Source: an uncultured Anaerolineaceae bacterium
Lineage (GTDB): Bacteria > Chloroflexota > Anaerolineae > Anaerolineales > UBA4823
Assembly (NCBI GenBank): GCA_964606085.1
Contig: CAZSFD010000001.1
Span: 199,795 to 263,794 of the forward strand
DNA: 64,000 nucleotides
Direction: 5' to 3'
In this document: in pieces, positions 1 to 64,000 of the stretch
How positions within the stretch are numbered: position 1 is the stretch's first letter
Layout of the letters: each line of letters opens with the position of its first letter
Made by a program: the position numbers and the translations under genes
Notes under the pieces: generated by a model
Told to the model about the DNA's origin: nothing
The model's database searches: none
The model's input: the letters and a program-made list of their open reading frames with translations, nothing else

Positions 1-485
1 GCCCGGGCGGCGGCCCCAAGGCCGGGTTCTTTGCCCTGCCCGATGTGGACGATGAAGTGCTGGTGGTCTTTGAACATGGCGATTTCAACCACCCCTTCGT
101 GTTGGGCGGCATCTGGAATGGCAAAGACCCCCTGCCGCCGAAATCGGACAGCGTGGGCGGCAATGAAATGCCGCAGGTGCGCACATGGTGTTCGCGCAAG
201 GGGCATCGCATCACCATGTACGATAATGCCGATAATAAAATCGAAATCGTCACCGCCGGCAACCAGCAAATTGTGATGGATGACGCCGGCAAGAAAATCA
301 CGGTCAAGACCAGCGGCGGCCTGTCGGTTACGATGGATGACAATGGCTCCAAAGTGAGCATCCAAAGCGGCAGCGAGGTGGAGATCAAAGCGGGCAGCAA
401 TCTCAAAATTCAGGCCAATGGCAACATAGACCTTCAGGCCAGCGGCATGGTCAACATCAAGGGAGCGACGGTCAACCTGAACTGA
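1..485 (+). CDS. VgrG/gp5-like central spike protein of a contractile injection system (C-terminal part; 5' end is upstream of the window)
   Basis: Frame is open from base 3 (PGGGPKAGFFALPDVDDEVLVVFEHGDFNHPFVLGGIWNGKDPLP), the conserved gp5/VgrG OB-fold end. It is followed by a beta-helix-like short-period repeat (KIEIVTAGNQQIVMDDAGKKITVKTSGGLSVTMDDNGSKVSIQSGSEVEIKAGSNLKIQANGNIDLQASG). Confidence 0.8.
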   Translation, partial: PGGGPKAGFFALPDVDDEVLVVFEHGDFNHPFVLGGIWNGKDPLPPKSDSVGGNEMPQVRTWCSRKGHRITMYDNADNKIEIVTAGNQQIVMDDAGKKITVKTSGGLSVTMDDNGSKVSIQSGSEVEIKAGSNLKIQANGNIDLQASGMVNIKGATVNLN

Positions 486-501
486 CGCTCAAGGAGGAAC
501 G

Positions 502-891
502 ATGCCCACACTGGTTACCAACGGCGCCATGCTGACGTGCAGCTTTGGCGTAGCCCCCAGTACGCTGACGGTTGTGCCAGCCAGCATGGTCAACGCCAGC
601 AACCTGCCGGCGGCAACGACGATGGATAACATTGCCATGACCAATATCATGCCTTTTGGCATGTGTACCACCCTCACCAACCCCCAGGTGGCTTCGGCCA
701 CGACTGCCGCATCGGGCGTGCTGACGCCGCAGCCGTGCATCCCCGTCACCACCGCCCCCTGGACGCCCGGCTCGCCCACCGTGATGATCGGTAAAAAGAT
801 GGCGCTGCAAAACACCTGTCAACTGATGTGTGCCTGGGGAGGCGTCATCACCATCACCAACGCCGGGCAGTTTACCGTCAATGTCCCCTAA
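502..891 (+). CDS. DUF4280-type (PAAR-like) spike tip protein
   Basis: 129 aa with GGAGG RBS 6 nt upstream. Pattern VTNGAMLTCSFG..P..L.V..., NIMPFGMC, PQPCIPVTTAPWTPGSPTVMIGKKMALQNTCQLMCAWGGVITITNAGQ matches the conserved Cys/Gly layout of DUF4280. Sits directly after VgrG. Confidence 0.75.
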   Translation: MPTLVTNGAMLTCSFGVAPSTLTVVPASMVNASNLPAATTMDNIAMTNIMPFGMCTTLTNPQVASATTAASGVLTPQPCIPVTTAPWTPGSPTVMIGKKMALQNTCQLMCAWGGVITITNAGQFTVNVP

Positions 892-895
892 AACC

Positions 896-924
896 GTAGC
901 GCAAATTTGAGATTTGCGCCACAA
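896..924. repeat. GCGCAA-type REP-like hairpin (gcgcaaat-ttgag-atttgcgc, followed by cacaa)
   Basis: Stem 899-906 / 912-919 read directly. Related copies at 29509-29549 and 44378-44465 share (t/g)agcgcaa...ttgcgccaca. Confidence 0.6.
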
Positions 925-942
925 TCAAAGAATGGATACATT

Positions 943-1344
943 ATGACCCATGAAATTATCGGGCGCGGCTGGACTTTCCCCCTGAAAATCAATTCGCAGG
1001 GCGGCATTGCGCTGACTTCTGAACGCAATGAGATCGAACAGGCGATGGTGATCATCCTCTCCACGGAGATCGGCCAGCGGGTGATGCGGCCCACCTTTGG
1101 CAGCCGCCTGCACGAACTGGTCTTCGCCCCCAACAACCAGCATACCCTGGCCCTGGCCCGGCGCTACACCGAAGAAGCCCTGCGCATGTGGGAGCCGCGC
1201 ATCACCAACCTCGACATCAAGGTCAGGCCCGACGAAACGCCCGCAAAAGAGTCGCGCCTGCTGATCGAAATTAACTACCAGGTGAAAGCGACCAACGATA
1301 AGCGCAGCCTGGTTTATCCGTTTTATTTACTGCCTGAAGAGTAG
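943..1344 (+). CDS. GPW/gp25-family baseplate wedge protein
   Basis: MTHEIIGRGWTFPL...IALSERNEIEQAMVIILSTEIGQRVMRPTFGSRLHELVFAPN is the gp25/GPW core motif. I prefer the ATG at 943 because the ORF-track start at 907 is a TTG inside the repeat hairpin. Confidence 0.85.
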   Translation: MTHEIIGRGWTFPLKINSQGGIALTSERNEIEQAMVIILSTEIGQRVMRPTFGSRLHELVFAPNNQHTLALARRYTEEALRMWEPRITNLDIKVRPDETPAKESRLLIEINYQVKATNDKRSLVYPFYLLPEE

Positions 1345-1409
1345 GGGCGGATAGCATTCGCCCGATTTATGACGCAATAGAAACCAATCACAACCAACCG
1401 GAGGCCTGC

Positions 1410-3416
1410 ATGCCCCTTCCCACCCCCAAACTCGATGACCGCCGCTTTCAAGACCTGGTTGATGAGGCCAAGAAACGCATCCCCCATTACTGCAAGGAGT
1501 GGACCGATCACAACGTCAGCGATCCGGGCGTGACGATGATCGAACTGTTCGCCTGGCTGACCGACCTGACCCTCTTTCGCCTGAACCAGGTGCCTGACCT
1601 GCATTACATCCGCTTTATGGATATGCTGGGTATCACCCTGCAGGAACCGCTGCCGGCCCAGACCGATGTCACCTTTTGGTTGACCAAACCACAAGAGACC
1701 GTCGCCCTCATCCCCGCCGGCACCGAAGTAGCCAGCACACAGACCGAAACCGAGCCATCCATCGTGTTCACCACCGACACCGATTTTCGCGTCCACCCGC
1801 CGCAATGGAACTGTGCCTTCTCCGAAATCACCGGTGAAGACCGCAGCAAGCATTTCGTCAGCCACAATCTCAAACGCCTGCAAACCGGTTTCGAGGGCTT
1901 CGAGGTGTTTTCGCGCACACCACTAATGGACGACGCACTCTATTTTGGCTTCGAAAACGATCTCAGCCATCACATTTTGGGCCTGGAGTTAGAATGCGAC
2001 CCGGCCGGCGGCACCGGCATTGACCCATCCTTCCCCCCTTATGTGTGGGAAGCCTCCACCGGCAGCCTGAAAGAAGCCTGGCAACCCTGCATCGTAGACA
2101 GCGATACCACCAAGGGCCTGAACCATCCGGGCAAAATTATTCTGCACCTGCCGCGCGTGGGCAAGAGCCAGATCAACAACAACGAAATGTTCTGGCTGCG
2201 CGTGCGCATTCAGGAAATTACCCCCGCCCTCAAACGCAATCACATGCAACCCTACCGCCTGACACCACGCATCGAAAAGGTGGCCATCGCCGCCTGGGGC
2301 GGCAGTGTGCCAGCCACACACGCCCAACTGATCAGCCAGGAAATGTTGGGGCGCAGCGATGGTTCGCCGGGGCAGCGCTTCCAGTTGCAAATGCCGCCCG
2401 TTCTAAAGCGCCGGCCAGGCGAAACCCTGGTGCTGCAACTCGAAGGCGAAGCTCCACAACCCTGGAAAGAAGTGCCCGATTTCGCCGATTCTGGCGCAGA
2501 AGACCGCCATTTCTGCCTCGACGGCGTCAGCGGTGAGGTGCGTTTTGGGCCAGCCATCCGCCAGCCCGATGGCACGATCAAGCTGTATGGCGCCATTCCG
2601 CCGCGCAGCGCCAATATCGTCTTCGAGCGCTACCGCCACGGCGGCGGACAAGAAGGCAACGTGGAAGCCGGTGTGCTCAACACGCTCAAGACCGCCATCC
2701 CCTACATCGAACGCGTGGTCAACCGCAAACCGGCCTATGGCGGCGTGGATGCCGAAACGCTCGAAGCTGCTATGGCGCGTGTGCCAGCGTTGCTGCGCTC
2801 ACGCCAGCGTGCGGTGACCGAAGCCGACTACGAATTTCTGGCCCGCCAGGCCCTGCCGGGGGCCATTGGCCGGGTGAAATGCCTGCAACCGCGTGCCGCC
2901 GAGGGCCGCGTGGCCGGGCGGGTAGACCCCAGCCTGGTGTATGTCCTGGTCATCCCGCGCATGAACTTTCCCGCGGGCCGCCTCGACCGCGAACTGCTCA
3001 AAATCAAACCGGAGGACAAAGCCACCCTGACCGCCTACCTGGATGAGCGCCGCCTGTTGACCACCCGCGTGGATGTGCGCGACCCGGCCTATTATTGGGT
3101 TTCGATAGAAGTGCAACTGCGCGCCGCCCCCAACGCCCAACCGACGAAAGTGGAGGCCGACGTGCTGGCGCGCCTGTACGCCTTCATCAACCCCCTCACC
3201 GGCGGGCCAGAGAAAAATGGCTGGCCCTTTGGCCGCTCCATTTACCTTTCAGACATTTATCCCTGCTTGCAGGGCATCGCTGATGTGTTGTTCGTGCGCA
3301 GCGTGGAAATGTACCCCGTACAAGAGGATGGCCGCCGCGGCAATCCGGTGGAATCCATCGAACTGGTGGCGCATGGCGTGGTCGCTTCAGCCTTGCATCA
3401 TGTGACGTTCGTATGA
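1410..3416 (+). CDS. Baseplate J (gp6/gpJ, Afp11-like) baseplate assembly protein
   Basis: 668 aa, GGAGG RBS. N-terminus LDDRRFQDLVDEAKKRIPHYCKEWTDHNVSDPGVTMIELFAWLTDLTLFRLNQVPD is the conserved opening of CIS baseplate-J proteins. Position after gp25 fits the Afp/PVC gene order. Confidence 0.85.
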   Translation: MPLPTPKLDDRRFQDLVDEAKKRIPHYCKEWTDHNVSDPGVTMIELFAWLTDLTLFRLNQVPDLHYIRFMDMLGITLQEPLPAQTDVTFWLTKPQETVALIPAGTEVASTQTETEPSIVFTTDTDFRVHPPQWNCAFSEITGEDRSKHFVSHNLKRLQTGFEGFEVFSRTPLMDDALYFGFENDLSHHILGLELECDPAGGTGIDPSFPPYVWEASTGSLKEAWQPCIVDSDTTKGLNHPGKIILHLPRVGKSQINNNEMFWLRVRIQEITPALKRNHMQPYRLTPRIEKVAIAAWGGSVPATHAQLISQEMLGRSDGSPGQRFQLQMPPVLKRRPGETLVLQLEGEAPQPWKEVPDFADSGAEDRHFCLDGVSGEVRFGPAIRQPDGTIKLYGAIPPRSANIVFERYRHGGGQEGNVEAGVLNTLKTAIPYIERVVNRKPAYGGVDAETLEAAMARVPALLRSRQRAVTEADYEFLARQALPGAIGRVKCLQPRAAEGRVAGRVDPSLVYVLVIPRMNFPAGRLDRELLKIKPEDKATLTAYLDERRLLTTRVDVRDPAYYWVSIEVQLRAAPNAQPTKVEADVLARLYAFINPLTGGPEKNGWPFGRSIYLSDIYPCLQGIADVLFVRSVEMYPVQEDGRRGNPVESIELVAHGVVASALHHVTFV

Positions 3417-4414
3417 AAGGGGGCGTTGTCATGGCTAACCCCACCTACACCCACATTTTCCACATCAGCGGGCCCGAAGAAACGACCAGCCAGTTTCAAA
3501 TCCCCATCGGCATCACCATCATCAGCCGCCAGGAGGGGGTGGGCCTGCACCTGGATAGCAAGTTCATCTCGCGCCGCCACGCCCGGCTGGAGTGCATTGA
3601 CACCGAATGCCATCTCACCGACCTGGGCAGCGAAAACGGCTCCTACATCAACGGTGAACGGCTAGAAGCGCAAACCCCCTACCTGCTGCAACACAACGAT
3701 CAGATCAAAATTGGGCCATTCACCCTGGTGGTCGAAAAAATAGCGCTTGCCGCGGTCGAAGAAGTGGCCGAAACGCCCGCCCCGCCGCCCGAACCCGTGG
3801 CCGCCGAAGAACTGCCCGGCGTGGCTGTGGCCGAAACACCCCCGCCGCCGCCACCGCCCAGCGAACCCCCCACCGCCGAGGCCCAGCCACCTGAAAAAGA
3901 TGCCTTCCTGCCGCCGCCCGGCCTGGGCCTCAAAAGCACCCGCCTGATCAATTACCTGCCAGGCATTTACTTGCCAGGCATTTACCAAAGCGATCTGCTG
4001 GCGCGCTTCCTGGGCATTTTCGAGGCCATTCTGACCCCCATCGAATGGAACATAGACAATTTCGACCTGTATCTTTCTCCCAAAACCTGCCCAAGCACGT
4101 TTTTACCCTGGTTGGCAACCTGGTTTGAGATAGAATTTGATGAAACCTGGAGCGAGGCCAAACGCCGCCAATTTTTGCAAGAAGCCCACCAAATCTACGC
4201 CGGACGCGGCACCCCGCGAGCGCTGCGCCGCACACTCGAAATTTACACCGGCCTCACCCCCACCATTGATGACACCAGCAACGATTTGGAGCCACATACC
4301 TTTCGTGTCTTCTTACCCGTACCCGAAAAAGATGTGCAGCGCACCACCATCGAAGCCCTGATCAACGCCCACAAACCGGCGCATACGGCTTATGAACTTC
4401 ACTTTCAAGAATAA
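3413..4414 (+). CDS. FHA domain fused to a phage tail protein I (gpI/Afp12-type) baseplate domain
   Basis: N-terminal FHA signature (ISRRHARLECIDTECHLTDLGSENGSYINGERL), a Pro-rich linker, then C-terminal YLPGIY..LLARFLGIFEAILTPIEWNIDNFDLYLSPKTCPSTFLPWLATWFEIEFDETWSEAKRRQFLQEAHQIYAGRGTPRALRRTLEIYTG (gpI-type domain). The ATGA overlaps the gpJ stop. An alternative start at 3431 has an AAGGGGG RBS. Confidence 0.75.
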   Translation: MKGGVVMANPTYTHIFHISGPEETTSQFQIPIGITIISRQEGVGLHLDSKFISRRHARLECIDTECHLTDLGSENGSYINGERLEAQTPYLLQHNDQIKIGPFTLVVEKIALAAVEEVAETPAPPPEPVAAEELPGVAVAETPPPPPPPSEPPTAEAQPPEKDAFLPPPGLGLKSTRLINYLPGIYLPGIYQSDLLARFLGIFEAILTPIEWNIDNFDLYLSPKTCPSTFLPWLATWFEIEFDETWSEAKRRQFLQEAHQIYAGRGTPRALRRTLEIYTGLTPTIDDTSNDLEPHTFRVFLPVPEKDVQRTTIEALINAHKPAHTAYELHFQE

Positions 4415-6554
4415 GCTCAAATCTCCTTTCGCACGGGAATTCCTCGTCATTCACATCCCCGATGGCCCCACCCGCCACGTTTCCCTGCGCGCCGCAACGC
4501 TCGAAATGGGTCGGGCAGAGGCCAACCAGATTGTCATAGACCATCCCTCCATCTCGCGCCGCCATGCCCGCCTCACCCGCCAGGGCGATGGCCTGCTGAT
4601 CGAAGACCTGGCCTCAGCCAATGGCACCTGGGTCAACGACCAGACCCTGCAACCCTACAAACCAGCCCCCATCGCCCGCGGGCAGTCCTTCTGGGTCGGA
4701 AAAGTAGAAGTTACCTACAAGCATCAAGATTTTACACTGCCGATAGTGGGCGTGTTCTTTGCGCTGCTATGCTGCTGCGCCGCCGTCCAACTGATCATCC
4801 GGCTGATCCCGCAGCCCGATGTGTTCGCCTGCGATGCACCCTCCATTTTGATCGTCCAGCCAGACCCTAACCAACGTCCCGCCGCAGCCGACGAACCCGC
4901 CCGGCCCACCGCCACCCGCCCCCCCACCGGGCCAACCCCCGCCGAAACGCAAGCAGCCGGCGAGCCAACCTCCGCCCCGCTCATCTTCACCGATGCGCTG
5001 ACCTACACCGTGCAAAACTTCTTCGATCTGCCCTTCCCCTACGCCGGCGACCGCAGCGAGTGTACCTACGGCACGCTCGAAGAGTTCCAACAGGCCAATC
5101 AGCGGCGCTACCTGGGCGGGCGCATCAACAGCTTCTTCGACCACTTCTACCCCAAATATCCCTACGACCCCGAACGCCAGGGCCGCGAAAGCCCCGACCC
5201 GCCCGAAGCCAAAAACCTGCTGCTGTTCACCGGCGAACTGAGCGCCAACGACGATTACAGCGGCCACCCCGGTTACGATTACTCGTATGAATACACCACC
5301 AGCGAGGGAAAGTACACCACACCCGTGTGCGCGGCCGCCAATGGCATCATCGCCGCGGTCGGAGGTGACGAGCAGGTTGGGCTGTATGTCAAGATCAATC
5401 ACTTCGCCAGGGTCAACGGCGTCAGCTATCGCTATCAAACCTTTTACTTGCACCTCAAACAAGATGAATTTTTCGATCAGATGCTCGGCCGAGAAGGCCA
5501 AATCATCAACGTCCACGAGCGCATTGGCACCATCGGCAACACCGGGCCATCCACCGGGCCGCACCTGCACTTCGAGGTGCGCGCCGATCTGAACAACGAC
5601 AATCGCTTCGATCTGAGCGAAGTGGTGGACCCCTATGGCTACATCCCCAGCCGCGAATACCCGGTGGACAAATGGCCGCGTCCCAGCGACTACCTGTGGA
5701 TTCATCCGTGGGGAGTTTTCCAGTCTATTGAAGGCAATGCCCAAAGCAACGCCGGCGCCGAAAAAGGCATCGGAGGCGAGTTTGCGGCGGCGGTGAGCCG
5801 GCCCGCCCGTCTGTGCGCTCCGCCCAACGCTCTGCCATCGGGCGGGTTGATCAGCTTCTCCATTTCGCTCTCCCCGCCACCGGCAGATGGGCTGATCAGC
5901 ATCGGTCGAGCGGCGATCATTGCCGTGATGAACCAGGGGCAATTTATCGAAACCTTCGCCGAGCCAGTGCGGGTGATGATCCCCTTTCCCAAAACCGAAC
6001 TGGATTACGTCAAAGATAACGAACGCCTGCGCATCTACCGCCTGCAAACCACCCAACAAGCCGATAAAGATGTATCGGTGTGGATTGCGCTGCAAACCGA
6101 ACTGGATCGCGAACATGCCGTCGCCATGGCCTACACCGACAGCCCCGGCCAATTTGCCCTGCTGGGCGAAGCCACCCAAGATACCTACCCCCCCACCACC
6201 GAGATCACCCTGGATGGCCCACAAAGCCCCGAGGGCACCTTCTACGCCAATGTCACGGTCAGCTTAGCGGCCACCGACGGCCAAAGCGGGGTAGACTCGA
6301 TCTATTACAGCCTGGATGGCCGCAACTGGCTGCTGTATAGCGAGCCATTTGTGATCTCGCCCAACGGCATCCCCGAAGCACTGCCAGAGACAGAAGATGA
6401 ATCTTTTCTGGGCGGGCCGGGCCGCTTTCAGGTGCTGGCCTCAGCCACCGATAAGGCCGGTAACAGCGAGGAGCAGCTCAAAGGCAAGCCGGCAGCCGTT
6501 TACTTCATCATTGACCCGCGCAAAGAACCCCAAAGAGGCTATCACTGGAGGTAA
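4392..6554 (+). CDS. FHA - TM - M23 (lysostaphin-type) metallopeptidase membrane protein
   Basis: FHA motif (GRAEANQIVIDHPSISRRHARLTRQGDGLLIEDLASANGTWVND) and one hydrophobic helix (LPIVGVFFALLCCCAAVQLIIRLI). M23 zinc motifs HxxxD (GHPGYDYSY) and HxH (GPHLHFEV). C-terminal beta-sandwich-like motif (YYSLDGRNWLLYSEPFVI). Confidence 0.8.
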   Translation: MNFTFKNKLKSPFAREFLVIHIPDGPTRHVSLRAATLEMGRAEANQIVIDHPSISRRHARLTRQGDGLLIEDLASANGTWVNDQTLQPYKPAPIARGQSFWVGKVEVTYKHQDFTLPIVGVFFALLCCCAAVQLIIRLIPQPDVFACDAPSILIVQPDPNQRPAAADEPARPTATRPPTGPTPAETQAAGEPTSAPLIFTDALTYTVQNFFDLPFPYAGDRSECTYGTLEEFQQANQRRYLGGRINSFFDHFYPKYPYDPERQGRESPDPPEAKNLLLFTGELSANDDYSGHPGYDYSYEYTTSEGKYTTPVCAAANGIIAAVGGDEQVGLYVKINHFARVNGVSYRYQTFYLHLKQDEFFDQMLGREGQIINVHERIGTIGNTGPSTGPHLHFEVRADLNNDNRFDLSEVVDPYGYIPSREYPVDKWPRPSDYLWIHPWGVFQSIEGNAQSNAGAEKGIGGEFAAAVSRPARLCAPPNALPSGGLISFSISLSPPPADGLISIGRAAIIAVMNQGQFIETFAEPVRVMIPFPKTELDYVKDNERLRIYRLQTTQQADKDVSVWIALQTELDREHAVAMAYTDSPGQFALLGEATQDTYPPTTEITLDGPQSPEGTFYANVTVSLAATDGQSGVDSIYYSLDGRNWLLYSEPFVISPNGIPEALPETEDESFLGGPGRFQVLASATDKAGNSEEQLKGKPAAVYFIIDPRKEPQRGYHWR

Positions 6555-9121
6555 TGATCATGCCCGATCTGGTTGGACAAGCTCTGAATCGCTATCAGAT
6601 GGTCAGTTTGCTGGGCGAAGGCGGCATGGGGGCGGTGTACAAAGCCCAGGATACCGCCCTCAAGCGCGAAGTGGCCGTCAAGGTGCTGCACAGCCATTTC
6701 GCCCGCCAGCCCGATTTTCGCGAACGCTTTTTGCAAGAGGCGCGCACCGCCGCCCGCCTGGATCATGCCGGCATCGTCAAGGTGTTCGATTTCGGCGAGG
6801 CGCAAGGGCAGCTTTACATTGTGATGGAACTGATCGCCGGGGAGAACCTGCAAGATTTACTCACCCGTCAATGGGGGCAAGGACAGGGCTTAACGCCGCA
6901 GGAAGCCAGCCAACTGACCCGCCAGATTGCTTTGTCGCTCGACTATTTGCACAAACAGGGCATTTTGCACCGCGACATCAAACCGGCCAATATCATGCTC
7001 AAGCCCGAATCGCTCACCGGCCTGCCCTACCGCCCGGTGTTGACCGACCTGGGCCTGGCGCGCCTGCTGGATGGCCCACGCCTGACCCAGGATGGCGGCT
7101 CGATGGGCACGCCGGCCTATATGTCGCCAGAGCAGGCCAGCGGCATGCCCACCGACGCCCGCTCGGATGTCTATTCGCTGGGCATTCTGCTCTTTGAACT
7201 GGCTACCGGGCGGCTGCCGTTTCCCATTCACACCATCACCGAGGCCATCCGCTACCACACCCGCGAAGTTCCCCCCTCGCCGCGCACCTTCCGCCCCGAG
7301 TTACCCCAAAACCTGGAACAGGTAATCTTGCGCGCCATTGCCAAAGAACCGGCCAGCCGCTTTGCCGATGCCGCCGCCCTGGCCCAGGCGTTGGAACAGG
7401 CCATCCTGACCTTTCCACCGCCGGGCATGCGCGCCGCGGCCAGCCCGTCCATGCCCGCCAGCGCCCCGGCCGGGCAGCAGCGCCCGCCAGCCGCCAAAGC
7501 GCCAGGCAGTGCTTCCATCCCGCCCGATACCAACGGCATCCAGGTCATCGCCAAAAATCACCCCAACCGGTTCATCCCGATCAAGCCCAAAATCAAAGAC
7601 ATGGTCGAGATGTCCATCGGACGCGACGAAAGCGCCGATATCTGCCTCGACAGCCCCGGCGTCTCACGCAAGCATGCCAAGCTGACCTACGATGGCAGCG
7701 AGTTTTATCTCACCGACCTGAACAGCACCAACCGCACTTTCCTGGGCGATACCGAGCTGTTGCCCGGCGTGGCCGAGCGCTGGAACCCCGAAAAGGTGGC
7801 CCGCATTGGCACGTTTGCCTTGCAACTGGTGTTGGCCGGGCAAAAAGCCGCCCCCATCCAGCCCCCTTCCCAGCCGCCGGGCGAACGCGCTGGCTTCCGG
7901 CGCACCAACGGCAGCCTGGTGCCGGTCAGCCCCGGCTTTACGCAGATGGAAAACCGCATTTGGGTTGACCTGGAAGAAGAAGACCTGACCGTGGAGGCCG
8001 GCGGACGGGTGCCGCTGACGGTCAACCTGCTCAACCAGGGCGGCTTCGTAGACCAGTTCCACGTCTCGGTCAAGGGTATTCCGGCTGCCTGGTATTCGGT
8101 GCAGCCCCCGGTCGTCAACCTGATGCCCGGCGACCAGGCCACCGCGCAGATCACCTTTCACCCGCCGCGCAACCCCAGCAGCCAGGCCAAAGCCTACCCG
8201 CTGGAAATTCGCGTGACGCCCGAAAAGCCGCCCAAGAAAGTCAGCACCGCCACTGGCACGCTGACCGTCTTGCCCTTCTACCAATCGCGCAGCGAAATGC
8301 ACCCGATGAAAATCAAAGGGCGCAAACCGGCGCGGGTGACCATTCAAAACCAGGGCAACATCGCCGATACCTACACCGCCTACCCCGCTGACCGGGCCGA
8401 CGAACTGATCTTCGACCCGCCGCAAAAGCAGGTGCAGGTGGCCGAAGGCCAGCAGGCGGCGGTCGAATTTCGCGCCCGCCCGCGTGCCACGCGCATCTTC
8501 GGCATGAAGCAGACCCATTCCTTCACCATCCAGGTCAGTTCGGCGCAAGGCGGCAACCCCACCCAACACATGGGCGAGTTCACCAGCACGGCCCTGATCC
8601 CGCCCTGGCTGCCGATCTTCTTGATGGGGTTTTGCGCCCTGCTGATGCTGGCTGCCTCGCAACTGATCCCCCTGGTGATGCCCAAGACAACGCCCACCAG
8701 CACCGGCGTAATCGTCTTGACGGTGATCCCCGATACCCTGACGCCCTCCCCCCTGCCCGATACCCCCACCGCCCCACCCAGCGACACTCCCACCCTGCTA
8801 GAACTGTGCGCCGGCGCACCCGAACCGCGGGTGGAGAAAAATGGCCTGGGGCGTGTCGGCGAAGACGACCCCCGCCCACTGCGCGTGCGCAAAACCGCCG
8901 AATACACCGGCGATAACGACGAAAACGTGATCGCCAAACTGCCGCCCGGGACGCAATTCCGCATCCTGGATGGTCCCGAATGCGTGCAAACGCCAACGGG
9001 ATCGAAGGTGCTGATGTGGAAAATCGAAGTCATCGGCGGCATGGTCTTCGACGATGGCACCACCCAGGGCTGGGTGGTTGAAGCAGATAGCTCTGGCTAT
9101 TTCATCGAACCGTTGAAATAA
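6554..9121 (+). CDS. Ser/Thr protein kinase with internal FHA domain, two beta-sandwich repeats, TM helix and SH3b-like ectodomain
   Basis: Hanks kinase motifs (LGEGGMGAVYKA, VAVKVL, HRDIKPANIML, DLGLAR, GTPAYMSPEQ). FHA motif (SIGRDESADICLDSPGVSRKHAKLTYDGSEFYLTDLNSTNRTF). TM helix (LIPPWLPIFLMGFCALLMLAASQLIPLVM). The GGAGG RBS favours the ATG at 6560. Confidence 0.85.
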   Translation: MIMPDLVGQALNRYQMVSLLGEGGMGAVYKAQDTALKREVAVKVLHSHFARQPDFRERFLQEARTAARLDHAGIVKVFDFGEAQGQLYIVMELIAGENLQDLLTRQWGQGQGLTPQEASQLTRQIALSLDYLHKQGILHRDIKPANIMLKPESLTGLPYRPVLTDLGLARLLDGPRLTQDGGSMGTPAYMSPEQASGMPTDARSDVYSLGILLFELATGRLPFPIHTITEAIRYHTREVPPSPRTFRPELPQNLEQVILRAIAKEPASRFADAAALAQALEQAILTFPPPGMRAAASPSMPASAPAGQQRPPAAKAPGSASIPPDTNGIQVIAKNHPNRFIPIKPKIKDMVEMSIGRDESADICLDSPGVSRKHAKLTYDGSEFYLTDLNSTNRTFLGDTELLPGVAERWNPEKVARIGTFALQLVLAGQKAAPIQPPSQPPGERAGFRRTNGSLVPVSPGFTQMENRIWVDLEEEDLTVEAGGRVPLTVNLLNQGGFVDQFHVSVKGIPAAWYSVQPPVVNLMPGDQATAQITFHPPRNPSSQAKAYPLEIRVTPEKPPKKVSTATGTLTVLPFYQSRSEMHPMKIKGRKPARVTIQNQGNIADTYTAYPADRADELIFDPPQKQVQVAEGQQAAVEFRARPRATRIFGMKQTHSFTIQVSSAQGGNPTQHMGEFTSTALIPPWLPIFLMGFCALLMLAASQLIPLVMPKTTPTSTGVIVLTVIPDTLTPSPLPDTPTAPPSDTPTLLELCAGAPEPRVEKNGLGRVGEDDPRPLRVRKTAEYTGDNDENVIAKLPPGTQFRILDGPECVQTPTGSKVLMWKIEVIGGMVFDDGTTQGWVVEADSSGYFIEPLK

Positions 9122-9127
9122 GCAATC

Positions 9128-10381
9128 ATGGATTACCCCATGCAGCCACAACAAATTGATCGCTACCAGGTACAGGCAGAAATCGCCCGCGGCGGCATGG
9201 CGATTATTTACCTGGCCTACGACCCGCAAAACCAGCGCCAGGTGGCAATCAAGGTGTTGCCGCGCGAATACTTGATGGATCGTCAATTTCGCGTGCGCTT
9301 CCAACGCGAGATCGAGATCATGGTAGCCATCCGGCATTCGGGCATCGTGCCGATTTATGGCTACGGGCAATACCAGGGCCAGCTTTACCTGGTGATGCGC
9401 TACATGGCCGGCGGCTCGCTGGATGACCGCCTGCAAAAACAGGGCAGCATGTCGTTGGCCGAAACCGCCGCGCTGATCGAACAGATTGCCCCCATTCTCG
9501 ATTTCGCCCATTCCCAGGGGATCATTCACCGCGATTTGAAACCGGGCAACATCTTGTTCGATACCCAGGGCAAAGCCTTTATCAACGATTTTGGCATCGC
9601 CCGGCTGACCGAGCAATCGAACTATGCCGCGCTGACCGGCAAAGCGCTGATCGGCTCACCGGCGTACATGAGCCCCGAACAGGGGCGCATTGGCCTGAAT
9701 GTGGATGCCCGCAGCGACATTTACTCGGTGGGCGCGATGGTTTTTGAGATGCTGACGGGGCAGCTTCCGTATGACGCCGAAAGCGCAATGAAGCTGGTAA
9801 TGAAGCATCTGACGGACCCCATCCCGAACATCCTGGCGTTGAACCCGGCCTTACCCCCGTCGTGCCAGGCGATCATCGAAAAAGTGCTGGCCAAAGAGCC
9901 TGAGCAGCGTTACGCCAGCGTTTCAGAACTGGCCGCAGCCCTGCGCCAGGCGGTTAATGCGGGCAGCCGGGCCGCCGCAGCCTACCCATCTACCCCGCCG
10001 CAAGGGCCGCGCCAGCCCCGGGACGCCGCGCCGCCGGTAAGCCGACCAGCCAGCCAGCCGGTTAGCCGACCAGCCCCGGGGTCAGCGAAGCCAGCCGGCA
10101 TACGACTGCCCTCGTTTCTCAATTCATTTCGCCACGCCATCTTGCAGCAGTTTCGCATGCCGCGGCTGCTCGGTGGGCCAGCGCTGCCTTACATCACCCT
10201 GCCATCCTTCCTGCGCCCCATCACCAGCGCCCTGGGAATTTCGAGTACGATCAGCCTGCCCGGCAACAAGCTCTGGTTAGGGCTGGCCGTGCTGATCGCC
10301 GTGGCGGTGCTGCTCGTTCTGTGCGGCGGGGTGATGGCAAGCTGCTACATCCTTTTTCGTATTTTTGCCACGCCTATCTAA
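9128..10381 (+). CDS. Ser/Thr protein kinase, C-terminally membrane anchored
   Basis: ARGGMAIIYLA, VAIKVL, HRDLKPGNILF, DFGIAR, GSPAYMSPEQ. Pro-rich spacer and terminal hydrophobic helix (LWLGLAVLIAVAVLLVLCGGVMASCYILF). Confidence 0.85.
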   Translation: MDYPMQPQQIDRYQVQAEIARGGMAIIYLAYDPQNQRQVAIKVLPREYLMDRQFRVRFQREIEIMVAIRHSGIVPIYGYGQYQGQLYLVMRYMAGGSLDDRLQKQGSMSLAETAALIEQIAPILDFAHSQGIIHRDLKPGNILFDTQGKAFINDFGIARLTEQSNYAALTGKALIGSPAYMSPEQGRIGLNVDARSDIYSVGAMVFEMLTGQLPYDAESAMKLVMKHLTDPIPNILALNPALPPSCQAIIEKVLAKEPEQRYASVSELAAALRQAVNAGSRAAAAYPSTPPQGPRQPRDAAPPVSRPASQPVSRPAPGSAKPAGIRLPSFLNSFRHAILQQFRMPRLLGGPALPYITLPSFLRPITSALGISSTISLPGNKLWLGLAVLIAVAVLLVLCGGVMASCYILFRIFATPI

Positions 10382-10403
10382 TCACTTGCAAAGGGTTATC
10401 ACC

Positions 10404-12665
10404 ATGAAAAACGCTTCACTCGTCCACCGCCTGATACTCGCGACATTTGCCATCCTGCTCCTGCTGCTGCCGCACCCCACCGCCGCCCAGAGCGAGGTGC
10501 GAGCGTACATCAGCAGTGTAGATTGCTCTGCCTTTCCCACGATCAGCCTGACCGTGCGGGCGGTGGATGCGCAAGGACGGGTGATCACCGATAACCTGGA
10601 TACCGCCTCGTTTGCCCTGTTCGATAATGCCACCCAGGTGACCCAACCGGCCGTTATGGCTACCGAGACGGGGGCAAAGCACGTCATCTTTTCCGTTGAC
10701 CGGCGCGGCGAAAACACCAACCTGGAAAAATACCAGGCGGCGATCCGCAATATCATGAGCGAATTTACCAGCCAGTATGTGATTGACGACACCGACATCG
10801 TCAGCATCGTCTCGCACATCTCTGGCAGCAAACCCGATGTGGTGCTGCAACCCACCAGCAACAAAACCGACGTGCTGAATGCCATCAGCGCGCTGTCCTT
10901 CGCCCGCATCAGCGGGACAAAAAGCGACTTAAGCGGGCTGGAGGCCGTTTTTAACGATCTGGTGACACAAAAACCCGGGCGGCGAAACACGGTCATCTTC
11001 CATTTCAGCCGCTTTCTCGAAACCCCCTCCGCTCCCCTGCAACAGGTAGACCCGGCCAAGAACCTGGGCGCCAAAATGGCCAGCGAAAATATCCGCGTCT
11101 ACACCTTCCAGACCGAAACATCTGGCGACGCGCGCTTTTACCGCGCCTTTCAAGAACTGGCCGCCAGCAGCCAGGGCGCTTACCTGCTGATTGATAAACC
11201 CGGCTACGAAGGCGAACTGGCCCGCATCTTCCGCGAGGTCGAACAGGGCAGCAAGGTCTTCCGGCTGCAATTCACCAGCACCGCATACGTGGCCGACCAC
11301 ACCATCAGCCTGGCCGCCCCCGGCGCAGGCCCCGAACGGGCCATGGACTCACGCACTTGCATCGGCATAGACATTCAAGACCCCCAGGTCGCTTTCGATT
11401 ACCCGCCCAACAGCCCCGGCCTGAAAATCCAGTTGAAGCCCGACGACACCTCCATCACCGTCCGGGCGCATGTAGATTGGCCCGATAAAAAGCCACGCAC
11501 AATAACCACGGCGGAGTTATTGGTGAACGGCACGGTCATCGAAACCAAAACCGATCTGCCGCCCACCGACCCCCTGTATTTCATTGTCAGCACAGACGAT
11601 CTCCTGGCCTCCAAGTCGCTGGCGAACATTGCCCTCGAAGTGCGCGTGGCCGATGCCTGGGGGCGCAGCGCCTCCAACTGGGTCAGCTTCGACCTCAGCG
11701 CCGCGCCGACCCCGGTCGTCACACCCACGGCAGCGCCCCGGCCAACCACGGAAGGGCCGGTAATCGTGGTTGCGCCTGGCGCGTGTGATGAAGGCTTATC
11801 GGTCAATTGCATCAAAGCGTGGGTGATCTCCAACTGGATTTTATTGCTGATCCTGGTGGTGGTCGGTGGGATGTTCCTGGTAATGTTCATCTTGCTCATT
11901 GCCACCCGCCACCAACTGGCCAAACTCTCTGCCCCGGCGCGCGAGGCCATTGGCAAACGCGCCGCCCAGGTGCGCGACCAGGTGCGCAAAACCCTGCTGG
12001 GCGGGGCCTCGCACCAGCAGCAAGCCGTGGCCTACCTGAATGTGCTGGTGGCGCGCAGCGACCGCGTTGGCTCGAAAATCGAAATTTACAACAACCGCAC
12101 CACCCTCGGGCGCGACCCCTCGCTGACCGATGTGCAGCTCTACAACCCCGAAGATAAAACCAGCGTCAGCGGCCTGCACTGCACCATTTTTTACGACCCC
12201 GGCCAGGGCAAATTCTTCATCACCGATGATAACTCAACCAATGGCAGCTTCCTGAACGGCAAGCGCCTGCCCTCCAACGAGCCGCACGAACTGAAAGAGA
12301 ATGATGAGATTACGCTGGGCGATATTTACCGGCAAGGCGCCAAGCTGCGCTTCGAACTGGCCGCCGGGCAGCCGGCGCACTCCATCGAAGATGAAATGAT
12401 CCCTATCGAAAATGACTTCAATGTAGATTTGGATGGCTCGGGGTCTTACGCCAACGAAGTGACCCAGGCCGCCGTCGATTCGATGCCGCCACCGCCCCCT
12501 CCCCAACCCAAGAAAGAAATGTCTGATGAAACCATCCCCGGCTATCGCGACGAAGACATCCTTTCTTACCCTGAACAACCCGCTGCGCCCCCGCCAGGCC
12601 GCCCGGCCAACAAACCGCCGCAGAAAAAAGGCAAAGATAAAAGCTGGATAGATGACCTGAGCTAA
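10404..12665 (+). CDS. Signal peptide - vWA-like ectodomain (degenerate MIDAS) - TM - cytoplasmic FHA protein
   Basis: N-terminal signal (LILATFAILLLLLPHPTAAQS). Beta-sandwich plus vWA-like layout (ISSVDCSAFPTISLTVRAVDAQGRVI... VIFSVDRRGEN in place of DxSxS). TM helix (WILLLILVVVGGMFLVMFILLIA). C-terminal FHA (TTLGRDPSLTDVQLY...VSGLHCTIFYDPGQGKFFITDDNSTNGSFLNGKRL). Start taken at the ATG after the upstream stop. Confidence 0.7.
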   Translation: MKNASLVHRLILATFAILLLLLPHPTAAQSEVRAYISSVDCSAFPTISLTVRAVDAQGRVITDNLDTASFALFDNATQVTQPAVMATETGAKHVIFSVDRRGENTNLEKYQAAIRNIMSEFTSQYVIDDTDIVSIVSHISGSKPDVVLQPTSNKTDVLNAISALSFARISGTKSDLSGLEAVFNDLVTQKPGRRNTVIFHFSRFLETPSAPLQQVDPAKNLGAKMASENIRVYTFQTETSGDARFYRAFQELAASSQGAYLLIDKPGYEGELARIFREVEQGSKVFRLQFTSTAYVADHTISLAAPGAGPERAMDSRTCIGIDIQDPQVAFDYPPNSPGLKIQLKPDDTSITVRAHVDWPDKKPRTITTAELLVNGTVIETKTDLPPTDPLYFIVSTDDLLASKSLANIALEVRVADAWGRSASNWVSFDLSAAPTPVVTPTAAPRPTTEGPVIVVAPGACDEGLSVNCIKAWVISNWILLLILVVVGGMFLVMFILLIATRHQLAKLSAPAREAIGKRAAQVRDQVRKTLLGGASHQQQAVAYLNVLVARSDRVGSKIEIYNNRTTLGRDPSLTDVQLYNPEDKTSVSGLHCTIFYDPGQGKFFITDDNSTNGSFLNGKRLPSNEPHELKENDEITLGDIYRQGAKLRFELAAGQPAHSIEDEMIPIENDFNVDLDGSGSYANEVTQAAVDSMPPPPPPQPKKEMSDETIPGYRDEDILSYPEQPAAPPPGRPANKPPQKKGKDKSWIDDLS

Positions 12666-12674
12666 CGCTTGCAT

Positions 12675-13598
12675 ATGGCAGAAACGTACATTGGCAATTT
12701 CGTGGTCGAAAAAACGCTCTCGAAGAGCGGTATGTCGTATATCTACCTGGCGCGCCTGGCCGAACAACCCAACTACAAAGTGGCCCTGAAGATTCACCTG
12801 GAAAGCGAAGGCCCGCGCAACACCTATCAAGATTTACTGCGCCACGAAGCCGAGCATCTGGCCCATTTCAGGCATCCCAACATCATGCGCGTTTTCCCCC
12901 TGCAACTGCCCACCGGCAAGGTGGTCTATTGCGCCCGCGCCACCGATTTACCCGAAAACCCGTGGTATTTCACCATGGAATATATCCCCGGCGGTGATCT
13001 CAGCAAATACATCAAGAACTTCACCAAAATGCCCATCCCCTGGATCATCGAATTTTTCTACCAACTGCTCATCACCGTCAAATACATTCATCAAATGGGA
13101 TACGGACATTGCGACCTGAAGCCGGAGAACATCCTGCTGCGTGAGCCGCCCAGCCCCCTGCGCACGCCCCAACCCATCCTGACCGACTTCGGCACGGCGC
13201 AGCGCGTGGAAGACATCATTGCCCAGCCGACCCGCTCCCTGCGCTACTCGCCGCCCGAAATCATCATGGCGTACACCCGCAAAGACATCGAAGCCAAAAA
13301 TTTCCCCCTGTATGCCGCCAAAATAGACATCTGGTCGTTGGGCGCGCTGCTCTTCGAGCTGCTCACCGGGCAGCAATTGTTCAGCCAGCGCAAAGAAGCC
13401 GAAATCACCTCGTCCATTTTGCGCGGCGAACTGCGTAAAATTCAAACGCTGCGCCGCGAGGCGCACGAATCGCTCGATAAAGTGCTCAGCGTCATGCTGC
13501 AAACACAGCCAGAAGAGCGCCCCGAAATTGACGACATCATCGAGGCTATCGAAGAGCGCATCAGCAGCGTCAGGCCGCCGCGCATCCCGCTGGCCTGA
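12675..13598 (+). CDS. Soluble Ser/Thr kinase-like protein (non-RD, degenerate Gly loop)
   Basis: VALKIH, GHCDLKPENILL (HCD instead of HRD), DFGTAQ, YSPPEI. The glycine loop reads LSKSGMSYIY. No TM segment. Confidence 0.75.
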   Translation: MAETYIGNFVVEKTLSKSGMSYIYLARLAEQPNYKVALKIHLESEGPRNTYQDLLRHEAEHLAHFRHPNIMRVFPLQLPTGKVVYCARATDLPENPWYFTMEYIPGGDLSKYIKNFTKMPIPWIIEFFYQLLITVKYIHQMGYGHCDLKPENILLREPPSPLRTPQPILTDFGTAQRVEDIIAQPTRSLRYSPPEIIMAYTRKDIEAKNFPLYAAKIDIWSLGALLFELLTGQQLFSQRKEAEITSSILRGELRKIQTLRREAHESLDKVLSVMLQTQPEERPEIDDIIEAIEERISSVRPPRIPLA

Positions 13599-13631
13599 AA
13601 AAATTATCCGCTTTGGATAGGGAGAAGCATC

Positions 13632-15773
13632 GTGGCGAAAATAATCATCGATTCACATTATGACATCGGCGGACACCGCGAAGTATACGAAGACCGCGTG
13701 CGGGCGCGCCCCGTGACCACCGCCGCCGGGCTGAAATTGATGGTGGCAGCCGTGGCCGACGGCGTGGGCGGCGAAAACAAAGGCGAGCGCGCCTCGCAAA
13801 CCACCATAGACGCCCTCTTCAACTACCTGGAAAAAAGCCGCGAAACCGCCCTGCCCGCCTTGTTGACCCAGGCCGTGCAATATGCCAACAAAGCCACCTT
13901 TCAACTGCAACGCGAAACCAGCGGCGCCAGCACAACCCTGGCCGTGGCCGTGGTAGATGAGGCCACGGCAAAGCTGTACATTGCCAACGTCGGCGACAGC
14001 CGCATCTACCTGTGCCGCAACCGCAAGCTGACCCAATTGACCATAGACCACTCGTGGGCAACCGTCATGGCCTGGCAAGGCAAAATCAGCGCCGAAGCCG
14101 CCCGCGACCACCCACGCGCCAACGTCCTCATGCGCGCCATCGGGCCGCGCGAGCAGGTGGAGGTAGACCTGGGCTTCTACGTTGGCACCAGCGACTACGC
14201 AGAAGCCAACGAACGCGGCCAGGGCGGCCTGCCCTTGCTCGATGGCGACGCCATCCTGGTCTGTTCTGACGGCCTGATCAAAGACTCGCCCCAAACCGGC
14301 GAACCCCTGATCAGCAAAGAAGAGATCATTCGCACCGTTACCGAAAAAGAAGGCAAGAAGGCCGCTCAGGAGTTGGTTTCGTTTGCCCTGGGCCGCGGCC
14401 CCGATGACAACATTTCGGCCGCCCTGATCCAGATGCCCGACCGCTGGCGCACCTGGCGGGCGCGCCGCCCGATGCTGATCGCCGGAGGTGTCATCTTTGC
14501 GCTGGCAATTGTTCTGTGCGTGGCCGTCGCGGCTTTGCTCATTACCCAAAGAACGCTGCAAACGCTCTCGCAAGAGCAACAAGCGGCTACGGCGCAGGCC
14601 GCAACCGTGGCCGCCTACACCGCTACACCTTCCGATACCCCCACGCCCTCCAACACACCCACCGTCACCTTCACCCCATCGCCCACGCTCAAACCCTTCG
14701 TGGCCGGGCAGGCCGGCGTCATCGTCAGTCAAAATGGCGATGCCTTCTTCCTGAAATCACCCCTGCAGGCCAAAGAACAGGAGGACATGGTCTTGCTGAT
14801 TTTCCACCGCGAAGGGTACAGCAGCAACCCGGGCTATCTCCACGCCCTGCCGGGAAGCCTGTTACAGATGAATACCATTGATGACCAGGCCTATCAGTTC
14901 TTCGTCTCGCAAGCGAGCCATGTGTTTGTCGAAAACGGCAGTTACGCCCTGGGCGAACTGCAGCTTGCCCGCTCCAATCTCACTTTGCGCGTCGAAGGCT
15001 CGTGCCTGGCATTAGATTACCCCGCAAACGAGCGCGCCATCGTCAGTTGCTATGCCGGCACCTGCACCTACGACGCCCTGGGCGGAGGTTCTGGCAGCAT
15101 CGCCCCCGGCACACAACTGCTCTTCTCCGGGCCAGACCTCGACGCCGGCGAGGCGCAAGCCATCCCCGAAGCCGAGGCGCGCCAGTGGGCCAGCCGCCTG
15201 CCGGTGGGCAGCCTGGCCTACGATTGCGCCAACCAATATATCCCCACGCCCACACCCACCCGCCCGGCCGCCAAACCTCCCACCCAAAAAGAACCCGATG
15301 AGCCGGGCCACAATCCCGATCCCACCAACACGCCCATCCCTGCCTCCAACACCGCCAAACCGCCAAACACCAACACACCCAGACCGGCAAACACCAACAC
15401 GCCCGCCAAAGCCCCCACCAACACAACCGCCGCCACGAAAACCACCGCCCCCACCCAAACACCCAAACCCGCCACGGCGACGACAACCCCCAAGGCAAGC
15501 ACCCCCACCGCCACCGCCAAGAACACCGCCACACGAACCGCCGTCCCCAGCCCTACACAAACCCCGCAACCCACGGCCACACCAACGTCACAACCATCCA
15601 ACACCCCCGAAACACCCACCGAAGTTCCACCTACCGAAGTTCCACCCACCGATGTCCCCCCCACCGACGTTCCCCCAACTGCTACCACTGAAGCGCCGCC
15701 TCCTATTGAAACGGATGACGTGCCAAAACCAAGCGATACACCTACCACAGACGAACCGCCGAAAGATGGATAG
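13632..15773 (+). CDS. PP2C-family Ser/Thr phosphatase - TM - ectodomain with Thr/Pro-rich tail
   Basis: GTG start with GGGAGA RBS. PP2C motifs (YEDR, AVADGVGGENKGERAS, NVGDSRIYL, VCSDGL, DDNISA). TM helix (MLIAGGVIFALAIVLCVAVAALLI). The tail has 15-bp tandem repeats encoding TEVPPTEVPPTDVPPTDVPP (about 15615-15680). Confidence 0.85.
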   Translation: MAKIIIDSHYDIGGHREVYEDRVRARPVTTAAGLKLMVAAVADGVGGENKGERASQTTIDALFNYLEKSRETALPALLTQAVQYANKATFQLQRETSGASTTLAVAVVDEATAKLYIANVGDSRIYLCRNRKLTQLTIDHSWATVMAWQGKISAEAARDHPRANVLMRAIGPREQVEVDLGFYVGTSDYAEANERGQGGLPLLDGDAILVCSDGLIKDSPQTGEPLISKEEIIRTVTEKEGKKAAQELVSFALGRGPDDNISAALIQMPDRWRTWRARRPMLIAGGVIFALAIVLCVAVAALLITQRTLQTLSQEQQAATAQAATVAAYTATPSDTPTPSNTPTVTFTPSPTLKPFVAGQAGVIVSQNGDAFFLKSPLQAKEQEDMVLLIFHREGYSSNPGYLHALPGSLLQMNTIDDQAYQFFVSQASHVFVENGSYALGELQLARSNLTLRVEGSCLALDYPANERAIVSCYAGTCTYDALGGGSGSIAPGTQLLFSGPDLDAGEAQAIPEAEARQWASRLPVGSLAYDCANQYIPTPTPTRPAAKPPTQKEPDEPGHNPDPTNTPIPASNTAKPPNTNTPRPANTNTPAKAPTNTTAATKTTAPTQTPKPATATTTPKASTPTATAKNTATRTAVPSPTQTPQPTATPTSQPSNTPETPTEVPPTEVPPTDVPPTDVPPTATTEAPPPIETDDVPKPSDTPTTDEPPKDG

Positions 15774-15907
15774 ACTTGTTCCTGAATAACGATGAAGGTC
15801 TTTCCGTCCTTCGTGCTGGCGAGAAATTGCTGTGGCAAACGAATCATTAGCTGCTGAAGCGGTTTCACAGCAAGATAGAGGACGGAAAAACCTGGCTGGC
15901 TTATAAA

Positions 15908-15938
15908 GGCCGCTCGCCCCTGCTCGAGCGGCCTTTTT
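15908..15938 (+). terminator. Rho-independent terminator closing the CIS/FHA/kinase unit
   Basis: ggccgctcg (15908-15916) pairs with cgagcggcc (15925-15933), followed by ttttt. Confidence 0.7.
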
Positions 15939-16030
15939 ATATCCCGCAGAAACCCCGCCCACGGGGAGAACGAACGGCGAAAGAAATTCGCCCGGCTAAC
16001 TCTCCACTAACCCACCAGGGTTGTACAATG

Positions 16031-16082
16031 GAATTGAAAGTTGAAAGCCACCCCTGCCTTCAACGTTCAATCTTCAACCTTT
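16031..16082. repeat. TTGAAAG / CTTCAACC-type hairpin element in the uvrA-like leader
   Basis: attgaaagttgaaag...ccttcaacgttcaatcttcaacc form imperfect inverted arms. Same word family as 21809-21890, 40737-40780 and 51644-51710. Confidence 0.5.
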
Positions 16083-16095
16083 TCCCGGAGGCTTC

Positions 16096-18645
16096 ATGCA
16101 ATCTCAAATCGTCGTCCGTAACGCCCGCCTGCACAATCTCAAAAACATCACCCTGTCCATCCCCAAGAACCAGTTCGTCGTCTTCACCGGCCTGTCGGGG
16201 TCGGGTAAAAGCAGCCTGGCCTTCGACACGCTGCACCAGGAAAGCCAGCGCCAATTCATGGAATCGCTCGGCATGGTGACAGACGGCCTGAGCAAACCGC
16301 CGCTAGACTCTATCGAGGGCCTGGCGCCCTCAATCAGCGTGGATCAACACCTCACCAACCACAGCCCGCGCTCCACCGTCGGCACCGTGACGGAGGTGTA
16401 CACCTATTTGCGCGTGCTGTTCGCCCGCCTGGGGCACCGCCCCTGCCCGCAGTGCGGCGGTGACGTGCCGCCCTCAGCCGACGCGCCCGGCGAAACCTGG
16501 GACGACGGGGACGGCAACGACGAATCCACTTACCTCTGCCCGCACTGCGGCCATCCCATCCCCGAACTGGGCATGGCGCACTTCTCGTTCAACAAACCCG
16601 CCGGAGCCTGCCCAACCTGCACCGGCCTGGGCCAGGTGCTGACCGCCCGCGTCGAAACGCTGGTGGACTTGGAGCGCAGCATTCTCGATGGCGCGGTCTA
16701 TGGCTGGGATGCTTTTTTCGTCGCCCGCTACAAGGAAGCGCTGGTGGCCGCCGGCAAGCATTACGGCTTCGAGTTCGACCCGGCCTTGCCGGTCAAGGAA
16801 TACACCTCCATCCAGCGTGACCTGCTGTTCTACGGCGTCAACGGCGCGGCGTTCACCCGCCACTTCCCCGGCGTTAAGCCGCCCGACACGGTCGCGCGTG
16901 GTTCCTTCGAGGGCCTTGTCACCAATTTGCTGCGCCGCTATGCCAACCTGGAGGGCGAAACCAGCTATCGCGAGAAGATGGAACAGCAATTGATCTCGCA
17001 GACGTGTTCCGCTTGCGGCGGCACACGTCTGAAGGCCGAAAGCCGCGCCGTCACCATCCTGGGGCAAGACATCATCACTATCTCGCAACTGCCGCTCTCG
17101 GCGCTGCTCGAATGGGTGACGGCGTTGACGGACAACATCGCTGGCGAACTGGCGGCCATCGCCGCCCCCATCATCGCCGACCTGCGCGGGCGCATCGGGC
17201 GGCTGGTGGATGTGGGCGTGGGCTATCTCACCCTCGAACGTTCGTCGCCCACGCTTTCGATGGGCGAGGCGCAGCGGCTGCGGCTGGCCTCGCTGCTCGG
17301 TTCGGGCCTAACCGGCGTGCTGTACATCCTCGACGAACCCACCATCGGCCTGCACCCGCGCGACAACCAACGCCTGATCACTGTGCTGAAACAACTGCGC
17401 GACCTGGGCAACACCGTCCTGGTGATCGAACACGATCTCGATTTTTTACACGCCGCCGACTACGTGGTGGATTTCGGCCCTGGCGCTGGCAAAGACGGCG
17501 GGCGCGTGGTGGCGGCTGGCACGCCGGCTGAGATCGCCGCCGAGCCGGGTTCGCTGACCGGGCAATACCTTTCCGGCACACTGACCCTGCCCCAACCGCC
17601 GCGCCGCCCGCCGAATGGCAAAGCAATTGTCATCCGCGGGGCGCGCCAGCACAACCTGAAGAACATCACCGCCCGCATTCCGCTGGGGATGCTGGTGGCG
17701 ATCACGGGCGCTTCGGGGTCGGGCAAATCGTCGCTGCTGTTCGACATCTTCGATGCCGCCGCCCGCCAGCGCTTGCATGGGGCCAGCAGCCCTTCGACAG
17801 GCTCAGGGCGCGCACTGGCAGATTACGATTCCATCGAGGGCTGGCACTATCTCGACCGGGTGATCACCATTGACCAATCGGCCATCGGACGCTCGCCGCG
17901 CTCCAACGCCGCCACCTACACCGATGCCTTCACGGCCATGCGCGAGGCCTTCGCCGCCACCGCCGAGGCCAAACGCCGCGGCCTGACGGCGCGCCACTTC
18001 TCGTTCAACACGCCCGGCGGGCGCTGCGAACGCTGCGAGGGGGCGGGTATCCTCAACATCTCGATGCACTTCCTGCCCGATGTCCCCGTACGCTGCCCGG
18101 CCTGCCACGGGCGGCGCTTCAAGAAAGACGTGCTGGCGGTGAAATATAACGGCGTGGATGTGGCCGAAGCGCTCGAACTGACCATCGCCGAGGCGCTGCC
18201 GCACTTCGCCGACGTGCCGGGCGTGGTCTCCCGCTTGCAGGTGATGGCTGACGTGGGCCTGGGCTATTTGCAGCTTGGTCAGCCGGCCACCACGCTTTCG
18301 GGCGGCGAGGCGCAGCGCGTCAAACTGGCCAAGGAACTGGGGCGCAAATCAGGGGCAGATTCTCGCCGCCCAGGGCACACGCTCTACCTGCTCGACGAAC
18401 CCACCACCGGCCTGCACGTGGCCGACATCGCTCGCCTGCTGATCCTGCTGCAACGCCTGGTCGAGGCCGCTAACAGCGTCATCGTTATCGAACACAACCT
18501 GGAATTGATCCGCTCTGCCGATTGGGTGATCGATCTCGGCCCGGAAGGCGGCGCGGCGGGCGGCGAGATCGTGGCCGAAGGCACGCCCGAACAGGTGGCG
18601 CAGGTGGCTGCCTCGCATACCGGGCGTTTTTTGGCCGGGCAGTAA
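16096..18645 (+). CDS. uvrA: UvrA-family excinuclease ABC subunit A paralogue (short form, 849 aa)
   Basis: VRNARLHNLKNITLSIPKNQFVVFTGLSGSGKSSLAFDT. Zinc-finger Cys pairs (CPQCGG...CPHCG; CERCEGAG...CPACHG). Second Walker A (GASGSGKSSLLFD) and two LSGGE signatures. About 90 aa shorter than canonical UvrA. Confidence 0.9.
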   Translation: MQSQIVVRNARLHNLKNITLSIPKNQFVVFTGLSGSGKSSLAFDTLHQESQRQFMESLGMVTDGLSKPPLDSIEGLAPSISVDQHLTNHSPRSTVGTVTEVYTYLRVLFARLGHRPCPQCGGDVPPSADAPGETWDDGDGNDESTYLCPHCGHPIPELGMAHFSFNKPAGACPTCTGLGQVLTARVETLVDLERSILDGAVYGWDAFFVARYKEALVAAGKHYGFEFDPALPVKEYTSIQRDLLFYGVNGAAFTRHFPGVKPPDTVARGSFEGLVTNLLRRYANLEGETSYREKMEQQLISQTCSACGGTRLKAESRAVTILGQDIITISQLPLSALLEWVTALTDNIAGELAAIAAPIIADLRGRIGRLVDVGVGYLTLERSSPTLSMGEAQRLRLASLLGSGLTGVLYILDEPTIGLHPRDNQRLITVLKQLRDLGNTVLVIEHDLDFLHAADYVVDFGPGAGKDGGRVVAAGTPAEIAAEPGSLTGQYLSGTLTLPQPPRRPPNGKAIVIRGARQHNLKNITARIPLGMLVAITGASGSGKSSLLFDIFDAAARQRLHGASSPSTGSGRALADYDSIEGWHYLDRVITIDQSAIGRSPRSNAATYTDAFTAMREAFAATAEAKRRGLTARHFSFNTPGGRCERCEGAGILNISMHFLPDVPVRCPACHGRRFKKDVLAVKYNGVDVAEALELTIAEALPHFADVPGVVSRLQVMADVGLGYLQLGQPATTLSGGEAQRVKLAKELGRKSGADSRRPGHTLYLLDEPTTGLHVADIARLLILLQRLVEAANSVIVIEHNLELIRSADWVIDLGPEGGAAGGEIVAEGTPEQVAQVAASHTGRFLAGQ

Positions 18646-18651
18646 TGGTGG

Positions 18652-18685
18652 CAAAAAAAAGCGGCGCACCCTGGGGGTGCGCCGC
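18652..18685 (-). terminator. Rho-independent terminator for the minus-strand HEAT/USP/Cys-rich operon
   Basis: On the minus strand gcggcgcaccc-ccag-ggtgcgccgc is followed by tttttttt (plus-strand A-run 18653-18660). Confidence 0.65.
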
Positions 18686-18695
18686 ACACATTCGG

Positions 18696-18884
18696 CTAAC
18701 CTTCTATTCCTGGCATCTGCGTGCTGCGCCGATCATCTTCCCATTCGGCTTGCAGTCCGCAGGTACATGAGCGGCCTTCGGCGCAATCGGTGCAGCAAAA
18801 ATGGCGCTGCTCCACAATCACCGGCAACCAGCCAATTTCAGCGCCACAGCCATCGCAAAAAATGGTTTGGGTGTGATCGAACAT
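18696..18884 (-). CDS. Small cysteine-rich (putative metal-binding) protein
   Basis: 62 aa with AAGGAG RBS. CDGCG...HFCCTDCAEGRSCTCG gives eight Cys in metallothionein/TRASH-like spacing. Family not firmly recognised. Confidence 0.45.
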   Translation of the reverse strand: MFDHTQTIFCDGCGAEIGWLPVIVEQRHFCCTDCAEGRSCTCGLQAEWEDDRRSTQMPGIEG

Positions 18885-18897
18885 AGCAAACTCCTTT

Positions 18898-18935
18898 GGT
18901 TTCGACAGGCTTTAGGTTTCGACAGGCTCAACCGG
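18898..18935. repeat. Two direct half-copies of the GGTTTCGACAGGCT(CAACC) repeat
   Basis: ggtttcgacaggc at 18898-18910 and ggtttcgacaggctcaacc at 18915-18933. Same word as the inverted repeat at 35598-35649. Confidence 0.6.
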
Positions 18936-18944
18936 CGCAGCCCC

Positions 18945-19847
18945 TTACTTGACCAACAGCCCCGAACACCCGGCATAATGGATCAACTTGCGCGACACGC
19001 TGCCCACCAGCCAGGCGCGCACCTCGCTCAACCCACGCGACCCCGCCACAAACAGGTCAATCTGGTTTTGCTGGATGTATTCGATGATCTGCGTGGCGGC
19101 GTCGCCGGTGGAAAGGACGCTGACAGCCTTCAAGCCGGCCGCTTCCAGGTAACGCACGGTGCTATCGAGCAGCGCCGTGCCTTCGTTTTCCTGTTCGATG
19201 CGCATCGCCTCGATGGCTGCTTCGTCTTCCGGCGTGATCGGCGGCAGCGTTTCGGCCAGGATCGGCCAGTAATGCTCCGTGGCGGTCAGGCGTGGCGGCG
19301 GCGGAAGGACGTGCATGGCGTGAATGGTCACTTCGCCCGGCCAGGGAAACTGCGTGACGTATTCGGCGGCCTTCCGGCTGTTGGCCGAGCCATCGGTTAC
19401 CAACAGCACATGGCGCAACCCGCGGTAGGGCGCTCGCACCACCAAAACTGGGCTGCTGGCATATTCCACCACCTGCTGCGCCACGCCGCCCAGCAAAATG
19501 CCCAGGGTGGCCCGCAGCCCTTTGGCGCCCACCACGATCAGGTCAGAGCAATTTTCGGCAGCATAGCGTGTGATTTCTGCCGCGGGGTTGCCATGCAGCA
19601 GGCCCGTTTTGCATGCAATCCCCTTTTCTTCAAAGAGATACTGCGTGCTTTCCAGGATTTTCACCAACGATACCCCCTGGTGTTGCCGGCGCACATCTTC
19701 TACCGCGACGGCGGTTACGCCGCTTTCGGGGGCGTGGAACTGCATGATGGCTAGATCACACAGCAGGTGAATGGCCGCCAGCGAATGTTCTGACCCATCC
19801 ACCGCCAACAAGAACTGCATCGGCTTGTTGATCTTTTCAGCGCACAT
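18945..19847 (-). CDS. Tandem universal stress protein (UspA) domain protein
   Basis: Two Usp units (MQFLLAVDGSEHSLAA...; VLLVTDGSANSRKAAE...GSRGLSEVRAWLVGSVSRKLIHYAGCSGLLV). True start may be the MQFLL codon at 19820. Confidence 0.8.
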   Translation of the reverse strand: MCAEKINKPMQFLLAVDGSEHSLAAIHLLCDLAIMQFHAPESGVTAVAVEDVRRQHQGVSLVKILESTQYLFEEKGIACKTGLLHGNPAAEITRYAAENCSDLIVVGAKGLRATLGILLGGVAQQVVEYASSPVLVVRAPYRGLRHVLLVTDGSANSRKAAEYVTQFPWPGEVTIHAMHVLPPPPRLTATEHYWPILAETLPPITPEDEAAIEAMRIEQENEGTALLDSTVRYLEAAGLKAVSVLSTGDAATQIIEYIQQNQIDLFVAGSRGLSEVRAWLVGSVSRKLIHYAGCSGLLVK

Positions 19848-20859
19848 GACTCACCTCCTTGTCCTGCATCTGCTTGCCCCATTCGGCTTGCATCTGCTGG
19901 GCAATCGAAGCGACAACCGTGCTGGAAGTCGGGTCTTGCAGGGCCGCCAGAAGGGGGTGCAGCGTGTTGCGCACCGCTTGCGCTTCGATGGCATTGAACG
20001 CATGGCCGACCGCCTGTAAGGTGGGCTGTGTCAGACCGGGGCGGCTGAGCAATTGCAACAGCCCCGCCACGCAGTCAGCGCCCAGGCAGGCCAGGGCTTC
20101 CGCGCTGGCGAAACGGATCACGCGACTTTCATGGAACAGGCCCTCCTGGGCCACCTCCACACCGCGCAGATCGCCCATTTCAACCAGCGCCCGGGCGGCA
20201 TGCCAGCGCACGTGCGCATCAGCATGGCTGAGCGCCTCGATCAGCGCCGGGCGAATGCTGCCCGCCACCTTGCGCACCGCCTGACCGGCCTCCTGGTGCA
20301 GGGCGCCGCGCCCACGCCCCAGGGCCCAGATCAACAACGGGCCGCAGCGCTGATCGTCAATGACTGTCAGGGCACGGACCGCTCGCACCTGCCAGGTTTC
20401 ATCGCCCTGTTCAAGCGTCTCTTGCAGGGCCGAAATGGCTGCGGGATTGGCGCGCAAGCCCAGTAAACACGAGGCGGCGTAACGCACCGCAGCGCTCTGG
20501 TGCCCCAGGCAGGCTTGCAGGGCGGCCAGTTTCATCTCGCCTTCGGCCAGGCTATGGTCTTGCGTAAACACCTGGCGAATCGACTCATCCAACCGATAGG
20601 CCGCCTCCACATCCATCAGGCGCAGGTCGGGCGGCCCCGCTTGCCAGCAATGCTCGCCCATGCAGCGAACCACCCCCTGCCACACCACCGGGTCGGTACA
20701 CTCGTGCAAAGCCGCCTGCATGATCTTGCGCAAATAGGGGTTGGCCGAACTGAGATATTGAATGGCCTCGTGCATCGCCTGGCGTTCCCCCCGGGCCGCC
20801 CGTCCGAGCAGTGCCAACTCGGCGGTGTAATGGGTTGTCTGTGTATTGCTCATCAACAT
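19837..20859 (-). CDS. HEAT/PBS-lyase-repeat protein
   Basis: Repeated alpha-helical units with the HEAT-like signature (SAAVRYAASCLLGL, WQVRAVRALTVIDD, DAHVRWHAARALVEMGD, SRVIRFASAEALACLG). Confidence 0.7.
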   Translation of the reverse strand: MLMSNTQTTHYTAELALLGRAARGERQAMHEAIQYLSSANPYLRKIMQAALHECTDPVVWQGVVRCMGEHCWQAGPPDLRLMDVEAAYRLDESIRQVFTQDHSLAEGEMKLAALQACLGHQSAAVRYAASCLLGLRANPAAISALQETLEQGDETWQVRAVRALTVIDDQRCGPLLIWALGRGRGALHQEAGQAVRKVAGSIRPALIEALSHADAHVRWHAARALVEMGDLRGVEVAQEGLFHESRVIRFASAEALACLGADCVAGLLQLLSRPGLTQPTLQAVGHAFNAIEAQAVRNTLHPLLAALQDPTSSTVVASIAQQMQAEWGKQMQDKEVSHVR

Positions 20860-21022
20860 GGCACCACCATCCTTTCGCGTGTCTACGAACTTGGAGCCGA
20901 TCCATCGGATGACGTATACACTCTCTATTTATACAGTACAAAAAAACACCCCGCGAGTCAACCACCAACATCGCGAAGGTGTGTAGCGTTCCTTTCCCCC
21001 AGGTATGGCCTGCTAGCGCCTA

Positions 21023-21214
21023 TCAGCAATCACATGACTTCTGGTACAAACTTACCAGCAACTTTCGGTAACGCTCTTCAGATTTTAGCAGCGCCCACAG
21101 CAAAATGAAGGTCAGAGCCAGGACAAAGAAAATCGAACTCTGGTTGGCGATAGATTGATAAAAAAAGTAACCATGCTGGCCGGCTTGTTGAAATGTGTTC
21201 TGATCGTTTAGCAT
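21023..21214 (-). CDS. Possible small membrane protein (weak call)
   Basis: 63-aa ORF in an AT-rich gap with one hydrophobic helix (IFFVLALTFILLWALL). No recognisable family. Confidence 0.25.
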   Translation of the reverse strand: MLNDQNTFQQAGQHGYFFYQSIANQSSIFFVLALTFILLWALLKSEERYRKLLVSLYQKSCDC

Positions 21215-21325
21215 CTCTATTCATCCTGATAATGGTTGTGGTCAATATAAGCGCTGAATATGATACCAGATCAGTAACGCTTTTGATTGCGTGTAAAATA
21301 GAACCACCACAAATAGGAGGTAGCC

Positions 21326-21793
21326 ATGTCCGACCAACCATCTTTCGATCATGCCGTTGTTCACAAATACTTTTCAGCCAATTGTTTTAACCAGGCCTGG
21401 GATTTAATGGAAAAAACCGACCGCACGCCCGATGAAGACGAGCGAATGCTGCGCCTTTCAATGGCATCCCTATGGCACTGGACACAGCGCTTCGATTGCA
21501 CCCCCGAAAACCTGTCCGTTGGCTATTGGCAGTTATCGCGTATTTACGTTTTGTTGCGCCAGCCCGACAATGCCCGACATTATGCCCGGCTCTGCCTGCA
21601 AGTCAGCCAGGCCGATGGAGCGCCGCTGTATTGCCTGGGCTTTGCTTATGAGGCCCTGGCCCGCACTGAAATGTCTGCTGGTGACCGCTTTGAAATGCAA
21701 TCTCACTTACAAAAAGCCCTGCAAATCGCCGAACGCATCACCGACGCAGAAGAAAAACAAATGCTGCTCGACGACCTAAAAACTATCGGTTGA
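21326..21793 (+). CDS. Conserved hypothetical helical protein
   Basis: 155 aa with AGGAGG RBS 6 nt upstream. All-helical, TPR-like composition. No family recognised. Confidence 0.6.
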   Translation: MSDQPSFDHAVVHKYFSANCFNQAWDLMEKTDRTPDEDERMLRLSMASLWHWTQRFDCTPENLSVGYWQLSRIYVLLRQPDNARHYARLCLQVSQADGAPLYCLGFAYEALARTEMSAGDRFEMQSHLQKALQIAERITDAEEKQMLLDDLKTIG

Positions 21794-21808
21794 AGGATGC
21801 GGGGAGCA

Positions 21809-21890
21809 GGTCACAAGTCAAAGGTCAAAGGTCAATCATAACGACTTTCGACCTGCGATTTTCGACCTGCAACCTTCACCCTTCACCCCA
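21809..21890. repeat. GTCAAAGG / TTTCGACCTGC hairpin plus CCTTCACC leader repeat
   Basis: aggtcacaagtcaaaggtcaaaggtca ... gactttcgacctgcgattttcgacctgc (imperfect inverted arms), then aaccttcacccttcacccc 12 nt before the ATG at 21902. Confidence 0.5.
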
Positions 21891-21901
21891 AGGAACTCCC
21901 C

Positions 21902-22864
21902 ATGAACACCCTCTCGATTGGCAAAATCCGTGGCCTGCAGCAGTGCAGTACCGCCCGCGCCACCCTCACCACCCTGGCGCTCGACCATCGCCAGAACTTG
22001 CGCAAATCGCTCAACCCGCAGTCGCCCGAAAGCGTCACCGAGGCCGAACTGACCGGCTTCAAGGTGCAGGTGGCCGCGGCCCTGGGGTGCGCGGCTACCT
22101 CGGTGCTGATTGACCCCGAATTTGGCGCGGCGCAGGCGGTGGCCGCCGGGGCCATCCCGCACAGCGCCGGGCTGGTGGTGGCCGTCGAAGCCAGCGGCTA
22201 TACCGGCGACCCTGCCGCCCGCCAGAGCCGCGTGCTGCCGGGCTGGAGCGTGGCAAAAGTGCGGCGCATGGGCGCCAGCATGGTCAAACTGCTGGTCTAC
22301 TATCACCCCGATGCCCCCACCGCCGCTGAGATCGAAGCCTTCGTGCGCCAGGTGGCTGCCGATTGCACCGCCCACGACATCCCCCTGATGCTCGAACCGC
22401 TCTCCTACCCGCTCGACCCGGCGCAAAAATCGCTCGCCTCTGACGAGAAGCGCTACGCCGTCATCGAAACCGCCCGCCGCCTGACGCCGCTCGGCGTGGA
22501 GGTGCTGAAGGCGGAGTTCCCGCTCGCCAGCGACGCCCCCGCCAGCGAGTGGGCCGCCGCCTGCCGCGACCTCAACACCGCCAGCGTTGCCCCCTGGATT
22601 CTGCTCTCCGCCGCCGTAGATTTCGAGACCTACCTGCGCCAGGTGACAACCGCCTGCCAGGAAGGGGCTTCGGGCATTGCCGTGGGCCGTGCGGTGTGGA
22701 AGGAAGCGGTCAGCTTGCAGGGAGATGCCCGCGCCGCCTTCCTGCGCGACGTGGCCTACCCCCGCCTCGAACGCCTGACCGCCCTGTGCCAGGCCCTGGC
22801 CCGCCCGTGGACGGACTTTTTCGCCGCGCCAGAACTCACGACGGAATGGTATGCGAATTATTAG
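21902..22864 (+). CDS. Class I aldolase of the tagatose-1,6-bisphosphate (LacD/YihT-like) family
   Basis: GKIRGLQQCSTARATLTTLALDHRQNLRKSLNP..., SVLIDPEFGA, KLLVYYHPD, PLMLEPLSY and VLKAEFP match the LacD-family layout. Confidence 0.7.
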   Translation: MNTLSIGKIRGLQQCSTARATLTTLALDHRQNLRKSLNPQSPESVTEAELTGFKVQVAAALGCAATSVLIDPEFGAAQAVAAGAIPHSAGLVVAVEASGYTGDPAARQSRVLPGWSVAKVRRMGASMVKLLVYYHPDAPTAAEIEAFVRQVAADCTAHDIPLMLEPLSYPLDPAQKSLASDEKRYAVIETARRLTPLGVEVLKAEFPLASDAPASEWAAACRDLNTASVAPWILLSAAVDFETYLRQVTTACQEGASGIAVGRAVWKEAVSLQGDARAAFLRDVAYPRLERLTALCQALARPWTDFFAAPELTTEWYANY

Positions 22865-23750
22865 TTTATTCACCAAAAAGGTCACGAAGGTACACGACGG
22901 TTTAAAGAAATTCCTTTGCGGCCCTTTGTGTCCTTTGTGGTTGATTTTCCTTATCACCGCCTGCCAGCCTGTCGCATCTGCTGCGCCCGCCTCGCCCACG
23001 CCCGGCCTCACCGTCAGCGCGACGCCCCTCTCTGCAACCGAAACACCCGCACCCACCGCTACAACAACACCCACCGCCACAGACCTCCCAACCAGCGCTA
23101 CGCCCATCCCGCCAACGGTGACCCATACGCCATCCCCCACCCCGCGCGGCGCGCTCACCTGGGAGCAGGAACGCCTGCTCTACGAAGCCTCGCAGCGCTA
23201 CCTGGCCGAAACCACCGACAAAGCCAACGAAATCATCCACCAGCAAATAGACTACCTGCCCGGCAACGTCGAAGATGCCTCGCTGGTGTGCGGCCCGCTT
23301 TCGGCCATTTTGCTGCGCGAGGCTGGCGTGCTGCCCGCTGACACCGACCTACACGCCTTCTGGCTGCTCGACCCCGCAATCAACCAGCCCACCCTGCAAA
23401 CCTACTTCCCCCAAGAGCGCTTCGCCTGGTACCACTTCGATACGCCCATGCACGAGTTCGATTTTGCCGCCTTCCCCCTGCTGCCCGGCGATTTTCTCTA
23501 TCTCTACCCCGGCCGCAATGGCACGTTTGAACACATGATCACGGTGACGAAAGTGGATGAAGCAGGCCGCGCTTACACGGTGAGCAATCTCAACACCACC
23601 GCGGGCTTCGTCATTCGCGAGCTGATGCTCTACGACCCGGCCCAGCCCGGCGTCGGCCAAATCTACGATTGGGCCAATATCGAGTTGAACAAATGGCTCG
23701 GCCTCACCGGCGGCGCTGGTTTTGACCTATGGCGGCTCACAAATCCGTAA
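22851..23750 (+). CDS. Putative lipoprotein with Thr/Pro linker, function unknown
   Basis: Lipobox-like LWLIFLITAC, then APASPTPGLTVSATPLSATETPAPTATTTPTATDLPTSATPIPPTVTHTPSPTP. Globular C-terminus without a recognised family. Start uncertain. Confidence 0.5.
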   Translation: MRIISLFTKKVTKVHDGLKKFLCGPLCPLWLIFLITACQPVASAAPASPTPGLTVSATPLSATETPAPTATTTPTATDLPTSATPIPPTVTHTPSPTPRGALTWEQERLLYEASQRYLAETTDKANEIIHQQIDYLPGNVEDASLVCGPLSAILLREAGVLPADTDLHAFWLLDPAINQPTLQTYFPQERFAWYHFDTPMHEFDFAAFPLLPGDFLYLYPGRNGTFEHMITVTKVDEAGRAYTVSNLNTTAGFVIRELMLYDPAQPGVGQIYDWANIELNKWLGLTGGAGFDLWRLTNP

Positions 23751-23754
23751 ACGA

Positions 23755-23820
23755 AACAGGATGTACAGAATATGCAGGATAAAATTCAACATCCATCCTG
23801 TCTATCCTGTACATCCTGTT
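23755..23820. repeat. CAGGATGTACAG inverted repeat (probable terminator or REP-like element)
   Basis: aacaggatgtacagaata (23755-23772) pairs with tatcctgtacatcctgtt (23803-23820), 16 of 18 matched. Inner caggat/atcctg pair, followed by an AT-run. Confidence 0.55.
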
Positions 23821-23839
23821 AAATTTTTAAAGGATTCCC

Positions 23840-24604
23840 ATGACTAACGAAACGATCAACCTGATCCACCAGCACGGCTCCGTGCGCGACTACAAACCCG
23901 ACCCCCTGCCCGGCGCACTCGTCGAAACAATCATTGCCGCGGCCCAACGCACGTCCAGCTCGTCTAACCTGCAAACCTACAGCGTTGTCGCCGTCACCGA
24001 CCAGGCCAAACGCACCCAACTGCGTGAATGGTGCGGCGGGCAGAAACACGTCGAACAGGCCCCGCTCTTCCTCACCTGGTGCGCCGACCTGGCCCGCCTG
24101 GATCGCGCCTGCGAACTGCGCGGCTACACCCACGAGCCGGGCTATTTCGAGAACTTTCTCATTGCCGCGGTAGATGCCGTCATCGCCGCCCAAAGCGCGG
24201 CCCTGGCGGCGCAGTCGCTTGGCCTGGGCATCTGCTACATCGGCTCGCTGCGCAACCATCCCGACAAAGTGATCGAACTGCTTGGCCTGCCCAGGCTGGT
24301 CTTCCCCATCGTCGGCATGACGGTCGGCTGGCCGGCCAGCACGCCGCCCATTCGCCCGCGCCTGCCGCTGGAAGCCGTGCTGCACTGGGAAAGCTACAAC
24401 GCCGATCAAGATGCCGCCCTGCTGCAGTACGACGCCGCGATGGCCGCTACCGGCATCTACAAAGACCGCCAGGTGCCCGCCCCCGGCAAACCAGAAGAGA
24501 TGGTGGCCTACGGCTGGCTGGAGCATTCTGCCCGCCGCGCCGCGCAAGTGCTGCGCGCCGAACTGCGCAGCGTGATCGAGGCGCAAGGTTTCGCTTTGAA
24601 ATAA
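23840..24604 (+). CDS. NfsA-type NADPH-dependent nitroreductase/flavin oxidoreductase
   Basis: HGSVRDYKPDPLP...IIAAAQRTSSSSNLQTYSVVAVTD and ...GLGICYIGSLRN are typical of the NfsA/Frp family. Confidence 0.85.
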   Translation: MTNETINLIHQHGSVRDYKPDPLPGALVETIIAAAQRTSSSSNLQTYSVVAVTDQAKRTQLREWCGGQKHVEQAPLFLTWCADLARLDRACELRGYTHEPGYFENFLIAAVDAVIAAQSAALAAQSLGLGICYIGSLRNHPDKVIELLGLPRLVFPIVGMTVGWPASTPPIRPRLPLEAVLHWESYNADQDAALLQYDAAMAATGIYKDRQVPAPGKPEEMVAYGWLEHSARRAAQVLRAELRSVIEAQGFALK

Positions 24605-25422
24605 TGCCCCCTCGCCACCCCCTCGCCATCCCCAAAAAACCGCAAGGCCAGCCCACGCGCGGCAAAACGGCCCGCAACCGGCTGCGCCAGGTGGATCATT
24701 TCGTCCTGCGCTACGACCCCGGCTTGTTGGCGCGGCAGGATGGCGATTTTGCCAACGCCCTGTATGTCGACCTGGGCTACGGGGCCGAGGCCACCACCAC
24801 CCTCGAAAGCGCTGAACGCTTCCGTAAACTCAACCCCGAACTGCGCATTCTGGGCGTAGAGATTGACCCCGCACGCGTGGCCGCCGCCCAGCCCTTCGCC
24901 GATGAACGCACCTTTTTCCGGCTGGGCGGCTTCAATGTGCCGCTGCTGCCCGGCGAGAGCATCCGGCTGATGCGGGCCTTCAATGTGCTGCGGCAGTACG
25001 AGGCAGATCAGGTGGCCCCCGCCTGGGAACAGATGGGGCGCGGCGTGCTGCCCGGCGGTTTGCTGATCGAAGGCACGTCGAACCCCACGGGGGCGATCTG
25101 GGCCGCCAACGTGCTGCGCCGCGGCGAAAACGCCTGGCAGGCGGAGGCGCTCGTCTTCTTCACCAATTTCCACCTCGGCTTCGATCCCGGCGAATTTCAG
25201 ACCATACTGCCCAAGAATTACATCCACCGCGTCATCCCGGGCGAACCAATCTACGACTTTTTCGCCGCCTGGAAAGCCGCCGCCAACGAAAGCAGCGCCG
25301 CGCAAACCTGGGGCTTACGGCAGTGGTTCATCGCCGCGGCGGAGCGGTTGGCTGAACGGGGGTATGGAATCAATTTGCAGCGGGGATGGTTAGCGAAGGG
25401 GTGGCTGATCTGGATCAAATAA
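24604..25422 (+). CDS. Probable class I SAM-dependent methyltransferase
   Basis: The ATG at 24604 shares one base with the upstream TAA. Motif-I-like YVDLGYGAEATT and Rossmann-like alternation (ILGVEIDP...). The upstream part of ORF 24028-25422 is an out-of-frame shadow of the nitroreductase. Confidence 0.55.
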   Translation: MPPRHPLAIPKKPQGQPTRGKTARNRLRQVDHFVLRYDPGLLARQDGDFANALYVDLGYGAEATTTLESAERFRKLNPELRILGVEIDPARVAAAQPFADERTFFRLGGFNVPLLPGESIRLMRAFNVLRQYEADQVAPAWEQMGRGVLPGGLLIEGTSNPTGAIWAANVLRRGENAWQAEALVFFTNFHLGFDPGEFQTILPKNYIHRVIPGEPIYDFFAAWKAAANESSAAQTWGLRQWFIAAAERLAERGYGINLQRGWLAKGWLIWIK

Positions 25423-25444
25423 ACTTCGGCAGTCTTGGGCGAGC

Positions 25445-26584
25445 CTAAGGTTCGCTCGACTTGGGAAGTTTGAGTTCACGTCCCTTCCAGCGCGGCCCGC
25501 CGCGCAAGCGCCACCAGACCGACTGCGCGGCAATGACGGTCATCAGAATCACCGAAATGGGCAGGAAGAGGGCGTCGCGCAGGCGTTGGCCGCTCACCGC
25601 CGCCGTGATCGCCCGCAGGCTGACGCCCAATGCCGCCAGGCCCAATGGCCCCCACGGATACAGCGGCGAGACGGGCAGCCGCCAGCCAAACGCCAGCCAC
25701 AGCCAGGGGAACAAGAACAAGGCCCAATGAAAGAACGTGGAAAAGAGTAAAAAGACGAGCGAATTGGCATGACCTGCCAGGATGTTCTTGGCGAAGCCAT
25801 GGCGCACCTGCTGCCAGTTGGCATACATGCGCGTTTGCAGCAAACCGCCGCCATCGGCCATGCGCAAACGCCGCCCGGCCCGCTTGACCGCCCAGGCAAA
25901 GCCCATATCTTCGACAATGTTCTGGCGTACCGCACCGTGACCGCCCACCTGGGCATACACCGGTCGGCGAAAAACCAGGCATTGCCCGTTGGCGGCGGCA
26001 AATACGGGCCAGGGCGTATGATGGACGGCCAAAATGGGCAAATACCCCACAATGGTAAAAGCCATCAACGGCACCACCAGGCGTTCGGCCCAGGTGTGGG
26101 TGATCTGCGTCGGCCAGATCGTCAGCAGGTCGGCGCGGGTTTGCTCGAAGTGGGCGACGAGTGCCGTTAGCGCCCCCGGCTGCCAGCGCACGTCGGCGTC
26201 GGTGAAGATGAGTAGTTCGCCGGTGGCGTGTTCGCTCAATTGCTGGCAGGCCCAGGCTTTGCCCAGCCAGCCGGGGGGCAGTGGTTTGCCAGGGAAAAGG
26301 CGCAGCCGCGGGTCGCCAGCGGCGGCGGCGAGGGCTATTTCAGCCGTGCCATCGCCCGAATGATCATCCAGGATCAGAATTTCGAGGGCGGGGTAATCTT
26401 GCGCCAGCAGGCTGCGTACGGTTTCGGCGATGACGGCGGCTTCGTTGCGGGCCGGGATGAGCAGCGAAACCCGCTGCGCTCCCGTTGAGGCTGGCCGCAA
26501 GCGCGGAAACGCCAGGGCATTGACCAGGGCGATCAGATTGAGCAATAACAGGGGGAAAAGCAGAGCGAGGAAAAGAAACGCCAT
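25445..26584 (-). CDS. Family 2 glycosyltransferase with C-terminal TM helices
   Basis: VSLLIPARNEAAVIAETVRSLLAQDYPALEILILDDHSGDGT, FTDADV and QCLVFRR motifs. Confidence 0.8.
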   Translation of the reverse strand: MAFLFLALLFPLLLLNLIALVNALAFPRLRPASTGAQRVSLLIPARNEAAVIAETVRSLLAQDYPALEILILDDHSGDGTAEIALAAAAGDPRLRLFPGKPLPPGWLGKAWACQQLSEHATGELLIFTDADVRWQPGALTALVAHFEQTRADLLTIWPTQITHTWAERLVVPLMAFTIVGYLPILAVHHTPWPVFAAANGQCLVFRRPVYAQVGGHGAVRQNIVEDMGFAWAVKRAGRRLRMADGGGLLQTRMYANWQQVRHGFAKNILAGHANSLVFLLFSTFFHWALFLFPWLWLAFGWRLPVSPLYPWGPLGLAALGVSLRAITAAVSGQRLRDALFLPISVILMTVIAAQSVWWRLRGGPRWKGRELKLPKSSEP

Positions 26585-26602
26585 GAAGATGGGATGTGCG
26601 CG

Positions 26603-27088
26603 TTAGCTTTCCTGGCTGGCGCGGTTGGCCCCGGCGGCCGCCACGGCAATCGCCAGCAGGTTGACGACCAACTCATCTATGCCGCCGGGAATGAAGCCGC
26701 CGAAGAAAACGTAAACGGCGGCTGCCAGCAACGGCACGATGATCCAGCGCGGCGTGTTGGGGTCTTTGCGCAGCGCCAGGGCGTAAGTCATCAGCGATCC
26801 CAGGGCGGTCACGGCGGCATCGTCGGCGCCGAGGGGGATCAGGTCGGGGCTGAGGGTGTAGCCGAGGCTGAGCAGGTAGGGCAGGCTGACGGTCAGCCAG
26901 TTCAGGTCGCGCACCTGCGCAAGGGTCAATCCCCCCAGGATGAAGAGCGCCAGGAATGCGCCAAACATGATCAGCAGGCCGGTTTGGAGGTCGTGGTAAT
27001 ACCAGCCCAGGCCCAGCCCGATCAGCGGCAGCACCAGGGCCGCCAGGAAGAACACGATAGCGATGAATAATTTTGTGCGGTCGTTCAT
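26603..27088 (-). CDS. Small polytopic membrane protein, unknown function
   Basis: Start taken at MNDRTKLFIAIVFFLAALVLPLIGL (the ATG at 27088 is 4 nt after the plsY stop). About five hydrophobic helices. Confidence 0.5.
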   Translation of the reverse strand: MNDRTKLFIAIVFFLAALVLPLIGLGLGWYYHDLQTGLLIMFGAFLALFILGGLTLAQVRDLNWLTVSLPYLLSLGYTLSPDLIPLGADDAAVTALGSLMTYALALRKDPNTPRWIIVPLLAAAVYVFFGGFIPGGIDELVVNLLAIAVAAAGANRASQES

Positions 27089-27092
27089 GGGC

Positions 27093-27677
27093 CTATTGTA
27101 CACCCCGGCGGCGGATTGCCGGCCAGCGGTGTAGATCGTGGCGGTATTTCCAGCCCAACAAGATGACCTGCCCCGCCCACACGGCCAGCAACAGCGGGTC
27201 GGGGGCAAAGGCGAACAAATAGATGCCCACCGCCAGCAATGCCGTCATCATTGCCCAGCCCGAGGCGCTCAGGATGGCGAACGCCAGCGAAAGCGCCGCC
27301 AGGGCCACGGCTGGCACCACCCACAACGTCAGACCGATCCAGATGCCCAGGGCGGTGGCTGCGCCCTTGCCGCCTTGCCCGCGTAGAAAGGGCGAGAAGG
27401 CGTGTCCGAGCATCGGGGTCAGGGCGATCAGCACCATCCACGGCCCACGCCAGCCGAAAACCTGGTAGGCCAGGCCGACGGGCAGCGCGGCTTTGCTCAC
27501 GTCGAGCAGCAGCACCGCCAGGCCGAGTTTCCAGCCGCCGGCTTTGAGGGCGTTGGTGGCGCCCGGGTTGCGGTCGCCCACCTGGCGCGGGTCATGCCCG
27601 GTGCGTTTGCCCAGCCAGACGGAGAAGGGCAGGGAGCCGAGGAGAAAGGCGAGAAGGGAGAAGGTGAGGGGGTACAA
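27093..27677 (-). CDS. plsY: Glycerol-3-phosphate acyltransferase PlsY
   Basis: LLGSLPFSVWLGK...GDRNPGATNALKAGG and the multi-TM layout are typical of PlsY. Confidence 0.85.
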   Translation of the reverse strand: MYPLTFSLLAFLLGSLPFSVWLGKRTGHDPRQVGDRNPGATNALKAGGWKLGLAVLLLDVSKAALPVGLAYQVFGWRGPWMVLIALTPMLGHAFSPFLRGQGGKGAATALGIWIGLTLWVVPAVALAALSLAFAILSASGWAMMTALLAVGIYLFAFAPDPLLLAVWAGQVILLGWKYRHDLHRWPAIRRRGVQ

Positions 27678-27769
27678 GGGGAAAAGGTGATCTGGTCGTT
27701 AGACCGCTCCGAAACAGATGCCCATGATCGGGTTGAGTATCAGCAGATGAAAATTCAGATGCTTAGTTT

Positions 27770-28921
27770 TTATAAGGCTTCGGTCAAAATCCCCGCCATT
27801 TCTTCTTCTGTCAGCGCCACCGGGTTCGCTTTCATACTGCTGGCTCGGGCGGCTTTTGGGATGAGGGCGGGGATTTGGTCAGCCGTAAAGTGATTGGCAG
27901 AAAGTGGGGGGATGCACAGGTCGGCACAGAGTTGGTGGAGGAAGGCTACGCCATCGGTGCGGCGGGCGTGGGGGTTGGCGGTGAGCAACCGGGCGATTTC
28001 ATCGTAACGCGATAAAACCTGGCTTTCGGGCTGGCGGGCTTCGAGAGCGCGGATGTTGGCTGCTACCACGAAGGGCAGCAGGCGGGCGCATAGCGCGCCA
28101 TGAGGGGCGTCCATTTGCCCCCCCAGTGGCCCGGCGAAGCCATGCACAGCGCCCAACCCGGCATTGGCCAGCGCCAGGCCGCTGAGCAGCGCGGCATACG
28201 ACAAATCCTGGCGGGCGGCGGGGTCGTCGCTTGCATAGGCGCGGCGCAGCGAGCGGGCCGAACGGGTGATGCCATCGCGGCAAAGCGCATCTACCAGCGG
28301 GTTGGGTTTGTTGCAGGTGAAGGGTTCGATCAGTTGCGTCAGCGCATCCAGGCCGGTGCTGGCAGTGACGGCGGGCGGCAGGCCGTAGGTACGCGCAGGG
28401 TCAACCAACGCCAGGCGCGGCAGCATGAGCGGGCTGCGCAAACTGACCTTGACGCCATGCTCCGGCGAGCCGATCACGGCGTTGCGGGTGACTTCGCTGC
28501 CGGTGCCGGCGGTGGTAGGAATGGCGATGAAGGGCAGCGGGGCATTCAACAACGCCCGTCCCTGGCCGATCACTTCCAGGTAATCCAGCACGTCGCCGGG
28601 GTTGGCCGCCAGGGCGGCAATGGCCTTGCCTGCATCGAGGGCGCTGCCGCCGCCGAAACCGATCACCAGGCTGCAATCGGCCTGGCGGGCCAGTTCCACG
28701 CCCCGCCGCACGGTCTCGACCAGCGGTTCGCCGGCGACCGAAAAGGTAGTGACGGCGACCGATTGAGCGGCGAGCGCATCCAACAAAGCCGCGGCACGCG
28801 CGGGATTGGCCCCGGTGACGAGCAGGGCGCGCTGGCCCATATTGGCAGCCCGCTGCCCGGCCTCGGCGATCAGGCCGGGGCCGAAGATGATTTGGGTGGC
28901 GGTGGCAAATTCAAATCGCAT
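27770..28921 (-). CDS. Iron-containing (group III) alcohol dehydrogenase
   Basis: IIFGPG...ALLVTG, GFGGGSALDAGKAIA, IAIPTTAGTGSEVT and His-rich metal site region (AVHGFAGPLG). Confidence 0.85.
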   Translation of the reverse strand: MRFEFATATQIIFGPGLIAEAGQRAANMGQRALLVTGANPARAAALLDALAAQSVAVTTFSVAGEPLVETVRRGVELARQADCSLVIGFGGGSALDAGKAIAALAANPGDVLDYLEVIGQGRALLNAPLPFIAIPTTAGTGSEVTRNAVIGSPEHGVKVSLRSPLMLPRLALVDPARTYGLPPAVTASTGLDALTQLIEPFTCNKPNPLVDALCRDGITRSARSLRRAYASDDPAARQDLSYAALLSGLALANAGLGAVHGFAGPLGGQMDAPHGALCARLLPFVVAANIRALEARQPESQVLSRYDEIARLLTANPHARRTDGVAFLHQLCADLCIPPLSANHFTADQIPALIPKAARASSMKANPVALTEEEMAGILTEAL

Positions 28922-28977
28922 GGCGTGATTTTAACTGAAAAAGTGGTCATTCATCCATTTCAAATGCAAACCCATGA

Positions 28978-29006
28978 TTGACAATCCACGCGCCCCTCGG
29001 TACAAT
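28978..29006 (+). promoter_or_regulatory. Candidate sigma70-type promoter of the marR-ABC operon
   Basis: TTGACA (28978-28983), 17-nt spacer, TACAAT (29001-29006). The leader carries three TTAAC words (ttaacccacttaactattcgtagaattaacta), a possible MarR operator. Confidence 0.45.
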
Positions 29007-29043
29007 CAATTAACCCACTTAACTATTCGTAGAATTAACTACC

Positions 29044-29511
29044 ATGCCCCCGTCCGACACCCTCACCCAACAAACCATCGAGCGCTTCTGGGAAACCATC
29101 CCCCCCACCTGGAACCGCATTCGCCAACGCATTCGCGCCAGTGCCAGCGAAGATTTCGGCATCTCGGTTGAGCAGTTTCACATCTTGCGCCACATCCGCA
29201 AGGGATTTCGCACCATTAGCGCATTGGCCGAGGAGCGCCTGATCAGCCGCCCTGCCGCCAGCCAGATTGTGGACGCGTTGGTGGGCAAGGGGCTGGTCGA
29301 ACGCTGCCCCTCTGCCGAAGACCGCCGCCGGGTTGACCTGACCCTGACCGAAGCCGGTAACGAACTGCTCAACGCCATCTTCCAGCAAAACCGCGCCTGG
29401 ATGCAAACCCGACTCGCCGCCCTCGACGAAGACGAACTCGCCCGCCTGCTCGATGGGTTGGAAGTTTTGCAAAGGGCGTTTGGCGAGTCGGGCGAAGAAA
29501 AGCACCCATAG
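29044..29511 (+). CDS. MarR-family transcriptional regulator
   Basis: Winged-helix segment (ISVEQFHILRHIRKGFRTISALAEERLISRPAASQIVDALVGKGLVERCPSAEDRRRVDLTLTEAG). Confidence 0.8.
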   Translation: MPPSDTLTQQTIERFWETIPPTWNRIRQRIRASASEDFGISVEQFHILRHIRKGFRTISALAEERLISRPAASQIVDALVGKGLVERCPSAEDRRRVDLTLTEAGNELLNAIFQQNRAWMQTRLAALDEDELARLLDGLEVLQRAFGESGEEKHP

Positions 29512-29549
29512 CGCAAACCTATCGCAAGTCAGAGACTTGCGCCACAAGC
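29509..29549. repeat. GCGCAA-type REP-like element
   Basis: tagcgcaaacctat-cgcaagtc-agag-gacttgcg-ccacaagc. The stem is identical to the one at 44382-44400. Confidence 0.55.
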
Positions 29550-29567
29550 TACCCACACAGGAACAAA

Positions 29568-31331
29568 GTGAACCTCATCCGCCGCATTCTCCACTACGTC
29601 AGACCCTACTGGGGCTGGTCAACCATCAGCCTGGTGCTGCTGACCACCGTCGTCTTCATGGATTTAGCCATCCCGCGGCTGATCCAGCGCATCATTGACC
29701 AGGGCATCAACCAGGGCGATCAGAACGTCGTCATCCAGACCGCCGTGATCATGCTGGGCATCTCCGCCCTCAGCACCATCTTCGCCCTCGGCAACAACTA
29801 CTACTCGATCCAGGTCGGCGAAAGCATCGGGCGCGATTTGCGCGAGGCGCTCTTCGTCAAAATCCAGTCGTTTTCGCACGGCAACCTCGACCACTTCACC
29901 ACCGGCAAGCTGATGGTGCGCCTGAGCAGCGACGCCGGGGCCGCCCAACGCCTGGTACAGGTGACGCTGCGCATCGGCACACGCGCGCCCATGCTGATGA
30001 TCGGCAGCCTGATCCTGATGTTCAGCACCAGCAGCAGCATGGCATTGACGATTTTGCCGCTGTTACTCGTGACGGGCGTGGTCATCGCCATTTTCAGCAT
30101 CAAAATGGAGCCGATGTACCGCTTCGTGCAGCAAAAGCTGGACTGGATGAACACCGTGCTGCAAGAAAACATCGCCGGGGTGCGCGTGGTCAAGGCTTTC
30201 GTGCGCGCCGAACGCGAAGAGCAGCGCTTCGAGGCCGCCAACGAAGAATTCACCCGCAGCAATGTGCGCGTGATGCAGTTCATGTCCAGCCTGTGGCCGG
30301 CCAGCACCGTCATTGTCAATATCGGCATGGTGGTAGTGATTTGGGCCGGCGGGCTGCGCGCCATCGAAGGCCAGATGTCCCAGGGGCAGATCGTCGCTTT
30401 CATCAATTACCTGATGACCACCCTCGGCCCGCTCACGCTGATGGCCATGCTCTCGAACACCTGGGCCAACGGCTTCGCCTCGATGCGGCGCATCCTCGAA
30501 GTGCTGGATGCCGAACCCGAAGTGCAGCAAGCCGCCAACGCCTACCCGCTGCCCGAGGATGTGCGCGGGCGCGTGGTCTTCGAGAACGTGTCCTTTCACT
30601 ACAACGGCAGTTGCGACGAACCCGTCTTGCGGGAGGTCAACCTGACCGCCGAAGCGGGGCAGATGGTGGCGATTTTAGGGGCCACCGGTTCCGGCAAAAG
30701 CTCGCTGGTCAACCTGGTGCCGCGCTTTTACGATGTGGCCGGCGGGCGCGTGCTGATTGACAGACACGACCTGCGTGACCTGCAGCAGCAATCGTTGATT
30801 GCCCAGGTCGGCATCGTGCCGCAGGAGACGATCCTGTTTTCGGGCAGCGTGCGCGACAACATCCGCTATGGCCGCCCCGAAGCCTCTGAAGACGAGGTGA
30901 TCGCCGCCGCCAAAGTAGCCCAGGCCCACGAGTTCATCCTCAAACTGCCCAACGGCTACGACACCCACGTGGAAGAGCGCGGCGTCAATCTGTCGGGCGG
31001 GCAAAAGCAGCGCCTGGCCATCGCCCGCGCCATCGTCACCCGCCCCAAAATTCTCATTTTCGATGACAGCACCAGCTCGGTAGACGTGGAAACCGAAACC
31101 AAAATCCAGCACGGCCTGGAAGCGATGCTCAAAGAAACCACCCGCTTCGTGGTGGCGCAGCGCATCAGCACCGTGCTGAACGCCGACAAAATCGTCGTTA
31201 TTGACCAGGGGCGCATCGCCGCCGAAGGCACGCACGCCCACCTGATGCAGACCAGCCCCATCTACCGCGAAATTTACGACTCGCAGTTGGGCGAAGGTTT
31301 GCGTGCCGAAACGGAGGTAGGGCGAAATTAA
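29568..31331 (+). CDS. ABC exporter, fused permease/ATPase (heterodimer partner 1)
   Basis: GTG start. Six-helix TMD then GATGSGKSS, LSGGQKQRLAIARAI, ILIFDDSTSSVD. Confidence 0.9.
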   Translation: MNLIRRILHYVRPYWGWSTISLVLLTTVVFMDLAIPRLIQRIIDQGINQGDQNVVIQTAVIMLGISALSTIFALGNNYYSIQVGESIGRDLREALFVKIQSFSHGNLDHFTTGKLMVRLSSDAGAAQRLVQVTLRIGTRAPMLMIGSLILMFSTSSSMALTILPLLLVTGVVIAIFSIKMEPMYRFVQQKLDWMNTVLQENIAGVRVVKAFVRAEREEQRFEAANEEFTRSNVRVMQFMSSLWPASTVIVNIGMVVVIWAGGLRAIEGQMSQGQIVAFINYLMTTLGPLTLMAMLSNTWANGFASMRRILEVLDAEPEVQQAANAYPLPEDVRGRVVFENVSFHYNGSCDEPVLREVNLTAEAGQMVAILGATGSGKSSLVNLVPRFYDVAGGRVLIDRHDLRDLQQQSLIAQVGIVPQETILFSGSVRDNIRYGRPEASEDEVIAAAKVAQAHEFILKLPNGYDTHVEERGVNLSGGQKQRLAIARAIVTRPKILIFDDSTSSVDVETETKIQHGLEAMLKETTRFVVAQRISTVLNADKIVVIDQGRIAAEGTHAHLMQTSPIYREIYDSQLGEGLRAETEVGRN

Positions 31332-31342
31332 TTTCGCCCTAC
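31317..31342. repeat. 26-bp perfect palindrome GTAGGGCGAAATTAATTTCGCCCTAC (copy 1)
   Basis: Read directly. Contains the TAA stop (31329-31331) of the upstream ABC gene. An identical copy lies at 36759-36784. Confidence 0.9.
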
Positions 31343-31355
31343 AGGAGGTTTACCC

Positions 31356-33167
31356 ATGCCCCCACACCATCACCAGACCAACACCTCAGCCGCGCCGCGC
31401 GGCGGCTGGATGACACCCGGACGGATCGAGAAAGCGCGTGACTCGCGCCAGGCGTTGCTGCGGCTGGCCGGCTACCTCAAGCCATTCACCGCCGCCCTGA
31501 TCGGCGTGATGTTTTTGGTTGTTGGCTACACGCTGCTTGGGCTGCTCGGCCCCTATCTCACCGGCCTCGCCATTGACCAGTTCATCGCCACTGGCGATGC
31601 CCCCGGCCTGGCGCGCATCGCCGCCATCATGTTGACAGCCTACCTGCTCAACAACCTGCTGCACCTGATCAGCGCCTGGGTGATGGCGGGCATCTCGCAG
31701 CGGGCGCTCAAGCAACTGCGCCGCGACCTGTTCGCTCACCTGCAAAAGCTGCCGCTCAGCTTCTTCGACCGCAACCCCGCCGGTGAGCTGATGAGCCGCC
31801 TGACCAACGACATTGACGCCATCAACCAGGCCGTCTCGCAGAATGTGGTTTCACTGTTCGCCAGCGTGCTTTCGCTGGTGGGCATCGTCATTGCCATGTT
31901 TACGCTTAATCCCTGGCTGGCGTTGACCACCTTGCTGGTGGTGCCGATCATGCTCTGGTTTACCAACTTCATCGCCCAATATACCCGCCGCGGCTTTCGC
32001 GAACTGCAAAAGCACCTCGGTTCGATGAACGCCGTCATGGAAGAAGCCATCAGCGGGGCCAAGGTGATCAACGCCTTCCGCCGCAAAGACAGCGCCATCG
32101 AAACCTTCCGCCAGCACAACCACGAAGTCTACAAAGCCGCCGTCTACGCCAACACCTACGCCTTCATGCTCATGCCGCTGACCAATGTGCTGGGCAACTT
32201 CTTCGTCATCGTGCTGGCCGGGCTGGGCGGCTGGCTGGCGCTGCAAGGGCTGGCCACCGTGGGGACGATTGCCGCCTTCATCGCCTATGCCCAGCAATAC
32301 ATTAACCCGCTGCGCCAACTGGCCAACGTGTACAACGCCGTCCAGGCTGCGCTGGCCGGTTCGGAGCGCGTCTTCGACATCCTCGACACCGCCCCCGAAA
32401 CCGACTGCGCCGAAGACGGTGCGGCGCTGCGCGGCCATGTACGCTTCGACCAGGTCAACTTCAGCTACGTCCCCGGCACGCCGATCCTCAAAAACATGAA
32501 CCTGGAAGCGCAAACCGGGCAAACGATTGCCCTGGTCGGCCCGACCGGCGCTGGCAAGACAACGCTGATCAACCTGCTTTCGCATTTCTACGAACTCGAT
32601 TCCGGCGGCATCTGCATAGATGGCCGCGACCTGCGCGACATCCCCAAGGCTGACTTGCGCCGCCAGTTGGGGATTGTGCTGCAAGACACGTTTTTATTTT
32701 CCGACACGGTGCTGGAGAACATCCGCTATGGGCGTCTCGACGCCAGCGACGAGGCGTGTATGCGGGCCGCCGAAATGGCCGACGCCGACCACTTCATCCG
32801 CCAACTGCCCCACGGCTACCAGACGCAGCTTTCCGAGCGGGCCAGCAACCTGAGCCAGGGCCAGCGCCAGATGCTCGCCATCGCCCGCGCCATCCTGGCC
32901 GACCCGGCCATCCTGATCCTCGACGAGGCCACCAGCAGCGTGGACACACGCACCGAAGCGCGCATCCAAAAGGCGCTGCTGCGGCTGATGGAGGGCCGGA
33001 CGAGTTTCGTCATCGCTCACCGCTTAAGCACCATCCGCGACGCCGATAACGTGCTGGTAATCAAAGACGGCGAGATTGTGGAGCAGGGCAGCCATCAAAG
33101 CCTGCTCGATCAACGCGGGTTTTATCATCAGTTGTATGTCAGTCAATTCAAAGGTCAGGCCATTTAA
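31356..33167 (+). CDS. ABC exporter, fused permease/ATPase (heterodimer partner 2)
   Basis: AGGAGG RBS. TMD then GPTGAGKTTLINLL, LSQGQRQMLAIARAIL, ILILDEATSSVD. Confidence 0.9.
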   Translation: MPPHHHQTNTSAAPRGGWMTPGRIEKARDSRQALLRLAGYLKPFTAALIGVMFLVVGYTLLGLLGPYLTGLAIDQFIATGDAPGLARIAAIMLTAYLLNNLLHLISAWVMAGISQRALKQLRRDLFAHLQKLPLSFFDRNPAGELMSRLTNDIDAINQAVSQNVVSLFASVLSLVGIVIAMFTLNPWLALTTLLVVPIMLWFTNFIAQYTRRGFRELQKHLGSMNAVMEEAISGAKVINAFRRKDSAIETFRQHNHEVYKAAVYANTYAFMLMPLTNVLGNFFVIVLAGLGGWLALQGLATVGTIAAFIAYAQQYINPLRQLANVYNAVQAALAGSERVFDILDTAPETDCAEDGAALRGHVRFDQVNFSYVPGTPILKNMNLEAQTGQTIALVGPTGAGKTTLINLLSHFYELDSGGICIDGRDLRDIPKADLRRQLGIVLQDTFLFSDTVLENIRYGRLDASDEACMRAAEMADADHFIRQLPHGYQTQLSERASNLSQGQRQMLAIARAILADPAILILDEATSSVDTRTEARIQKALLRLMEGRTSFVIAHRLSTIRDADNVLVIKDGEIVEQGSHQSLLDQRGFYHQLYVSQFKGQAI

Positions 33168-33235
33168 CTCAAGTCACAGGCAAAAATGCTGCTGGCAGGT
33201 ATACTGAACTGAAATCCCACTTCAGGAGCATTCCC

Positions 33236-33433
33236 ATGACCGATCAAACCCCCGCCTGCCTGGTCTGCCAGCAGACCAGCCAACAAATCCCCCTCATCCC
33301 GCTCATCTTTGGCGAAACGACCTACCATATCTGCCCCTCGCACCTGCCGGTGCTAATCCACCACCCGCAAAAGCTGGTCGGCCTGCTGCCCGGCGCAGAG
33401 AAACTAACGCCCCACGACCACGGCGACGAGTAG
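33236..33433 (+). CDS. Small Cys/His protein, unknown function
   Basis: 65 aa, AGGAG RBS 8 nt upstream. CLVC...HICPSH could be a zinc knuckle. Confidence 0.4.
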   Translation: MTDQTPACLVCQQTSQQIPLIPLIFGETTYHICPSHLPVLIHHPQKLVGLLPGAEKLTPHDHGDE

Positions 33434-33439
33434 TACCAG

Positions 33440-33475
33440 AAAAATTCCGAAGTTTTGAAAACTTCGGAATTTTTT
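33440..33475. terminator. Bidirectional terminator (perfect 17-bp-arm palindrome flanked by A/T runs)
   Basis: aaaaattccgaagtttt-g-aaaacttcggaattttt lies between convergent genes. Confidence 0.7.
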
Positions 33476-35945
33476 ATGTATACATCAGGCTCTCGCGCAC
33501 GCTGATCTGCGTGGCGCTGCGGGCAGGGAGGATAGACGCCAGAACCGCAATCGCCAGCACCAGCCCGAACCACACGCCCACCGCGGCGAAGTTGAAGGCG
33601 TAATCGAGGCGCACTTCGAGCATCACCAGGCCCAGGCGTTCGGCCAGCGGGCGGGCCAGTGCAAAGGCCAGCGGCACGGCCAGCACAAAGCTGATCAGCG
33701 CTTGCAGCACGCCCTCCATCACAAACAGGGCCATCATGGCTGGCGAGCGCGCCCCCACCGAACGCAGCACGCCGATCTCGCGGCGGCGCTCCACCACGCT
33801 GATGCCCAGCGCCCCCATCAACCCGATGCCGCCCACCATCGCCGCCAGCAGCGCCAGGCTGAGCAGCATACTGATCACCGAATTGAACTGGTTATCAGCA
33901 TACACGCGGGCATCCAGGCGGGCGCTGGTGGTGTAAAAATCAATCCCCATCCCGGCATCTTCAAAGGCTTCTTGCAGCGCATCCGAAAGGGCCTCTTCCT
34001 CGGCCAGGGAGGTCACGTTGCCGCGCACCAACACCTGCGTCCCCACATCATCCAGCCCGGTCGCCGCGTCCATCGCCGCCAACGGGGCGTAGATCGGCTC
34101 GACGACGAAGCCCGACCCGTAGAGGACGCGGTATGCCCCGACGACTTCCCATTCCGCTGCGCCAAACGCCCCCAGATCGAGCGTCACCGTATCGCCGACG
34201 GCAATGCCGTTCTTCTCGGCAGTTTCGGCGCTGATGACGATCACGCGGGCGTCGGCATCGGCGGCTTGCAGCCAGCGCCCGACGGTGATGATCGGGCGGT
34301 ACATCGCCGTATCGGGCGGGATGCCCAATAGTTGCGCCCCCAGGCCGGCCGAATCTTGCAGGCGTTCGCCGGCGCGCAAGAGCGTGGCGTTGCGGCTGTG
34401 CCACATTTCAGCCGCGGACACGCCCGGCACGCCGTTCGCCAGCGTCAACACATCATCCACCGGCTGCGCTTTGGCAAAGCCGATGCGCACGTCGTAACCC
34501 TGGCGGGCCATCTCGTTATCGAGGGTGAACGTGACCGAGCTGATCAGGCTCATCACCACCAGGAACATCACCCCCGCCGTGATCAGCACCAGCAGCGTCA
34601 GCGCCAGGCGTCCCTTGCGGCGGAACAGGTTGCCCAGCGAGGCGGCGTACAGCGTGGGCAAGAAGGCCGCCCCAATCCGCTCCACCGCCCGATCCAGCCG
34701 GCTGGAGCCGAAATCGCCGCCCAGGCCGTAGGAGGCGATCGCCTGGCGCACGGAAAGGCGCGCCCCCTGCAGCACCGGCACGAGAGCGGCCAGCAGCGGG
34801 GCCAGCAGCCCGGCCACAATTTGCAACACCACGGCGCGCGTGGAAACCTGGAAGGGGGGAAAATCTATGTTGAACAGGCCCAAAAACCAGCCGCCCACGC
34901 CCCAGGCAAACAGCGCCGCCGTGGGCAGGGCGATCAGCAGCGCCAACAGGCCAAAGATCAATACCTGTGCCAGGTACACACCTGCAATCGTCGGCCAACG
35001 CGCCCCGATGGCCTTCAACACGCCGATCTGATCCACCTGCTGGGTGATCAGCGCCGTCATCGTGTTCCACACCAGCACCACGCTCAAAAACAGCGCCACA
35101 AGCGCCATAAGCTGCATCACCCAATTGATGCCCTCAACGAACATGCGCCCCCAATGGCGATCCGGCTCCTGGTACAGGCTGACCGCTACGCCGTAGCCCT
35201 GCTCGGCCAGGCGAGCACGCATATCTCCGGCTACTTCCTGGGCATTGGCGAGGCTGTACGGCTCCACGCGCACCAGAAGTTGGCCGAAATAGCCAGCGGG
35301 GATGCCGAACAGGTCTTCGAGCGTGGCGGCATCTACGAAGAAATGCGCCTGCCCGCCAAAAAGCGGCGGTTGGACGAAGGGATGGCGGATCACCCCGGTC
35401 ACGGTCAGGGTGTGCTGGCTGTCGCCGATCTCGAAGGTGACGGCGTCAGCCATGCCCACGCCAAAATACGATCCCGATAGGCGTTCAATGGCGATGGAAT
35501 CGGTCAGCGGCCAGTTGCCTTCTTTCAACACCACCTGGTCGTAGGTCTGGTTGGCATAATCGGGCCGCTGGACGATGGTGCCCAATTCCCATTCATTGGT
35601 TTCGACAGGCTCAACCAACGAGGATTCGCCGGTTGAGCCTGTCGAAACCGCCGCTGTCGAAACCAGGCGGTAACGCACCGAGACCTGGTTGACCGCATCC
35701 ACCGCGGCCACGCCGGGCAGGGTTTCGAGGTCGTCGGCCACGGCTTGCGGGATGTAATCGCGCAGGATGATGTTGACGTGTGATGGGTTGACGGCCTGGT
35801 GAGCGGCATCCATGCCGGAGAGCAACTGATCCACCATGCCAAAGATGGCCCCCACGGCAAACACACCCGAGGCAATGCTGAACACGGCCAACAGCGTGCG
35901 GGTTTTGTGGTGGAACAGGTCGTGGAGGATTTTATAACGCAACAT
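33474..35945 (-). CDS. MacB/FtsX-type ABC transporter permease with two FtsX domains
   Basis: MLRYKILHDLFHHKTRTLLAVFSIASGVFAVG, two large extracytoplasmic loops and two four-helix FtsX units. Start taken at 35945 because the ORF-track extension to 36020 translates a microsatellite. Confidence 0.85.
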   Translation of the reverse strand: MLRYKILHDLFHHKTRTLLAVFSIASGVFAVGAIFGMVDQLLSGMDAAHQAVNPSHVNIILRDYIPQAVADDLETLPGVAAVDAVNQVSVRYRLVSTAAVSTGSTGESSLVEPVETNEWELGTIVQRPDYANQTYDQVVLKEGNWPLTDSIAIERLSGSYFGVGMADAVTFEIGDSQHTLTVTGVIRHPFVQPPLFGGQAHFFVDAATLEDLFGIPAGYFGQLLVRVEPYSLANAQEVAGDMRARLAEQGYGVAVSLYQEPDRHWGRMFVEGINWVMQLMALVALFLSVVLVWNTMTALITQQVDQIGVLKAIGARWPTIAGVYLAQVLIFGLLALLIALPTAALFAWGVGGWFLGLFNIDFPPFQVSTRAVVLQIVAGLLAPLLAALVPVLQGARLSVRQAIASYGLGGDFGSSRLDRAVERIGAAFLPTLYAASLGNLFRRKGRLALTLLVLITAGVMFLVVMSLISSVTFTLDNEMARQGYDVRIGFAKAQPVDDVLTLANGVPGVSAAEMWHSRNATLLRAGERLQDSAGLGAQLLGIPPDTAMYRPIITVGRWLQAADADARVIVISAETAEKNGIAVGDTVTLDLGAFGAAEWEVVGAYRVLYGSGFVVEPIYAPLAAMDAATGLDDVGTQVLVRGNVTSLAEEEALSDALQEAFEDAGMGIDFYTTSARLDARVYADNQFNSVISMLLSLALLAAMVGGIGLMGALGISVVERRREIGVLRSVGARSPAMMALFVMEGVLQALISFVLAVPLAFALARPLAERLGLVMLEVRLDYAFNFAAVGVWFGLVLAIAVLASILPARSATQISVRESLMYT
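35598..35664. repeat. GGTTTCGACAGGCTCAACC inverted repeat inside the permease CDS
   Basis: Arm 35598-35616 and its exact reverse complement at 35631-35649, plus a partial third copy to 35664. Translated in frame as VSTGSTGESSLVEPVET. Confidence 0.85.
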
Positions 35946-36066
35946 GGGGATTTTAGGATTGGGGGATTGGGGGATTGGGGGATTTGAGGATTGGGGGATT
36001 GGAATAAGGCGATCTATCAATCCATCAATCCGTCAATCCGTCAATCCGTCAATCCACCAATCCATC
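35946..36066. repeat. Two facing 8-bp microsatellite blocks, (ATTGGGGG)n and (CAATCCGT)n
   Basis: 35946-36003 ggattttaggattgggggattgggggattgggggatttgaggattgggggattgg. 36017-36066 tcaatccatcaatccgtcaatccgtcaatccgtcaatccaccaatccatcaac. The cores ggattg and caatcc are reverse complements. Confidence 0.85.
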
Positions 36067-36742
36067 AACAGCTTCCATCACGGGCAATTTGCCCGTTGCG
36101 GATTTCGATGCGACGCGGGACGCGGCAGGCTAATTCTTCGTTGTGTGTGACCATCAGCAGGGTTTTGCCCTGGCGGGCGAGGTCGCAAAACAGGCCAAAG
36201 ACTTCTTCGGAGGTGGCGGCGTCGAGGTTGCCGGTGGGTTCATCGGCCACGAGCAGTGGCGGGTCGTTGGCCAGGGCGCGGGCAATGGCGGCACGCTGCT
36301 GCTGCCCACCTGAAACGGCGCTGGGCAGTTTGTGCATCTGATCGGCCAGGCCGACCAGTTCGAGCAGGCTTTCGGCGCGTTGGCGGCGTTCTTTGGAGCG
36401 GCCGCGGCGGGCTAAATCTTGCGGGAGGATCACGTTTTGCAGCAGGTTGAGCGAGGGGAGCAGTTGGAAGAACTGGAAAACGATACCAACCTGGGTGGCG
36501 CGCCAGCCCGCCAGTTGATCCTCGCTGAGGACGTGGATGGCGCGCCCATTGACGATCACCTGCCCGGAGGTGGGATGGTCTATGCCGGTGATCATGTTGA
36601 GCAGCGTAGATTTGCCATTGCCCGACGGCCCGACAATGGCGACGTATTCGCCGGCGGCGATGTCGAGCGAGATACCGTTCAATACCGTCACCTGGCGGTC
36701 AGCGACGGGGAAGGTTTTGACGAGGTTTTGGAGTTGGATCAT
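36065..36742 (-). CDS. MacB/LolD-type ABC transporter ATP-binding protein
   Basis: GPSGNGKSTLLNMITG, LSGGQQQRAAIARALANDPPLLVADEPTGNLD. Confidence 0.9.
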   Translation of the reverse strand: MIQLQNLVKTFPVADRQVTVLNGISLDIAAGEYVAIVGPSGNGKSTLLNMITGIDHPTSGQVIVNGRAIHVLSEDQLAGWRATQVGIVFQFFQLLPSLNLLQNVILPQDLARRGRSKERRQRAESLLELVGLADQMHKLPSAVSGGQQQRAAIARALANDPPLLVADEPTGNLDAATSEEVFGLFCDLARQGKTLLMVTHNEELACRVPRRIEIRNGQIARDGSC

Positions 36743-36758
36743 CTGGCCTCCGCCATGC

Positions 36759-36784
36759 GTAGGGCGAAATTAATTTCGCCCTAC
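36759..36784. repeat. 26-bp perfect palindrome GTAGGGCGAAATTAATTTCGCCCTAC (copy 2)
   Basis: Identical to 31317-31342. Overlaps the stop codon (36781-36783, minus strand) of the carotenoid oxygenase gene. Confidence 0.9.
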
Positions 36785-38205
36785 AGGTCAAAATAGGCCC
36801 CGTGGTAGCCGAATAGCACGGGTTGGGGCAACTCGGCGCGGGCGAGCTCGTCGAGGGTGTGGGCGTCGAGGACGAGCAGGAAGGAGATGCCGCGCCGGGC
36901 GTCCAACACCACGGAGAGCAGCACACCATCATCTTTCAGGGCCGCGCCGGGCCGGGGGACGAAGATCGCCTCGCCGGGGTAGCAGTCATCGGCAAACCAG
37001 GCGGCGGCGTGGCGGGCGTAGGTGTCCACTTTCACAATCTGGTTGTAAAAGCCTTCGGGTTTGTCGGGGCGCAGGCTGGCGGCGTAGACGTAGCGGTAGT
37101 CGCCGCGGGTGTTGTAGGCGGGGTAATCGAAGTTGGGCAGTTCCATGCAGGCATCGGAGAGGGTTTCGTAATCGGCCGTTTTGCCGTTCAAGGGGATGTG
37201 GTAGCGCCGCAGGTTGCCGTGCGGGAGGGGCTGCGAGCCGTCTTGCAGGCGGTCGAGATAATAGGCTTGCAAGATGCCAGCATCGGGGTAAGCAACGATG
37301 TCCACGAACAGGTCGTCGCCCTGCTCGAAGGCGTTGACGTGGTGGAAGGCGAAAAAGGCTGCGGCCTCGTAGCGTCCGCGCAGTTGGCCGGTGGCACGCT
37401 CTACCACCCAAAAGCGCGTCCCCCGCCCCGGCTGCCAGCGGTAATTCTCGATGTAGGGCCTGCGCCACAACAACAGGTCGAGCGGATTGACCACCAGGGG
37501 AAATTCCGCCAGAATAAAGTAGCGTGCAGACATGCCAAAACTGTGTAGATAGGCTGGTTGGCTCACCGGCAGTGAGGCTAGAAGAATTTTTTGTTTATGT
37601 TGTGCAATTTGGTAAACGTTATAGTGGCTACGCGCATGAAAACGCGTTACCAGGTTATATGCCGTGCGCCGGTCAAAATCAAAATGCGGGTGGACGGTGG
37701 TCATCTGGCCGGTAAGGTTATCTTCGTAAGTGAAGACGCCTACGGTGGCGAGGGTCTCGGGGTCAAATTCAATCTGGATCGGCGTTTCGGCCAGCGCCAG
37801 ATATTTTCCCGCCATCAGTGCCACGCTGACCTTGGCGCTATCGGTTATGCGCGTGTCGGTGGGATCGAAATAGCTGTTCACCCGGTCGAAGAGCGTTCGG
37901 CAGGGGTCGGTGGCAAATTCGGAATAAGTAATCCGCCCAGTTTCCTGGGCGGCGCGATATGCCTTGGTTTGCAGAAATTTATTGGCGTACGCCACAGCCC
38001 CGCCCCGCATCGTGAAGCGGTGCAGCATCGCCAGGCCATCGAACCAGTGGCGGTAGCGCTGCTGACCGGCCTGAAATGTCCCTGGCCCGTTGCGGATCAG
38101 CGTGCCGTTCAGCCATTCGGGCAGCTTGCCGCGCACCGGAAGCGAAGCGATGGAGATTTCGAGCGTGGGCTTTTCGAACCCGAGAGGGAAGTAGGAGGTG
38201 GACAT
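36781..38205 (-). CDS. Carotenoid cleavage oxygenase (RPE65/CCO family)
   Basis: GKLPEWLNGTLIRNGPGTFQAGQQRYRHWFDGLAMLHRF, conserved His positions (HPHFD, FHHVNAF, LFGYHGAYF). Confidence 0.85.
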   Translation of the reverse strand: MSTSYFPLGFEKPTLEISIASLPVRGKLPEWLNGTLIRNGPGTFQAGQQRYRHWFDGLAMLHRFTMRGGAVAYANKFLQTKAYRAAQETGRITYSEFATDPCRTLFDRVNSYFDPTDTRITDSAKVSVALMAGKYLALAETPIQIEFDPETLATVGVFTYEDNLTGQMTTVHPHFDFDRRTAYNLVTRFHARSHYNVYQIAQHKQKILLASLPVSQPAYLHSFGMSARYFILAEFPLVVNPLDLLLWRRPYIENYRWQPGRGTRFWVVERATGQLRGRYEAAAFFAFHHVNAFEQGDDLFVDIVAYPDAGILQAYYLDRLQDGSQPLPHGNLRRYHIPLNGKTADYETLSDACMELPNFDYPAYNTRGDYRYVYAASLRPDKPEGFYNQIVKVDTYARHAAAWFADDCYPGEAIFVPRPGAALKDDGVLLSVVLDARRGISFLLVLDAHTLDELARAELPQPVLFGYHGAYFDL

Positions 38206-38218
38206 GGAGAGTGTTTCG

Positions 38219-39751
38219 TCACGCTGCCGACGGGTTTGACACTGGCAATTGCCGGGCGGGCTGTTCTGCCTTCGCCATCTCCTCAGCGATCAGGTCGGCG
38301 GCGATCTTACCGGAGGCCAGCACCGCCGGGACTCCCGCGCCGGGGTGGGTGCCTGCACCGACGAAGTAGAGGTTGTCGAACTCTTCGGAGCGGTTGTGCG
38401 GGCGCAGCCAGCCAGCCTGGAAAAGCGTGGGGCGCACGGAGAACGCCGCGCCTTTGTAGCTGTTCAACACGTCGCGGAAGTGCAGCGGGTCAATGTAGTG
38501 TTCGGCCACAATATTCTCGCGCAATTCGGGCAGGTAGTTTTCTTCAAGAAATTGCAGGATGCGCGCTTTGTAGGGTTCGGCCATCTTCGTCCAATCCACG
38601 CCGGCATCGAGAGTGGGAACAGGCGAGAGGACATAGCAAGATTCGTGGCCTTCGGGAGCGACACTGGGGTCGGTCATGGAGGGCATGTGCAGGTAGAGCG
38701 AGAAATCTTCGGGCAGGCCCTTTTCGCCAAAAATTTCGGCCAGCAGCTCGCGATAACGCTCGTTGAGGATGATGTTGTGGTGGCGCAGGTTGCTGCTGTG
38801 GCGGTACTGCTTCTTGGTGCCAAAGTAGATCACGAACAGCGACATGCTATATTTGATCTGGTCAATGCGTTTGTCGGTGTATTGCTTGCGCCGCGCGGCG
38901 GGGATCATGTATTTGTAGGTAAACGCCGGGTCAGCATTGGAAACGACCAGGTCGGCCTGGTGAACGCTGCCATCCTTCAGGCGGATGCCGGTGGCCTGGC
39001 GGCCTTCGACCATAATCTCGTCCACTTCGGCGTTGAGGTGGACTTTGCCGCCCAACTCACGAAACAGCTTGCCCAACGCCTCGACCAATGCACCCGTACC
39101 ACCGATGGCGTAGTGAACGCCCCACTGCTTCTCGAACTGGACAACCAGCGTGTAAATGGCCGGGGTATCGAAGGGGCTGCCGCCCACCAACAGCGGGTGG
39201 AAGGAAAAGACCCGGCGCAGAAATTCGTTTTTCAGGAATTTGGAAACGAAGCTGTAGGTGCTGATAAATGCCTGCATGCGGATCATATCCGGGATCAGCT
39301 TGAGAAAATCGGGCAGGTAGAGGAAAGGTTGATCGGTGGCAGGGTTGAAGCGCTCGAAAATTTTCTTGGTGGCGGCCACAAATTTCTTGAAGCCCGGTTG
39401 ATCGGCGGGGCTCCAGCGCTCGATTTCCTTGAGGGTATCTTCGGTATCCTGGAAGTAATCGAAATGCTTGCCCTCGTGATTGAAGATGCGGTAGAACGGG
39501 TTGAGCGGCACGAACTTGACGTAATCTTCACGCTTGCGCCCGGCAAGTTCGAACAATTCGTCGAACATCCACGGCGCGGTGATCACGGTCGGACCGCCAT
39601 CGAACTTGAAGCCGTTGATTTCATACTGGTAAGCGCGCCCGCCGAGCTTATCGCGCTTCTCGAAAATTTCCACCTGATGGCCTTGCGCCGCCAATCGAAT
39701 AGCTGCACCCAACCCACCAAAACCACTGCCAACAACAATCACCTTACTCAT
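38219..39751 (-). CDS. crtI: Phytoene desaturase family (CrtI-type) FAD oxidoreductase
   Basis: [38 protein letters not shown] dinucleotide fold and C-terminal [20 protein letters not shown]. Confidence 0.85.
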
Positions 39752-39891
39752 TGCGACACCTCCAAGAATTTCTGATTTCTGATTTCGAGCGCATTGTACA
39801 GTTTTTGTTCTGATTTGTCAAGGTTTGGTAGAGAATATAATCATCTCGTGTTTATTTGACCGCGCATTGGCTTTGCGATAAACTCAAGCGC

Positions 39892-40143
39892 ATGGATGAC
39901 GCCCCCCGCCAACTGGAACAAGCTCGCCTGATGGCTGACCGCCTGGCCCGGCTGAACGTCGACTCGATCTGGGCGCGCCGGGCCGGGGGCTTGCGAGGCT
40001 CCCTGCTGCACAACATCACCCTGGTCGAGCGCGGCGCATCGCCCCGCCGCCTGGCCCACCTGGAACGCCTGGTTCAGCAGAGTTACCACATCCTCACCCA
40101 GGCCGCCCGCGAAATCCCCGACCCCAGCACAGCGAGGAGATAA
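39892..40143 (+). CDS. Small helical protein, unknown function
   Basis: 83 aa from the first ATG. Its stop is 1 nt before the next gene's ATG, so the two are probably co-translated. Confidence 0.4.
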   Translation: MDDAPRQLEQARLMADRLARLNVDSIWARRAGGLRGSLLHNITLVERGASPRRLAHLERLVQQSYHILTQAAREIPDPSTARR

Positions 40144-40144
40144 T

Positions 40145-40645
40145 ATGCAAGAACGCATCAACCACACCACCGGGCTATACAATGAAATGCTGTTCGATGT
40201 CTTGTTCAACCACGAAGTGGTGCGCGCCAAACGCTACCCCAGCCCGACCACCCTGCTGCGCCTGGGAATCTGCCTGGATCAGACCGGCGAAGACATTCTC
40301 GAAACCGCCACGCTCAATGTCGCCCACGTACTCAACAGCAGCCTGCGCCAGGTAGATGTACCAGCCCACTGCGGCGCGAATTTCTGGGTGTTATTGCCCG
40401 CCACTGAAGAAGAAGGCGGCATCATCGTCGCCCAACGCCTGATTGAGCGCCTGACCACCGAACAGGCCACACGCAGCAATCATCGTTTTTGGATGAGCCT
40501 GTGCATTGGGCTGGCCAGTCATCCGGGCGGGCCAGCCATCACCGCAGGGGAGTTGATCGTACAATCTACCCATGCCCTGGAAGAAGCGATGAAGCGGGGG
40601 AAAAACTTACTGGTCACCTATCGCGAGTTGGTGCGCATTCCATAG
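40145..40645 (+). CDS. Stand-alone degenerate GGDEF domain protein
   Basis: TGLYNEMLFDVLFNHEVVRAKRY...LLRLGICLDQTG...RQVDVPAHCGANFWVLLP follows the GGDEF fold, but the GGDEF loop reads CGANF and the DxD metal site is lost. An RxxD (RQVD) is kept just upstream. Confidence 0.65.
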   Translation: MQERINHTTGLYNEMLFDVLFNHEVVRAKRYPSPTTLLRLGICLDQTGEDILETATLNVAHVLNSSLRQVDVPAHCGANFWVLLPATEEEGGIIVAQRLIERLTTEQATRSNHRFWMSLCIGLASHPGGPAITAGELIVQSTHALEEAMKRGKNLLVTYRELVRIP

Positions 40646-40736
40646 CGGCACAGGGCAAAATCCCGCCTAAGCACCTACAACATTCAGGATACATGTCACT
40701 GCCAAAAGCCACGGGGGAAGGGTATCATCCACGCGT

Positions 40737-40780
40737 CAACTTCTTAACCTTCAATCTACAACCTTCAAACCTTCACCCCA
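40737..40780. repeat. CCTTCAAC/CCTTCACC leader repeat
   Basis: caacttcttaaccttcaatctacaaccttcaaaccttcacccc ends 3 nt before the ATG at 40783. Confidence 0.5.
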
Positions 40781-40782
40781 CC

Positions 40783-42336
<1,554 letters not shown>

Positions 42337-42342
42337 CAAAAA

Positions 42343-42699
42343 ATGATTGAGAATTTGTGGATCGCCGCTCAAATCAGCCTGCTGGGCATGAGCCTCGTCT
42401 TCGGGGCGATCTTGCTCCTGTGGGGTGTACTGGCCTTACTGGTGCATCTGACTGCCGAACGCCAGCCCCGCGCCGAAACCGTGGCCGTCGAAACGCCCCC
42501 CGCAGCCACCGCCCCGGCAATACCCGCCGCGACAGATAGGCTGGCCCGCGCCGCCGCAGCCGCCGTGGCCGTTGCCCTGGCCCTGCAGCACAAACCAACC
42601 CTCAGCGATAGCCCGGTAAAGCCCAACAGCGCCGTCAGCGCCTGGCAGGCCGTCACCCGCGCCACCGCCCTCAACGCCCGCCGCCCGCGGCGCTCCTGA
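42343..42699 (+). CDS. OadG/MmdD-like small membrane subunit of a Na+-translocating decarboxylase
   Basis: N-terminal helix (ISLLGMSLVFGAILLLWGVLALLV) then an Ala/Pro-rich tail. Position is between the carboxyltransferase and biotin carrier genes. Confidence 0.6.
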   Translation: MIENLWIAAQISLLGMSLVFGAILLLWGVLALLVHLTAERQPRAETVAVETPPAATAPAIPAATDRLARAAAAAVAVALALQHKPTLSDSPVKPNSAVSAWQAVTRATALNARRPRRS

Positions 42700-42706
42700 C
42701 CCAACC

Positions 42707-43159
42707 ATGAAACTTCAAGTCAAAATTGACGATCAAACCTACGAAGTCGAAATTGGCGACCTGACCACCCGACCCATCCGGGCCACCGTAGATGGCGAGA
42801 CCTTCGACATCTGGCCCGAAGAAACCGCCAGCCTGCCGACCGCCCCCCGCGCGCCCGCGGCCACCACACCCGCCGCCAAACCCACTGCGGCAGCAAGCGC
42901 GACGGCAGGCAAACCGGCGGTCGCTCCGGCCGCCACAGCCAGCGCCAATGCCGTGTGCGCGCCCATCCCCGGCGTGATCATCTCCATTGCCGTGCAGCCC
43001 GGCGCAACCGTCCGGCGCGGGCAAGAACTGTGCCTGTTAGAAGCGATGAAGATGAACAACGCCATCCGTTCGCCGCGCGACGGCCAGATAGCCTCCGTGC
43101 CAGTCAGCGTCGGGCAGGCGGTGAAACATGGGGATGTGCTGGTAACGTTCGAGCCATAG
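42707..43159 (+). CDS. Biotin carboxyl carrier subunit (biotinyl domain)
   Basis: Ala/Pro linker then APIPGVIISIAVQPGATVRRGQELCLLEAMKMNNAIRSPRDGQI with the EAMKM biotinylation motif. Confidence 0.85.
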   Translation: MKLQVKIDDQTYEVEIGDLTTRPIRATVDGETFDIWPEETASLPTAPRAPAATTPAAKPTAAASATAGKPAVAPAATASANAVCAPIPGVIISIAVQPGATVRRGQELCLLEAMKMNNAIRSPRDGQIASVPVSVGQAVKHGDVLVTFEP

Positions 43160-43163
43160 TCAC

Positions 43164-44288
43164 ATGGACTTCACCAACATCCTCCACGAACTGCTCAAGG
43201 GCCTGTCCAACTTCACCCTCGGCAACGCCTTCATGCTGCTGGTGGGCGGTACGCTGATCGCCCTGGCCGTGCTCAAAGAATATGAACCGGTGCTGCTGCT
43301 GCCAATAGGCTTCGGCTGCCTATTAGCCAACATCCCCATGACCGGCATGACATCGCCAGGCGGCCTGTTCGACGTGTTGTATCAGGCGGGCATCAGCAAC
43401 GAACTCTTTCCCTTGCTCATTTTTGTCGGCGTGGGGGCGATGATTGACTTTTCACCCCTGCTCTCACAGCCGCGCATGGTGCTGCTGGGCGCCGCCGGGC
43501 AGTTTGGCATCTTCGGCACGATGATGCTGGCGACCCTGCTCGGTTTCACACTCCAAGAATCGGCTTCGATTGGCATTATCGGGGCGATTGATGGGCCGAC
43601 CTCGATCTTCGTTGCCACCAAGTTGGCCCCCCACCTGCTGGCCCCCATCGCCGTGGCGGCCTATTCGTACATGAGCCTGGTGCCCATCATCCAGCCGCCG
43701 ATTATGAAGCTGCTCACCACCAAAGCCGAGCGCCGCATCCGCATGGAATACACGCCGCGGCCCGTGTCGCAGCGGGCGCGCATCCTGTTCCCGGTGGTGT
43801 GTACACTGGTGGTCGGGTTACTCGTCCCCGATGCCACGCCATTGATCAGTATGCTCATGTTGGGCAACCTGCTGCGCGAGAGCAAAGTGGTCGAACGGCT
43901 GAATAAGGCCGCCCAAAACGAGATCGCCAACATCGCCACGCTCTTTTTGGGCATCACCATCGGCTCGACAATGAACGCGCAGAGCTTCTTGAACGCCCAG
44001 ACGATCAGCATTCTCGTGTTGGGCCTGCTGGCCTTTGCCCTGGACACGGTGGCGGGGCTGCTGTTTGGCAAGCTGATGGCGTTCGTCACGCGCGGTGCGG
44101 TCAACCCGCTGATCGGCGCGGCGGGCATCAGCGCCTTCCCCATGGCCGGAAGGTTGGCCGCCCGCGTGGCCCAGGATGAAGATTTCGAGAACTTCATTTT
44201 GATGCACGCCATGGGGGCCAACACCGCCGGGCAATTGGGCAGTGTCATTGCCGGCGGGGTGCTGCTGGCGATCATGCTGGCGATGTGA
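43164..44288 (+). CDS. Na+-translocating decarboxylase beta subunit (OadB/MmdB/GcdB family)
   Basis: 374-aa polytopic protein. EYEPVLLLPIGFG.LLANIP, GAIDGPTSIF and IGAAGISAFPMAGR are typical of this family. Confidence 0.9.
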   Translation: MDFTNILHELLKGLSNFTLGNAFMLLVGGTLIALAVLKEYEPVLLLPIGFGCLLANIPMTGMTSPGGLFDVLYQAGISNELFPLLIFVGVGAMIDFSPLLSQPRMVLLGAAGQFGIFGTMMLATLLGFTLQESASIGIIGAIDGPTSIFVATKLAPHLLAPIAVAAYSYMSLVPIIQPPIMKLLTTKAERRIRMEYTPRPVSQRARILFPVVCTLVVGLLVPDATPLISMLMLGNLLRESKVVERLNKAAQNEIANIATLFLGITIGSTMNAQSFLNAQTISILVLGLLAFALDTVAGLLFGKLMAFVTRGAVNPLIGAAGISAFPMAGRLAARVAQDEDFENFILMHAMGANTAGQLGSVIAGGVLLAIMLAM

Positions 44289-44302
44289 TCGGCGGCGATC
44301 TC

Positions 44303-44358
44303 AAAAAAAGGCCACGAGCGCTGAGAAAGCAATTTTCTCAGCGCTCGTGGCCTTTTTT
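44303..44358. terminator. Bidirectional Rho-independent terminator
   Basis: A-run, an 18-bp perfect stem (ggccacgagcgctgagaa at 44310-44327 / ttctcagcgctcgtggcc at 44335-44352), then a T-run. Confidence 0.85.
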
Positions 44359-44377
44359 GCTGCTTTGAAAATAGCCC

Positions 44378-44465
44378 GTGGCGCAAGTCTCCGACTTGCG
44401 AGCGCTAAATTGCGCCGCTCCGCTGCATTGCGCACGTTCGCAAACCAAAGGTTTGCGCCACAGCG
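44378..44465. repeat. Cluster of GCGCAA-type REP-like hairpins
   Basis: gtggcgcaagtc-tccg-gacttgcg (44382-44400) and cgcaaacc-aaa-ggtttgcg-ccaca (44439-44462), with further ttgcgc words between them. Confidence 0.6.
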
Positions 44466-44495
44466 CGGGCGGATGGCATCTGCCCCTACACAATT

Positions 44496-45380
44496 TCAGG
44501 GGTTGGGTGGGGGCACATCGCGCGTTTCGGTTGGCGGGATGGGTGTGGCGGTGGGCTGGGTGGTGTCGGTGGGCAGCGGCTTGGGGGTGCCGGTGGGGGT
44601 TGGGGGCAATTCGGTTGGCGCGGGGAGGGGTGTCGGCGTGGTTGTAGCCGTTTCGGTCGGCGCAGCGGTTGCGGTGTCAGCCGCCGTCGGCGCGGTGGGC
44701 GTGGGGAGGTTGGGAACAGATAAACGCTGCCCGGTGAACAGCCGCGCATTGTCGGGCAGGCAATTGGCCTGTTGCAATGCGGTCAGCGATACGCCAAAAT
44801 ACTGGCTTAACCCAGTCAAGGTGTCGCCAGCCTGAACGATATAAAGCACCCAATCGGCCCGCGGGACGCACACCACAGTCGTGGCTGTCGGCGCAGGTGC
44901 GGCGGTGGCTTCAGGGAGCGGCGTTTCGGTTGGCGCAGTTTCGAGCGTGGGCGCGGGGGGCGGTGGGGGCGTATCGGTGGGCAGGGCGGTGGGGGGGGCG
45001 GGCGTGGCCGAGGCGGGCTGAGGCGTGGGCGGGGGAGTCCAGGTCTCAGGCGGGACAGGCAGCGCCGGCAGGCCCGACTGCCAGCCAGCCAGGCCCAACA
45101 CCAACGCCAGGGTGAAGGCCGCCAACGAAACCGCCACCCAGCGCCAATTGCCAACGCGCCGCGGCGTGGCGCTGATGGGCGCTGGCAACGGGCCGGCCGT
45201 CTTGCTGGCAAACACCGGGCAGCGAAAGTGTTGCGCCGATAGGCAAAAAGCCGCCTGATGTGTCAGCGCCACCGGTTCCACCGGCTGGGCGCGCTGACAA
45301 CAATTATGCTCCGATGGGAACAATTTACAGGTATCAGGGTCGTCGCGCAGACCCAGGAAGGGGCAGGTCAAATCGGTCAC
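44496..45380 (-). CDS. LysM peptidoglycan-binding membrane protein with Cys-rich cytoplasmic head
   Basis: N-terminal CPFLGL...CKLF...HNCCQ...FCLSAQHFRCP, a TM helix (WRWVAVSLAAFTLALVLGLAGW), P/T-rich linkers and LysM (YIVQAGDTLTGLSQYFGVSLTALQQANCL). Confidence 0.75.
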   Translation of the reverse strand: MTDLTCPFLGLRDDPDTCKLFPSEHNCCQRAQPVEPVALTHQAAFCLSAQHFRCPVFASKTAGPLPAPISATPRRVGNWRWVAVSLAAFTLALVLGLAGWQSGLPALPVPPETWTPPPTPQPASATPAPPTALPTDTPPPPPAPTLETAPTETPLPEATAAPAPTATTVVCVPRADWVLYIVQAGDTLTGLSQYFGVSLTALQQANCLPDNARLFTGQRLSVPNLPTPTAPTAADTATAAPTETATTTPTPLPAPTELPPTPTGTPKPLPTDTTQPTATPIPPTETRDVPPPNP

Positions 45381-45384
45381 AATC

Positions 45385-46050
45385 TCACGCTCTCAAATCG
45401 TGCAAAGATAAGGCCGGAAAGCCAATGGCCGCCAGTTCATCGAGCAAAACGTGGCGCAGTCGAAAGACCGTTTCTTCGTACTCCAGTTGTTCGATGCGCT
45501 CCAGGATGGCCGCCAGGCACATGCGATACAGATCGAATGGGTCAACACAGGCCAGGCAGTTGGCAAAATCTTCCTGCTGGCGGCACCAGGCGGCGCGTAG
45601 ATGCGCCAGTTCAATTTCCACCTCCTGAATCAACAGGTTCGTCACCGAAAGATGCGCTTGCGCCAGGAGGAAAGGCGCATCCGAAGAAAAAGCCAGATGG
45701 GTGCCGGCTTCATTGACCCTTTCGATGTACAGCGAACCGCCAAAGGTGAATAAATCTACATGCTTGCCTTTGCGGTCGAGCAAATCTATCTGCCCGACGC
45801 ACAGATGCCAATTCGACGGGCCGATCCAGGGGTGGGTGATCTTCAACAGTTCCAGGCCGCCGTCGGCAGAAGCGACCGATACATGCACCTGGTCGGGATC
45901 AAAGTGATGCTGCGATGGGCGGTCGAGCAAGTGAACTTCGAGGCGCGCATAACCGGGTTCGCTCGGACGGCGCGGCGGGTACAACACATACCCTAATTCG
46001 TGAGACAAGTTTTCATCCATCATGCAACCTATTCTATCAAAGCCATTCAA
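45385..46050 (-). CDS. Hypothetical protein, no recognised family
   Basis: 221-aa ORF, coding-like composition, 9 nt downstream of the FAD oxidase gene on the same strand. Confidence 0.45.
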   Translation of the reverse strand: MNGFDRIGCMMDENLSHELGYVLYPPRRPSEPGYARLEVHLLDRPSQHHFDPDQVHVSVASADGGLELLKITHPWIGPSNWHLCVGQIDLLDRKGKHVDLFTFGGSLYIERVNEAGTHLAFSSDAPFLLAQAHLSVTNLLIQEVEIELAHLRAAWCRQQEDFANCLACVDPFDLYRMCLAAILERIEQLEYEETVFRLRHVLLDELAAIGFPALSLHDLRA

Positions 46051-46059
46051 AGCCTGCCA

Positions 46060-49071
<3,012 letters not shown>

Positions 49072-49155
49072 CGGTGGTAGACGGCAAATTTTGAAAGAAA
49101 GACGAAAGGCCCGGCATCGGCAAAGGCCAAAATGGTGTTGCGGGCCTGCTCGATT

Positions 49156-50601
<1,446 letters not shown>

Positions 50602-50605
<4 letters not shown>

Positions 50606-51024
50606 GATCCGGTCTCCGATAATGTTCGCATCTTCTTTTGAAATTCTTCAAATTCGGCAAAGTATGAAGCAATCACCGCAGAAACAATTTTGATGGCGGT
50701 CGCTTCATCGTAGGTGTGTGAGGTTAAGTTGCGGTTCTCAATCATATCCATCCATGTACCGCCGTTTTGGATCAGATCGGCTTTGAAAGCGGCACGGGTG
50801 GTGTCTTTTGAGCCATACAGGTTCTGCACACCTTGTTCTTGCAAAAAATCTTTCAGCGTATTCCAGGCTAATTCATGGGTGTATTCAAATGCCTGTATCA
50901 AACCTTGTTCTTCCAGCTTTGAGAGCTTGCGTTGCCTGGAAAGCTCTACGGCTTCGCGTAATTGCGAAAAGGCTTTGGAGAAATTGTTGAAGCGTTGAAT
51001 CCAGCGAATATCTTGTGCGGTCAT
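50602..51024 (-). CDS. HEPN-domain protein of the HI0074 nucleotidyltransferase-substrate-binding family (toxin)
   Basis: IQRFNNFSKAF..L.EAV...QGLIQAFEYTHELAWNTLKDFL and the Rx4-6H motif (RNLTSHTY). Confidence 0.8.
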
Positions 51025-51061
51025 GGGAAGACCCCTGGGTGATAGTATTCCTGTTGATCAG

Positions 51062-53980
51062 TTACAAAACTTTCTTCACATCCAACAACCCACTGCGCTC
51101 CTGGTTGGCCTTTTCGATACTCTCTGCCGAACCCAACACCACGATTTCGCCTTTCTCGGCCAGGGATGCCAAAATTTCGGCGAACTGTTTGAAATCGCGC
51201 ACGCTGGCGGCCAGCACCTCGTCGCGGATTTTCTGGCGTTCGGCGTCGGTGTAGTGGGTGAGGTGGCGCACCATCGAGGTGTAGCCTTTGGCATCGGGGA
51301 GCATGTATGCATCGAGGTCGCCGATGACGCCGATGATGGTCTTGGTCAGTTCCGCTTCGCTCAGGTCGAGGTCGCGCAGGAAACGGGGGACGGCATCGTA
51401 GTTATCGAGCGTGGCGAGCAGGTTGGGGTCGCGGTATGAAAGGTAGGTGAACGTGCCGGAGGTCGGGTCGAAGACGCTGAAGCCGCCATACGCCCCGCCC
51501 TGCACACGCACCTTTTCCCACAGAAAGGTGGTGTTGAGGTAGTTGTTGATCACATGAACGGATCCATGCGGTTCATAGCCGAGAGCGTACAGGTTCGCGC
51601 CTTTGCCGACGTAGTTGACTTGCGCGGGGATGGTGAGACCTTCGTTGAAGGTTGAAGGTTGAAGGTTGGGGAAACTTGCAACCTTCAACCTGGAACTTTC
51701 AACCTTCCCCGCCGGGAGTTGCTCGATGAAGGCGGCGAGTTGCGGCTCGAACGCCTGCCAGTTGGCTGCGTCGAGGGTGACGTTGGCGAGGGCGGCGGAG
51801 CGGTGGATGAGGGCCTGGCGCACGGTTTCGAGGCGGGCGAGGACGCCGGGCCAGTCGCTTTCGATGTCGCTGGTAAGCTGGCGCAGGAAGAACAGGTGGT
51901 CAATGCCGCCAATTTGCTCAGAGACCCAATCGGCCTCGCTGAAGCGGGCGCGCAGGCGGCGGTTGACCACGCCATGCCCGCCGGGGATCAGCCCGGCTTC
52001 GGCACGCGCCTTTTCCTCGAGGACGATCTGCTGGAAGCGCTGGCGGTTGTCGAGGTTGGCGGTTAGCAGCACATCTTTGAGGATGGCGAGCAGTTCGCCG
52101 GTTTGGGCGGCTACGGCTTTGCCGCGCAGGAAGAAGTACAGCGCCGAATCGCTGGATTCGCGGATGGCGGAGGTGAGCGTGGCCGAGCGGATGCCGCCGG
52201 TGTTCTGGCCGATGCGCTGCGTCAGTTGGACGAAATCTTGCGTGGCCGTACCCATTTCGAGCAGGGCGCGCCCGAACAGGCCGATGAAGGGCAGCAAATC
52301 GGTGGGCAGGTGGTGTAGGTCAAAGCCGAGGTCGAGGTAGGCGATGCCGTTGGTGAACAGGTCGTGGTAGAGAACGGGGGTAATGCCCGCTTTTTGGATG
52401 GCAATGGGGATGGTTTTGATCGTCTTTTCGATGTCGGCCAGGGCCAGCGAGGGAATTTTCGCCAGGGCTGCGGGGGAATCGGGCGCTTCCTGGCGGCGTT
52501 CGAGGTCGGCGGCGGTTTCGATCACGCGAGCCATGTCGGCGGGGGTCATGGCGGCTTTGGCGGCGGCCAGGCGGGCTTCCTCGGCGGCGGCGCGGCGTTT
52601 GCCTTCTTCGGCGTCGGGCAGCAGGTGGACGGTGGCGCGGTGGGGGTTGTTCAATAAGTATTTTTGAATCAGGTTTTCAAAATAACGTGATGGGTGATTC
52701 GTGTTGCGTTTGATTTCCTGGAGAGGCGCTTCAAACGACAAGGCTTCAAAGGGGTCGCCGTCGTAAAGCCAGGTGGAGAGGGCGTTGAGCATGAGGAACA
52801 GGCCGCGCGGGAAGCGTCCGGTGTTTTGCTCGCGCAGGCGAAATTCGATAGTGTTGATGGAAGCGGCCACGGTGCCGGGGTCGATCCCTTCGGCGGCCAG
52901 TTTTTGCAGGGTTTCGAGGATCAGCGCTTCCACTTTGTCGAGATTTTCGGCAGCCACGCCTTTCATGCCAGTGCCATAGTACATTTGCTTGAGGCTTTCC
53001 TCGAAGCCGGCGCCGGCCATATCCTCACCGAGACCCGAATCCATCAGGGCTTTGCGCAGCGGTGAGGCGGGCGTGGCGGTGAGGATGTGGGCGAGAATGC
53101 TCAGGCCCATCGTGTCGCGGTGACCGGCCTCGGGCAGCAGCCAGTTGACGGTGATGTACGATTTGGGGTTTTCGGCGTCGCCGGCGTCGTAGGCGTGCGT
53201 GAGGCGGCGGGGAGCGTCGAAGCGGGGCTGCAACGCCAGGCCGGAATGTGGGTCGCGGCGCTCGAAATCTTTCAGCCAGCTATCCAGAAATTCCAGGCGG
53301 CGTTCTTCGGGATCATCGCCAGAAAACCAGATGTAGGCGTTCGATGGGTGGTAATAATTCTCGTGGAAGGCTTTGAACTCGGCGTAAGTGAGATCGGGGA
53401 TGACGGCCGGATCGCCGCCGGAATCGAGGCCATACTGCGTGTCGGGGAAGAGGCTGCCCTGGCTGTGTTCGTAGAGCAGGCTGTCGGGCGAGGAGTAGTT
53501 GCCTTTCATCTCGTTGAAGACCACGCCCTTGAAGGTCAGCGGGGCTTCGGGGTTTTCCAGTTCGTAGTGCCAGCCTTCTTGCATCAGAGTTTGCTCGCTG
53601 ATAAGCGGGTAAAAGACCGCATCCAGGTAGACATCGGCCAGGTTGTACAGGTCTTGCAGGTTTTGGCTGGCTACGGGGTAGCAGGTTTTGTCGGGAAAGG
53701 TCATGGCGTTGAGGAAGGTGTTGAGCGAGCCTTTGGCCAGTTCGATGAAGGGTTCTTTGACCGGGTATTTGCGCGAGCCGCACAACACCGAATGCTCCAT
53801 GATGTGGGCGATGCCGTTGGAGGTGGCGGGCGGTGTGCGGAAGCTGACGCCGAAAACTTTGTTTTCGTCGTCGTTGAGGACGGAAATCAGGCGGGCGCCG
53901 GTTTTGCCGTGTTCGTAGAGGCGCACGAGGGCGTTGATTTCGGGGATGTGTTTTTCTTGGAGGAGGGTGAAGGGGGACAT
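51062..53980 (-). CDS. M16C insulinase-family metalloprotease (PreP-like)
   Basis: 972 aa. Inverted zinc motif HxxEH (GIAHIMEHSVLCGS) and the four-domain length typical of presequence-protease-type enzymes. Confidence 0.9.
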   Translation of the reverse strand: MSPFTLLQEKHIPEINALVRLYEHGKTGARLISVLNDDENKVFGVSFRTPPATSNGIAHIMEHSVLCGSRKYPVKEPFIELAKGSLNTFLNAMTFPDKTCYPVASQNLQDLYNLADVYLDAVFYPLISEQTLMQEGWHYELENPEAPLTFKGVVFNEMKGNYSSPDSLLYEHSQGSLFPDTQYGLDSGGDPAVIPDLTYAEFKAFHENYYHPSNAYIWFSGDDPEERRLEFLDSWLKDFERRDPHSGLALQPRFDAPRRLTHAYDAGDAENPKSYITVNWLLPEAGHRDTMGLSILAHILTATPASPLRKALMDSGLGEDMAGAGFEESLKQMYYGTGMKGVAAENLDKVEALILETLQKLAAEGIDPGTVAASINTIEFRLREQNTGRFPRGLFLMLNALSTWLYDGDPFEALSFEAPLQEIKRNTNHPSRYFENLIQKYLLNNPHRATVHLLPDAEEGKRRAAAEEARLAAAKAAMTPADMARVIETAADLERRQEAPDSPAALAKIPSLALADIEKTIKTIPIAIQKAGITPVLYHDLFTNGIAYLDLGFDLHHLPTDLLPFIGLFGRALLEMGTATQDFVQLTQRIGQNTGGIRSATLTSAIRESSDSALYFFLRGKAVAAQTGELLAILKDVLLTANLDNRQRFQQIVLEEKARAEAGLIPGGHGVVNRRLRARFSEADWVSEQIGGIDHLFFLRQLTSDIESDWPGVLARLETVRQALIHRSAALANVTLDAANWQAFEPQLAAFIEQLPAGKVESSRLKVASFPNLQPSTFNEGLTIPAQVNYVGKGANLYALGYEPHGSVHVINNYLNTTFLWEKVRVQGGAYGGFSVFDPTSGTFTYLSYRDPNLLATLDNYDAVPRFLRDLDLSEAELTKTIIGVIGDLDAYMLPDAKGYTSMVRHLTHYTDAERQKIRDEVLAASVRDFKQFAEILASLAEKGEIVVLGSAESIEKANQERSGLLDVKKVL
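51644..51710. repeat. GTTGAAGG/CCTTCAAC hairpin element inside the protease CDS
   Basis: gttgaaggttgaaggttgaaggttgg...caaccttcaacctggaactttcaaccttcccc, translated as SSRLKVASFPNLQPSTFNEG. Confidence 0.8.
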
Positions 53981-54056
53981 AGGTGAAGGGGGTGGGAGGG
54001 TGGGAGGACGAAGGGGTGAGAGGGTGAGAGATTCGCCGGTTGAGCCTGTCGAAACA

Positions 54057-54470
54057 TCAGGGGGTTAGGGGTTTGTATGGGAGGGGTTCGAGAGAGAGTT
54101 TACCAGCGAGCGTGTCATATTCGGGGTCTTTGTGCAGCAAGGTGGCGCGGTGTTGGATGGCGGTGGCGGCGATGATCGAATCGGCCAGGGAGAGGCGGCC
54201 CGTGGCTTTGAGGCGGGCGGCGACCAATAGCGTAGGCTCGTCGGCCTCCCAGATGATGCGGGCATTGAGCTTCTTCAGCATGGCGTAGCGCCGGTTGGCA
54301 ACTTCGTCGCCGTATTCGCGCCGCGAGATATACATCACTTCCAAAATAGCAACCCACGGAATGATGATTTCATGTTGGCGCAGAACTTCCTCAACGCGGT
54401 CGGCGCCATCTTCATCTTCAATCAGGGTGAACAAGGCAGAAGTATCCAGCACAAAGGGACTAGCGGCCAT
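54057..54470 (-). CDS. vapC: PIN-domain ribonuclease toxin VapC
   Basis: FVLDTSALFTLIEDEDG...; acidic PIN residues; 11-nt overlap with the upstream antitoxin gene. Confidence 0.8.
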   Translation of the reverse strand: MAASPFVLDTSALFTLIEDEDGADRVEEVLRQHEIIIPWVAILEVMYISRREYGDEVANRRYAMLKKLNARIIWEADEPTLLVAARLKATGRLSLADSIIAATAIQHRATLLHKDPEYDTLAGKLSLEPLPYKPLTP

Positions 54471-54702
54471 TGGCGTCCTCGCGCTCGCGGTCTTTGCGCC
54501 GCTCTTCCAGTAATTTTTGGGTCAAGCCCTGACCCTTGCCGCAGCCGCGCAACGCTTCGATGGGATCAGCCGGAACGGGGACAACGTGAATCCCTTCGCC
54601 ATCATCAATCCACACCAGCTTGTCGCCATCGTGAATGTTGTAGCGCTCGCGAATGGCGGCAGGAACAACGGTTTGCCCACGGCGGGTAACGACAGTTTGC
54701 AT
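54460..54702 (-). CDS. vapB: AbrB/SpoVT-fold antitoxin VapB
   Basis: MQTVVTRRGQTVVPAAIRERYNIHDGDKLVWIDDGEGIHVVP. AAGGAG RBS before the ATG at 54702. Confidence 0.75.
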   Translation of the reverse strand: MQTVVTRRGQTVVPAAIRERYNIHDGDKLVWIDDGEGIHVVPVPADPIEALRGCGKGQGLTQKLLEERRKDREREDANGR

Positions 54703-54763
54703 ACAAAACTCCTTTGGCACATGATATATCCCCATTTTACAAGACAAAAAACCGTTTTACAAG

Positions 54764-55525
54764 TCAAATGCCGTTCTTGCCTTGTAAGCAGCGCGTTGCC
54801 AGCTTGGCCGCCACGTCCATGCGATATTCGGCGCTGGCCCAGGGGTCTGTGGCTTCATGGAAAGCGTTGCGGGCGGCGCTCTCCATGCCTTCTGCGCCCG
54901 AACCATCCATCGCCAGCAGGGGGGATTGGCCGTAGCCACCGACGGCCAGGCGTGTGCGGCCTGACGGCCACTGCGCCGCCGCCGCACACACGATAGGCCG
55001 GTCGGCGGGCGTGCGGGCGACGTATTCGAAGCCCAATTGGACGTTGGCGGGAATAGTGATGGCGGTGATCAGGCGGTGGGCGAGGTCGCGCAAAGGGAGA
55101 AAATTGCCAAGCGAGACAGATGTGATACGTGATTCGTGCTGTGCAATCGTGATATAGGCATCGAGGGCGAGGAGGGTGGTGGCAAAGGAGGAGCGTCCGT
55201 CACAGGCGATCAGGCTGCCAGCCACCGTTGCCATGTTGCGAAGGTTGATGGCGGCCTCAAGACGGATGGCGGCTTTGAGGGCCTCGGGGACGGTTTCGTA
55301 TTCGAGCAATTCTTGCAGCGTGACCGTTGCGCCGATTTCCAGGTTATTGCCTTTGCGCTGAATCTGGTTCAGCCCGAGGGCCTGCAAATCTACCACGGCC
55401 ACGTCACGCCCACCAAAGGCTGGCGTATTGATCAACGTGCCACCCGCGAGGGGAATCGTCTCTGCCTGGGTCAGCAGAGCAAGGGCCTCTTCCAGGGTTT
55501 GAGGGCGAAAATAGTGTGTAATCAT
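54764..55525 (-). CDS. FAD-binding (medium, CoxM/XdhB-like) subunit of a molybdopterin dehydrogenase
   Basis: MITHYFRPQTLEEALALLTQAETIPLAGGTLIN... No large or small subunit gene is adjacent in this window. Confidence 0.7.
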   Translation of the reverse strand: MITHYFRPQTLEEALALLTQAETIPLAGGTLINTPAFGGRDVAVVDLQALGLNQIQRKGNNLEIGATVTLQELLEYETVPEALKAAIRLEAAINLRNMATVAGSLIACDGRSSFATTLLALDAYITIAQHESRITSVSLGNFLPLRDLAHRLITAITIPANVQLGFEYVARTPADRPIVCAAAAQWPSGRTRLAVGGYGQSPLLAMDGSGAEGMESAARNAFHEATDPWASAEYRMDVAAKLATRCLQGKNGI

Positions 55526-55526
55526 C

Positions 55527-56066
55527 TCAGTCCTCGTACACTTTCCAGCCGAGCGCTTCCAAATCGGCATGATCGATCATCGCATCGGGAACATCTACCA
55601 GCAGCAGATCGGCTTCGGCCAGCAATTCGCCATCAGGGGCGTAGATGGCTGCGCTGGCGGTGGCTGTGCGGCTCTTATTTTTGCCAGGCCGCCCCACAAC
55701 TTTGAGCGGTTGGCCGGTGGGCACGTTTTTGCGATAGCGAATCTCCATCCGGGCGGTGAAGAGGAAGCGCGGCTGGTTGGGGTCGCCCATGTAGACGCGC
55801 CCGCCGGCCTCGTCGAGCATGGCAGCCACGATGCCGCCGTGGACGACGCCAGGATAGCCCTGGTATTGCTCAGGCACGGTGTGTTCGACGATCACTTCGC
55901 CGCTATCGGCAGTATAGAATTTGAGTTGGAGGCCAAAGGGGTTTTCAACACCGCAAATGAAGCAGTGGCGCGAGTTGGGTTGGCGGATAGTCAAGGCAGG
56001 CTCCTGGGAAAAGATGGTGCTGGCAATTATAACGCCCCCGAAAGCCACACTCGCTTGCTTCTGCAA
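55527..56066 (-). CDS. PaaI/hotdog-fold thioesterase
   Basis: HCFICGVENPFGLQLKFY...GYPGVVHGGIVAAMLDEAGG. Start codon uncertain. Confidence 0.7.
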   Translation of the reverse strand: MQKQASVAFGGVIIASTIFSQEPALTIRQPNSRHCFICGVENPFGLQLKFYTADSGEVIVEHTVPEQYQGYPGVVHGGIVAAMLDEAGGRVYMGDPNQPRFLFTARMEIRYRKNVPTGQPLKVVGRPGKNKSRTATASAAIYAPDGELLAEADLLLVDVPDAMIDHADLEALGWKVYED

Positions 56067-56174
56067 CCCTTTCCAAATCTACAACAGCGTTCACAGAGGA
56101 AAACCGCTGCGAACGCTGTGACAAAATTCAACCCAAAGGCGGATCGCCACCCAAAAGGGCAAATACAACATTGT

Positions 56175-56873
56175 TCACTGGCGGTCTCCAGGAGCGATGA
56201 AGCCATGGCGATATTTCACCAGCAAATCGTCCAGCGCTTCGCGCAGCAGCACGGCATCACTCACGCCCTGTTCTTTGGCCAATTCGGTCAGGCGTTCGAG
56301 CTGGGTCTGGGTAAAGTGGGCGGTCTTGGGTACCATGCGTTCTTCGTAGGCCAGCATGATTTTGTTGCGCCCGGTCACCTTGGCGCGATACACCGCCGCA
56401 TCGGCTTTGCGCAGCAAGGAGTTTTCGTCCTCGCCGTCAATGGGGTAGGCGGCGATGCCGGCGGTGACGGTGACATGAGCCGGATAGATTTTATGGGGCG
56501 TTGGATCAAAATCACAGGCGGGATAGGATATGGTGGCTTCCACTTCGGTACGCACCTTCTCCAGGCGCAAGAAGGCCTGTTCACGCTCCACTTCGGGGAA
56601 TAACAGGGCGAATTCGTCGCCGCCATAGCGGAAAGCTTTCATGTCGCCGCTGAGGTGCTTTTTGAGGATGGCAGCCACGCCCACCAAAACGGCATCACCC
56701 CCGGCGTGACCATGTTCGCCGTTGATCTTCAGAAAATTATCCAAATCCAGGTAGGCCAGCGAGAAAAGCGGCAGCCCCGATTTTGTCTGTTCCAGCAGGT
56801 CGCGCAGGCTTTCTTCAAATGCCTGGCGGTTGCCCAGGCCGGTAAGAGAATCGGCTGAAGTTAAGGTATCCAT
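56175..56873 (-). CDS. GGDEF diguanylate cyclase fused to a C-terminal ribbon-helix-helix-like segment
   Basis: LTGLGNRQAFEESL, YLDLDNFLKINGEHGHAGGDAVL, RYGGDEFALL (intact active site). The tail (KTAHFTQTQLERLTELAKEQGVSDAVLLREALDDLL) resembles CopG/ParD RHH. Confidence 0.8.
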   Translation of the reverse strand: MDTLTSADSLTGLGNRQAFEESLRDLLEQTKSGLPLFSLAYLDLDNFLKINGEHGHAGGDAVLVGVAAILKKHLSGDMKAFRYGGDEFALLFPEVEREQAFLRLEKVRTEVEATISYPACDFDPTPHKIYPAHVTVTAGIAAYPIDGEDENSLLRKADAAVYRAKVTGRNKIMLAYEERMVPKTAHFTQTQLERLTELAKEQGVSDAVLLREALDDLLVKYRHGFIAPGDRQ

Positions 56874-56906
56874 AGTTGCTCCTTTTATTTATAAATAATA
56901 TAAGAT

Positions 56907-56928
56907 AATAATATATCAATATATTATT
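56907..56928. promoter_or_regulatory. AT-only palindrome upstream of the GGDEF-RHH gene (candidate operator)
   Basis: aataatatat-ca-atatattatt is a perfect 10-bp-arm palindrome, 34 nt upstream of the start at 56873. Confidence 0.35.
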
Positions 56929-57157
56929 TAAGTCAAGAGATAAGCCAGCAATTCCAAATCCGAAATCCGATTCTGCGGGCAAAGGTCCTTCTGCATGGAA
57001 AATTTGTGGTTTTTACTCGCTCTTTCATCACATCCCGTGTTTCCATCCATTTTCAAGCACGAAAAGTATAACCGGGCCACAGCAAGGCGAAAAACGTTGG
57101 ATCTGATCTGTTTGAATTTTAGATACCGGACTCGCCAATTTTGTTTGGCCTGTTTTA

Positions 57158-57262
57158 AACCGCAGATGAACGCAGATAAACGCAGATAAAGACCTTAATT
57201 CCGGTCGTAAACTTGCTGAAATTCAGAAATATCCGCGTTCATCTGCGTTTATCTGCGGTTCC
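57158..57262. repeat. CGCAGAT(G/A)AA 10-bp-unit inverted repeat
   Basis: Left arm aaccgcagatgaacgcagataaacgcagataaag (57158-57191). Right arm ccgcgttcatctgcgtttatctgcggtt (57233-57260). Confidence 0.8.
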
Positions 57263-57353
57263 CTTCGCTAATTTCAGAAAAGGCGAAACACCAGTTTTAG
57301 ATTTGGAATTGCTGGAGATAAGCCAGGCAGAAGCACTTTGCCCAAGATTTACC

Positions 57354-57381
57354 TTGACATATTATTTCAAATTGATATAAT
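57354..57381 (+). promoter_or_regulatory. Candidate sigma70-type promoter for the tandem arsR-DUF2087 genes
   Basis: TTGACA (57354-57359), 16-nt spacer, TATAAT (57376-57381), followed by the palindrome tcgata-gt-tatcga (57386-57399). Confidence 0.5.
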
Positions 57382-57419
57382 TATTTCGATAGTTATCGAA
57401 TTATTTTCACGAGAACACC

Positions 57420-58001
57420 ATGAGCGATCACCCACCTGCCAACGATGAGCAACTGCTCGATTTTTTCAAAGCCCTGGCCGATGCTACCCGGCTGAAGATC
57501 ATTGGGCTGCTGGCGCAGAAGGCGTTCAGCGTCGAAGAACTGGCCGCCCTGCTCGATCTGCGCCCGTCCACGGTTTCGCACCACCTGAACGTACTCAATA
57601 CGGCTGGCCTGGTCGAAGCGCGCACGCAAAGCTATTACAACGTCTACCAGCTCAAGCCCGAGGCACTCGAAAGCATGGCCCAACGCATGTTGGCGCAAGA
57701 AACACTGCCAGCGATGGCCGCTGACATTGATCTGGACGCCTATGACCGCAAAGTGCTGCACAATTTCATCGCGCCCGATGGCAGTCTGAAAGTTATTCCG
57801 GCGCAACGCAAGAAGCGCGAAGCTGTGCTGCGCCATGTGATCAAAGCCTTCGAGCCAGGCAAACGGTACAGCGAAGCTGAAGTTAATGATATTTTGAGCC
57901 GCTATCACAAAGATGTGGCCACCATGCGGCGCGAGTTAATCGTCTCGAAATTATTCGAGCGCGAAAATGGAGCATATTGGGTCAGCGCATCCATAGCATG
58001 A
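57420..58001 (+). CDS. ArsR-family HTH regulator with C-terminal DUF2087-like domain
   Basis: LLDFFKALADATRLKIIGLLAQKAFSVEELAALLDLRPSTVSHHLNVLNTAGLV. C-terminal half (...DGSLKVIPAQRKKREAVLRHVIKAFEPGKRYSEAEVNDILSRYHKDVATMRRELI). Confidence 0.8.
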   Translation: MSDHPPANDEQLLDFFKALADATRLKIIGLLAQKAFSVEELAALLDLRPSTVSHHLNVLNTAGLVEARTQSYYNVYQLKPEALESMAQRMLAQETLPAMAADIDLDAYDRKVLHNFIAPDGSLKVIPAQRKKREAVLRHVIKAFEPGKRYSEAEVNDILSRYHKDVATMRRELIVSKLFERENGAYWVSASIA

Positions 58002-58597
58002 CCGATAAATTACTGAAGGTAAACGATATGAACGCACAAACCACACAACCAACCAATGCAGAGATGCTCGATTTCTTCAAAGCCCTGGGCGACGCCGATC
58101 GGTTGAAAATTTTGGGCCTGCTGGCCACCGAAGCGCTAACCCTGACGCAGATTTCTGAGCGCATGGCTATGCGCCCACTCGATGCCCACAAACATCTGAG
58201 TCAATTGGAAATGCAGAGATTGGTCGAGAAATCGGGCGATGTCTACCGGGCATCCTCGGCGGCTGTTGAACAGAAAGCGCGTGCGGTGCTGGCAAATTCA
58301 CGGCCCAAGGCGGACCCCAATCGTTTCGAGGGCGATGCTGAAGAGCGAAAGACGCTCAACGCCTACTGCCGCAGCGATGGTTCGCTCAAGGAAATTCCCA
58401 CCAAAGACAAAAAGCTGCGGATCATCTTGAATTATCTCCTGCCCAACTTCGAACAAGGCCAACGCTACCCTGAAAAGCAGGTCAACGAAATTCTCAAGCG
58501 TTTTCACGAAGATTATGCTTCCCTGCGCCGTTACCTGGTAGATTATGGTCTGATGGCTCGCGAAAATGGTGAGTATTGGGTTATCAAACAAAGCTGA
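57998..58597 (+). CDS. Second ArsR-family HTH regulator with DUF2087-like domain (paralogue)
   Basis: ATGA overlap with the previous gene. MLDFFKALGDADRLKILGLLATEALTLTQISERMAM... and DGSLKEIPTKDKKLRIILNYLLPNFEQGQRYPEKQVNEILKRFHEDYASLRRYLV. Confidence 0.75.
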   Translation: MTDKLLKVNDMNAQTTQPTNAEMLDFFKALGDADRLKILGLLATEALTLTQISERMAMRPLDAHKHLSQLEMQRLVEKSGDVYRASSAAVEQKARAVLANSRPKADPNRFEGDAEERKTLNAYCRSDGSLKEIPTKDKKLRIILNYLLPNFEQGQRYPEKQVNEILKRFHEDYASLRRYLVDYGLMARENGEYWVIKQS

Positions 58598-58666
58598 GAA
58601 GCGCTTGCTCAATAACACGCCAGGCAAGGGGTGGCAAATATCACCCGAACGCGGGAGTAACGTCAT

Positions 58667-58695
58667 TTGACATCCCCCCTGGCCTCGCGTAACAT
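58667..58695 (+). promoter_or_regulatory. Candidate promoter of the ferredoxin gene
   Basis: TTGACA (58667-58672), 17-nt spacer, TAACAT (58690-58695). Confidence 0.4.
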
Positions 58696-58744
58696 AGCGC
58701 TGTAATTTGTATCCAAATCCAGACTAATTTTAGGAGAAACTCCC

Positions 58745-58936
58745 ATGGCCATGCGAATTAACGAAGATTGCATCAACTGTGGTGCTTGCCTGCCCGAATG
58801 CCCGACCGAATCGATCACCGAAGGCGACACAATCTATGTGATTGACGAAGCCACTTGTGTTGAGTGTGTCGGCTATTTCGATGCCCCCCAGTGCGTGGCG
58901 GTTTGCCCGGTTGATTGCATCGTCAAAGCTGAATAA
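58745..58936 (+). CDS. Small 2x[4Fe-4S]-type ferredoxin (YfhL-like)
   Basis: CINCGACLPECP and CVEC...C...CPVDC cluster motifs. AGGAG RBS. Confidence 0.85.
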   Translation: MAMRINEDCINCGACLPECPTESITEGDTIYVIDEATCVECVGYFDAPQCVAVCPVDCIVKAE

Positions 58937-58960
58937 TCGGTAGCGGTGTCAAACCCAAAA

Positions 58961-58996
58961 AGCAAAATGCCCCTTTCGAGGGGCATTTTGCTTTTC
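58961..58996 (+). terminator. Rho-independent terminator after the ferredoxin gene
   Basis: agcaaaatgcccct-ttcg-aggggcattttgct followed by ttt. Confidence 0.8.
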
Positions 58997-59109
58997 TCGC
59001 GGGGCTGTTGTACAATCAACAATAGGAATGGCCTGTTAGAGACAAATCACACGCTGATACCCATCTCACAATCCAAATGAAAACAGAGCCTTGCTCAGGA
59101 GATGAAACG

Positions 59110-59847
59110 ATGAAACGACTCAACAAAATTCTCTGTTTGGCGGGTTTACTCGCGTCGCTGCTGGTGGTCATCACCATCATTGCCCTGCCCGTCTCGCGTG
59201 CGGCAGCATACGCAGGTTACCCCACCTTATCCATCCTGGCGGTTGTACGCGACCAAACCGTTTCGATCCAAACCTACAATTTGCCCGCCAACGAAAATTT
59301 CGACGTGCGCATGGGCATCTACGGCAATTTGGGGTGGGGATATTACGTGATGACGATTGATTCCGGCGGCGGCGGTTCTCGCAAGTACGAATTTAGCATC
59401 CCAGCGCAGCTCGCCGGCCAGGAGCGCATCGCCATCCGCATAGATAGTTCCCCGGCCACCGGCTATTATGCTTACAACTGGTTTTGGAACAGCACAGCTC
59501 CCGTTTCAACCACACCACAACCCACGGCAGTGCCTGGCACACCAACGCCCCCCGGCTATTCGGGTTATCCCTACTTTTATATTACCAGCGTCGAACGCAA
59601 CGGCACGGTGACCATTGACGCCTACAACTTTCCGCCCAACGACAAATTCGACGTAACGATGAATTTGTATGGCACGCTCGGCATAGGCGGCTATGTTGTC
59701 GAAAGCGTCACCACCGATGCCCAGGGCAAGCTGGCCAAACTGACCTTCAGCATCCCCAGCCAGTTGGACAATCTGGATCGCATTGCCATCCTCTTGCGCA
59801 GCCCCACCAGTGGATATTATGCTTTCAACTGGTTCTGGAATTACTAA
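59110..59847 (+). CDS. Secreted or membrane-anchored protein with two copies of an unrecognised ~100-aa domain ending in NWFWN
   Basis: Signal/anchor (ILCLAGLLASLLVVITIIALPV). Repeat 1 is YPTLSILAVVRDQTVSIQTYNLPANENFDVRMG...GYYAYNWFWN. Repeat 2 is YPYFYITSVERNGTVTIDAYNFPPNDKFDVTMN...GYYAFNWFWNY. AGGAG RBS before the ATG at 59110. Confidence 0.65.
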   Translation: MKRLNKILCLAGLLASLLVVITIIALPVSRAAAYAGYPTLSILAVVRDQTVSIQTYNLPANENFDVRMGIYGNLGWGYYVMTIDSGGGGSRKYEFSIPAQLAGQERIAIRIDSSPATGYYAYNWFWNSTAPVSTTPQPTAVPGTPTPPGYSGYPYFYITSVERNGTVTIDAYNFPPNDKFDVTMNLYGTLGIGGYVVESVTTDAQGKLAKLTFSIPSQLDNLDRIAILLRSPTSGYYAFNWFWNY

Positions 59848-60478
59848 CTTTCAGCCCGGTTCCCCCTGCCACCTGCTCCCATAACGTGCGTTCCGTCTCC
59901 ACATCCAGCGCACTCGAAAGGTCGTCCACCACGAGCAACTCCGGCTGGCGCACGAACATGCGCGCCGCGGCGGTACGTTGGCGCTGGCCGCCGGAGATTT
60001 TGACGCCCTTCGAGCCGATGATCGTATCCAGGCCATGTTCGAAATCGGCGATGTCCTTGTCGATCACCGACAGGTGAATGGCAGCTGGGATGTCGGCGTG
60101 TTCTTCGGGGATGCCCATCAGGATGTTGTCGCGCAACGCCTCGCTGCAGAGCCGCGCCACCGAAACGCCCGCCTGCTTGAACATGGCCCACACCACGCCG
60201 GTCATGGCGGTAAATTGGGTGGTAAAACCGAGGTAGTAGATAAACAGCGAAAAATCGCCCAGGCTCATGGCGGGTTTGCCGTTGACGCTGCTGAGCGACT
60301 GCGCCACCAGCAGCAGGATCACGCCGGTGATGATGTTCATAGAGTTCCAGATGGCCGATTCGACGAAGGTGAGGCCTGGGCCATTGCGACCTTGCTCATC
60401 GCCTGGCAGGTGTATGTAGAAGGGCAAGGGCAGTGGCAGGTCAAGTGCTACGAGGGGCATTGTGCCAAGTCGGTACAC
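59825..60478 (-). pseudogene. Remnant of an ABC exporter (end of TMD joined to a partial NBD; Walker A and H-loop missing)
   Basis: The translation goes from TMD-like helices (ITGVILLLVAQSL...FIYYLGFTTQFTAMTGVVWAMF) straight to the post-Q-loop region (RDNILMG...ISGGQRQRTAAARMFVRQPELLVVDDLSSALD) and ends soon after Walker B. No GxxGxGKS is present. Confidence 0.6.
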
Positions 60479-60497
60479 CGCAAACCAGGTTACATAT

Positions 60498-60525
60498 AAG
60501 AAAAGAGAGGCCGGTTGGCGGCCTC
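60498..60525 (-). terminator. Probable terminator of the GH16 gene
   Basis: On the minus strand gaggccg-ccaac-cggcctc is followed by tcttttctt. Confidence 0.5.
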
Positions 60526-60559
60526 CCTGGAAACAGGTGCTGAAGTTTGTTGGAGCAGA

Positions 60560-62299
60560 TTATCGCCGCCAGGCGCGTACGTAATCTACTTGCATGGTGA
60601 CGGGGTACTGTTGGTTAGCGTCGGGATAGCCCATCCAGCCGGAACCGACGTGAACGTTGACCATTAAGTAGAATGCGCCGTTGATCAGGTTGGCATTATT
60701 GCTGGTTCGCCAGGTTTCTACACCATCTACATACCAGATGACCTGGTTGTCCTGCCACTCTGCACCGTAGGTGTGGAAGGCCGCAGACAGATCACCCTTA
60801 TCCATATCGGGGCTGCCGGAGTTACAAGGGGTGGTGGTACCGGGGCAGTTATAGTGGATGGTGTGGTAAGGGCGGTTGGTGTTGGGGCCGATGACTTCGA
60901 TGACGTCTAATTCGGGCGGCCATTCTTCGGTGTTGCGCTTGCTCCAGAAGGCGTTGAGCCAGCCATTGCCTTTGATCGGTTTCATACGGATTTCAAAGTA
61001 GCCACGTTCCTGGTAGAACTTGTTTTTGGTATTGACACAGGCGCTGGCATACGGCTTGCCGTTGTTGTCTTCTTTGGTCACTTTCAGGTTGAGCAGGCCG
61101 CCACTGACGACGATATTGGCGGGTTTGCACCATTCCTGCGTCCAGTCGGTGCGGTCGCCCCAGCCATAGCCCGATGACCATTTGCTGGTGTCGAGGGACG
61201 TACCATTGAATTCGTCCTGGAAGGTCAATATCCAGTTTCCACCTGTGCTGCCCGCCGGCAAGGGTGCGCCAGATGGCGTGGCGGTGGGCGGGATGGGGGT
61301 GTTGGTTGGGTTAGAACCCGATGTAATGGTGAGGGTCATATTATCGGCATATCCCCACGCCCAGGCACCCGCCGGGGAGCGCTGGACGTAAATCTCGGCA
61401 GAGGTGTTGCTGCTGCCGGTGGTGAAATCCAGGGTCAGGGATGTCCAGCTATTGCTGGTGCTGCTGCGGGTAACGGCCGTGCCACCGAAGTTGCGCGCGC
61501 CCAGGATGATGGTGTCGTTGCTGCCGACCTTCACATAGCCTGTTAACCGGTAGGTGGTGTTGGCAGTCAGACCGCTGACCACCTGGACGCCGGTCTGGTT
61601 GCCCTCGACGGCCAGGGAATACGTCCCGGCATATTTGGTGTCGCTGACGACATGGAGACCGTAGCCGCTCCAGGGCGAGAGATTGCCGCTTTCGAGGTCG
61701 CCGTTGGAAAGCAGGTTGCTGCCTCCAGATGGTGTGGCGGTGGCTGTGGCTGGCGCAGGTGTTGATGTTCGGGTTGGTGTCCTGGTTTGGGTGGGTGTTG
61801 GCGCGTTAATAACGTCCAGGCTCAGGTTGTCGGCGTATCCCCACGCCCAGGCACCCGCCGGGGAGCGCTGGACGTAAATCTCGGCAGAGGTGTTGCTGCT
61901 GCCGGTGGTGAAATCCAGGGTCAGGGATGTCCAGCTATTGCTGGTGCTGCTGCGGGTAACGGCCGTGCCACCGAAGTTGCGCGCGCCCAGGATGATGGTG
62001 TCGTTGCTGCCGACCTTCACATAGCCTGTTAACCGGTAGGTGGTGTTGGCAGTCAGACCGCTGACCACCTGGACGCCGGTCTGGTTGCCCTCGACGGCCA
62101 GGGAATACGTCCCGGCATATTTGGTGTCGCTGACGATATGGAGACCGTAGCCGCTCCAGGGGGAGAGATTGCCGCTTTCGAGGTCGCCGTTGGAAAGCAG
62201 GTTGGCCGCCTGGGCCTGTTGCGCCGCCCCCAGCAGCGCCGCACCGATCAACGCGATCATAAACGTCCAGTGAATCCATTTGAAATTGATGTTTTTCAT
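60560..62299 (-). CDS. Secreted GH16 beta-glucanase (laminarinase-like) with two N-terminal CBM4/9-like modules
   Basis: Signal peptide (MKNINFKWIHWTFMIALIGAALLGAAQQAQA), AAGGAG RBS. Two copies of NLLSNGDLESGNLSPWSGYG...AWAWGYADN. The GH16 catalytic motif ExDxxE reads ELDVIE. Confidence 0.85.
   Translation of the reverse strand: MKNINFKWIHWTFMIALIGAALLGAAQQAQAANLLSNGDLESGNLSPWSGYGLHIVSDTKYAGTYSLAVEGNQTGVQVVSGLTANTTYRLTGYVKVGSNDTIILGARNFGGTAVTRSSTSNSWTSLTLDFTTGSSNTSAEIYVQRSPAGAWAWGYADNLSLDVINAPTPTQTRTPTRTSTPAPATATATPSGGSNLLSNGDLESGNLSPWSGYGLHVVSDTKYAGTYSLAVEGNQTGVQVVSGLTANTTYRLTGYVKVGSNDTIILGARNFGGTAVTRSSTSNSWTSLTLDFTTGSSNTSAEIYVQRSPAGAWAWGYADNMTLTITSGSNPTNTPIPPTATPSGAPLPAGSTGGNWILTFQDEFNGTSLDTSKWSSGYGWGDRTDWTQEWCKPANIVVSGGLLNLKVTKEDNNGKPYASACVNTKNKFYQERGYFEIRMKPIKGNGWLNAFWSKRNTEEWPPELDVIEVIGPNTNRPYHTIHYNCPGTTTPCNSGSPDMDKGDLSAAFHTYGAEWQDNQVIWYVDGVETWRTSNNANLINGAFYLMVNVHVGSGWMGYPDANQQYPVTMQVDYVRAWRR
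61346..62204. repeat. Near-identical 373-bp tandem duplication, period 486 bp (61346-61718 and 61832-62204)
   Basis: Direct comparison shows the same sequence at an offset of 486 bp with only about 3 mismatches seen. Each copy encodes one CBM-like module. Confidence 0.9.
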
Positions 62300-62365
62300 G
62301 GGGGTTACTCCTTTGTTCCAGTGTAGCAACCCTTTCACCCAAAACTGATATAGTTTTGTGTGCGA

Positions 62366-64000
62366 TCAAATGGATTTTTGTGACATCTTGCGGTAAGCCC
62401 CCGGCGGCTGGCCGGTTTCTTGCTGGAAGACGCGGCTAAAATACGAACGCTCAGAAAACCCCACTGCAAAGGTGACATCTTCAATGCTGTTGCCAGCCGC
62501 CAGTAATTCTTTGGCGCGCTGAATGCGGTAGCGGTTGAGATAGGTTTTGAAGGTCAGGCCGGTTTCCTCGCCAAAGCAGCGGCTCAGGTAGCTTTCGGCC
62601 ACACCAATATAGGCGGCCACAGTCGAACGTGAGATAGGTTCAGCGAAGTGCTGGTGGATGTAGGCCATGGCTTTGCGCACAAGGCGCTGTGTTTCGCTGC
62701 CCAGGCGTGGGTTGCGCTGCAACACGCTTTCGATATGAGCGAGGGTTTCGCGGCTGTTGAAAAGGCCCTTTGAGAGAACCGTTGCGACGCCGCGGTTCAA
62801 CCTGTCCATGTCGGCTTCGGTTAACACCTGCGAGGTCAATACGATGACGGGAATGCGCTGCGCGTGTGGCTGTTGGCGCAGGGCTTCCAACACAGCAAAG
62901 CCATCCATTTCAGGCATCATCAGGTCGAGCAGCACCAGGTTGGGCGAATGCTGGCGGATGGCTTCGAGTCCTGCACGTCCGTTGGCGGCAGTCAACACCT
63001 GGCAGCCAGGCAGTTGCGTCTGCACTATGCGGGTGTGCATCGCCAAAAAATTGGCGTCGTCATCTACGATCAGAATCGTTTGCGGCCGGTTGGCGGCTGT
63101 TTGAATGCCCTGTTGGGCCAAAGCCTGGGTCAAATCTTGTGGGCGCAGCGGTTTGTTGAGCGTATCCCATGAGATGGCGGCGGCGATGTCTTCACCGGTC
63201 TGGTTGTAAAACAACACCGGCAGGTGCTTCATGGTCGGGTTTTGGCGGATATAGTGCAAAATTTCAAAACCGCGTTGCTGCGCCAGCAAGGTATCAATCA
63301 CGACGGCCCCAGGCGGGTTGGCGGCCAGGACGGCGGCCCAGTCGGACTGGGATTCGATGGCCTGGATGTTGACAAGATAGCCCATTTGAGTCAATTGCGT
63401 TGCTAAGTTCTTCATGCTGCTGCAATGCCCCTGGCCCAGGATCAGCACCGTCTGATCGTTGGTACCGGGTAGGGCTTTGCCTTCCTGCGCTACCGGCAGC
63501 GTGAAGGTGAAGGTCGAACCTTCGCCCTCTACCCCCGCCGATTGCACCGCCATTTGCCCGCCATGCAAGGCGATCAGACGCTTGCAAATGGCCAGGCCCA
63601 ACCCCATGCCGCCATAGCCGCGCCCGCTGGTGCGCTGCGCCTGGCGAAATTCATCAAAGATCAACGCCTGTTCATCGGCTGCAATGCCCAGCCCGCTATC
63701 CCGCACCGAAAGCGTGATGAATCCCGGCGGCCCGGCCTGCGCGGAAAACGTCACCTGGCCCTGGCGGGTGAATTTGAAGGCGTTGGCTACGAGGTTGAGC
63801 GCTACCTGACAAATGCGCGTGCGGTCGCCCCACACAGGCGGCAGATCGGGCGGCAGGCGCATTTGCCAGGCCACACCTTTTTCGCGGCTCAGTTGCTCGC
63901 CGGTCATGGCCACCACTTGCAGGGTTTTGTCCAGTTGCACGGCTTCGCAAGCCAGGGTAAGCTGGTCGGCATCACTGCGGGCCAGGTCGAGAACGTCACG
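62366..64000 (-). CDS. Hybrid sensor kinase / receiver / AraC-HTH one-polypeptide regulator (N-terminus beyond window end)
   Basis: The frame stays open to base 64000. HATPase_c (ICQVALNLVANAFKFT...DSGLGI...GGMGLGLAICKRL), a receiver-like module, a canonical receiver (ILIVDDDANFL...LVLLDLMMPEMDG) and an AraC HTH (YLSRCFGEETGLTFKTYLNRYRIQRAKELL...GFSERSYFSRVFQQETGQPPGAYR). Confidence 0.8.
   Translation of the reverse strand, partial: RDVLDLARSDADQLTLACEAVQLDKTLQVVAMTGEQLSREKGVAWQMRLPPDLPPVWGDRTRICQVALNLVANAFKFTRQGQVTFSAQAGPPGFITLSVRDSGLGIAADEQALIFDEFRQAQRTSGRGYGGMGLGLAICKRLIALHGGQMAVQSAGVEGEGSTFTFTLPVAQEGKALPGTNDQTVLILGQGHCSSMKNLATQLTQMGYLVNIQAIESQSDWAAVLAANPPGAVVIDTLLAQQRGFEILHYIRQNPTMKHLPVLFYNQTGEDIAAAISWDTLNKPLRPQDLTQALAQQGIQTAANRPQTILIVDDDANFLAMHTRIVQTQLPGCQVLTAANGRAGLEAIRQHSPNLVLLDLMMPEMDGFAVLEALRQQPHAQRIPVIVLTSQVLTEADMDRLNRGVATVLSKGLFNSRETLAHIESVLQRNPRLGSETQRLVRKAMAYIHQHFAEPISRSTVAAYIGVAESYLSRCFGEETGLTFKTYLNRYRIQRAKELLAAGNSIEDVTFAVGFSERSYFSRVFQQETGQPPGAYRKMSQKSI

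Follow-up and report, generated by a model that had tools for sequence, protein, structure and literature searches.

The window, a 64,000-nucleotide stretch of DNA from a Chloroflexota bacterium, probably one of the Anaerolineae, opens with eleven closely packed plus-strand genes between positions 1 and 15773: five that encode baseplate and spike proteins, followed by a signalling block of six. The ORF list places them at 3-485 (partial), 502-891, 907/943-1344, 1410-3416, 3413-4414, 4392-6554, 6554-9121, 9128-10381, 10365/10404-12665, 12669/12675-13598 and 13632-15773. As the first-pass annotation had described, neighboring ORFs either overlap (by 4, 23 and 1 nt) or are separated by gaps of no more than 65 nt; the 23 nt overlap, between the start of ORF6 at 4392 and the end of ORF5 at 4414, joins the baseplate half to the signalling half. 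An intrinsic terminator on the plus strand at 15908-15938 (GGCCGCTCG...CGAGCGGCC plus TTTTT) closes the operon. This hairpin had been picked out at the outset, and its folding energy of -26.8 kcal/mol (z = -4.2) was equalled in 0 of 200 shuffles; it is not among the calls of a consensus terminator scanner, and the terminator scan as a whole gave a total (28, versus 23.2 +/- 4.6 in shuffles) that is not above shuffles. It is the sole strong terminator, lying 3' of the PP2C gene. We also looked for an internal terminator that would separate 1-4414 from 4392-15773, and a scan of the window found no strong plus-strand terminator within 1-15773.

The first genes encode parts of a contractile injection system (CIS). 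The window begins within the gene for a VgrG-like spike protein (Cis8/Afp8), of which the C-terminal end lies at 1-485 (Phage_base_V, 7.5e-11); on the essentially identical contig L082 the full gene encodes 538 amino acids with Phage_GPD and Phage_base_V domains. It is followed by a DUF4280 PAAR-like spike tip (502-891; PF14107, 3.3e-35) and a gp25-like sheath initiator (Cis9/Afp9; 943-1344; GPW_gp25, 2.4e-25). The latter has an alternative TTG start at 907, and the ATG at 943 agrees with the 133-amino-acid call on a JGI contig. The fourth gene encodes the baseplate wedge protein gpJ/Cis11/Afp11 (1410-3416; Baseplate_J, 6.9e-17), which aligns over its whole length with S. coelicolor Cis11 (9gtp_1K, E = 5.9e-148). 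Upstream of these genes, the essentially identical metagenome contig carries an AAA+ ATPase, a nuclease-type effector candidate, eCIS_core, a Pvc16_N cap, the sheath, two gp19 tube genes, a CIS_tube initiator and the full VgrG. Because the missing upstream half is present there, the locus is a complete system of ~34 kb and not the decayed remnant that the first-pass annotation had allowed for; the window holds the 3' half of this single-strand gene cluster. No tail-fibre gene was seen at the locus. The closest solved homologue of the sheath is in S. coelicolor CISSc (structures 8BKY/9GTP, E = 4e-134), and the original assignment to a CIS outside the T6SS stands, its closest solved relative by sheath, gpJ and gpI being the Streptomyces cytoplasmic CIS. 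The system is Streptomyces-type, of subtype IId, tail-fibre-less and probably located in the cytoplasm.

FHA domains are phosphothreonine readers. The fifth gene (3413-4414) encodes one of them in a single ORF with a baseplate protein (FHA, 1.2e-16; Tail_P2_I, 1.5e-18): an FHA domain has been added at the N terminus of the wedge protein Cis12/gpI, linked to it by a proline-rich tether of ~60 residues. The FHA domain spans aa 11-112, the disordered tether aa ~113-176 and the gpI/Cis12 wedge domain aa 177-333, with AF2 pLDDT values of ~97, ~50-60 and >90, respectively. In profile comparison, the C-terminal part matches S. coelicolor Cis12 (9gtp_E, E = 8e-18). Foldseek matched the model both to the 9gtp baseplate and to the FHA domains of FhaA and GarA (TM up to 0.92), and the best structural matches of the FHA domain itself, FhaA, GarA and DgcB, are bona fide phosphothreonine binders. 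Across 115 sequences of the Cis12 FHA domain, R39, R54, H56 and N75 do not vary, and conservation of S53 is at least 90%. All four FHA domains in the window retain GR...SxxH...N, and all four also match the Yop-YscD_cpl model. On the model of the solved, homologous CISSc wedge, which contains a single Cis12, a baseplate would have six FHA readers. Clustered at 90%, homologues of the fusion number more than 1100; after clustering at 50%, the majority of the top 150 representatives align with the profile over its full length, from FHA through Cis12, in one continuous segment. Relatives occur in 196 GTDB species genomes, nearly all of them Chloroflexota.

The six genes of the signalling block add three further FHA domains, three Hanks kinases, one PP2C phosphatase, an M23 peptidase and a vWA-like domain, an inventory that Pfam reproduces as first proposed, with the vWA model sub-threshold in ORF9. 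Hydropathy likewise bears out the claim that five of the six products are membrane proteins, predicting one TM helix each in ORFs 6, 7, 8, 9 and 11 and none in ORF10. The first gene (4392-6554; FHA, 3.6e-17; Peptidase_M23, 9.8e-15) encodes a bitopic protein with a predicted topology of cytoplasmic FHA domain, TM helix (aa 118-136), extracytoplasmic M23 peptidoglycan endopeptidase, with HxxxD and HxH motifs present, and C-terminal domain. Sequence comparison shows that a C7 homopolymer in its Pro-rich linker (4919-4925, plus strand) is C3 in an otherwise identical metagenome contig, where the gene is broken in two; the ORF is unsplit in L002 and L072 too. ORF7 (6554-9121; Pkinase, 2.4e-48; FHA, 6.2e-16; Cep192_D3/FixG_C Ig) encodes a receptor kinase, K7, comprising a Hanks kinase, an FHA domain, two cytoplasmic Ig-like domains, a TM helix at aa 690-708 and a short ectodomain. 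The SH3b-like domain reported by the first-pass annotation was undetected by Pfam in the C terminus of ORF7; among orthologues, 13 of 48 ectodomains match SH3_3, as does the homologue P0241. Next come a tail-anchored Hanks kinase, K8 (9128-10381; Pkinase, 3.5e-50; TM helix at aa 386-404), and a vWA-FHA protein (10404-12665; FHA, 3.4e-18; VWA/VWA_2 sub-threshold at E = 2-4e-4) predicted to have a signal peptide, an extracytoplasmic vWA-like region, a TM helix (aa 479-497) and a cytoplasmic FHA domain. Its orthologues match FHA in 10/10 cases and VWA in 9/10. The last two genes encode a soluble non-RD (HCD) Hanks kinase, K10 (12675-13598; Pkinase, 1.1e-36; motifs VALK, HCDLKPEN and DFG), and a PP2C phosphatase (13632-15773; PP2C_2, 1.1e-11; PP2C, 2.1e-10; SpoIIE, 2.9e-8) with a predicted cytoplasmic PP2C domain, TM helix (aa 286-304), ectodomain and Pro/Thr-rich tail. 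As read from the sequences, the catalytic motifs of the kinases (VAxK, H[RC]D, D[FL]G), PP2C and M23 are intact throughout the window. Pfam found no PASTA, RodA or PBP genes among the window proteins.

The juxtaposition of CIS and kinase genes is conserved. Among 63 species-level loci with enough downstream sequence, FHA is fused to gpI in 62 and a same-strand Hanks kinase lies within 6 kb in 61. Across 80 related loci, the density of kinase ORFs is 0.230 per kb over the first 6 kb downstream of FHA-gpI; it is 0.009 per kb on the upstream side and 0.015 per kb beyond the 6 kb, which amounts to a local enrichment of 15- to 25-fold over the flanks. The kinase 3' of the fusion in these relatives is usually a kinase-FHA-Ig-TM receptor. 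In about 50 related loci the gene immediately after FHA-Cis12 is a K7 orthologue, and the kinase-FHA-Ig-TM-ectodomain plan, with the TM helix at the same place, is retained by 46 of 50 orthologues; ectodomains in relatives include SH3b, TSP3 and beta-propellers. A threonine motif, VSL[ML]TQ[YL][QE], is found in 45 of 47 K7 orthologues and is absent from ORF7 of the window at that position. Broad conservation is limited to the FHA-Cis12 and K7 pair, and the other signalling genes recur in few related loci: M23 in 3, the vWA-FHA/K10/K8 module in 9 (in which K10 is paired with the vWA-FHA gene) and PP2C in 2. Given this last count, within the 10 kb examined, a dedicated phosphatase is not a general feature. 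A search of the 7 kb upstream of FHA-gpI found no gpJ in about 18 of 62 loci. In the gpJ-less loci that we examined, cargo-like genes occupy the gap, and linkage to structural genes is putative there.

The first-pass annotation had proposed that the CIS is controlled by Ser/Thr phosphorylation. The fusion and the synteny support this idea, and we lean, by a modest degree, towards a version in which threonine phosphorylation acts as the gate for baseplate docking or firing. The genes 3' of FHA-Cis12 encode single-pass membrane proteins whose kinase, FHA and PP2C parts are predicted to face the cytoplasm and whose outer parts are cell-surface or cell-wall domains. An envelope signal might switch on the membrane kinases, leading to phosphorylation of threonines on the kinases themselves or on partner membrane proteins. 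The tethered baseplate FHA domains could then bind these phosphothreonines, which would bring free cytoplasmic particles to the membrane at that site and license firing. PP2C would reset the switch, and the FHA-anchored M23 endopeptidase may tie the same signal to local peptidoglycan cleavage. An FHA domain on a baseplate protein, encoded together with membrane kinases, suggests a testable route by which this class of machine is switched on.

A second possibility, which we regard as unlikely, is that phosphorylation acts on assembly and not on firing. By analogy with the Fha1 foci of the P. aeruginosa H1-T6SS, the kinase complex would define a site on the membrane, and FHA-Cis12, once bound to it, would nucleate the baseplate and then the sheath and tube, so that particles are built in place and not recruited once assembled. 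This proposal fits the fusion and synteny described above, the early place of the wedge protein in assembly and the T6SS precedent (PMC3953482 and related papers); however, the CIS of Streptomyces (PMC12237407) and Roseiflexus (PMC12998442) are assembled free in the cytoplasm, out of contact with the membrane, and Streptomyces Cis12 assembles without any FHA domain. Less probable still is that the FHA domains are phospho-independent scaffolds, as in T3SS YscD or T7SS EssC, and that the kinases and PP2C regulate something else, such as envelope growth. The Yop-YscD_cpl matches and the rarity of a dedicated phosphatase in related loci are consistent with such a role, whereas the Cis12 FHA domain shows little or no variation at the canonical phosphothreonine-contacting residues, which all four window FHA domains keep, the top structural matches bind phosphothreonine and a kinase is the most constant neighbor of the fusion. 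Finally, it is very improbable that 4392-15773 merely lies beside the CIS genes as a separate operon for envelope or cell-division signalling, or as an anti-phage kinase system: its FHA, FHA, kinase and PP2C content resembles the actinobacterial FhaA/FhaB-PstP-PknA/PknB cluster and its kinase domains match the PADLOC PD-T4-6, mad6 and Stk2 models, but these matches span only the generic kinase domain, with the other five proteins unmatched, one FHA domain is fused to a CIS structural protein, the halves overlap, the adjacency and enrichment recur across related loci and PASTA, RodA and PBP genes are absent.

Our preferred reading, phosphothreonine-gated docking or firing, can be set beside known systems. 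The gene order is not wholly undescribed, as had first been thought, since it is already in the supplementary tables of Geller et al. 2021 (PMC8213781). In their Supplementary Data 10, the FHA domain (PF00498) is listed as over-represented in eCIS loci (odds ratio 5.6, FDR 4.6e-13; 35 occurrences in 4 phyla, labelled 'Regulatory/Shell'), and their shell domains Tail_P2_I, BTAD, CarboxypepD_reg, DUF4280 and Endonuclea_NS_2 all occur in this locus family. That catalogue is a statistical listing whose text does not deal with an FHA-Cis12 fusion, Ser/Thr kinases or a mechanism; we found no discussion of the arrangement there or in the other literature searched. The same supplementary material lists for Roseiflexus castenholzii, a member of the same phylum and IId lineage (Chloroflexota-Deinococcota clade; Gaisin et al., ISME J 2026, PMC12998442), the order afp11, FHA+Tail_P2_I, methyltransferase and two Pkinase+FHA genes. 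Unlike in the window, a methyltransferase sits between Cis12 and the kinases, and M23, vWA-FHA and PP2C are unrecorded among the Roseiflexus rows listed. Gaisin et al. annotate structural genes only, leaving the FHA and kinase genes unmentioned, and imaged the particles inside cells, unanchored in the cytoplasm; with the same arrangement in Roseiflexus, docking, if any, must be conditional or transient.

Threonine phosphorylation has precedents in PpkA/PppA/Fha1 of P. aeruginosa and PpkA-TssL-Fha of Agrobacterium (PMC3953482). The T6SS pathway likewise combines a contractile machine with a membrane Hanks kinase bearing an outer sensor (vWA in PpkA), a PP2C phosphatase and an FHA reader. By the genes identified here, the present system belongs to another CIS lineage, with Phage_sheath_1, gpJ and gpI instead of T6SS core genes; its FHA domains are joined to the baseplate wedge and to membrane proteins, in contrast to free Fha1, there are several kinases and the host is a member of the Chloroflexota.

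The nearest structural reference is S. coelicolor CISSc, eCIS subtype IId (Casu et al. 2023; eLife 2025, PMC12237407; PDB 8BKY, 9GTP). It provides the closest solved homologues of the sheath, Cis11 and Cis12 (E = 4e-134, 6e-148 and 8e-18) and shares the module set of cap, sheath, tubes, VgrG, gp25, Cis11, Cis12 and AAA+ ATPase without a tail fibre, although its Cis12, at 190 aa, has no FHA domain. In both systems a bitopic membrane protein is encoded straight after the baseplate genes. In Streptomyces this is CisA, which is needed for CISSc firing and membrane association (PMC12237407) and has a disordered cytoplasmic N terminus and an SBP-like outer domain, with neither kinase nor FHA. Here, the CisA slot is filled by Hanks kinase/FHA receptors, together with an M23 peptidase and PP2C, and the receptor kinase plausibly has the same role as CisA.

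Eleven plus-strand ORFs at 1-15773 of the window follow one another on the ORF map with overlaps of 4, 23 or 1 nt or gaps of at most 65 nt, and Pfam largely confirmed the domains that the first-pass annotation had assigned to them. The baseplate genes match Phage_base_V (the end of VgrG), DUF4280, GPW_gp25 and Baseplate_J, and FHA and Tail_P2_I are found together in a single ORF (ORF5, 3413-4414). The signalling ORFs carry, in order, FHA and Peptidase_M23 (ORF6, 4392-6554); Pkinase, FHA and Ig-like domains (ORF7, 6554-9121); Pkinase (ORF8, 9128-10381); FHA and a weak VWA (ORF9, 10404-12665); Pkinase (ORF10, 12675-13598); and PP2C (ORF11, 13632-15773). Two assignments stood only in part: the vWA-like domain falls below the Pfam threshold in the window protein but VWA is present in 9 of 10 orthologues, and the SH3b-like domain, not detected in window ORF7, appears as SH3_3 in 13 of 48 orthologue ectodomains. 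By hydropathy, ORF6, 7, 8, 9 and 11 have one TM helix apiece and ORF10 has none, as had been claimed; the predicted topology puts the kinase, FHA and PP2C domains and the Ig pair of ORF7 in the cytoplasm, and the M23, vWA-like and other C-terminal domains outside. Read from the sequence, all three kinases retain the catalytic lysine, the H[RC]D-x-K-x-x-N loop and D[FL]G (ORF10 being a non-RD kinase), the PP2C its Asp-rich metal motifs, and the M23 domain HxxxD and HxH. The hairpin and T-run at 15908-15938 are indeed there; a consensus terminator scanner missed them, and they were confirmed by eye and by folding (-26.8 kcal/mol, z -4.2, far better than shuffles). Within the 1-15773 block, the terminator scan found no strong plus-strand terminator.

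To the 5' side, the identical gpJ protein is encoded on a 34.5 kb JGI metagenome contig that differs from the window, over 13.4 kb, by one substitution (window 8723) and one 4-nt homopolymer indel. We reached the upstream region by homologue search with the cap protein and retrieval of the encoding contigs. A 270 kb NCBI contig is likewise on record as encoding FHA-gpI (P0001) and the cap (P0121). For the opening 54 nt of L001, a record of the near-identical metagenome contig, no exact DNA match turned up in metagenome contigs. The upstream genes all share one strand. In the coordinates of L082, another record of it, they begin with an Afp15-type AAA+ ATPase (WHD and AAA by Pfam; 584-2764), a 551-aa protein with a weak PG-binding match, a 1371-aa effector candidate with Endonuclea_NS_2 at its C-terminal end (4420-8535), a 172-aa protein, an eCIS_core (DUF4157) protein (9112-9984; 1.6e-32) and a cap in which Pvc16_N (DUF4255) is fused to a CarboxypepD_reg/CarbopepD_reg_2 beta-sandwich (10001-10846). 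After the cap come the sheath and two gp19 tube genes with a pair of small genes between them; then follow an 887-aa protein, a CIS_tube initiator and a full VgrG of 538 aa. The sheath, tubes, cap and ATPase that the first-pass annotation had suggested looking for upstream are thus found on the JGI contig, and because of these upstream genes the locus is a complete CIS cluster of ~34 kb. Window and contig together supply one cluster with sheath, inner tube(s), tube initiator, VgrG, PAAR-like tip, gp25, gpJ and gpI, with the Pvc16_N cap, Afp15-type ATPase and eCIS_core gene all present. A reading of the locus as a decayed remnant is ruled out by the upstream structural genes.

Two side observations concern these records. 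Where the FHA-TM-M23 gene of the window encodes its Pro-rich linker, a C7 run (4919-4925) stands against C3 in the JGI contig, whose version yields two separate proteins, one of 201 aa with FHA and TM and one of 514 aa with M23; the tract may be phase-variable, or the homopolymer may have been misassembled. The architecture of the cap, Pvc16_N with CarboxypepD_reg, is common to more than 2300 homologues, and Geller et al. list the carboxypeptidase-regulatory domain as an eCIS shell domain (PMC8213781).

What kind of machine is encoded? Pfam identifies the sheath as Phage_sheath_1, the tube as Phage_T4_gp19 and the wedge as Baseplate_J/Tail_P2_I, upholding the earlier description of a non-T6SS system. 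The T6SS core consists of a TssB/C sheath, Hcp, TssK, the TssJLM membrane complex and ClpV, and Pfam scans of the locus returned none of the Tss families. Among all PDB sequences the sheath is closest to that of CISSc, the cytoplasmic CIS of Streptomyces coelicolor (8BKY/9GTP; E 4e-134), well ahead of cyanobacterial tCIS, PVC, Afp and AlgoCIS. The gpJ protein and CISSc Cis11 align over their full lengths (E 6e-148), and CISSc Cis12 is matched by the C-terminal half of FHA-gpI family members (E 8e-18). Judged by these best PDB matches, the locus is a subtype IId CIS with a phospho-signalling module predicted to be wired into its baseplate. Between Cis12 and the terminator, Pfam found no fibre-like gene (Afp13). 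CISSc is a subtype IId, tail-fibre-less CIS that lies free in the cytoplasm (PMC12237407), and CIS of the Chloroflexota/Deinococcota branch of the same clade have been imaged inside Roseiflexus cells (PMC12998442). From the imaging in Streptomyces and Roseiflexus, we infer that the particles here are probably cytoplasmic and act from within the cell.

CISSc Cis12 is a protein of 190 aa without an FHA domain, whereas the window Cis12 has one. This FHA-Tail_P2_I architecture is matched by more than 1100 clusters at 90% identity; among the best 150 representatives at 50% identity, most match the whole profile, from FHA through Cis12, in one stretch. Relatives are encoded in 196 GTDB species genomes, and the 80 of these that were listed are nearly all Chloroflexota MAGs, for the most part under the labels Anaerolineae, Anaerolineales, Ardenticatenaceae or Promineifilaceae. 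In a 115-sequence alignment of the fusion, four residues (R39, R54, H56 and N75) do not vary at all, and conservation of S53 is 90% or more; these five positions are phosphothreonine contacts in canonical FHA domains. AlphaFold2 models the FHA domain (aa 11-112) with pLDDT ~97 and the Cis12 domain with pLDDT >90, separated by a low-confidence, Pro-rich tether (aa ~113-176). With Foldseek, the first domain matches the phosphopeptide-binding FHAs of FhaA, GarA and DgcB (TM up to 0.92), and the Cis12 domain matches the 9GTP baseplate. The Cis12 wedge protein here is thus one that bears a tethered, predicted phosphothreonine reader. Because the solved CISSc wedge contains two Cis11 and one Cis12 (PMC12237407), homology would give six FHA readers per baseplate.

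To see what company the fusion keeps, we placed the proteins of the window and of the upstream region on six-frame ORFs from 80 fetched loci and counted neighbours in the 63 with at least 3.5 kb of downstream sequence. FHA is fused to gpI in 62 of these, and a same-strand Hanks kinase lies within 6 kb in 61, so the adjacency of CIS and kinase noted in the window is conserved among relatives; in 50 of the 63, kinase and FHA are united in one ORF. As a rule the genes run sheath, tube, two small genes, tube, (large protein), tube initiator, VgrG, (DUF4280), gp25, gpJ, FHA-gpI and kinase-FHA. Local kinase density across the fetched loci served as a control for this association: over the 6 kb that follow FHA-gpI, kinase ORFs number 0.230 per kb, against 0.009 in the upstream flank and 0.015 beyond those 6 kb, and the other 48 kb of the window contains none.

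The kinase adjoining the fusion follows a shared plan: the kinase domain comes first, then FHA and a pair of Ig-like domains, a single TM helix (around residues 650-780 in 46 of 50 orthologues) and an ectodomain that varies and may hold beta-propellers, carbohydrate-binding modules, SH3b or TSP3 repeats. When the last 416 aa of ORF7, the window's version, served as query, the homologue search gave only 2 matches. In nine loci the fusion is followed by a second module, comprising a BTAD gene, vWA-TM-FHA, a soluble kinase and a long kinase of ~900 aa (L007:11255-21005, L003, L011, L014, L016, L018, L020, L040 and L052). An opposite-strand FHA gene comes next in L003, L016, L018, L040 and L052, and in L007 the next plus-strand gene encodes an FtsK/SpoIIIE ATPase, a family that includes the type VII secretion motor ATPases. 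The window is unusual in having both modules together with the FHA-TM-M23 peptidase (in three other loci) and PP2C (in two other loci). When the other same-strand downstream genes of relatives were surveyed with Pfam, response regulators, ABC transporters and solute-binding proteins made up most of them. Since these are housekeeping genes, the conserved core is FHA-Cis12 plus the receptor kinase; the kinase(s) close this unit, to which PP2C does not generally belong. Between kinase and FHA, orthologues of ORF7 carry the motif V-S-L-[MLV]-T-Q-[YL]-[QE], often followed by RGpSvL.eF; its Thr, conserved in 45 of 47 orthologues in the L002-L080 alignment, is a candidate autophosphorylation or FHA-docking site. 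Because window ORF7 lacks VSL[ML]TQ[YL][QE] at the equivalent position (aa ~300-312), we do not count the motif as evidence for the window locus.

Some loci have no gpJ match upstream of FHA-gpI within the 10 kb fetched, which raised the idea that the fusion also exists away from CIS genes. The intervening genes examined encode giant proteins that end in M35, HNH, HhH or nuclease domains and eCIS_core-like, YbjN and CHAP proteins; these cargo-like genes favour insertion, and we read the stretches as cargo placed between gpJ and gpI, with the structural genes beyond the 10 kb. The giant proteins (1000-1700 aa; L007:426-9999, L003:4885-8766, L020:2-8732, L014, L052 and also L082:4420-8535) have a common 'Apolipoprotein-like' helical middle and C-terminal ends that differ (Aspzincin_M35, HhH, HNH_4, Endonuclea_NS_2). 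In some relatives they occupy the gap between gpJ and FHA-gpI, beside YbjN-like and eCIS_core-like genes; in the window locus the giant protein is at the 5' end. They look like a polymorphic CIS effector family, and the gap like a cargo insertion slot.

Other genes in the window may be mentioned briefly. An 849-aa UvrA-like protein with two ABC_tran domains and UvrA_DNA-bind (16096-18645) begins 158 nt past the terminator of the CIS operon; it may be a UvrA paralogue, with no apparent link to the CIS. On the minus strand, an RPE65-family carotenoid oxygenase beside a flavin amine-oxidase/phytoene-desaturase-like gene (36781-39751) suggests a small carotenoid-cleavage pair. An N6_N4 DNA methylase fused to a RAMA domain (49156-50424, minus) adjoins a region of lower GC (0.51-0.55) at 50-60 kb, which may be a mobile or restriction-modification island.

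In summary, a complete CISSc-type CIS has membrane receptor kinases as constant neighbours of its FHA-Cis12 fusion, and the genes are tightly coupled. The gene slot of CisA, the membrane firing factor of Streptomyces, is here filled by FHA-M23 and kinase-FHA membrane proteins. We propose that envelope signals switch on the membrane kinases, which would make phosphothreonines on themselves or on partner membrane proteins; these would capture the baseplate FHA domains, docking free particles at the membrane and licensing them to fire. PP2C would undo the phospho-docking, and the FHA-anchored M23 peptidase would tie the same signal to local cell-wall cleavage. Direct functional coupling of some kind between the kinase/FHA module and the CIS is highly probable, and the Cis12 fusion and conserved kinase neighbour lead us to infer, with the first-pass annotation, that this CIS is under phospho-control. 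The docking and firing model specifically is slightly more likely than not. The fullest version, in which six tethered Cis12 FHAs capture phosphothreonines from a dedicated membrane receptor kinase and docking triggers free particles to fire, is tentative and has somewhat less than an even chance. CIS particles in Roseiflexus were seen unanchored in the cytoplasm (PMC12998442); given the like arrangement there, any docking must be conditional, as proposed for CisA. That phosphorylation governs assembly, not firing, is unlikely. Less likely still, the FHA domains could be phospho-independent scaffolds; all four in the window retain GR...SxxH...N. An unrelated adjoining operon or defence system is very improbable: PADLOC did match ORF7, 8 and 10, but through a generic kinase domain of ~280 aa only, and the anti-phage kinase systems PD-T4-6, Stk2 and mads were rejected, with their system-specific proteins unmatched and ORF5, 6, 9 and 11 without a PADLOC match.

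Docking through phosphothreonine would bear on when and where cytoplasmic, tail-fibre-less CIS fire. In Streptomyces, CisA is the only known firing factor (PMC12237407). The fusion suggests a specific contact (Cis12 FHA with phosphothreonine) and a specific enzyme, the adjoining receptor kinase, conserved in about 60 sampled species; with conservation so broad and a position equivalent to that of CisA, it makes the long-standing trigger question testable. The same arrangement recurs in cultured Roseiflexus castenholzii, an organism from which CIS particles have been purified and imaged before. If the model is true, the module would be a functional replacement of CisA and the first defined signal-to-firing pathway for a cytoplasmic CIS of multicellular filamentous bacteria. 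Filamentous Chloroflexota abound in activated sludge and microbial mats, and the SH3b, TSP3, vWA and M23 ectodomains would be candidate sensors through which the state of their envelope is linked to regulated cell death.

The first-pass annotation had called the arrangement undescribed. It is in fact present in the supplementary tables of Geller et al. 2021, where PF00498 FHA is enriched in eCIS loci (odds ratio 5.6, 35 occurrences, FDR 4.6e-13), spans four phyla and is labelled 'Regulatory' and 'Shell'; their locus table gives afp11, FHA+Tail_P2_I, methyltransferase, Pkinase+FHA and Pkinase+FHA for Roseiflexus sp. RS-1 and R. castenholzii (PMC8213781). The arrangement thus reaches past the mostly Anaerolineae-labelled fetched loci to Roseiflexus. 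In both Roseiflexus genomes a Methyltransf_31 and MethyTransf_Reg gene (RoseRS_1668/Rcas_2812) lies between FHA-Tail_P2_I and the two kinase-FHA genes (PMC8213781); the window does not have it. As for interpretation, the claim is partly right: the main text of Geller et al. discusses only GerE, BTAD and histidine kinases (PMC8213781), the CisA and Roseiflexus papers never mention FHA or kinases (PMC12237407; PMC12998442), and a full-text search of the CIS/eCIS literature for FHA or kinase found only T6SS work. The arrangement was therefore catalogued but uninterpreted. Since its regulatory logic has a T6SS precedent and the association lies in a public supplement, any surprise is tempered.

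Two known systems invite comparison. The actinobacterial cluster FhaA/FhaB-PstP-RodA-PbpA-PknA-PknB combines a PASTA-domain kinase with SEDS/PBP genes; Pfam found no PASTA, FTSW_RODA_SPOVE or transpeptidase domain in ORF6-11, and none in the ectodomains of ORF7 orthologues. The likeness to the T6SS phosphorylation pathway is that a membrane Hanks kinase, a PP2C and an FHA protein are encoded with the machine here too. The T6SS, however, has a free Fha1, whereas the FHA domains of the window are fused to Cis12, M23, a kinase and the vWA protein. If our model is right, threonine-phosphorylation logic would have been invented independently in an eCIS lineage, and phospho-control of contractile machines would not be confined to the T6SS.

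Follow-up and report, generated by a model that had tools for sequence, protein, structure and literature searches.

The gene that follows the Baseplate_J gene in the window, by which we mean the whole stretch of 64,000 nucleotides analysed here, is the Cis12 (gpI-type) wedge subunit gene of a Streptomyces-type, lineage IId-like contractile injection system (CIS), to which, as judged from sequence matches and a predicted structure, an N-terminal phosphothreonine (pThr)-reading FHA domain has been added on a tether of about 54 residues. Taken with the membrane kinases encoded next to it, the fusion suggests a machine whose docking and firing are controlled, in place and in time, by phosphorylation.

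An uninterrupted ORF of 333 aa lies on the plus strand at 3413-4414, and its product reads, from N- to C-terminus, as an FHA domain of canonical type, a linker of 54 aa rich in Pro, Ala and Glu, and a Cis12/gpI-type baseplate wedge protein that is complete. This build had been proposed in an earlier note on this DNA, and it is borne out by matches to Pfam and NCBIfam, with every peptide string quoted there recovered; the assignment of the upstream ORF to gpJ also holds, through its PF04865 Baseplate_J match. The earlier note had further claimed that the start of the gene overlaps the gpJ stop, with ATG 3413 forming an ATGA, which is probably wrong. The true start is likely ATG 3431 (Met7), giving a protein of 327 aa: an SD-like GAAAGGGGG at 3415-3423 precedes it, the NCBI/Logan copy of the protein (P0001, 327 aa, 100% identical) starts there, and the N-termini of the 13 closest among the homologues listed align at Met7. 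The JGI gene call (P0271) starts at 3413 and has 333 aa. Given the SD-like site, the start of P0001 and the homologue N-termini, the fusion gene most likely begins 14 nt after the gpJ stop, with no overlap. Residue numbers of the fusion protein count from Met7, except for the two Pfam spans below (aa 44-101 and 211-322), which are given on the 333-aa ORF.

Table 1. Coordinates of the fusion gene, its parts and the neighbouring genes in the window
Feature	Position	Strand	Basis or remark
VgrG-like spike gene (Cis8), 3' end	1..485	+	Phage_base_V match; gene runs past left window edge
DUF4280, PAAR-like spike tip protein	502..891	+	PF14107, E 3.3e-35
gp25-like sheath initiator (Cis9)	907..1344	+	PF04965, E 2.4e-25; 9gtp Cis9, E 1.4e-32
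Baseplate_J wedge protein (Cis11/gpJ)	1410..3416	+	PF04865; TIGR02243, 448 bits
FHA-linker-Cis12 fusion gene	3431..4414	+	Probable start 3431, alternative ATG 3413
FHA domain, aa 1-106	3431..3748	+	Pfam, AF2 model, Foldseek, residue conservation
Pro/Ala/Glu-rich flexible tether, aa 107-160	3749..3910	+	Low pLDDT
Cis12/gpI module	3911..4411	+	PF09684, TIGR02242, TIGR01634; conserved neck and core
FHA (cytoplasmic) - TM (aa 118-136) - M23 peptidoglycan endopeptidase (outside)	4392..6554	+	Pfam, hydropathy, NCBIfam MepM/ShyA-like
Hanks Ser/Thr kinase - FHA - tandem Ig-like - TM (aa 690-708) - 145-aa external tail	6554..9121	+	Pfam, hydropathy
Hanks kinase, C-terminal TM anchor (aa 386-404)	9128..10381	+	Pfam, hydropathy
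Signal/TM - VWA (outside) - TM (aa 492-510) - FHA (cytoplasmic)	10365..12665	+	Pfam, hydropathy
Soluble Hanks-type kinase	12669..13598	+	Domain match, hydropathy
PP2C Ser/Thr phosphatase - TM (aa 286-304) - Thr/Pro-rich external tail	13632..15773	+	Domain match, hydropathy, NCBIfam

The C-terminal module comprises a conserved neck (aa 161-215, which includes a long helix at 188-215) and a core (aa 216-327). Its reading as a Tail_P2_I or CIS baseplate protein stands, given that Tail_P2_I PF09684 matches at aa 211-322 (E 1.5e-18, 67.4 bits against a cutoff of 20.6), TIGR02242 scores 90 bits (cutoff 51.85) and TIGR01634 tail_P2_I 52.4 bits (cutoff 30.05). Among solved structures the module is closest to Cis12 from the baseplate of the S. 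coelicolor CIS (PDB 9gtp), to residues 22-179 of which aa 180-323 align with a phmmer E of 4.8e-13; 9gtp_A is also the first-ranked Foldseek match (E 9.5e-10, TM(target) 0.52). Membership in the NCBIfam family CIS12_fam (NF053768) was rejected, as the protein scores 83 bits against a cutoff of 860 and matches positions 475-573 alone of the 715-position model. Since it fails this long-Cis12 subfamily, we group it with the short Cis12 proteins of the S. coelicolor type.

The N-terminal domain is, from its sequence and model, a canonical putative reader of pThr peptides. FHA PF00498 matches at aa 44-101 (E 1.2e-16, 61.3 bits against a cutoff of 20.7), and the AF2 model of aa 1-106 has a pLDDT above 95 and nine DSSP strands of at least three residues. 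Foldseek gives the model a TM(target) of 0.92 to Rv0020c FhaA (3po8), 0.83-0.90 to GarA and 0.82 to the phosphopeptide-bound FHA domain of DgcB, the best fold matches being FHA domains with a bound pThr peptide. The expected pThr contacts are all present: R33 in the b3-b4 loop, S47-R48-x-H50 between b4 and b5, and S67-x-N69-G70 between b6 and b7. In an alignment of 70 homologues R33, R48, H50, S67, N69 and G70 are invariant and S47 is found in 69, so that the pThr-binding Arg, Ser and Asn residues are each kept in at least 69 of the 70, while the domain as a whole is 46% identical. Two positions beside these residues vary: the canonical Gly32 before Arg33 is replaced by Ser in the window's subclade (8 of the 70 homologues), and position 68, adjoining Asn69, is Asp or Glu in that subclade and Glu in the window protein. 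Across homologues the tether is 38-96 aa long, 32% Pro and only 28% identical.

The fusion is widespread. A survey of gpI/Afp12-type homologues found both domains in 118 of the 120 closest database clusters and in 132 of the 150 best 50%-identity representatives, some homologues carrying two FHA domains in tandem, and the fusion is again a single ORF in 80 genome loci from independent assemblies. All but two of its named sources are Chloroflexota, and the related loci come mostly from Anaerolineae-type MAGs (Ardenticatenaceae, Promineifilaceae, Anaerolineales). No description of an FHA-Cis12 fusion was found in the searchable literature. The earlier note had raised the possibility that a sequencing frameshift had artificially joined two genes; to such an artefact, whether a frameshift or an assembly error linking a separate FHA gene to a gpI gene, we now attach practically no credence. 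Nothing was found in its favour, the gene callers disagreeing on the start codon only (327 or 333 aa), and the same single-ORF architecture in more than 130 sequence clusters and across independent assemblies, with an identical protein recovered from the independent Logan assembly, refutes it.

The genes around the fusion are those of a CIS. Cis11 matches S. coelicolor Cis11 (9gtp) over its full length with an E of 5.9e-148, against 9e-5 for AlgoCIS and 5e-4 for Afp11; the fusion gene directly follows Baseplate_J in 45 of 60 related loci, as it does here. Related loci have a full-length VgrG at the position equivalent to the truncated spike gene of the window, and sheath, tube and spike genes lie upstream in loci L035, L082 and L083. 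Neither the window beyond Cis12 nor the upstream 10 kb of L035 showed a tail-fibre gene, where it should be noted that the upstream half of the window's CIS cluster lies beyond its edge and that unannotated genes are inserted elsewhere. Some loci place variable genes between Cis11 and FHA-Cis12, among them one for a 1293-aa protein with a C-terminal HNH nuclease, and eCIS_core proteins flank locus L086.

One same-strand gene array encodes three kinases, one PP2C phosphatase and four FHA domains, and hydropathy topology predicts every FHA and kinase domain of the partner proteins to be on the cytoplasmic side. The FHA-TM-M23 gene, which is conserved in the window's subclade, shares its first 23 nt with the 3' end of the Cis12 gene. 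Of 65 related loci, 59 have a same-strand Hanks kinase gene downstream, and in 45 of the 65 it lies no more than 600 nt away; in most loci the next gene after FHA-Cis12 is the orthologue of the kinase-FHA-tandem Ig-TM gene. Locus L082, in which Cis12 has no FHA domain, serves as a control: the genes that follow there specify the same Ig2-TM module, lacking kinase and FHA alike, which indicates that phospho-signalling domains were added to both neighbouring genes. The link is strong and not obligate, since each element also occurs without the other: L086, with a 2xFHA-Cis12, has no kinase within 10 kb downstream, and L083 has kinases and separate FHA proteins with a Cis12 that lacks FHA. Between kinase and FHA domain, the kinase orthologues share a Thr motif, VSLMTQY, with Thr in 98% of 51 sequences, which is a candidate docking site for the FHA arms. 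The conserved TQ motif is absent from the window's own kinase and its subclade. The FHA domain of the kinase itself could be the real reader of VSLMTQY.

We propose that tethered FHA arms dock a cytoplasmic baseplate onto phosphorylated membrane kinases and so gate both recruitment and firing, a reading that we regard as evenly poised between right and wrong. A baseplate would carry six such arms, if there is one Cis12 per wedge as in S. coelicolor. The membrane receptor kinase (kinase-FHA-Ig2-TM-external domain) would sense an envelope or external cue and autophosphorylate on Thr, whereupon the arms would bind its pThr sites, the free cytoplasmic particle would be recruited to the membrane and firing would be licensed or triggered. 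The PP2C phosphatase would reset the switch; in the window's subclade, the co-encoded FHA-TM-M23 peptidase would join this same phospho-cluster and make a local opening in the peptidoglycan. The arms would thereby do what CisA, an unrelated adaptor, does in Streptomyces and, as far as logic goes, what PpkA/Fha1/p-TssL do in the T6SS. Docking is made more credible by the adjacency of kinases in 59 of 65 loci together with the close relationship to a CIS that is cytoplasmic, has no fibres and depends on a membrane adaptor. We infer, from relatives only (PMC12237407, PMC12998442), that the window's CIS would itself be cytoplasmic and without tail fibres. A bolder version, which we consider speculative and rather unlikely, has the six FHA domains as an inward-facing stand-in for tail fibres, such that multi-arm binding to clustered Thr-phosphorylated kinases would switch the baseplate and fire the sheath, for regulated cell death or outward injection.

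The same genomic linkage of kinase and Cis12 would also be expected if the FHA domain licensed assembly, either by bringing Cis12 to the kinase as a substrate or by binding a phosphorylated CIS subunit, so that wedge or baseplate assembled only when the kinase was active. Such a role is compatible with docking and would resemble the promotion of T6SS assembly by TagH/Fha1; FHA proteins are commonly both reader and substrate of their own kinase, TagH binding pThr on PpkA and being phosphorylated by it (PMC13584744), and the soluble kinase of the window could work in the cytosol. However, the tether contains just 3.3% Thr and thus is no obvious array of phospho-acceptors, and the kinase with the tightest linkage sits in the membrane and has the Ig2-TM module, which accompanies Cis12 even in kinase-free loci and so points to a membrane partner. 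We consider assembly licensing possible, albeit on the unlikely side.

Two further readings strike us as improbable. In one, the arms would serve to load or equip the baseplate and not to position it, capturing phosphorylated effectors or, via bridging phospho-proteins, the FHA-TM-M23 or VWA-TM-FHA proteins. The variable genes before FHA-Cis12, with the HNH protein, and the eCIS_core proteins beside L086 speak for it, yet no candidate cargo with a conserved Thr motif was found, and the candidate effectors differ between loci while the kinase is constant; moreover, the usual place of CIS cargo is the tube lumen or the spike and not the wedge periphery. The other, in which we place as little confidence, would make the FHA fold a phospho-independent module for plain protein-protein interaction or oligomerisation, as in YscD-type proteins of the T3SS or in EssC, leaving the kinases to regulate something else. 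It gains from a further match, to Yop-YscD_cpl PF16697 (39.5 bits against a cutoff of 33.2), and from the subclade's Ser before Arg33 and acidic residue at 68. Against it, the Arg/Ser/His/Asn set that phospho-independent FHA-like domains typically lose is retained across 70 diverged sequences, and the top fold matches are domains bound to pThr peptides.

How cytoplasmic CIS reach the membrane and are triggered is an open question, and descriptions for Chloroflexota so far extend to intracellular particles only (PMC12998442). The present clade supplies a link that is defined in chemical terms, with a putative pThr reader covalently part of a peripheral wedge subunit and a candidate writer (the receptor kinase) and eraser (PP2C) alongside. 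If docking onto phosphorylated kinases is correct, control by Ser/Thr phosphorylation would have arisen independently, by convergence, in the T6SS and in a CIS lineage of phage-tail-like build; R33, S47 and N69 would form a point-mutable switch that separates recruitment from firing; and a swappable N-terminal Cis12 module for phospho-dependent baseplate targeting would be a possible design principle for engineered CIS. Should binding of the arms itself fire the sheath, Ser/Thr phosphorylation would be converted directly into contraction in multicellular (filamentous) Chloroflexota, a phospho-gated trigger not known for any CIS, which would explain in molecular terms what sets cytoplasmic CIS off.

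In co-encoding a Hanks kinase, a PP2C phosphatase and an FHA reader with a contractile machine, the cluster resembles the threonine phosphorylation pathway of the T6SS (PpkA/TagE, PppA/TagG, Fha1/TagH). An outward-facing VWA domain is carried by T6SS PpkA and likewise by the window's VWA-TM-FHA protein. In the T6SS, binding of FHA to a phosphorylated membrane component activates the machine, as in the p-TssL-Fha interaction of Agrobacterium (PMC13584744 and references therein). The resemblance is functional only, an analogy and not homology of systems: TagH is a free scaffold rather than a baseplate subunit, no T6SS-specific Pfam family (TssJLM, TssBC, ClpV and others) was found in the window ORFs or the Pfam-annotated genes of related loci, and the sheath of related loci is phage-type (Phage_sheath_1). 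Assignment of the window protein to the TagH family (TIGR03354) was rejected at 37 bits against a cutoff of 120.25.

With gpI of phage P2 and Tri2 of the R-type pyocin (PA0619; PDB 6u5b), the module shares the Tail_P2_I fold and a position adjoining gpJ, P2-like phages matching at 28-31% identity over aa 162-326 and Tri2 at an E of 1.6e-3. In phages and pyocins the wedge region connects to tail fibres. No phage gpI was found with the fusion: in all 271 matching phage records the FHA domain and tether are left uncovered, none reaching a query coverage of 80%, and IMG/VR gave no matches.

Among cellular CIS, lineage IId of Roseiflexus belongs to the same phylum and is likewise near the Streptomyces CIS; its particles, representing the intracellular CIS of Chloroflexota/Deinococcota, were imaged inside cells, and FHA, kinases and Cis12 are not mentioned for that lineage (ISME J 2026, PMC12998442). 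The tCIS of Anabaena is a precedent in a multicellular bacterium for attachment to an internal membrane via baseplate-associated additions. The window's gp25 is far more distant from tCIS (E 6e-14) than from the S. coelicolor CIS (E 1.4e-32), and tCIS is reportedly anchored through structural extensions or accessory proteins, with no phospho-reader involved. This thylakoid-anchored system is described as having features distinct from eCIS and T6SS (PMC8894136).

The S. coelicolor CIS is the closest solved relative for Cis12, Cis11 and Cis9 (E 4.8e-13, 5.9e-148 and 1.4e-32), and has the same gene order, no tail-fibre gene seen after Cis12 and a bitopic membrane protein encoded alongside. It is cytoplasmic and without tail fibres, and its contraction requires that bitopic protein, CisA, described as a TM protein whose N-terminus is disordered and which has a solute-binding-like domain (Casu et al., eLife 2025, PMC12237407). 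Contact between CisA and the particle, and the signal that activates CisA, are unproven in Streptomyces, and kinase, phosphorylation and FHA are nowhere mentioned for the CisA system (PMC12237407). The S. coelicolor Cis12 has 190 aa and neither FHA domain nor tether, whereas in the window the candidate adaptor is the kinase-FHA-Ig2-TM protein and the putative reader is on the baseplate itself.

The reading frame FHA-Cis12, in which an FHA domain and a Pro/Ala/Glu tether precede a gpI-type baseplate wedge protein (Cis12), is genuine and runs without interruption. The earlier note had placed both domains on one frame, and matches far over the curated Pfam cutoffs bear this out: in the 333-aa reading, FHA covers residues 44-101 (E 1.2e-16) and Tail_P2_I residues 211-322 (E 1.5e-18), and TIGR02242 and TIGR01634 both score above their NCBIfam cutoffs. 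The start chosen in that note, ATG 3413, which forms an ATGA overlap with the Baseplate_J stop, is probably six codons too early. ATG 3431 has a Shine-Dalgarno-like GAAAGGGGG seven bases upstream, begins the identical 327-aa database protein P0001 and is the point at which, among the matches listed, the N-termini of the closest homologues align; judged from sequence, it is probably the true start, and residues are numbered from its methionine unless the 333-aa reading is named. The protein belongs both to the FHA family and to Tail_P2_I/short-Cis12. Identities as TagH (37 bits against a cutoff of 120) and as the long CIS12_fam equivalog (83 bits against 860) were rejected, and the databases name such proteins either "phage tail protein I" or "FHA domain-containing protein".

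The possibility that a frameshift or assembly error had joined two genes was checked and excluded, since more than 130 clusters and 80 loci share the architecture. Of the 120 nearest clusters at 90% identity, 118 have both Pfam domains on record. Searching the Cis12 half alone against 1.84 billion representatives yielded 4,499 relatives, and a family HMM detected the FHA domain in 132 of the 150 top-ranked representatives at 50% identity; most of the 18 negatives are short sequences, and for at least three of them the cluster also includes longer proteins. A few FHA-less Cis12 proteins from Anaerolineae appear genuine. Scanning 185,579 species genomes returned 99 loci. Among the 80 of these that were listed, 79 belong to named Chloroflexota (Ardenticatenaceae, Promineifilaceae, Anaerolineales and others) and the sole remaining source is a Zixiibacteriota MAG; many of the Chloroflexota hosts are filamentous lineages, and one more representative, from a Myxococcota MAG, keeps the same gene order. 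Two tandem FHA domains precede Cis12 in P0143, P0168/P0278 (L086:10001-11416) and P0197, and in the 574-aa P0246 (L084:9791-11515), from a Myxococcota MAG, about 350 residues separate FHA from Cis12. A phage origin of the fusion was rejected, the FHA-plus-gpI combination being absent from phage and IMG/VR: matches in 271 phage records were confined to residues 162-326, with the fusion in none, and IMG/VR gave zero matches.

The positions of FHA-Cis12 that correspond to phosphothreonine contacts in characterised FHA domains (R33, S47, R48, H50, S67, N69 and G70) are each invariant or present in 69 of 70 aligned sequences, against 46% identity for the FHA domain overall. Relative to the family consensus, the window protein and the eight sequences nearest to it carry Ser in place of Gly32 and Asp or Glu in place of Ser/Ala68; these loop changes spare the core pThr residues, and binding specificity may have shifted. 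We rejected a GarA-like self-inhibitory ETTS motif: "PEETTSQ" (residues 15-21) lies inside the FHA fold, in the b1-b2 loop, and is not kept in the family (consensus GPxxSxxF), so we treat it as coincidence.

An AlphaFold2 model built from the 70-sequence alignment gives an FHA beta-sandwich at residues 1-106 (pLDDT above 95), low confidence from about residue 110 to about 170, a conserved Cis12 neck of intermediate confidence at 161-215 (block means about 59-77) that includes a long helix at 188-215, and, at 220-327, an alpha/beta core of high confidence; the model predicts each folded domain independently of the other (pTM 0.45). [quoted passage not shown] By sequence, residues 180-323 align to residues 22-179 of the 190-residue 9gtp Cis12 (E 4.8e-13). 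A complete Cis12 is therefore present, to which FHA and tether have simply been added at the N-terminus. In the window the tether measures 54 residues, and in homologues 38-96 (median 56.5), where it consists of 32% Pro, 14% Ala and 13% Glu; identity among homologues is 28% in the tether, 46% in the FHA domain, 71% in the neck and 58% in the core. Estimated from general polymer geometry, such a Pro-rich tether could, when extended, reach roughly 10-17 nm. The most conserved motif of the neck, YLPGIY, contains an in-frame 15-nt tandem duplication at 3956-3985 (CTGCCAGGCATTTAC / TTGCCAGGCATTTAC, giving LPGIY-LPGIY), which the window protein alone carries among the 70 aligned homologues and which the identical database copy P0001 shares.

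The window starts within the spike gene and continues with a PAAR-like DUF4280 gene, gp25/Cis9, Baseplate_J/Cis11 and FHA-Cis12; sheath, two tube paralogues, CIS_tube-LysM, VgrG and PAAR lie upstream in related loci. Window Cis11 matches S. coelicolor Cis11 over its full length (E 5.9e-148), against 9e-5 for AlgoCIS and 5e-4 for Afp11, and window Cis9 matches that of CIS-Sc at 1.4e-32. CIS-Sc is cytoplasmic and without tail fibres, forms its wedge from two Cis11 and one Cis12, and requires for contraction the bitopic membrane protein CisA, whose contact with the particle is putative (PMC12237407). Chloroflexota CIS of the same lineage, IId, have been imaged as unanchored intracellular particles (PMC12998442), and neither PMC12237407 nor PMC12998442 mentions FHA domains or kinases. 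In "orphan" loci (L003, L007, L015 and others) FHA-Cis12 occurs without baseplate genes in view. We rejected these as a locus type of their own, the upstream 395-, 378- and 1293-aa genes being those found between Cis11 and FHA-Cis12 elsewhere; probably they are the same cluster with a longer insertion and Cis11 beyond the 10-kb flank. In many loci variable inserted genes occupy this gap (L003:2358-9932, L001:5964-9754, L011, L025, L046, L049), among them a 1293-aa protein whose C-terminus matches an HNH nuclease, and the 395/378-aa proteins, for which no family was matched; the inserted genes may encode effectors or additional components of the baseplate. A promoter and terminator scan of window 1-16.5 kb gave counts equal to the shuffle expectation.

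Six genes follow FHA-Cis12 on the same strand, neighbours overlapping or lying apart by no more than 33 nt, and hydropathy places all FHA, kinase and phosphatase domains on the cytoplasmic side and the M23 and VWA domains outside. The usual order across related loci is VgrG-(PAAR)-gp25-Cis11-FHA-Cis12-kinase. Of the 65 loci in which 3 kb or more of sequence follows, 59 have a Hanks kinase downstream on the same strand, and in 45 its start lies within 600 nt.

Features of the window discussed in the text
Feature	Coordinates	Strand	Basis
FHA-Cis12	3413-4414	+	
FHA - TM - M23 peptidase	4392-6554	+	domain calls, hydropathy
kinase - FHA - tandem Ig-like - TM - 145-aa tail	6554-9121	+	domain calls, hydropathy
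kinase - TM	9128-10381	+	domain calls, hydropathy
signal/TM - VWA - TM - FHA	10365-12665	+	domain calls, hydropathy
soluble kinase	12669-13598	+	domain calls, hydropathy
PP2C - TM - Thr/Pro-rich tail	13632-15773	+	domain calls, hydropathy
UvrA-like protein	16096-18645		
RPE65-type oxygenase and adjoining gene	36781-39751	-	

The first 23 nt of the FHA-TM-M23 gene lie within the end of the Cis12 gene, and its product has an unusual make-up, combining a cytoplasmic FHA domain, a single TM segment, an extracytoplasmic M23 peptidoglycan endopeptidase and, near the C-terminus, an OmpL47-type beta-barrel domain; it could be a phospho-recruited wall-opening enzyme. Its insertion ahead of the kinase is kept in the window's subclade (L081, L087, L088), and the gene is also found in L002 and L019 and is missing from most loci. 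External domains of the kinase vary between loci (PD40 beta-propeller, cadherin/Big_9 arrays or a short tail), and phmmer found no significant PDB match to its Ig-like region. The VWA-TM-FHA protein, its VWA domain facing outward and its FHA domain cytoplasmic, recalls PpkA of the T6SS, which has a periplasmic VWA domain, although here VWA is joined to the reader and in PpkA to the kinase. Beyond its TM segment the PP2C protein ends in about 400 external residues, and the final ~200 of these are low-complexity and extremely rich in Thr/Pro/Ala/Asn (PTNT.., PTDVPPTDVPP repeats). Directly after the CIS/signalling block comes the UvrA-like protein, in which two ABC ATPase domains are combined with a DNA-binding domain of UvrA type. 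Further along, an RPE65-type carotenoid cleavage oxygenase adjoins a flavin amine-oxidase/desaturase-type gene, and the remainder of 16-64 kb holds seemingly ordinary chromosomal genes (ABC exporters, MacB/FtsX, carboxyltransferase, OAD beta).

Three related loci serve as natural controls. L082, a sister locus, has the same CIS cluster with a 189-aa FHA-less Cis12, and kinase and FHA genes are absent downstream. Its next four membrane proteins start with a tandem Ig-like module, homologous to residues 465-680 of the window kinase, and continue with TM segments (Ig2-TM). Since Ig2-TM genes follow even this kinase-less Cis12, the Ig2-TM protein is the conserved partner gene of Cis12 in the lineage. 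Four or five consecutive Ig-module membrane proteins, paralogous and without annotation, span L082:10593-20247, and this family is a candidate for CIS membrane adaptors. In the fusion clade the Ig2-TM protein has gained kinase and FHA, and Cis12 has gained FHA; these paired additions are the strongest comparative clue to an interaction between the two products. In L083 the genes after an FHA-less Cis12 encode free-standing FHA proteins, including one FHA-Ig-TM, as well as a kinase and a PP2C, and in L086 two FHA domains precede Cis12 and a kinase is absent within 10 kb. The association of FHA-on-Cis12 with a kinase is strong, not obligate.

One motif, VSLMTQY...RG.S.L.EF, is conserved in the otherwise variable kinase-FHA linker, with its Thr present in 98% of 51 kinase-FHA-Ig-TM orthologues. 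The kinases that bear it are encoded by the gene after FHA-Cis12 in loci from among L001-L080 (for example L035:11066-14734). Possible readers of this candidate Thr are the FHA domain of the kinase itself, that of Cis12, or both in competition. The motif was sought in the window's own proteins and is absent, and it is missing from the kinases of the window and its subclade, including L087. The subclade that lacks it is the one with the S32 and D/E68 changes in the Cis12 FHA domain; as this coincidence counts as one evolutionary event, it is no more than suggestive.

Starting from the computed domain make-up, pThr residues, clade-wide conservation, baseplate context, cytoplasmic-CIS kinship and membrane kinase/phosphatase linkage, we considered a docking model. 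If wedge stoichiometry is that of CIS-Sc, each baseplate would carry six FHA arms, which would bind pThr on the autophosphorylated membrane kinases or their substrates; binding would recruit the particle to the membrane and license firing. PP2C would undo the pThr-dependent recruitment step, and the FHA-TM-M23 peptidase, if co-recruited, would open the wall. We give this model, taken as a whole, an even chance of being correct. Its main rival is that phosphorylation licenses assembly, as with TagH/Fha1 in the T6SS (PMC13584744), a reading we hold to be rather doubtful and which is compatible with docking. The FHA arms might instead recruit cargo, which seems to us improbable, and we assign a similarly small probability to a phospho-independent role of the FHA domain.

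Among 8 million full texts, no paper was found linking FHA domains with a non-T6SS CIS; what matched FHA together with CIS, eCIS, Afp12 or Chloroflexi were T6SS papers only. The fusion makes the recruitment and triggering of cytoplasmic CIS accessible to direct experiments. The window system follows the same logic as the threonine phosphorylation pathway of the T6SS; unlike that pathway, however, it serves a phage-tail-like machine, and its reader is fused to a structural subunit.

Follow-up and report, generated by a model that had tools for sequence, protein, structure and literature searches.

The gene directly 3' of the baseplate genes of a contractile injection system (CIS) in an uncultured Anaerolineaceae bacterium encodes a single chain of 720 residues that joins an FHA domain, one transmembrane (TM) helix and an M23 metalloendopeptidase domain. 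Our preferred reading, to which we give a probability of roughly one half, is that the product is a kinase-recruited, membrane-tethered peptidoglycan endopeptidase that works with the CIS; for this protein we infer phospho-dependence, activity and the CIS link alike. It probably couples kinase signalling to opening of the wall, and as a phospho-regulated hydrolase it may open the sacculus at the CIS. The window referred to throughout is the whole stretch of DNA analysed, 64,000 nucleotides of contig CAZSFD010000001.1 (assembly GCA_964606085.1, positions 199,795 to 263,794).

Domain architecture and predicted topology

The gene and its parts occupy the following window coordinates:

4392..6554, + strand, FHA-TM-linker-M23-beta-domains gene, 720 aa, ATG start (Pfam, homologue alignment, AF2)
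4428..4733, + strand, predicted cytoplasmic FHA domain, residues 13-114 (Pfam, fold match, GarA alignment, conservation)
4743..4805, + strand, single TM helix, residues 118-138 (hydropathy, 25/25 homologues, AF2)
4806..5003, + strand, juxtamembrane Cys motif (C147, DVFACDAP) and Pro-rich disordered linker, predicted extracytoplasmic
5004..5726, + strand, M23 metalloendopeptidase domain, residues 205-445 (Pfam, alignment, AF2)
5799..6521, + strand, two C-terminal beta-sandwich/barrel domains, residues 470-710 (AF2; NCBIfam for the second)

The original prediction had read an FHA domain, a single TM helix, a Pro-rich spacer, an M23 domain with HPGYD and HLHFEV motifs and a C-terminal beta region from the sequence, and all of these were found by Pfam, hydropathy and AF2. 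The FHA domain is matched by Pfam PF00498 at residues 39-100 (E=3.6e-17; score 63 bits, cutoff 20.7), its modelled fold (pLDDT >90) matches that of the Rv0020c FHA domain (3po8) with a TM-score of 0.85, and its pThr-contacting residues, G40-R41, S55-R56-R57-H58 and N77-G78, align with the GR, SRRH and NG of GarA and are near-invariant across the family alignment. The spacer covers approximately residues 139-204, of which AF2 models 161-200 as disordered. Peptidase_M23 (PF01551) is matched at residues 306-399 (E=9.8e-15; score 55 bits, cutoff 28.7), within a domain that also includes an N-terminal GRINSFFDH strand motif and an insertion of about 30 residues before HxxxD. The zinc motifs HPGYD (H292, D296) and HLHFEV (H391, H393), together with H354 as the third catalytic His, align with the corresponding motifs of zoocin A, TagE and ShyA, and the fold matches as well. 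Across 25 aligned homologues H292, D296, H354 and H393 never vary, and at least 90% keep H391; the catalytic residues are intact family-wide rather than substituted, and from them the M23 ectodomain is predicted to be a catalytically competent endopeptidase. The C-terminal region is modelled as two beta-rich domains (approximately 470-600 and 602-710), the second of which matches an NCBIfam OmpL47-type beta-barrel model at 619-660 (64 bits against a cutoff of 40).

A lone strongly hydrophobic segment at residues 118-136 (Kyte-Doolittle 2.74) marks the TM region, where AF2 places a helix at residues 122-138, and an equivalent single segment lies between FHA and M23 in 25 of 25 aligned homologues. 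K and R are at least as numerous on the N side of the TM as on the C side in most homologues, which amounts to a modest positive-inside bias. The protein has no signal peptide, the FHA domain is N-terminal to one TM, the C-terminal domains of homologues include the wall-binding types SH3_3, DUF3048 and Big, and a Cys pair brackets the ectodomain; on these grounds the M23 domain is predicted to lie outside, as in the original prediction. The pair consists of C147 and of C475, which sits where the C-terminal beta-domain region begins. The two are co-conserved in 84 of the 92 sequences scored, and modelling of the whole chain yields an ordered C147 motif whereas modelling without the C-terminal domains does not, a pattern that fits an extracytoplasmic disulfide. 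Taken with hydropathy, charge bias and domain logic, it leads us to predict a bitopic protein with its N-terminus in and its C-terminus out.

The gene is tightly packed against both neighbours. Its ATG at 4392 precedes the P2_I stop at 4412-4414, which agrees with the 23-nt overlap with the baseplate gene reported earlier, and this overlap recurs (23 nt in the 51%-identical relative L056, 50 nt in L057). The 3' end is coupled too, by a TAATG stop/start overlap with the kinase gene, before which stands GGAGG.

The injection system and its phospho-signalling neighbours

The flanking genes in the window are as follows:

1..485, + strand, 3' end of the VgrG spike gene (Pfam)
502-891, + strand, PAAR-like DUF4280 (Pfam)
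907-1344, + strand, gp25 sheath initiator (Pfam)
1410..3416, + strand, baseplate protein Cis11 (Baseplate_J; Pfam, match to S. coelicolor CIS 9gtp_1K)
3413..4414, + strand, baseplate protein Cis12/P2 gpI with extra N-terminal FHA domain and Pro-rich linker (Pfam FHA and Tail_P2_I; CIS12_fam core)
6554..9121, + strand, Ser/Thr kinase, FHA, Ig-like module, TM (690-708) and ectodomain of about 147 aa; start overlaps the M23 stop
9128..10381, + strand, Ser/Thr kinase with C-terminal TM anchor (386-404)
10365..12665, + strand, signal/TM, extracytoplasmic VWA, TM (494-512) and cytoplasmic FHA; start codon uncertain
12669..13598, + strand, soluble Ser/Thr kinase
13632..15773, + strand, PP2C phosphatase, TM (286-304) and Pro/Thr-rich ectodomain; last gene of the cluster

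The remaining CIS genes lie upstream of the window and were read from the relative L058. Window Cis11 matches 9gtp_1K of the S. coelicolor CIS with E=5.9e-148 and the sheath matches its counterpart with E=4.4e-134, while Afp, PVC, AlgoCIS and tCIS score far lower. No tail fibre gene is present in the cluster as read with L058, in which an eCIS_core-domain gene and a Pvc16-type cap are found. By sequence, the CIS is a close homologue of the S. coelicolor cytoplasmic type IId CIS, not a classical eCIS, and it is probably cytoplasmic.

Release of eCIS particles was one of the outcomes originally proposed for the hydrolase; with a CIS of Streptomyces cytoplasmic type that lacks tail fibres, this is now the less likely branch. 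We likewise think it unlikely that the protein is a dedicated lysis factor, in which a kinase signal would cause global degradation of the sacculus so that an extracellular CIS escapes, as with tailocin holin-endolysin cassettes. Such a role would suit a cluster with no recognisable holin, endolysin or spanin, the occurrence of M23 enzymes among phage lysins, and the eCIS_core-domain and cap genes. However, the CIS type and the missing target-binding tail fibre gene speak against it, as do the imaged Chloroflexota relatives, whose particles are unanchored and inside cells (PMC12998442), a TM that is strongly hydrophobic, unlike SAR-type release anchors, and the absence of the gene from most CIS loci of the lineage.

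The phospho-signalling set of the window cluster comprises the Cis12-borne FHA domain, three Ser/Thr kinases, the PP2C phosphatase and the VWA-FHA protein, most of them membrane-anchored. Streptomyces Cis12 (9gtp_E, 190 aa) aligns to residues 186-329 only of window Cis12, and the FHA domain on this baseplate protein implies that the CIS itself is connected to this signalling set. The presence of FHA on Cis12 goes together with kinase genes downstream (12 of 18 against 0 of 16; Fisher p=3.7e-5, without correction for phylogeny). The FHA-M23 protein itself belongs to this larger set, which was absent from the earlier description of the gene. Among PADLOC defence-system models there was no match for the hydrolase, Cis12, the VWA-FHA protein or the PP2C; the kinases alone matched, and only generic kinase models. 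A phage or tailocin lysis cassette was considered as an identity for the gene and rejected, given the hydropathy value of its TM, the 115-residue FHA domain in front of it and no holin-like neighbour.

Distribution of the family and linkage to injection systems

The architecture family is small and centred on Chloroflexota, with about 60 clusters at 50% identity, of which about 23 have an FHA domain. The original prediction had called FHA-TM-M23 an unfamiliar architecture; it is indeed undescribed in the searchable literature, but it is a recurrent, automatically annotated database family. An M23 gene follows cis11-cis12 in 14 species-level genome loci (Anaerolineales, Thermoflexales and Ardenticatenales) and in five further contigs (the window, L056, L057, L074 and L129), with order and overlap conserved. 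The association with CIS that had been anticipated is therefore recurrent but partial: among the 28 family loci for which 8 kb or more of upstream sequence was available 10 are CIS-linked, where a random gene would be expected well under 1% of the time, and 18 are not, and an M23 gene occurs in just 2 of 34 informative CIS loci of the same lineage. In this lineage the post-baseplate position is usually held by STK-FHA-Ig-TM or Ig-TM-X proteins, and these may be the actual membrane adaptors. The FHA-M23 gene is an optional CIS accessory and no general answer to CIS wall passage.

Away from CIS, the family occurs in two settings. Group B loci combine FHA-M23 with FHA-Ig-TM, VWA-FHA and PP2C genes and have housekeeping genes upstream, and Group C genes stand alone among housekeeping genes (mltG/yceG, ruvX, alaS and others); it follows that the FHA-M23 protein can function with no CIS beside it. 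Each of the 51 genome loci lies in an assembly of its own, which suggests one family copy per genome. These observations suit a different explanation, possible though in our judgement doubtful, in which the protein is a general kinase-controlled wall-remodelling enzyme or autolysin of filamentous Chloroflexota and its adjacency to CIS reflects shared regulation or operon hitch-hiking; it would then be the output of an envelope kinase/PP2C/FHA/VWA module, analogous to PknB-FhaA/FipA in mycobacteria. The Group B module without CIS and the Group C copies beside mltG/yceG, ruvX and alaS fit this explanation, a single copy is what a housekeeping function predicts, the gene is rare in CIS loci, and the best NCBIfam FHA match is FhaB/FipA, although at 55 bits it lies below the equivalog cutoff of 125. 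Several features are nevertheless at odds with it. CIS linkage recurs in three or more orders, with the gene order kept and the reading frames overlapping; in an NJ tree without support values, both main clades have CIS-linked members on deep branches; the M23 proteins of L025 and L029 carry, in place of FHA, a cytoplasmic Ig-like module typical of the lineage's other post-baseplate proteins; and there is an FHA domain on the baseplate protein itself. Baseplate and M23 distances also co-vary (Mantel r=0.46, p ~0.002, phylogeny ignored), a correlation that shared vertical descent alone could explain.

Effector genes are frequently located at the 3' end of CIS clusters, and M23 and other peptidoglycan hydrolases are known as T6SS effectors. 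It is nevertheless very improbable that the protein is an antibacterial effector, an M23 toxin that the CIS would carry with its spike and tube, inside or on the surface, and deliver into adjacent cells: 25 of 25 homologues keep the strongly hydrophobic TM with the cytoplasmic FHA domain N-terminal to it, the chain is long (720 aa) with a multidomain ectodomain, no adjacent immunity gene is recognisable, and family members exist without any CIS.

Comparison with known systems

CisA (SCO4242), the membrane adaptor of the S. coelicolor cytoplasmic CIS, is likewise encoded directly 3' of the baseplate genes (PMC12237407). The FHA-M23 gene directly follows type IId baseplate genes, where eCIS clusters encode their tail fibres; CisA is bitopic, with a cytoplasmic N-terminus and a folded C-terminal domain on the outer side, which is also the topology predicted for FHA-M23, and the associated CIS structural proteins are close homologues. 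In contrast, CisA, compared here by its description, has a largely disordered cytoplasmic region, a solute-binding-protein-like ectodomain and neither FHA nor peptidase domain (PMC12237407), and most related Chloroflexota loci hold Ig-TM-X or STK-FHA-Ig-TM proteins in this position, not M23. For Roseiflexus, no close cisA homologues are reported (ISME J 2026 paper).

Membrane-bound or recruited peptidoglycan hydrolases are needed for T6SS, namely TagX of Acinetobacter and Burkholderia, and the lytic transglycosylase MltE (PMC13584744). These have their catalytic domain outside the cytoplasmic membrane, as is predicted for the M23 domain, are encoded in (TagX) or recruited to (MltE) a contractile machine, and are accessory rather than core components. 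TagX, however, belongs to the VanY-type L,D-endopeptidases, has two TM segments and serves the trans-envelope T6SS of diderms, whereas the protein described here has an M23 domain, one TM and an FHA domain and accompanies an eCIS/cCIS-type machine without TssJLM; by analogy, it could be likened to TagX combined with TagH. T6SS threonine phosphorylation involves the kinase PpkA with its periplasmic VWA domain, the PP2C phosphatase PppA and Fha1/TagH, and FHA recruitment to phosphorylated membrane components sets off assembly (PMC13584744). Hanks-type kinases, PP2C, FHA proteins and a VWA ectodomain are similarly encoded with the contractile machine in the window, but there a baseplate wedge protein, a peptidoglycan hydrolase, a kinase and a VWA protein each carry a fused FHA domain, the kinases number three and the machine is not a T6SS. 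Against the TagH/Fha1 model TIGR03354 the window FHA proteins reach 31-42 bits (hydrolase 31.4), under the cutoff of 120.25.

In mycobacteria, the membrane kinases PknA and PknB, the PP2C phosphatase PstP and the FHA adaptors FhaA and FhaB (FipA) regulate peptidoglycan enzymes, although there the FHA proteins are adaptors unfused to a hydrolase and no CIS is involved. The M23 domain shares HxxxD, HxH and the third catalytic His with the active enzymes LytM, lysostaphin, zoocin A, ShyA and MepM, and differs from them in its long N-terminal cytoplasmic domain and TM, the insertion of about 30 residues, the flanking conserved Cys pair and the OmpL47-type C-terminal domain.

A possible mechanism and its meaning

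If the protein does work with the CIS as a kinase-recruited endopeptidase, the membrane-anchored Ser/Thr kinases of the locus would generate pThr marks at the membrane and be counteracted by the membrane-bound PP2C, while the extracytoplasmic VWA domain and further ectodomains might feed signals to them. The FHA domain of the hydrolase would read phosphothreonine in the cytoplasm while its M23 domain faces the wall on a Pro-rich tether of about 65 residues, followed by two beta domains of putative wall- or surface-binding type, and its gene occupies the post-baseplate slot in which Streptomyces encodes the firing adaptor CisA. Drawn to one phospho-hub, the hydrolase FHA and the Cis12-fused FHA would make CIS docking and firing and the cleavage of peptidoglycan cross-links coincide in place and time; the wall might then be breached at the site of the tube strike, or firing might be turned into lysis and regulated cell death.

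We tentatively extend this to the possibility that the Chloroflexota type IId CIS is gated by Ser/Thr phosphorylation, with FHA-TM-M23 coupling docking and firing to a local wall breach. In this speculative scheme, which we offer as a whole and with reserve, Cis12 would have gained an FHA domain, and the tail-fibre/CisA slot would hold a modular family of bitopic proteins, FHA-TM-M23 among them, each with an FHA or Ig-like adaptor in the cytoplasm, in some cases joined to a kinase, then a TM and a swappable ectodomain; the Cis12 FHA and the slot proteins would together form a phospho-dependent docking hub at the membrane.

The locus bears on three questions about cytoplasmic CIS without tail fibres: how they find the membrane, which signal fires them and how firing ends in lysis. 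CisA is the sole adaptor known for such systems, and it is not known from Chloroflexota. The locus offers a testable wiring, with membrane kinases and a phosphatase, a baseplate-fused FHA domain and a second FHA domain on an intact hydrolase in the CisA slot. Should the link hold, ideas of phosphorylation-gated assembly and wall remodelling from T6SS would extend to filamentous bacteria of monoderm type and to a separate branch of the phage-tail-like machines; otherwise, the family would still be an uncharacterised route to direct Ser/Thr-kinase control of a peptidoglycan hydrolase. Were the gating scheme true, multicellular filaments would possess a kinase-triggered cell-suicide or filament-severing device. 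A signal-to-firing pathway would then be described for the first time in a non-T6SS CIS, as would a wall hydrolase built into such a machine.

Integrity of the gene in other assemblies

Another assembly of this organism (JGI contig Ga0484859_0001354) reads C3 in place of the C7 run at 4919-4925 in the linker region, a 4-nt deletion that splits the gene into products of 201 and 514 aa. This contig could suggest that the gene is decaying or its fusion an assembly artefact, and that the locus really encodes separate FHA-TM and M23 proteins. We find that scarcely credible, because the intact 720-aa form is recorded by NCBI, JGI and Logan, on a 270-kb contig, and because FHA and M23 recur in one chain across about 59 homologous clusters, with all aligned members collinear.

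The M23 protein is an intact FHA-TM-peptidase fusion

The M23 gene is an uninterrupted reading frame of 720 codons (4392-6554, plus strand), and the predicted order of an N-terminal FHA domain, one transmembrane (TM) segment, a Pro-rich spacer and an M23 peptidase agrees with Pfam, hydropathy and an AlphaFold2 model for which 25 homologues were used (mean pLDDT 77.9). The FHA domain (residues 39-100, E=3.6e-17) and Peptidase_M23 (residues 306-399, E=9.8e-15) both score well over the gathering score, and the lone strongly hydrophobic segment between them (118-136; Kyte-Doolittle 2.74) is followed by the Pro-rich stretch. The model places a confidently predicted sandwich for FHA at 13-114 and a helix at 122-138; after a disordered linker (161-200) come the M23 core (approximately 205-445) and two C-terminal beta-rich domains, bearing out the expected beta-sandwich-like region; the last of these is above the cutoff for an OmpL47-type beta-barrel domain (NCBIfam). 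A PDB fold search gave domain-level matches only (the FHA domain to that of Rv0020c, TM-score 0.85; the M23 domain to ShyA), and a viral-structure search with the full model returned generic M23/FHA domain matches, with no full-length or tail-lysin-specific relative.

The zinc and catalytic residues H292/D296 (HPGYD), H354 and H391/H393 (HLHFEV) show little or no variation among the 25 homologues, and the motifs align with those of zoocin A, TagE and ShyA. The motifs described as intact are indeed so, and the protein is not a degenerate LytM-type regulator. The phosphothreonine-contacting FHA residues (G40-R41, S55-R56-x-H58 and N77-G78) align with GarA and are conserved across the family.

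A JGI contig from the same organism (Ga0484859_0001354) is 99.97% identical to the window over 14.2 kb, and its sole indel there is a 4-nt deletion in the C7 run of the linker (window 4919-4925; within L052 9387-11545), with which the gene is called as separate FHA-TM (201 aa) and M23 (514 aa) products. This raises the question of whether the fusion is an artefact. The intact 720-aa product, on a 270-kb contig, has records from NCBI, JGI and Logan, and some 59 homologous clusters at 90% identity have FHA and M23 on one chain. Fusion is thus the usual condition of the gene, and we consider an artefact extremely improbable. The C3 allele could be an error or a population variant, possibly a phase-variable one.

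Membrane topology and a conserved cysteine pair

Exactly one strong TM segment lies between FHA and M23 in 25/25 aligned homologues, without an N-terminal signal peptide, and in most of them the Lys/Arg count on the N side of this segment equals or exceeds that on the C side, in line with the prediction of an external M23 domain. At their C-termini homologues bear SH3_3, DUF3048 or Big domains, modules typically found outside the cytoplasm in association with the wall.

A cysteine 10-30 residues past the TM segment (C147 in the window protein, nt 4830-4832; motif roughly [FIV]-C-D-Q-P-x-M) is present in 86/86 members, and a second (C475, nt 5814-5816; LCAPPGS) directly follows the M23 domain, the core of which is almost free of cysteine. 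Their equivalents occur together in 84 of the 92 scored sequences, the other eight being truncated entries or having a linker that extends beyond the search window. In the full-length model the C147 segment has a pLDDT of about 70 and a strand at 152-155, but it is disordered when residues 137-450 are modelled without the C-terminal domains. Because C475 is co-conserved and the C147 motif loses its order without those domains, the simplest reading of the models is that C147 is probably disulfide-bonded to C475. A cysteine switch, with C147 on the catalytic zinc, is disfavoured by the same observations, since order is lost even though the M23 domain is retained. A lipoprotein reading of C147 was also rejected: the cysteine lies 10-30 residues after the TM segment, and two family loci (L017 and L024) have true lipoboxes besides the motif.

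Such a disulfide fits an oxidising, extracytoplasmic site; together with the hydropathy, the charge bias and the C-terminal modules, an N-in/C-out orientation is therefore well supported, though still a prediction. The possibility that the protein is itself an effector delivered by the contractile injection system (CIS) is to be set beside this predicted membrane anchoring, and we regard it as highly improbable.

A Streptomyces-like CIS with an appended signalling cluster

The window begins inside the spike gene; on a contig of the same organism (L058) the upstream order is an eCIS_core-domain protein, a Pvc16-type cap, sheath, two gp19-type tube proteins, an 887-aa protein, CIS_tube, VgrG, DUF4280 (PAAR-like), gp25, Baseplate_J and FHA-P2_I. 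A tail-fibre gene is absent from the cluster across the window and this contig. Baseplate_J aligns along its whole length with Cis11 from the extended S. coelicolor CIS (PDB 9gtp; E=5.9e-148) and the sheath matches Streptomyces sheaths (E about 1e-131 to 1e-134), whereas scores are much weaker for Afp, PVC, AlgoCIS and the tCIS of cyanobacteria; on sequence grounds the system is assigned to type IId, Streptomyces-like. Such CIS are cytoplasmic and in Streptomyces mediate cell death, and a Chloroflexota/Deinococcota branch has been imaged as free particles inside cells (PMC12998442). The 887-aa protein (L058 4924-7587), which has no Pfam match, is encoded after the second tube protein and before CIS_tube, the tape-measure position; a tape-measure gene is reported missing from the S. 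coelicolor cluster.

The M23 gene overlaps the baseplate gene by 23 nt, as originally described, and its stop overlaps the next start (TAATG, preceded by GGAGG). The genes concerned are:

3413-4414: baseplate wedge protein Cis12 (P2 gpI), with an N-terminal FHA domain and Pro-rich linker
4392-6554, plus strand: M23 gene
6554-9121: first downstream gene, Ser/Thr kinase, FHA, Ig-like module, TM, short ectodomain
Second downstream gene: tail-anchored kinase
Third downstream gene: signal/TM, VWA (outside), TM, FHA (inside)
Fourth downstream gene: soluble kinase
Fifth downstream gene, closing the cluster: phosphatase (PP2C, TM, ectodomain)

Counting all of these, the cluster encodes three kinases, one phosphatase and a total of four FHA domains, mostly in membrane-anchored proteins. 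The signalling genes are appended to the baseplate operon, with unrelated housekeeping genes beyond. Streptomyces Cis12 (190 aa) aligns only to residues 186-329 of the window P2_I protein and lacks both the FHA domain and the Pro-rich linker; the FHA domain on this baseplate protein is therefore an addition.

The slot after Cis12 holds a modular membrane protein

In S. coelicolor the corresponding slot encodes CisA, a bitopic N-in/C-out protein on which contraction and cell death depend and for which contact with Cis11 is predicted (PMC12237407). The M23 protein shares its slot, predicted topology and CIS type, whereas the domains differ. We examined what follows Cis12 in the 80 best metagenomic Cis11 relatives, taken without dereplication, among which 34 loci had enough downstream sequence. 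The proximity of M23 to the CIS recurs in several lineages, but it is optional, the M23 gene being present in only 2/34 of these related loci. In 25/34 an Ig-like module of approximately 230 aa follows, with a TM helix directly after it and a variable ectodomain. This Ig-like-TM protein (window 6554-9121 and many of the relatives' loci, L060-L139) occurs alone or preceded by FHA or kinase-FHA, and we suggest these proteins as a candidate class of CIS-to-membrane adaptors in the CisA slot. In two CIS-linked Ardenticatenales loci the M23 protein itself carries this Ig-like module and TM in place of FHA and TM, and in others it has a short cytoplasmic tail only. Taken with the Ig-TM majority, these variants indicate that the slot holds a modular bitopic class, comprising a cytoplasmic adaptor, a TM segment and an interchangeable ectodomain, of which M23 is one.

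The FHA domain on Cis12 co-varies with a downstream kinase (12/18 versus 0/16; Fisher p=3.7e-5, ignoring phylogeny), and may outweigh the M23 gene in significance.

Distribution of the family and its linkage to CIS

The family is small: a full scan of 1.84 billion representatives gave approximately 60 clusters at 50% identity that strongly match the M23 core and C-terminal region, about 23 of them with FHA. Conserved peptide patterns, scanned in one genome per species, retrieved 51 loci, nearly all from Chloroflexota MAGs (Anaerolineales, Thermoflexales, Ardenticatenales and Promineifilaceae), besides one generic M23 match. We sorted their local neighbourhoods into three settings by searching their ORFs with the window proteins.

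In group A (14 loci) the M23 gene lies 3' of CIS_tube-VgrG-gp25-Cis11-Cis12, mostly directly adjacent, though at times a gene for a kinase, VWA-FHA or Ig protein intervenes. The window shares this CIS setting, the gene order and overlapping frames with its two nearest relatives from metagenomes (51% and 42% identity). Group B, a single clade at 26-33% identity, occupies a conserved module in Promineifilaceae-like genomes (L031, L033, L036, L038-L040, L042-L045 and L054) with up to three divergently oriented VWA-TM-FHA genes, FHA-TM-M23, FHA-Ig-TM, a further VWA-FHA and one or two PP2C genes. No CIS lies in the neighbourhoods examined at these loci, where housekeeping genes lie upstream (within 10 kb in L054), and L054 shows no kinase gene within 20 kb. 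The Ig-like module with TM also occurs in this module. The only family locus not labelled Chloroflexota (L037, a 6.8-kb 'Zixiibacteriota' contig) has the group B order and could reflect mis-binning or horizontal transfer. Group C comprises stand-alone copies amid housekeeping genes. One such genome (L053) has a lone 509-aa Baseplate_J-family gene (5958-7487) between alaS and ruvX/mltG. The M23 gene follows it at a distance of approximately 2.5 kb, other CIS genes are missing from the vicinity, and phmmer with the window Cis11 missed the lone gene.

The anticipated co-occurrence of the family with CIS is thus real but partial: among 28 loci whose upstream sequence reaches 8 kb or more, 10 are CIS-linked, far over the level expected for random genes yet a minority, and groups B and C have no CIS nearby. 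Groups B and C suggest a different role, in which the protein is primarily the output of an envelope Ser/Thr signalling module for wall remodelling or autolysis and is merely co-regulated with the CIS; we consider this the main alternative, possible but less likely than a CIS role. In a neighbour-joining tree of the M23 core (without support values) CIS-linked members sit on deep branches in both main clades, and a Mantel test shows that distances between baseplate proteins vary together with those between M23 proteins (r=0.46, p about 0.002, ignoring phylogeny).

A possible role as a CIS accessory

We favour, at roughly even odds, the reading that the M23 protein serves the CIS as an optional accessory: an active M23 endopeptidase, tethered to the membrane and recruited through its FHA domain to phosphothreonine sites of the locus kinases. 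In such a scheme the kinases would create these sites, the cytoplasmic FHA domain would be recruited to them, the FHA-bearing baseplate could be drawn to the same hub, and wall cleavage would coincide with CIS docking and firing. Type VI secretion system (T6SS) accessories provide functional precedents: the wall is remodelled for the T6SS by TagX, a membrane-anchored endopeptidase from T6SS loci, and by MltE, a lytic transglycosylase that the machine recruits, and threonine phosphorylation gates T6SS assembly through PpkA/PppA/Fha1 (PMC13584744). The M23 protein resembles a TagH-like reader and a TagX-like enzyme on one chain, although it belongs to neither family, having an M23 rather than a VanY domain and scoring 31 bits against the TagH cutoff of 120. 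We judge a lysis factor for particle release unlikely, and consider it, a delivered effector and an artefact all to be less likely than either the CIS accessory or the signalling output.

The literature searched held neither an account of FHA, kinases or M23 within eCIS/cCIS loci nor one of the FHA-TM-M23 architecture, which the original prediction had not recognised from described systems. The vWA 'ternary' conflict systems (Kaur et al. 2020, PMC7159879) are not the same, being vWA-MoxR-VMAP systems; that paper names FHA and PP2C only in passing, and M23 and phage tails are absent from it.

Other features of the window

The only PADLOC defence matches were to generic kinase models, and tRNA and Rfam scans of the window gave no matches. 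Directly after the PP2C gene lies a gene for an 849-aa UvrA-like ABC ATPase (16096-18645; source name excinuclease ABC subunit A), with no evident CIS link. On the minus strand, 49156-50424 encodes an N6/N4 DNA methylase with a RAMA domain.
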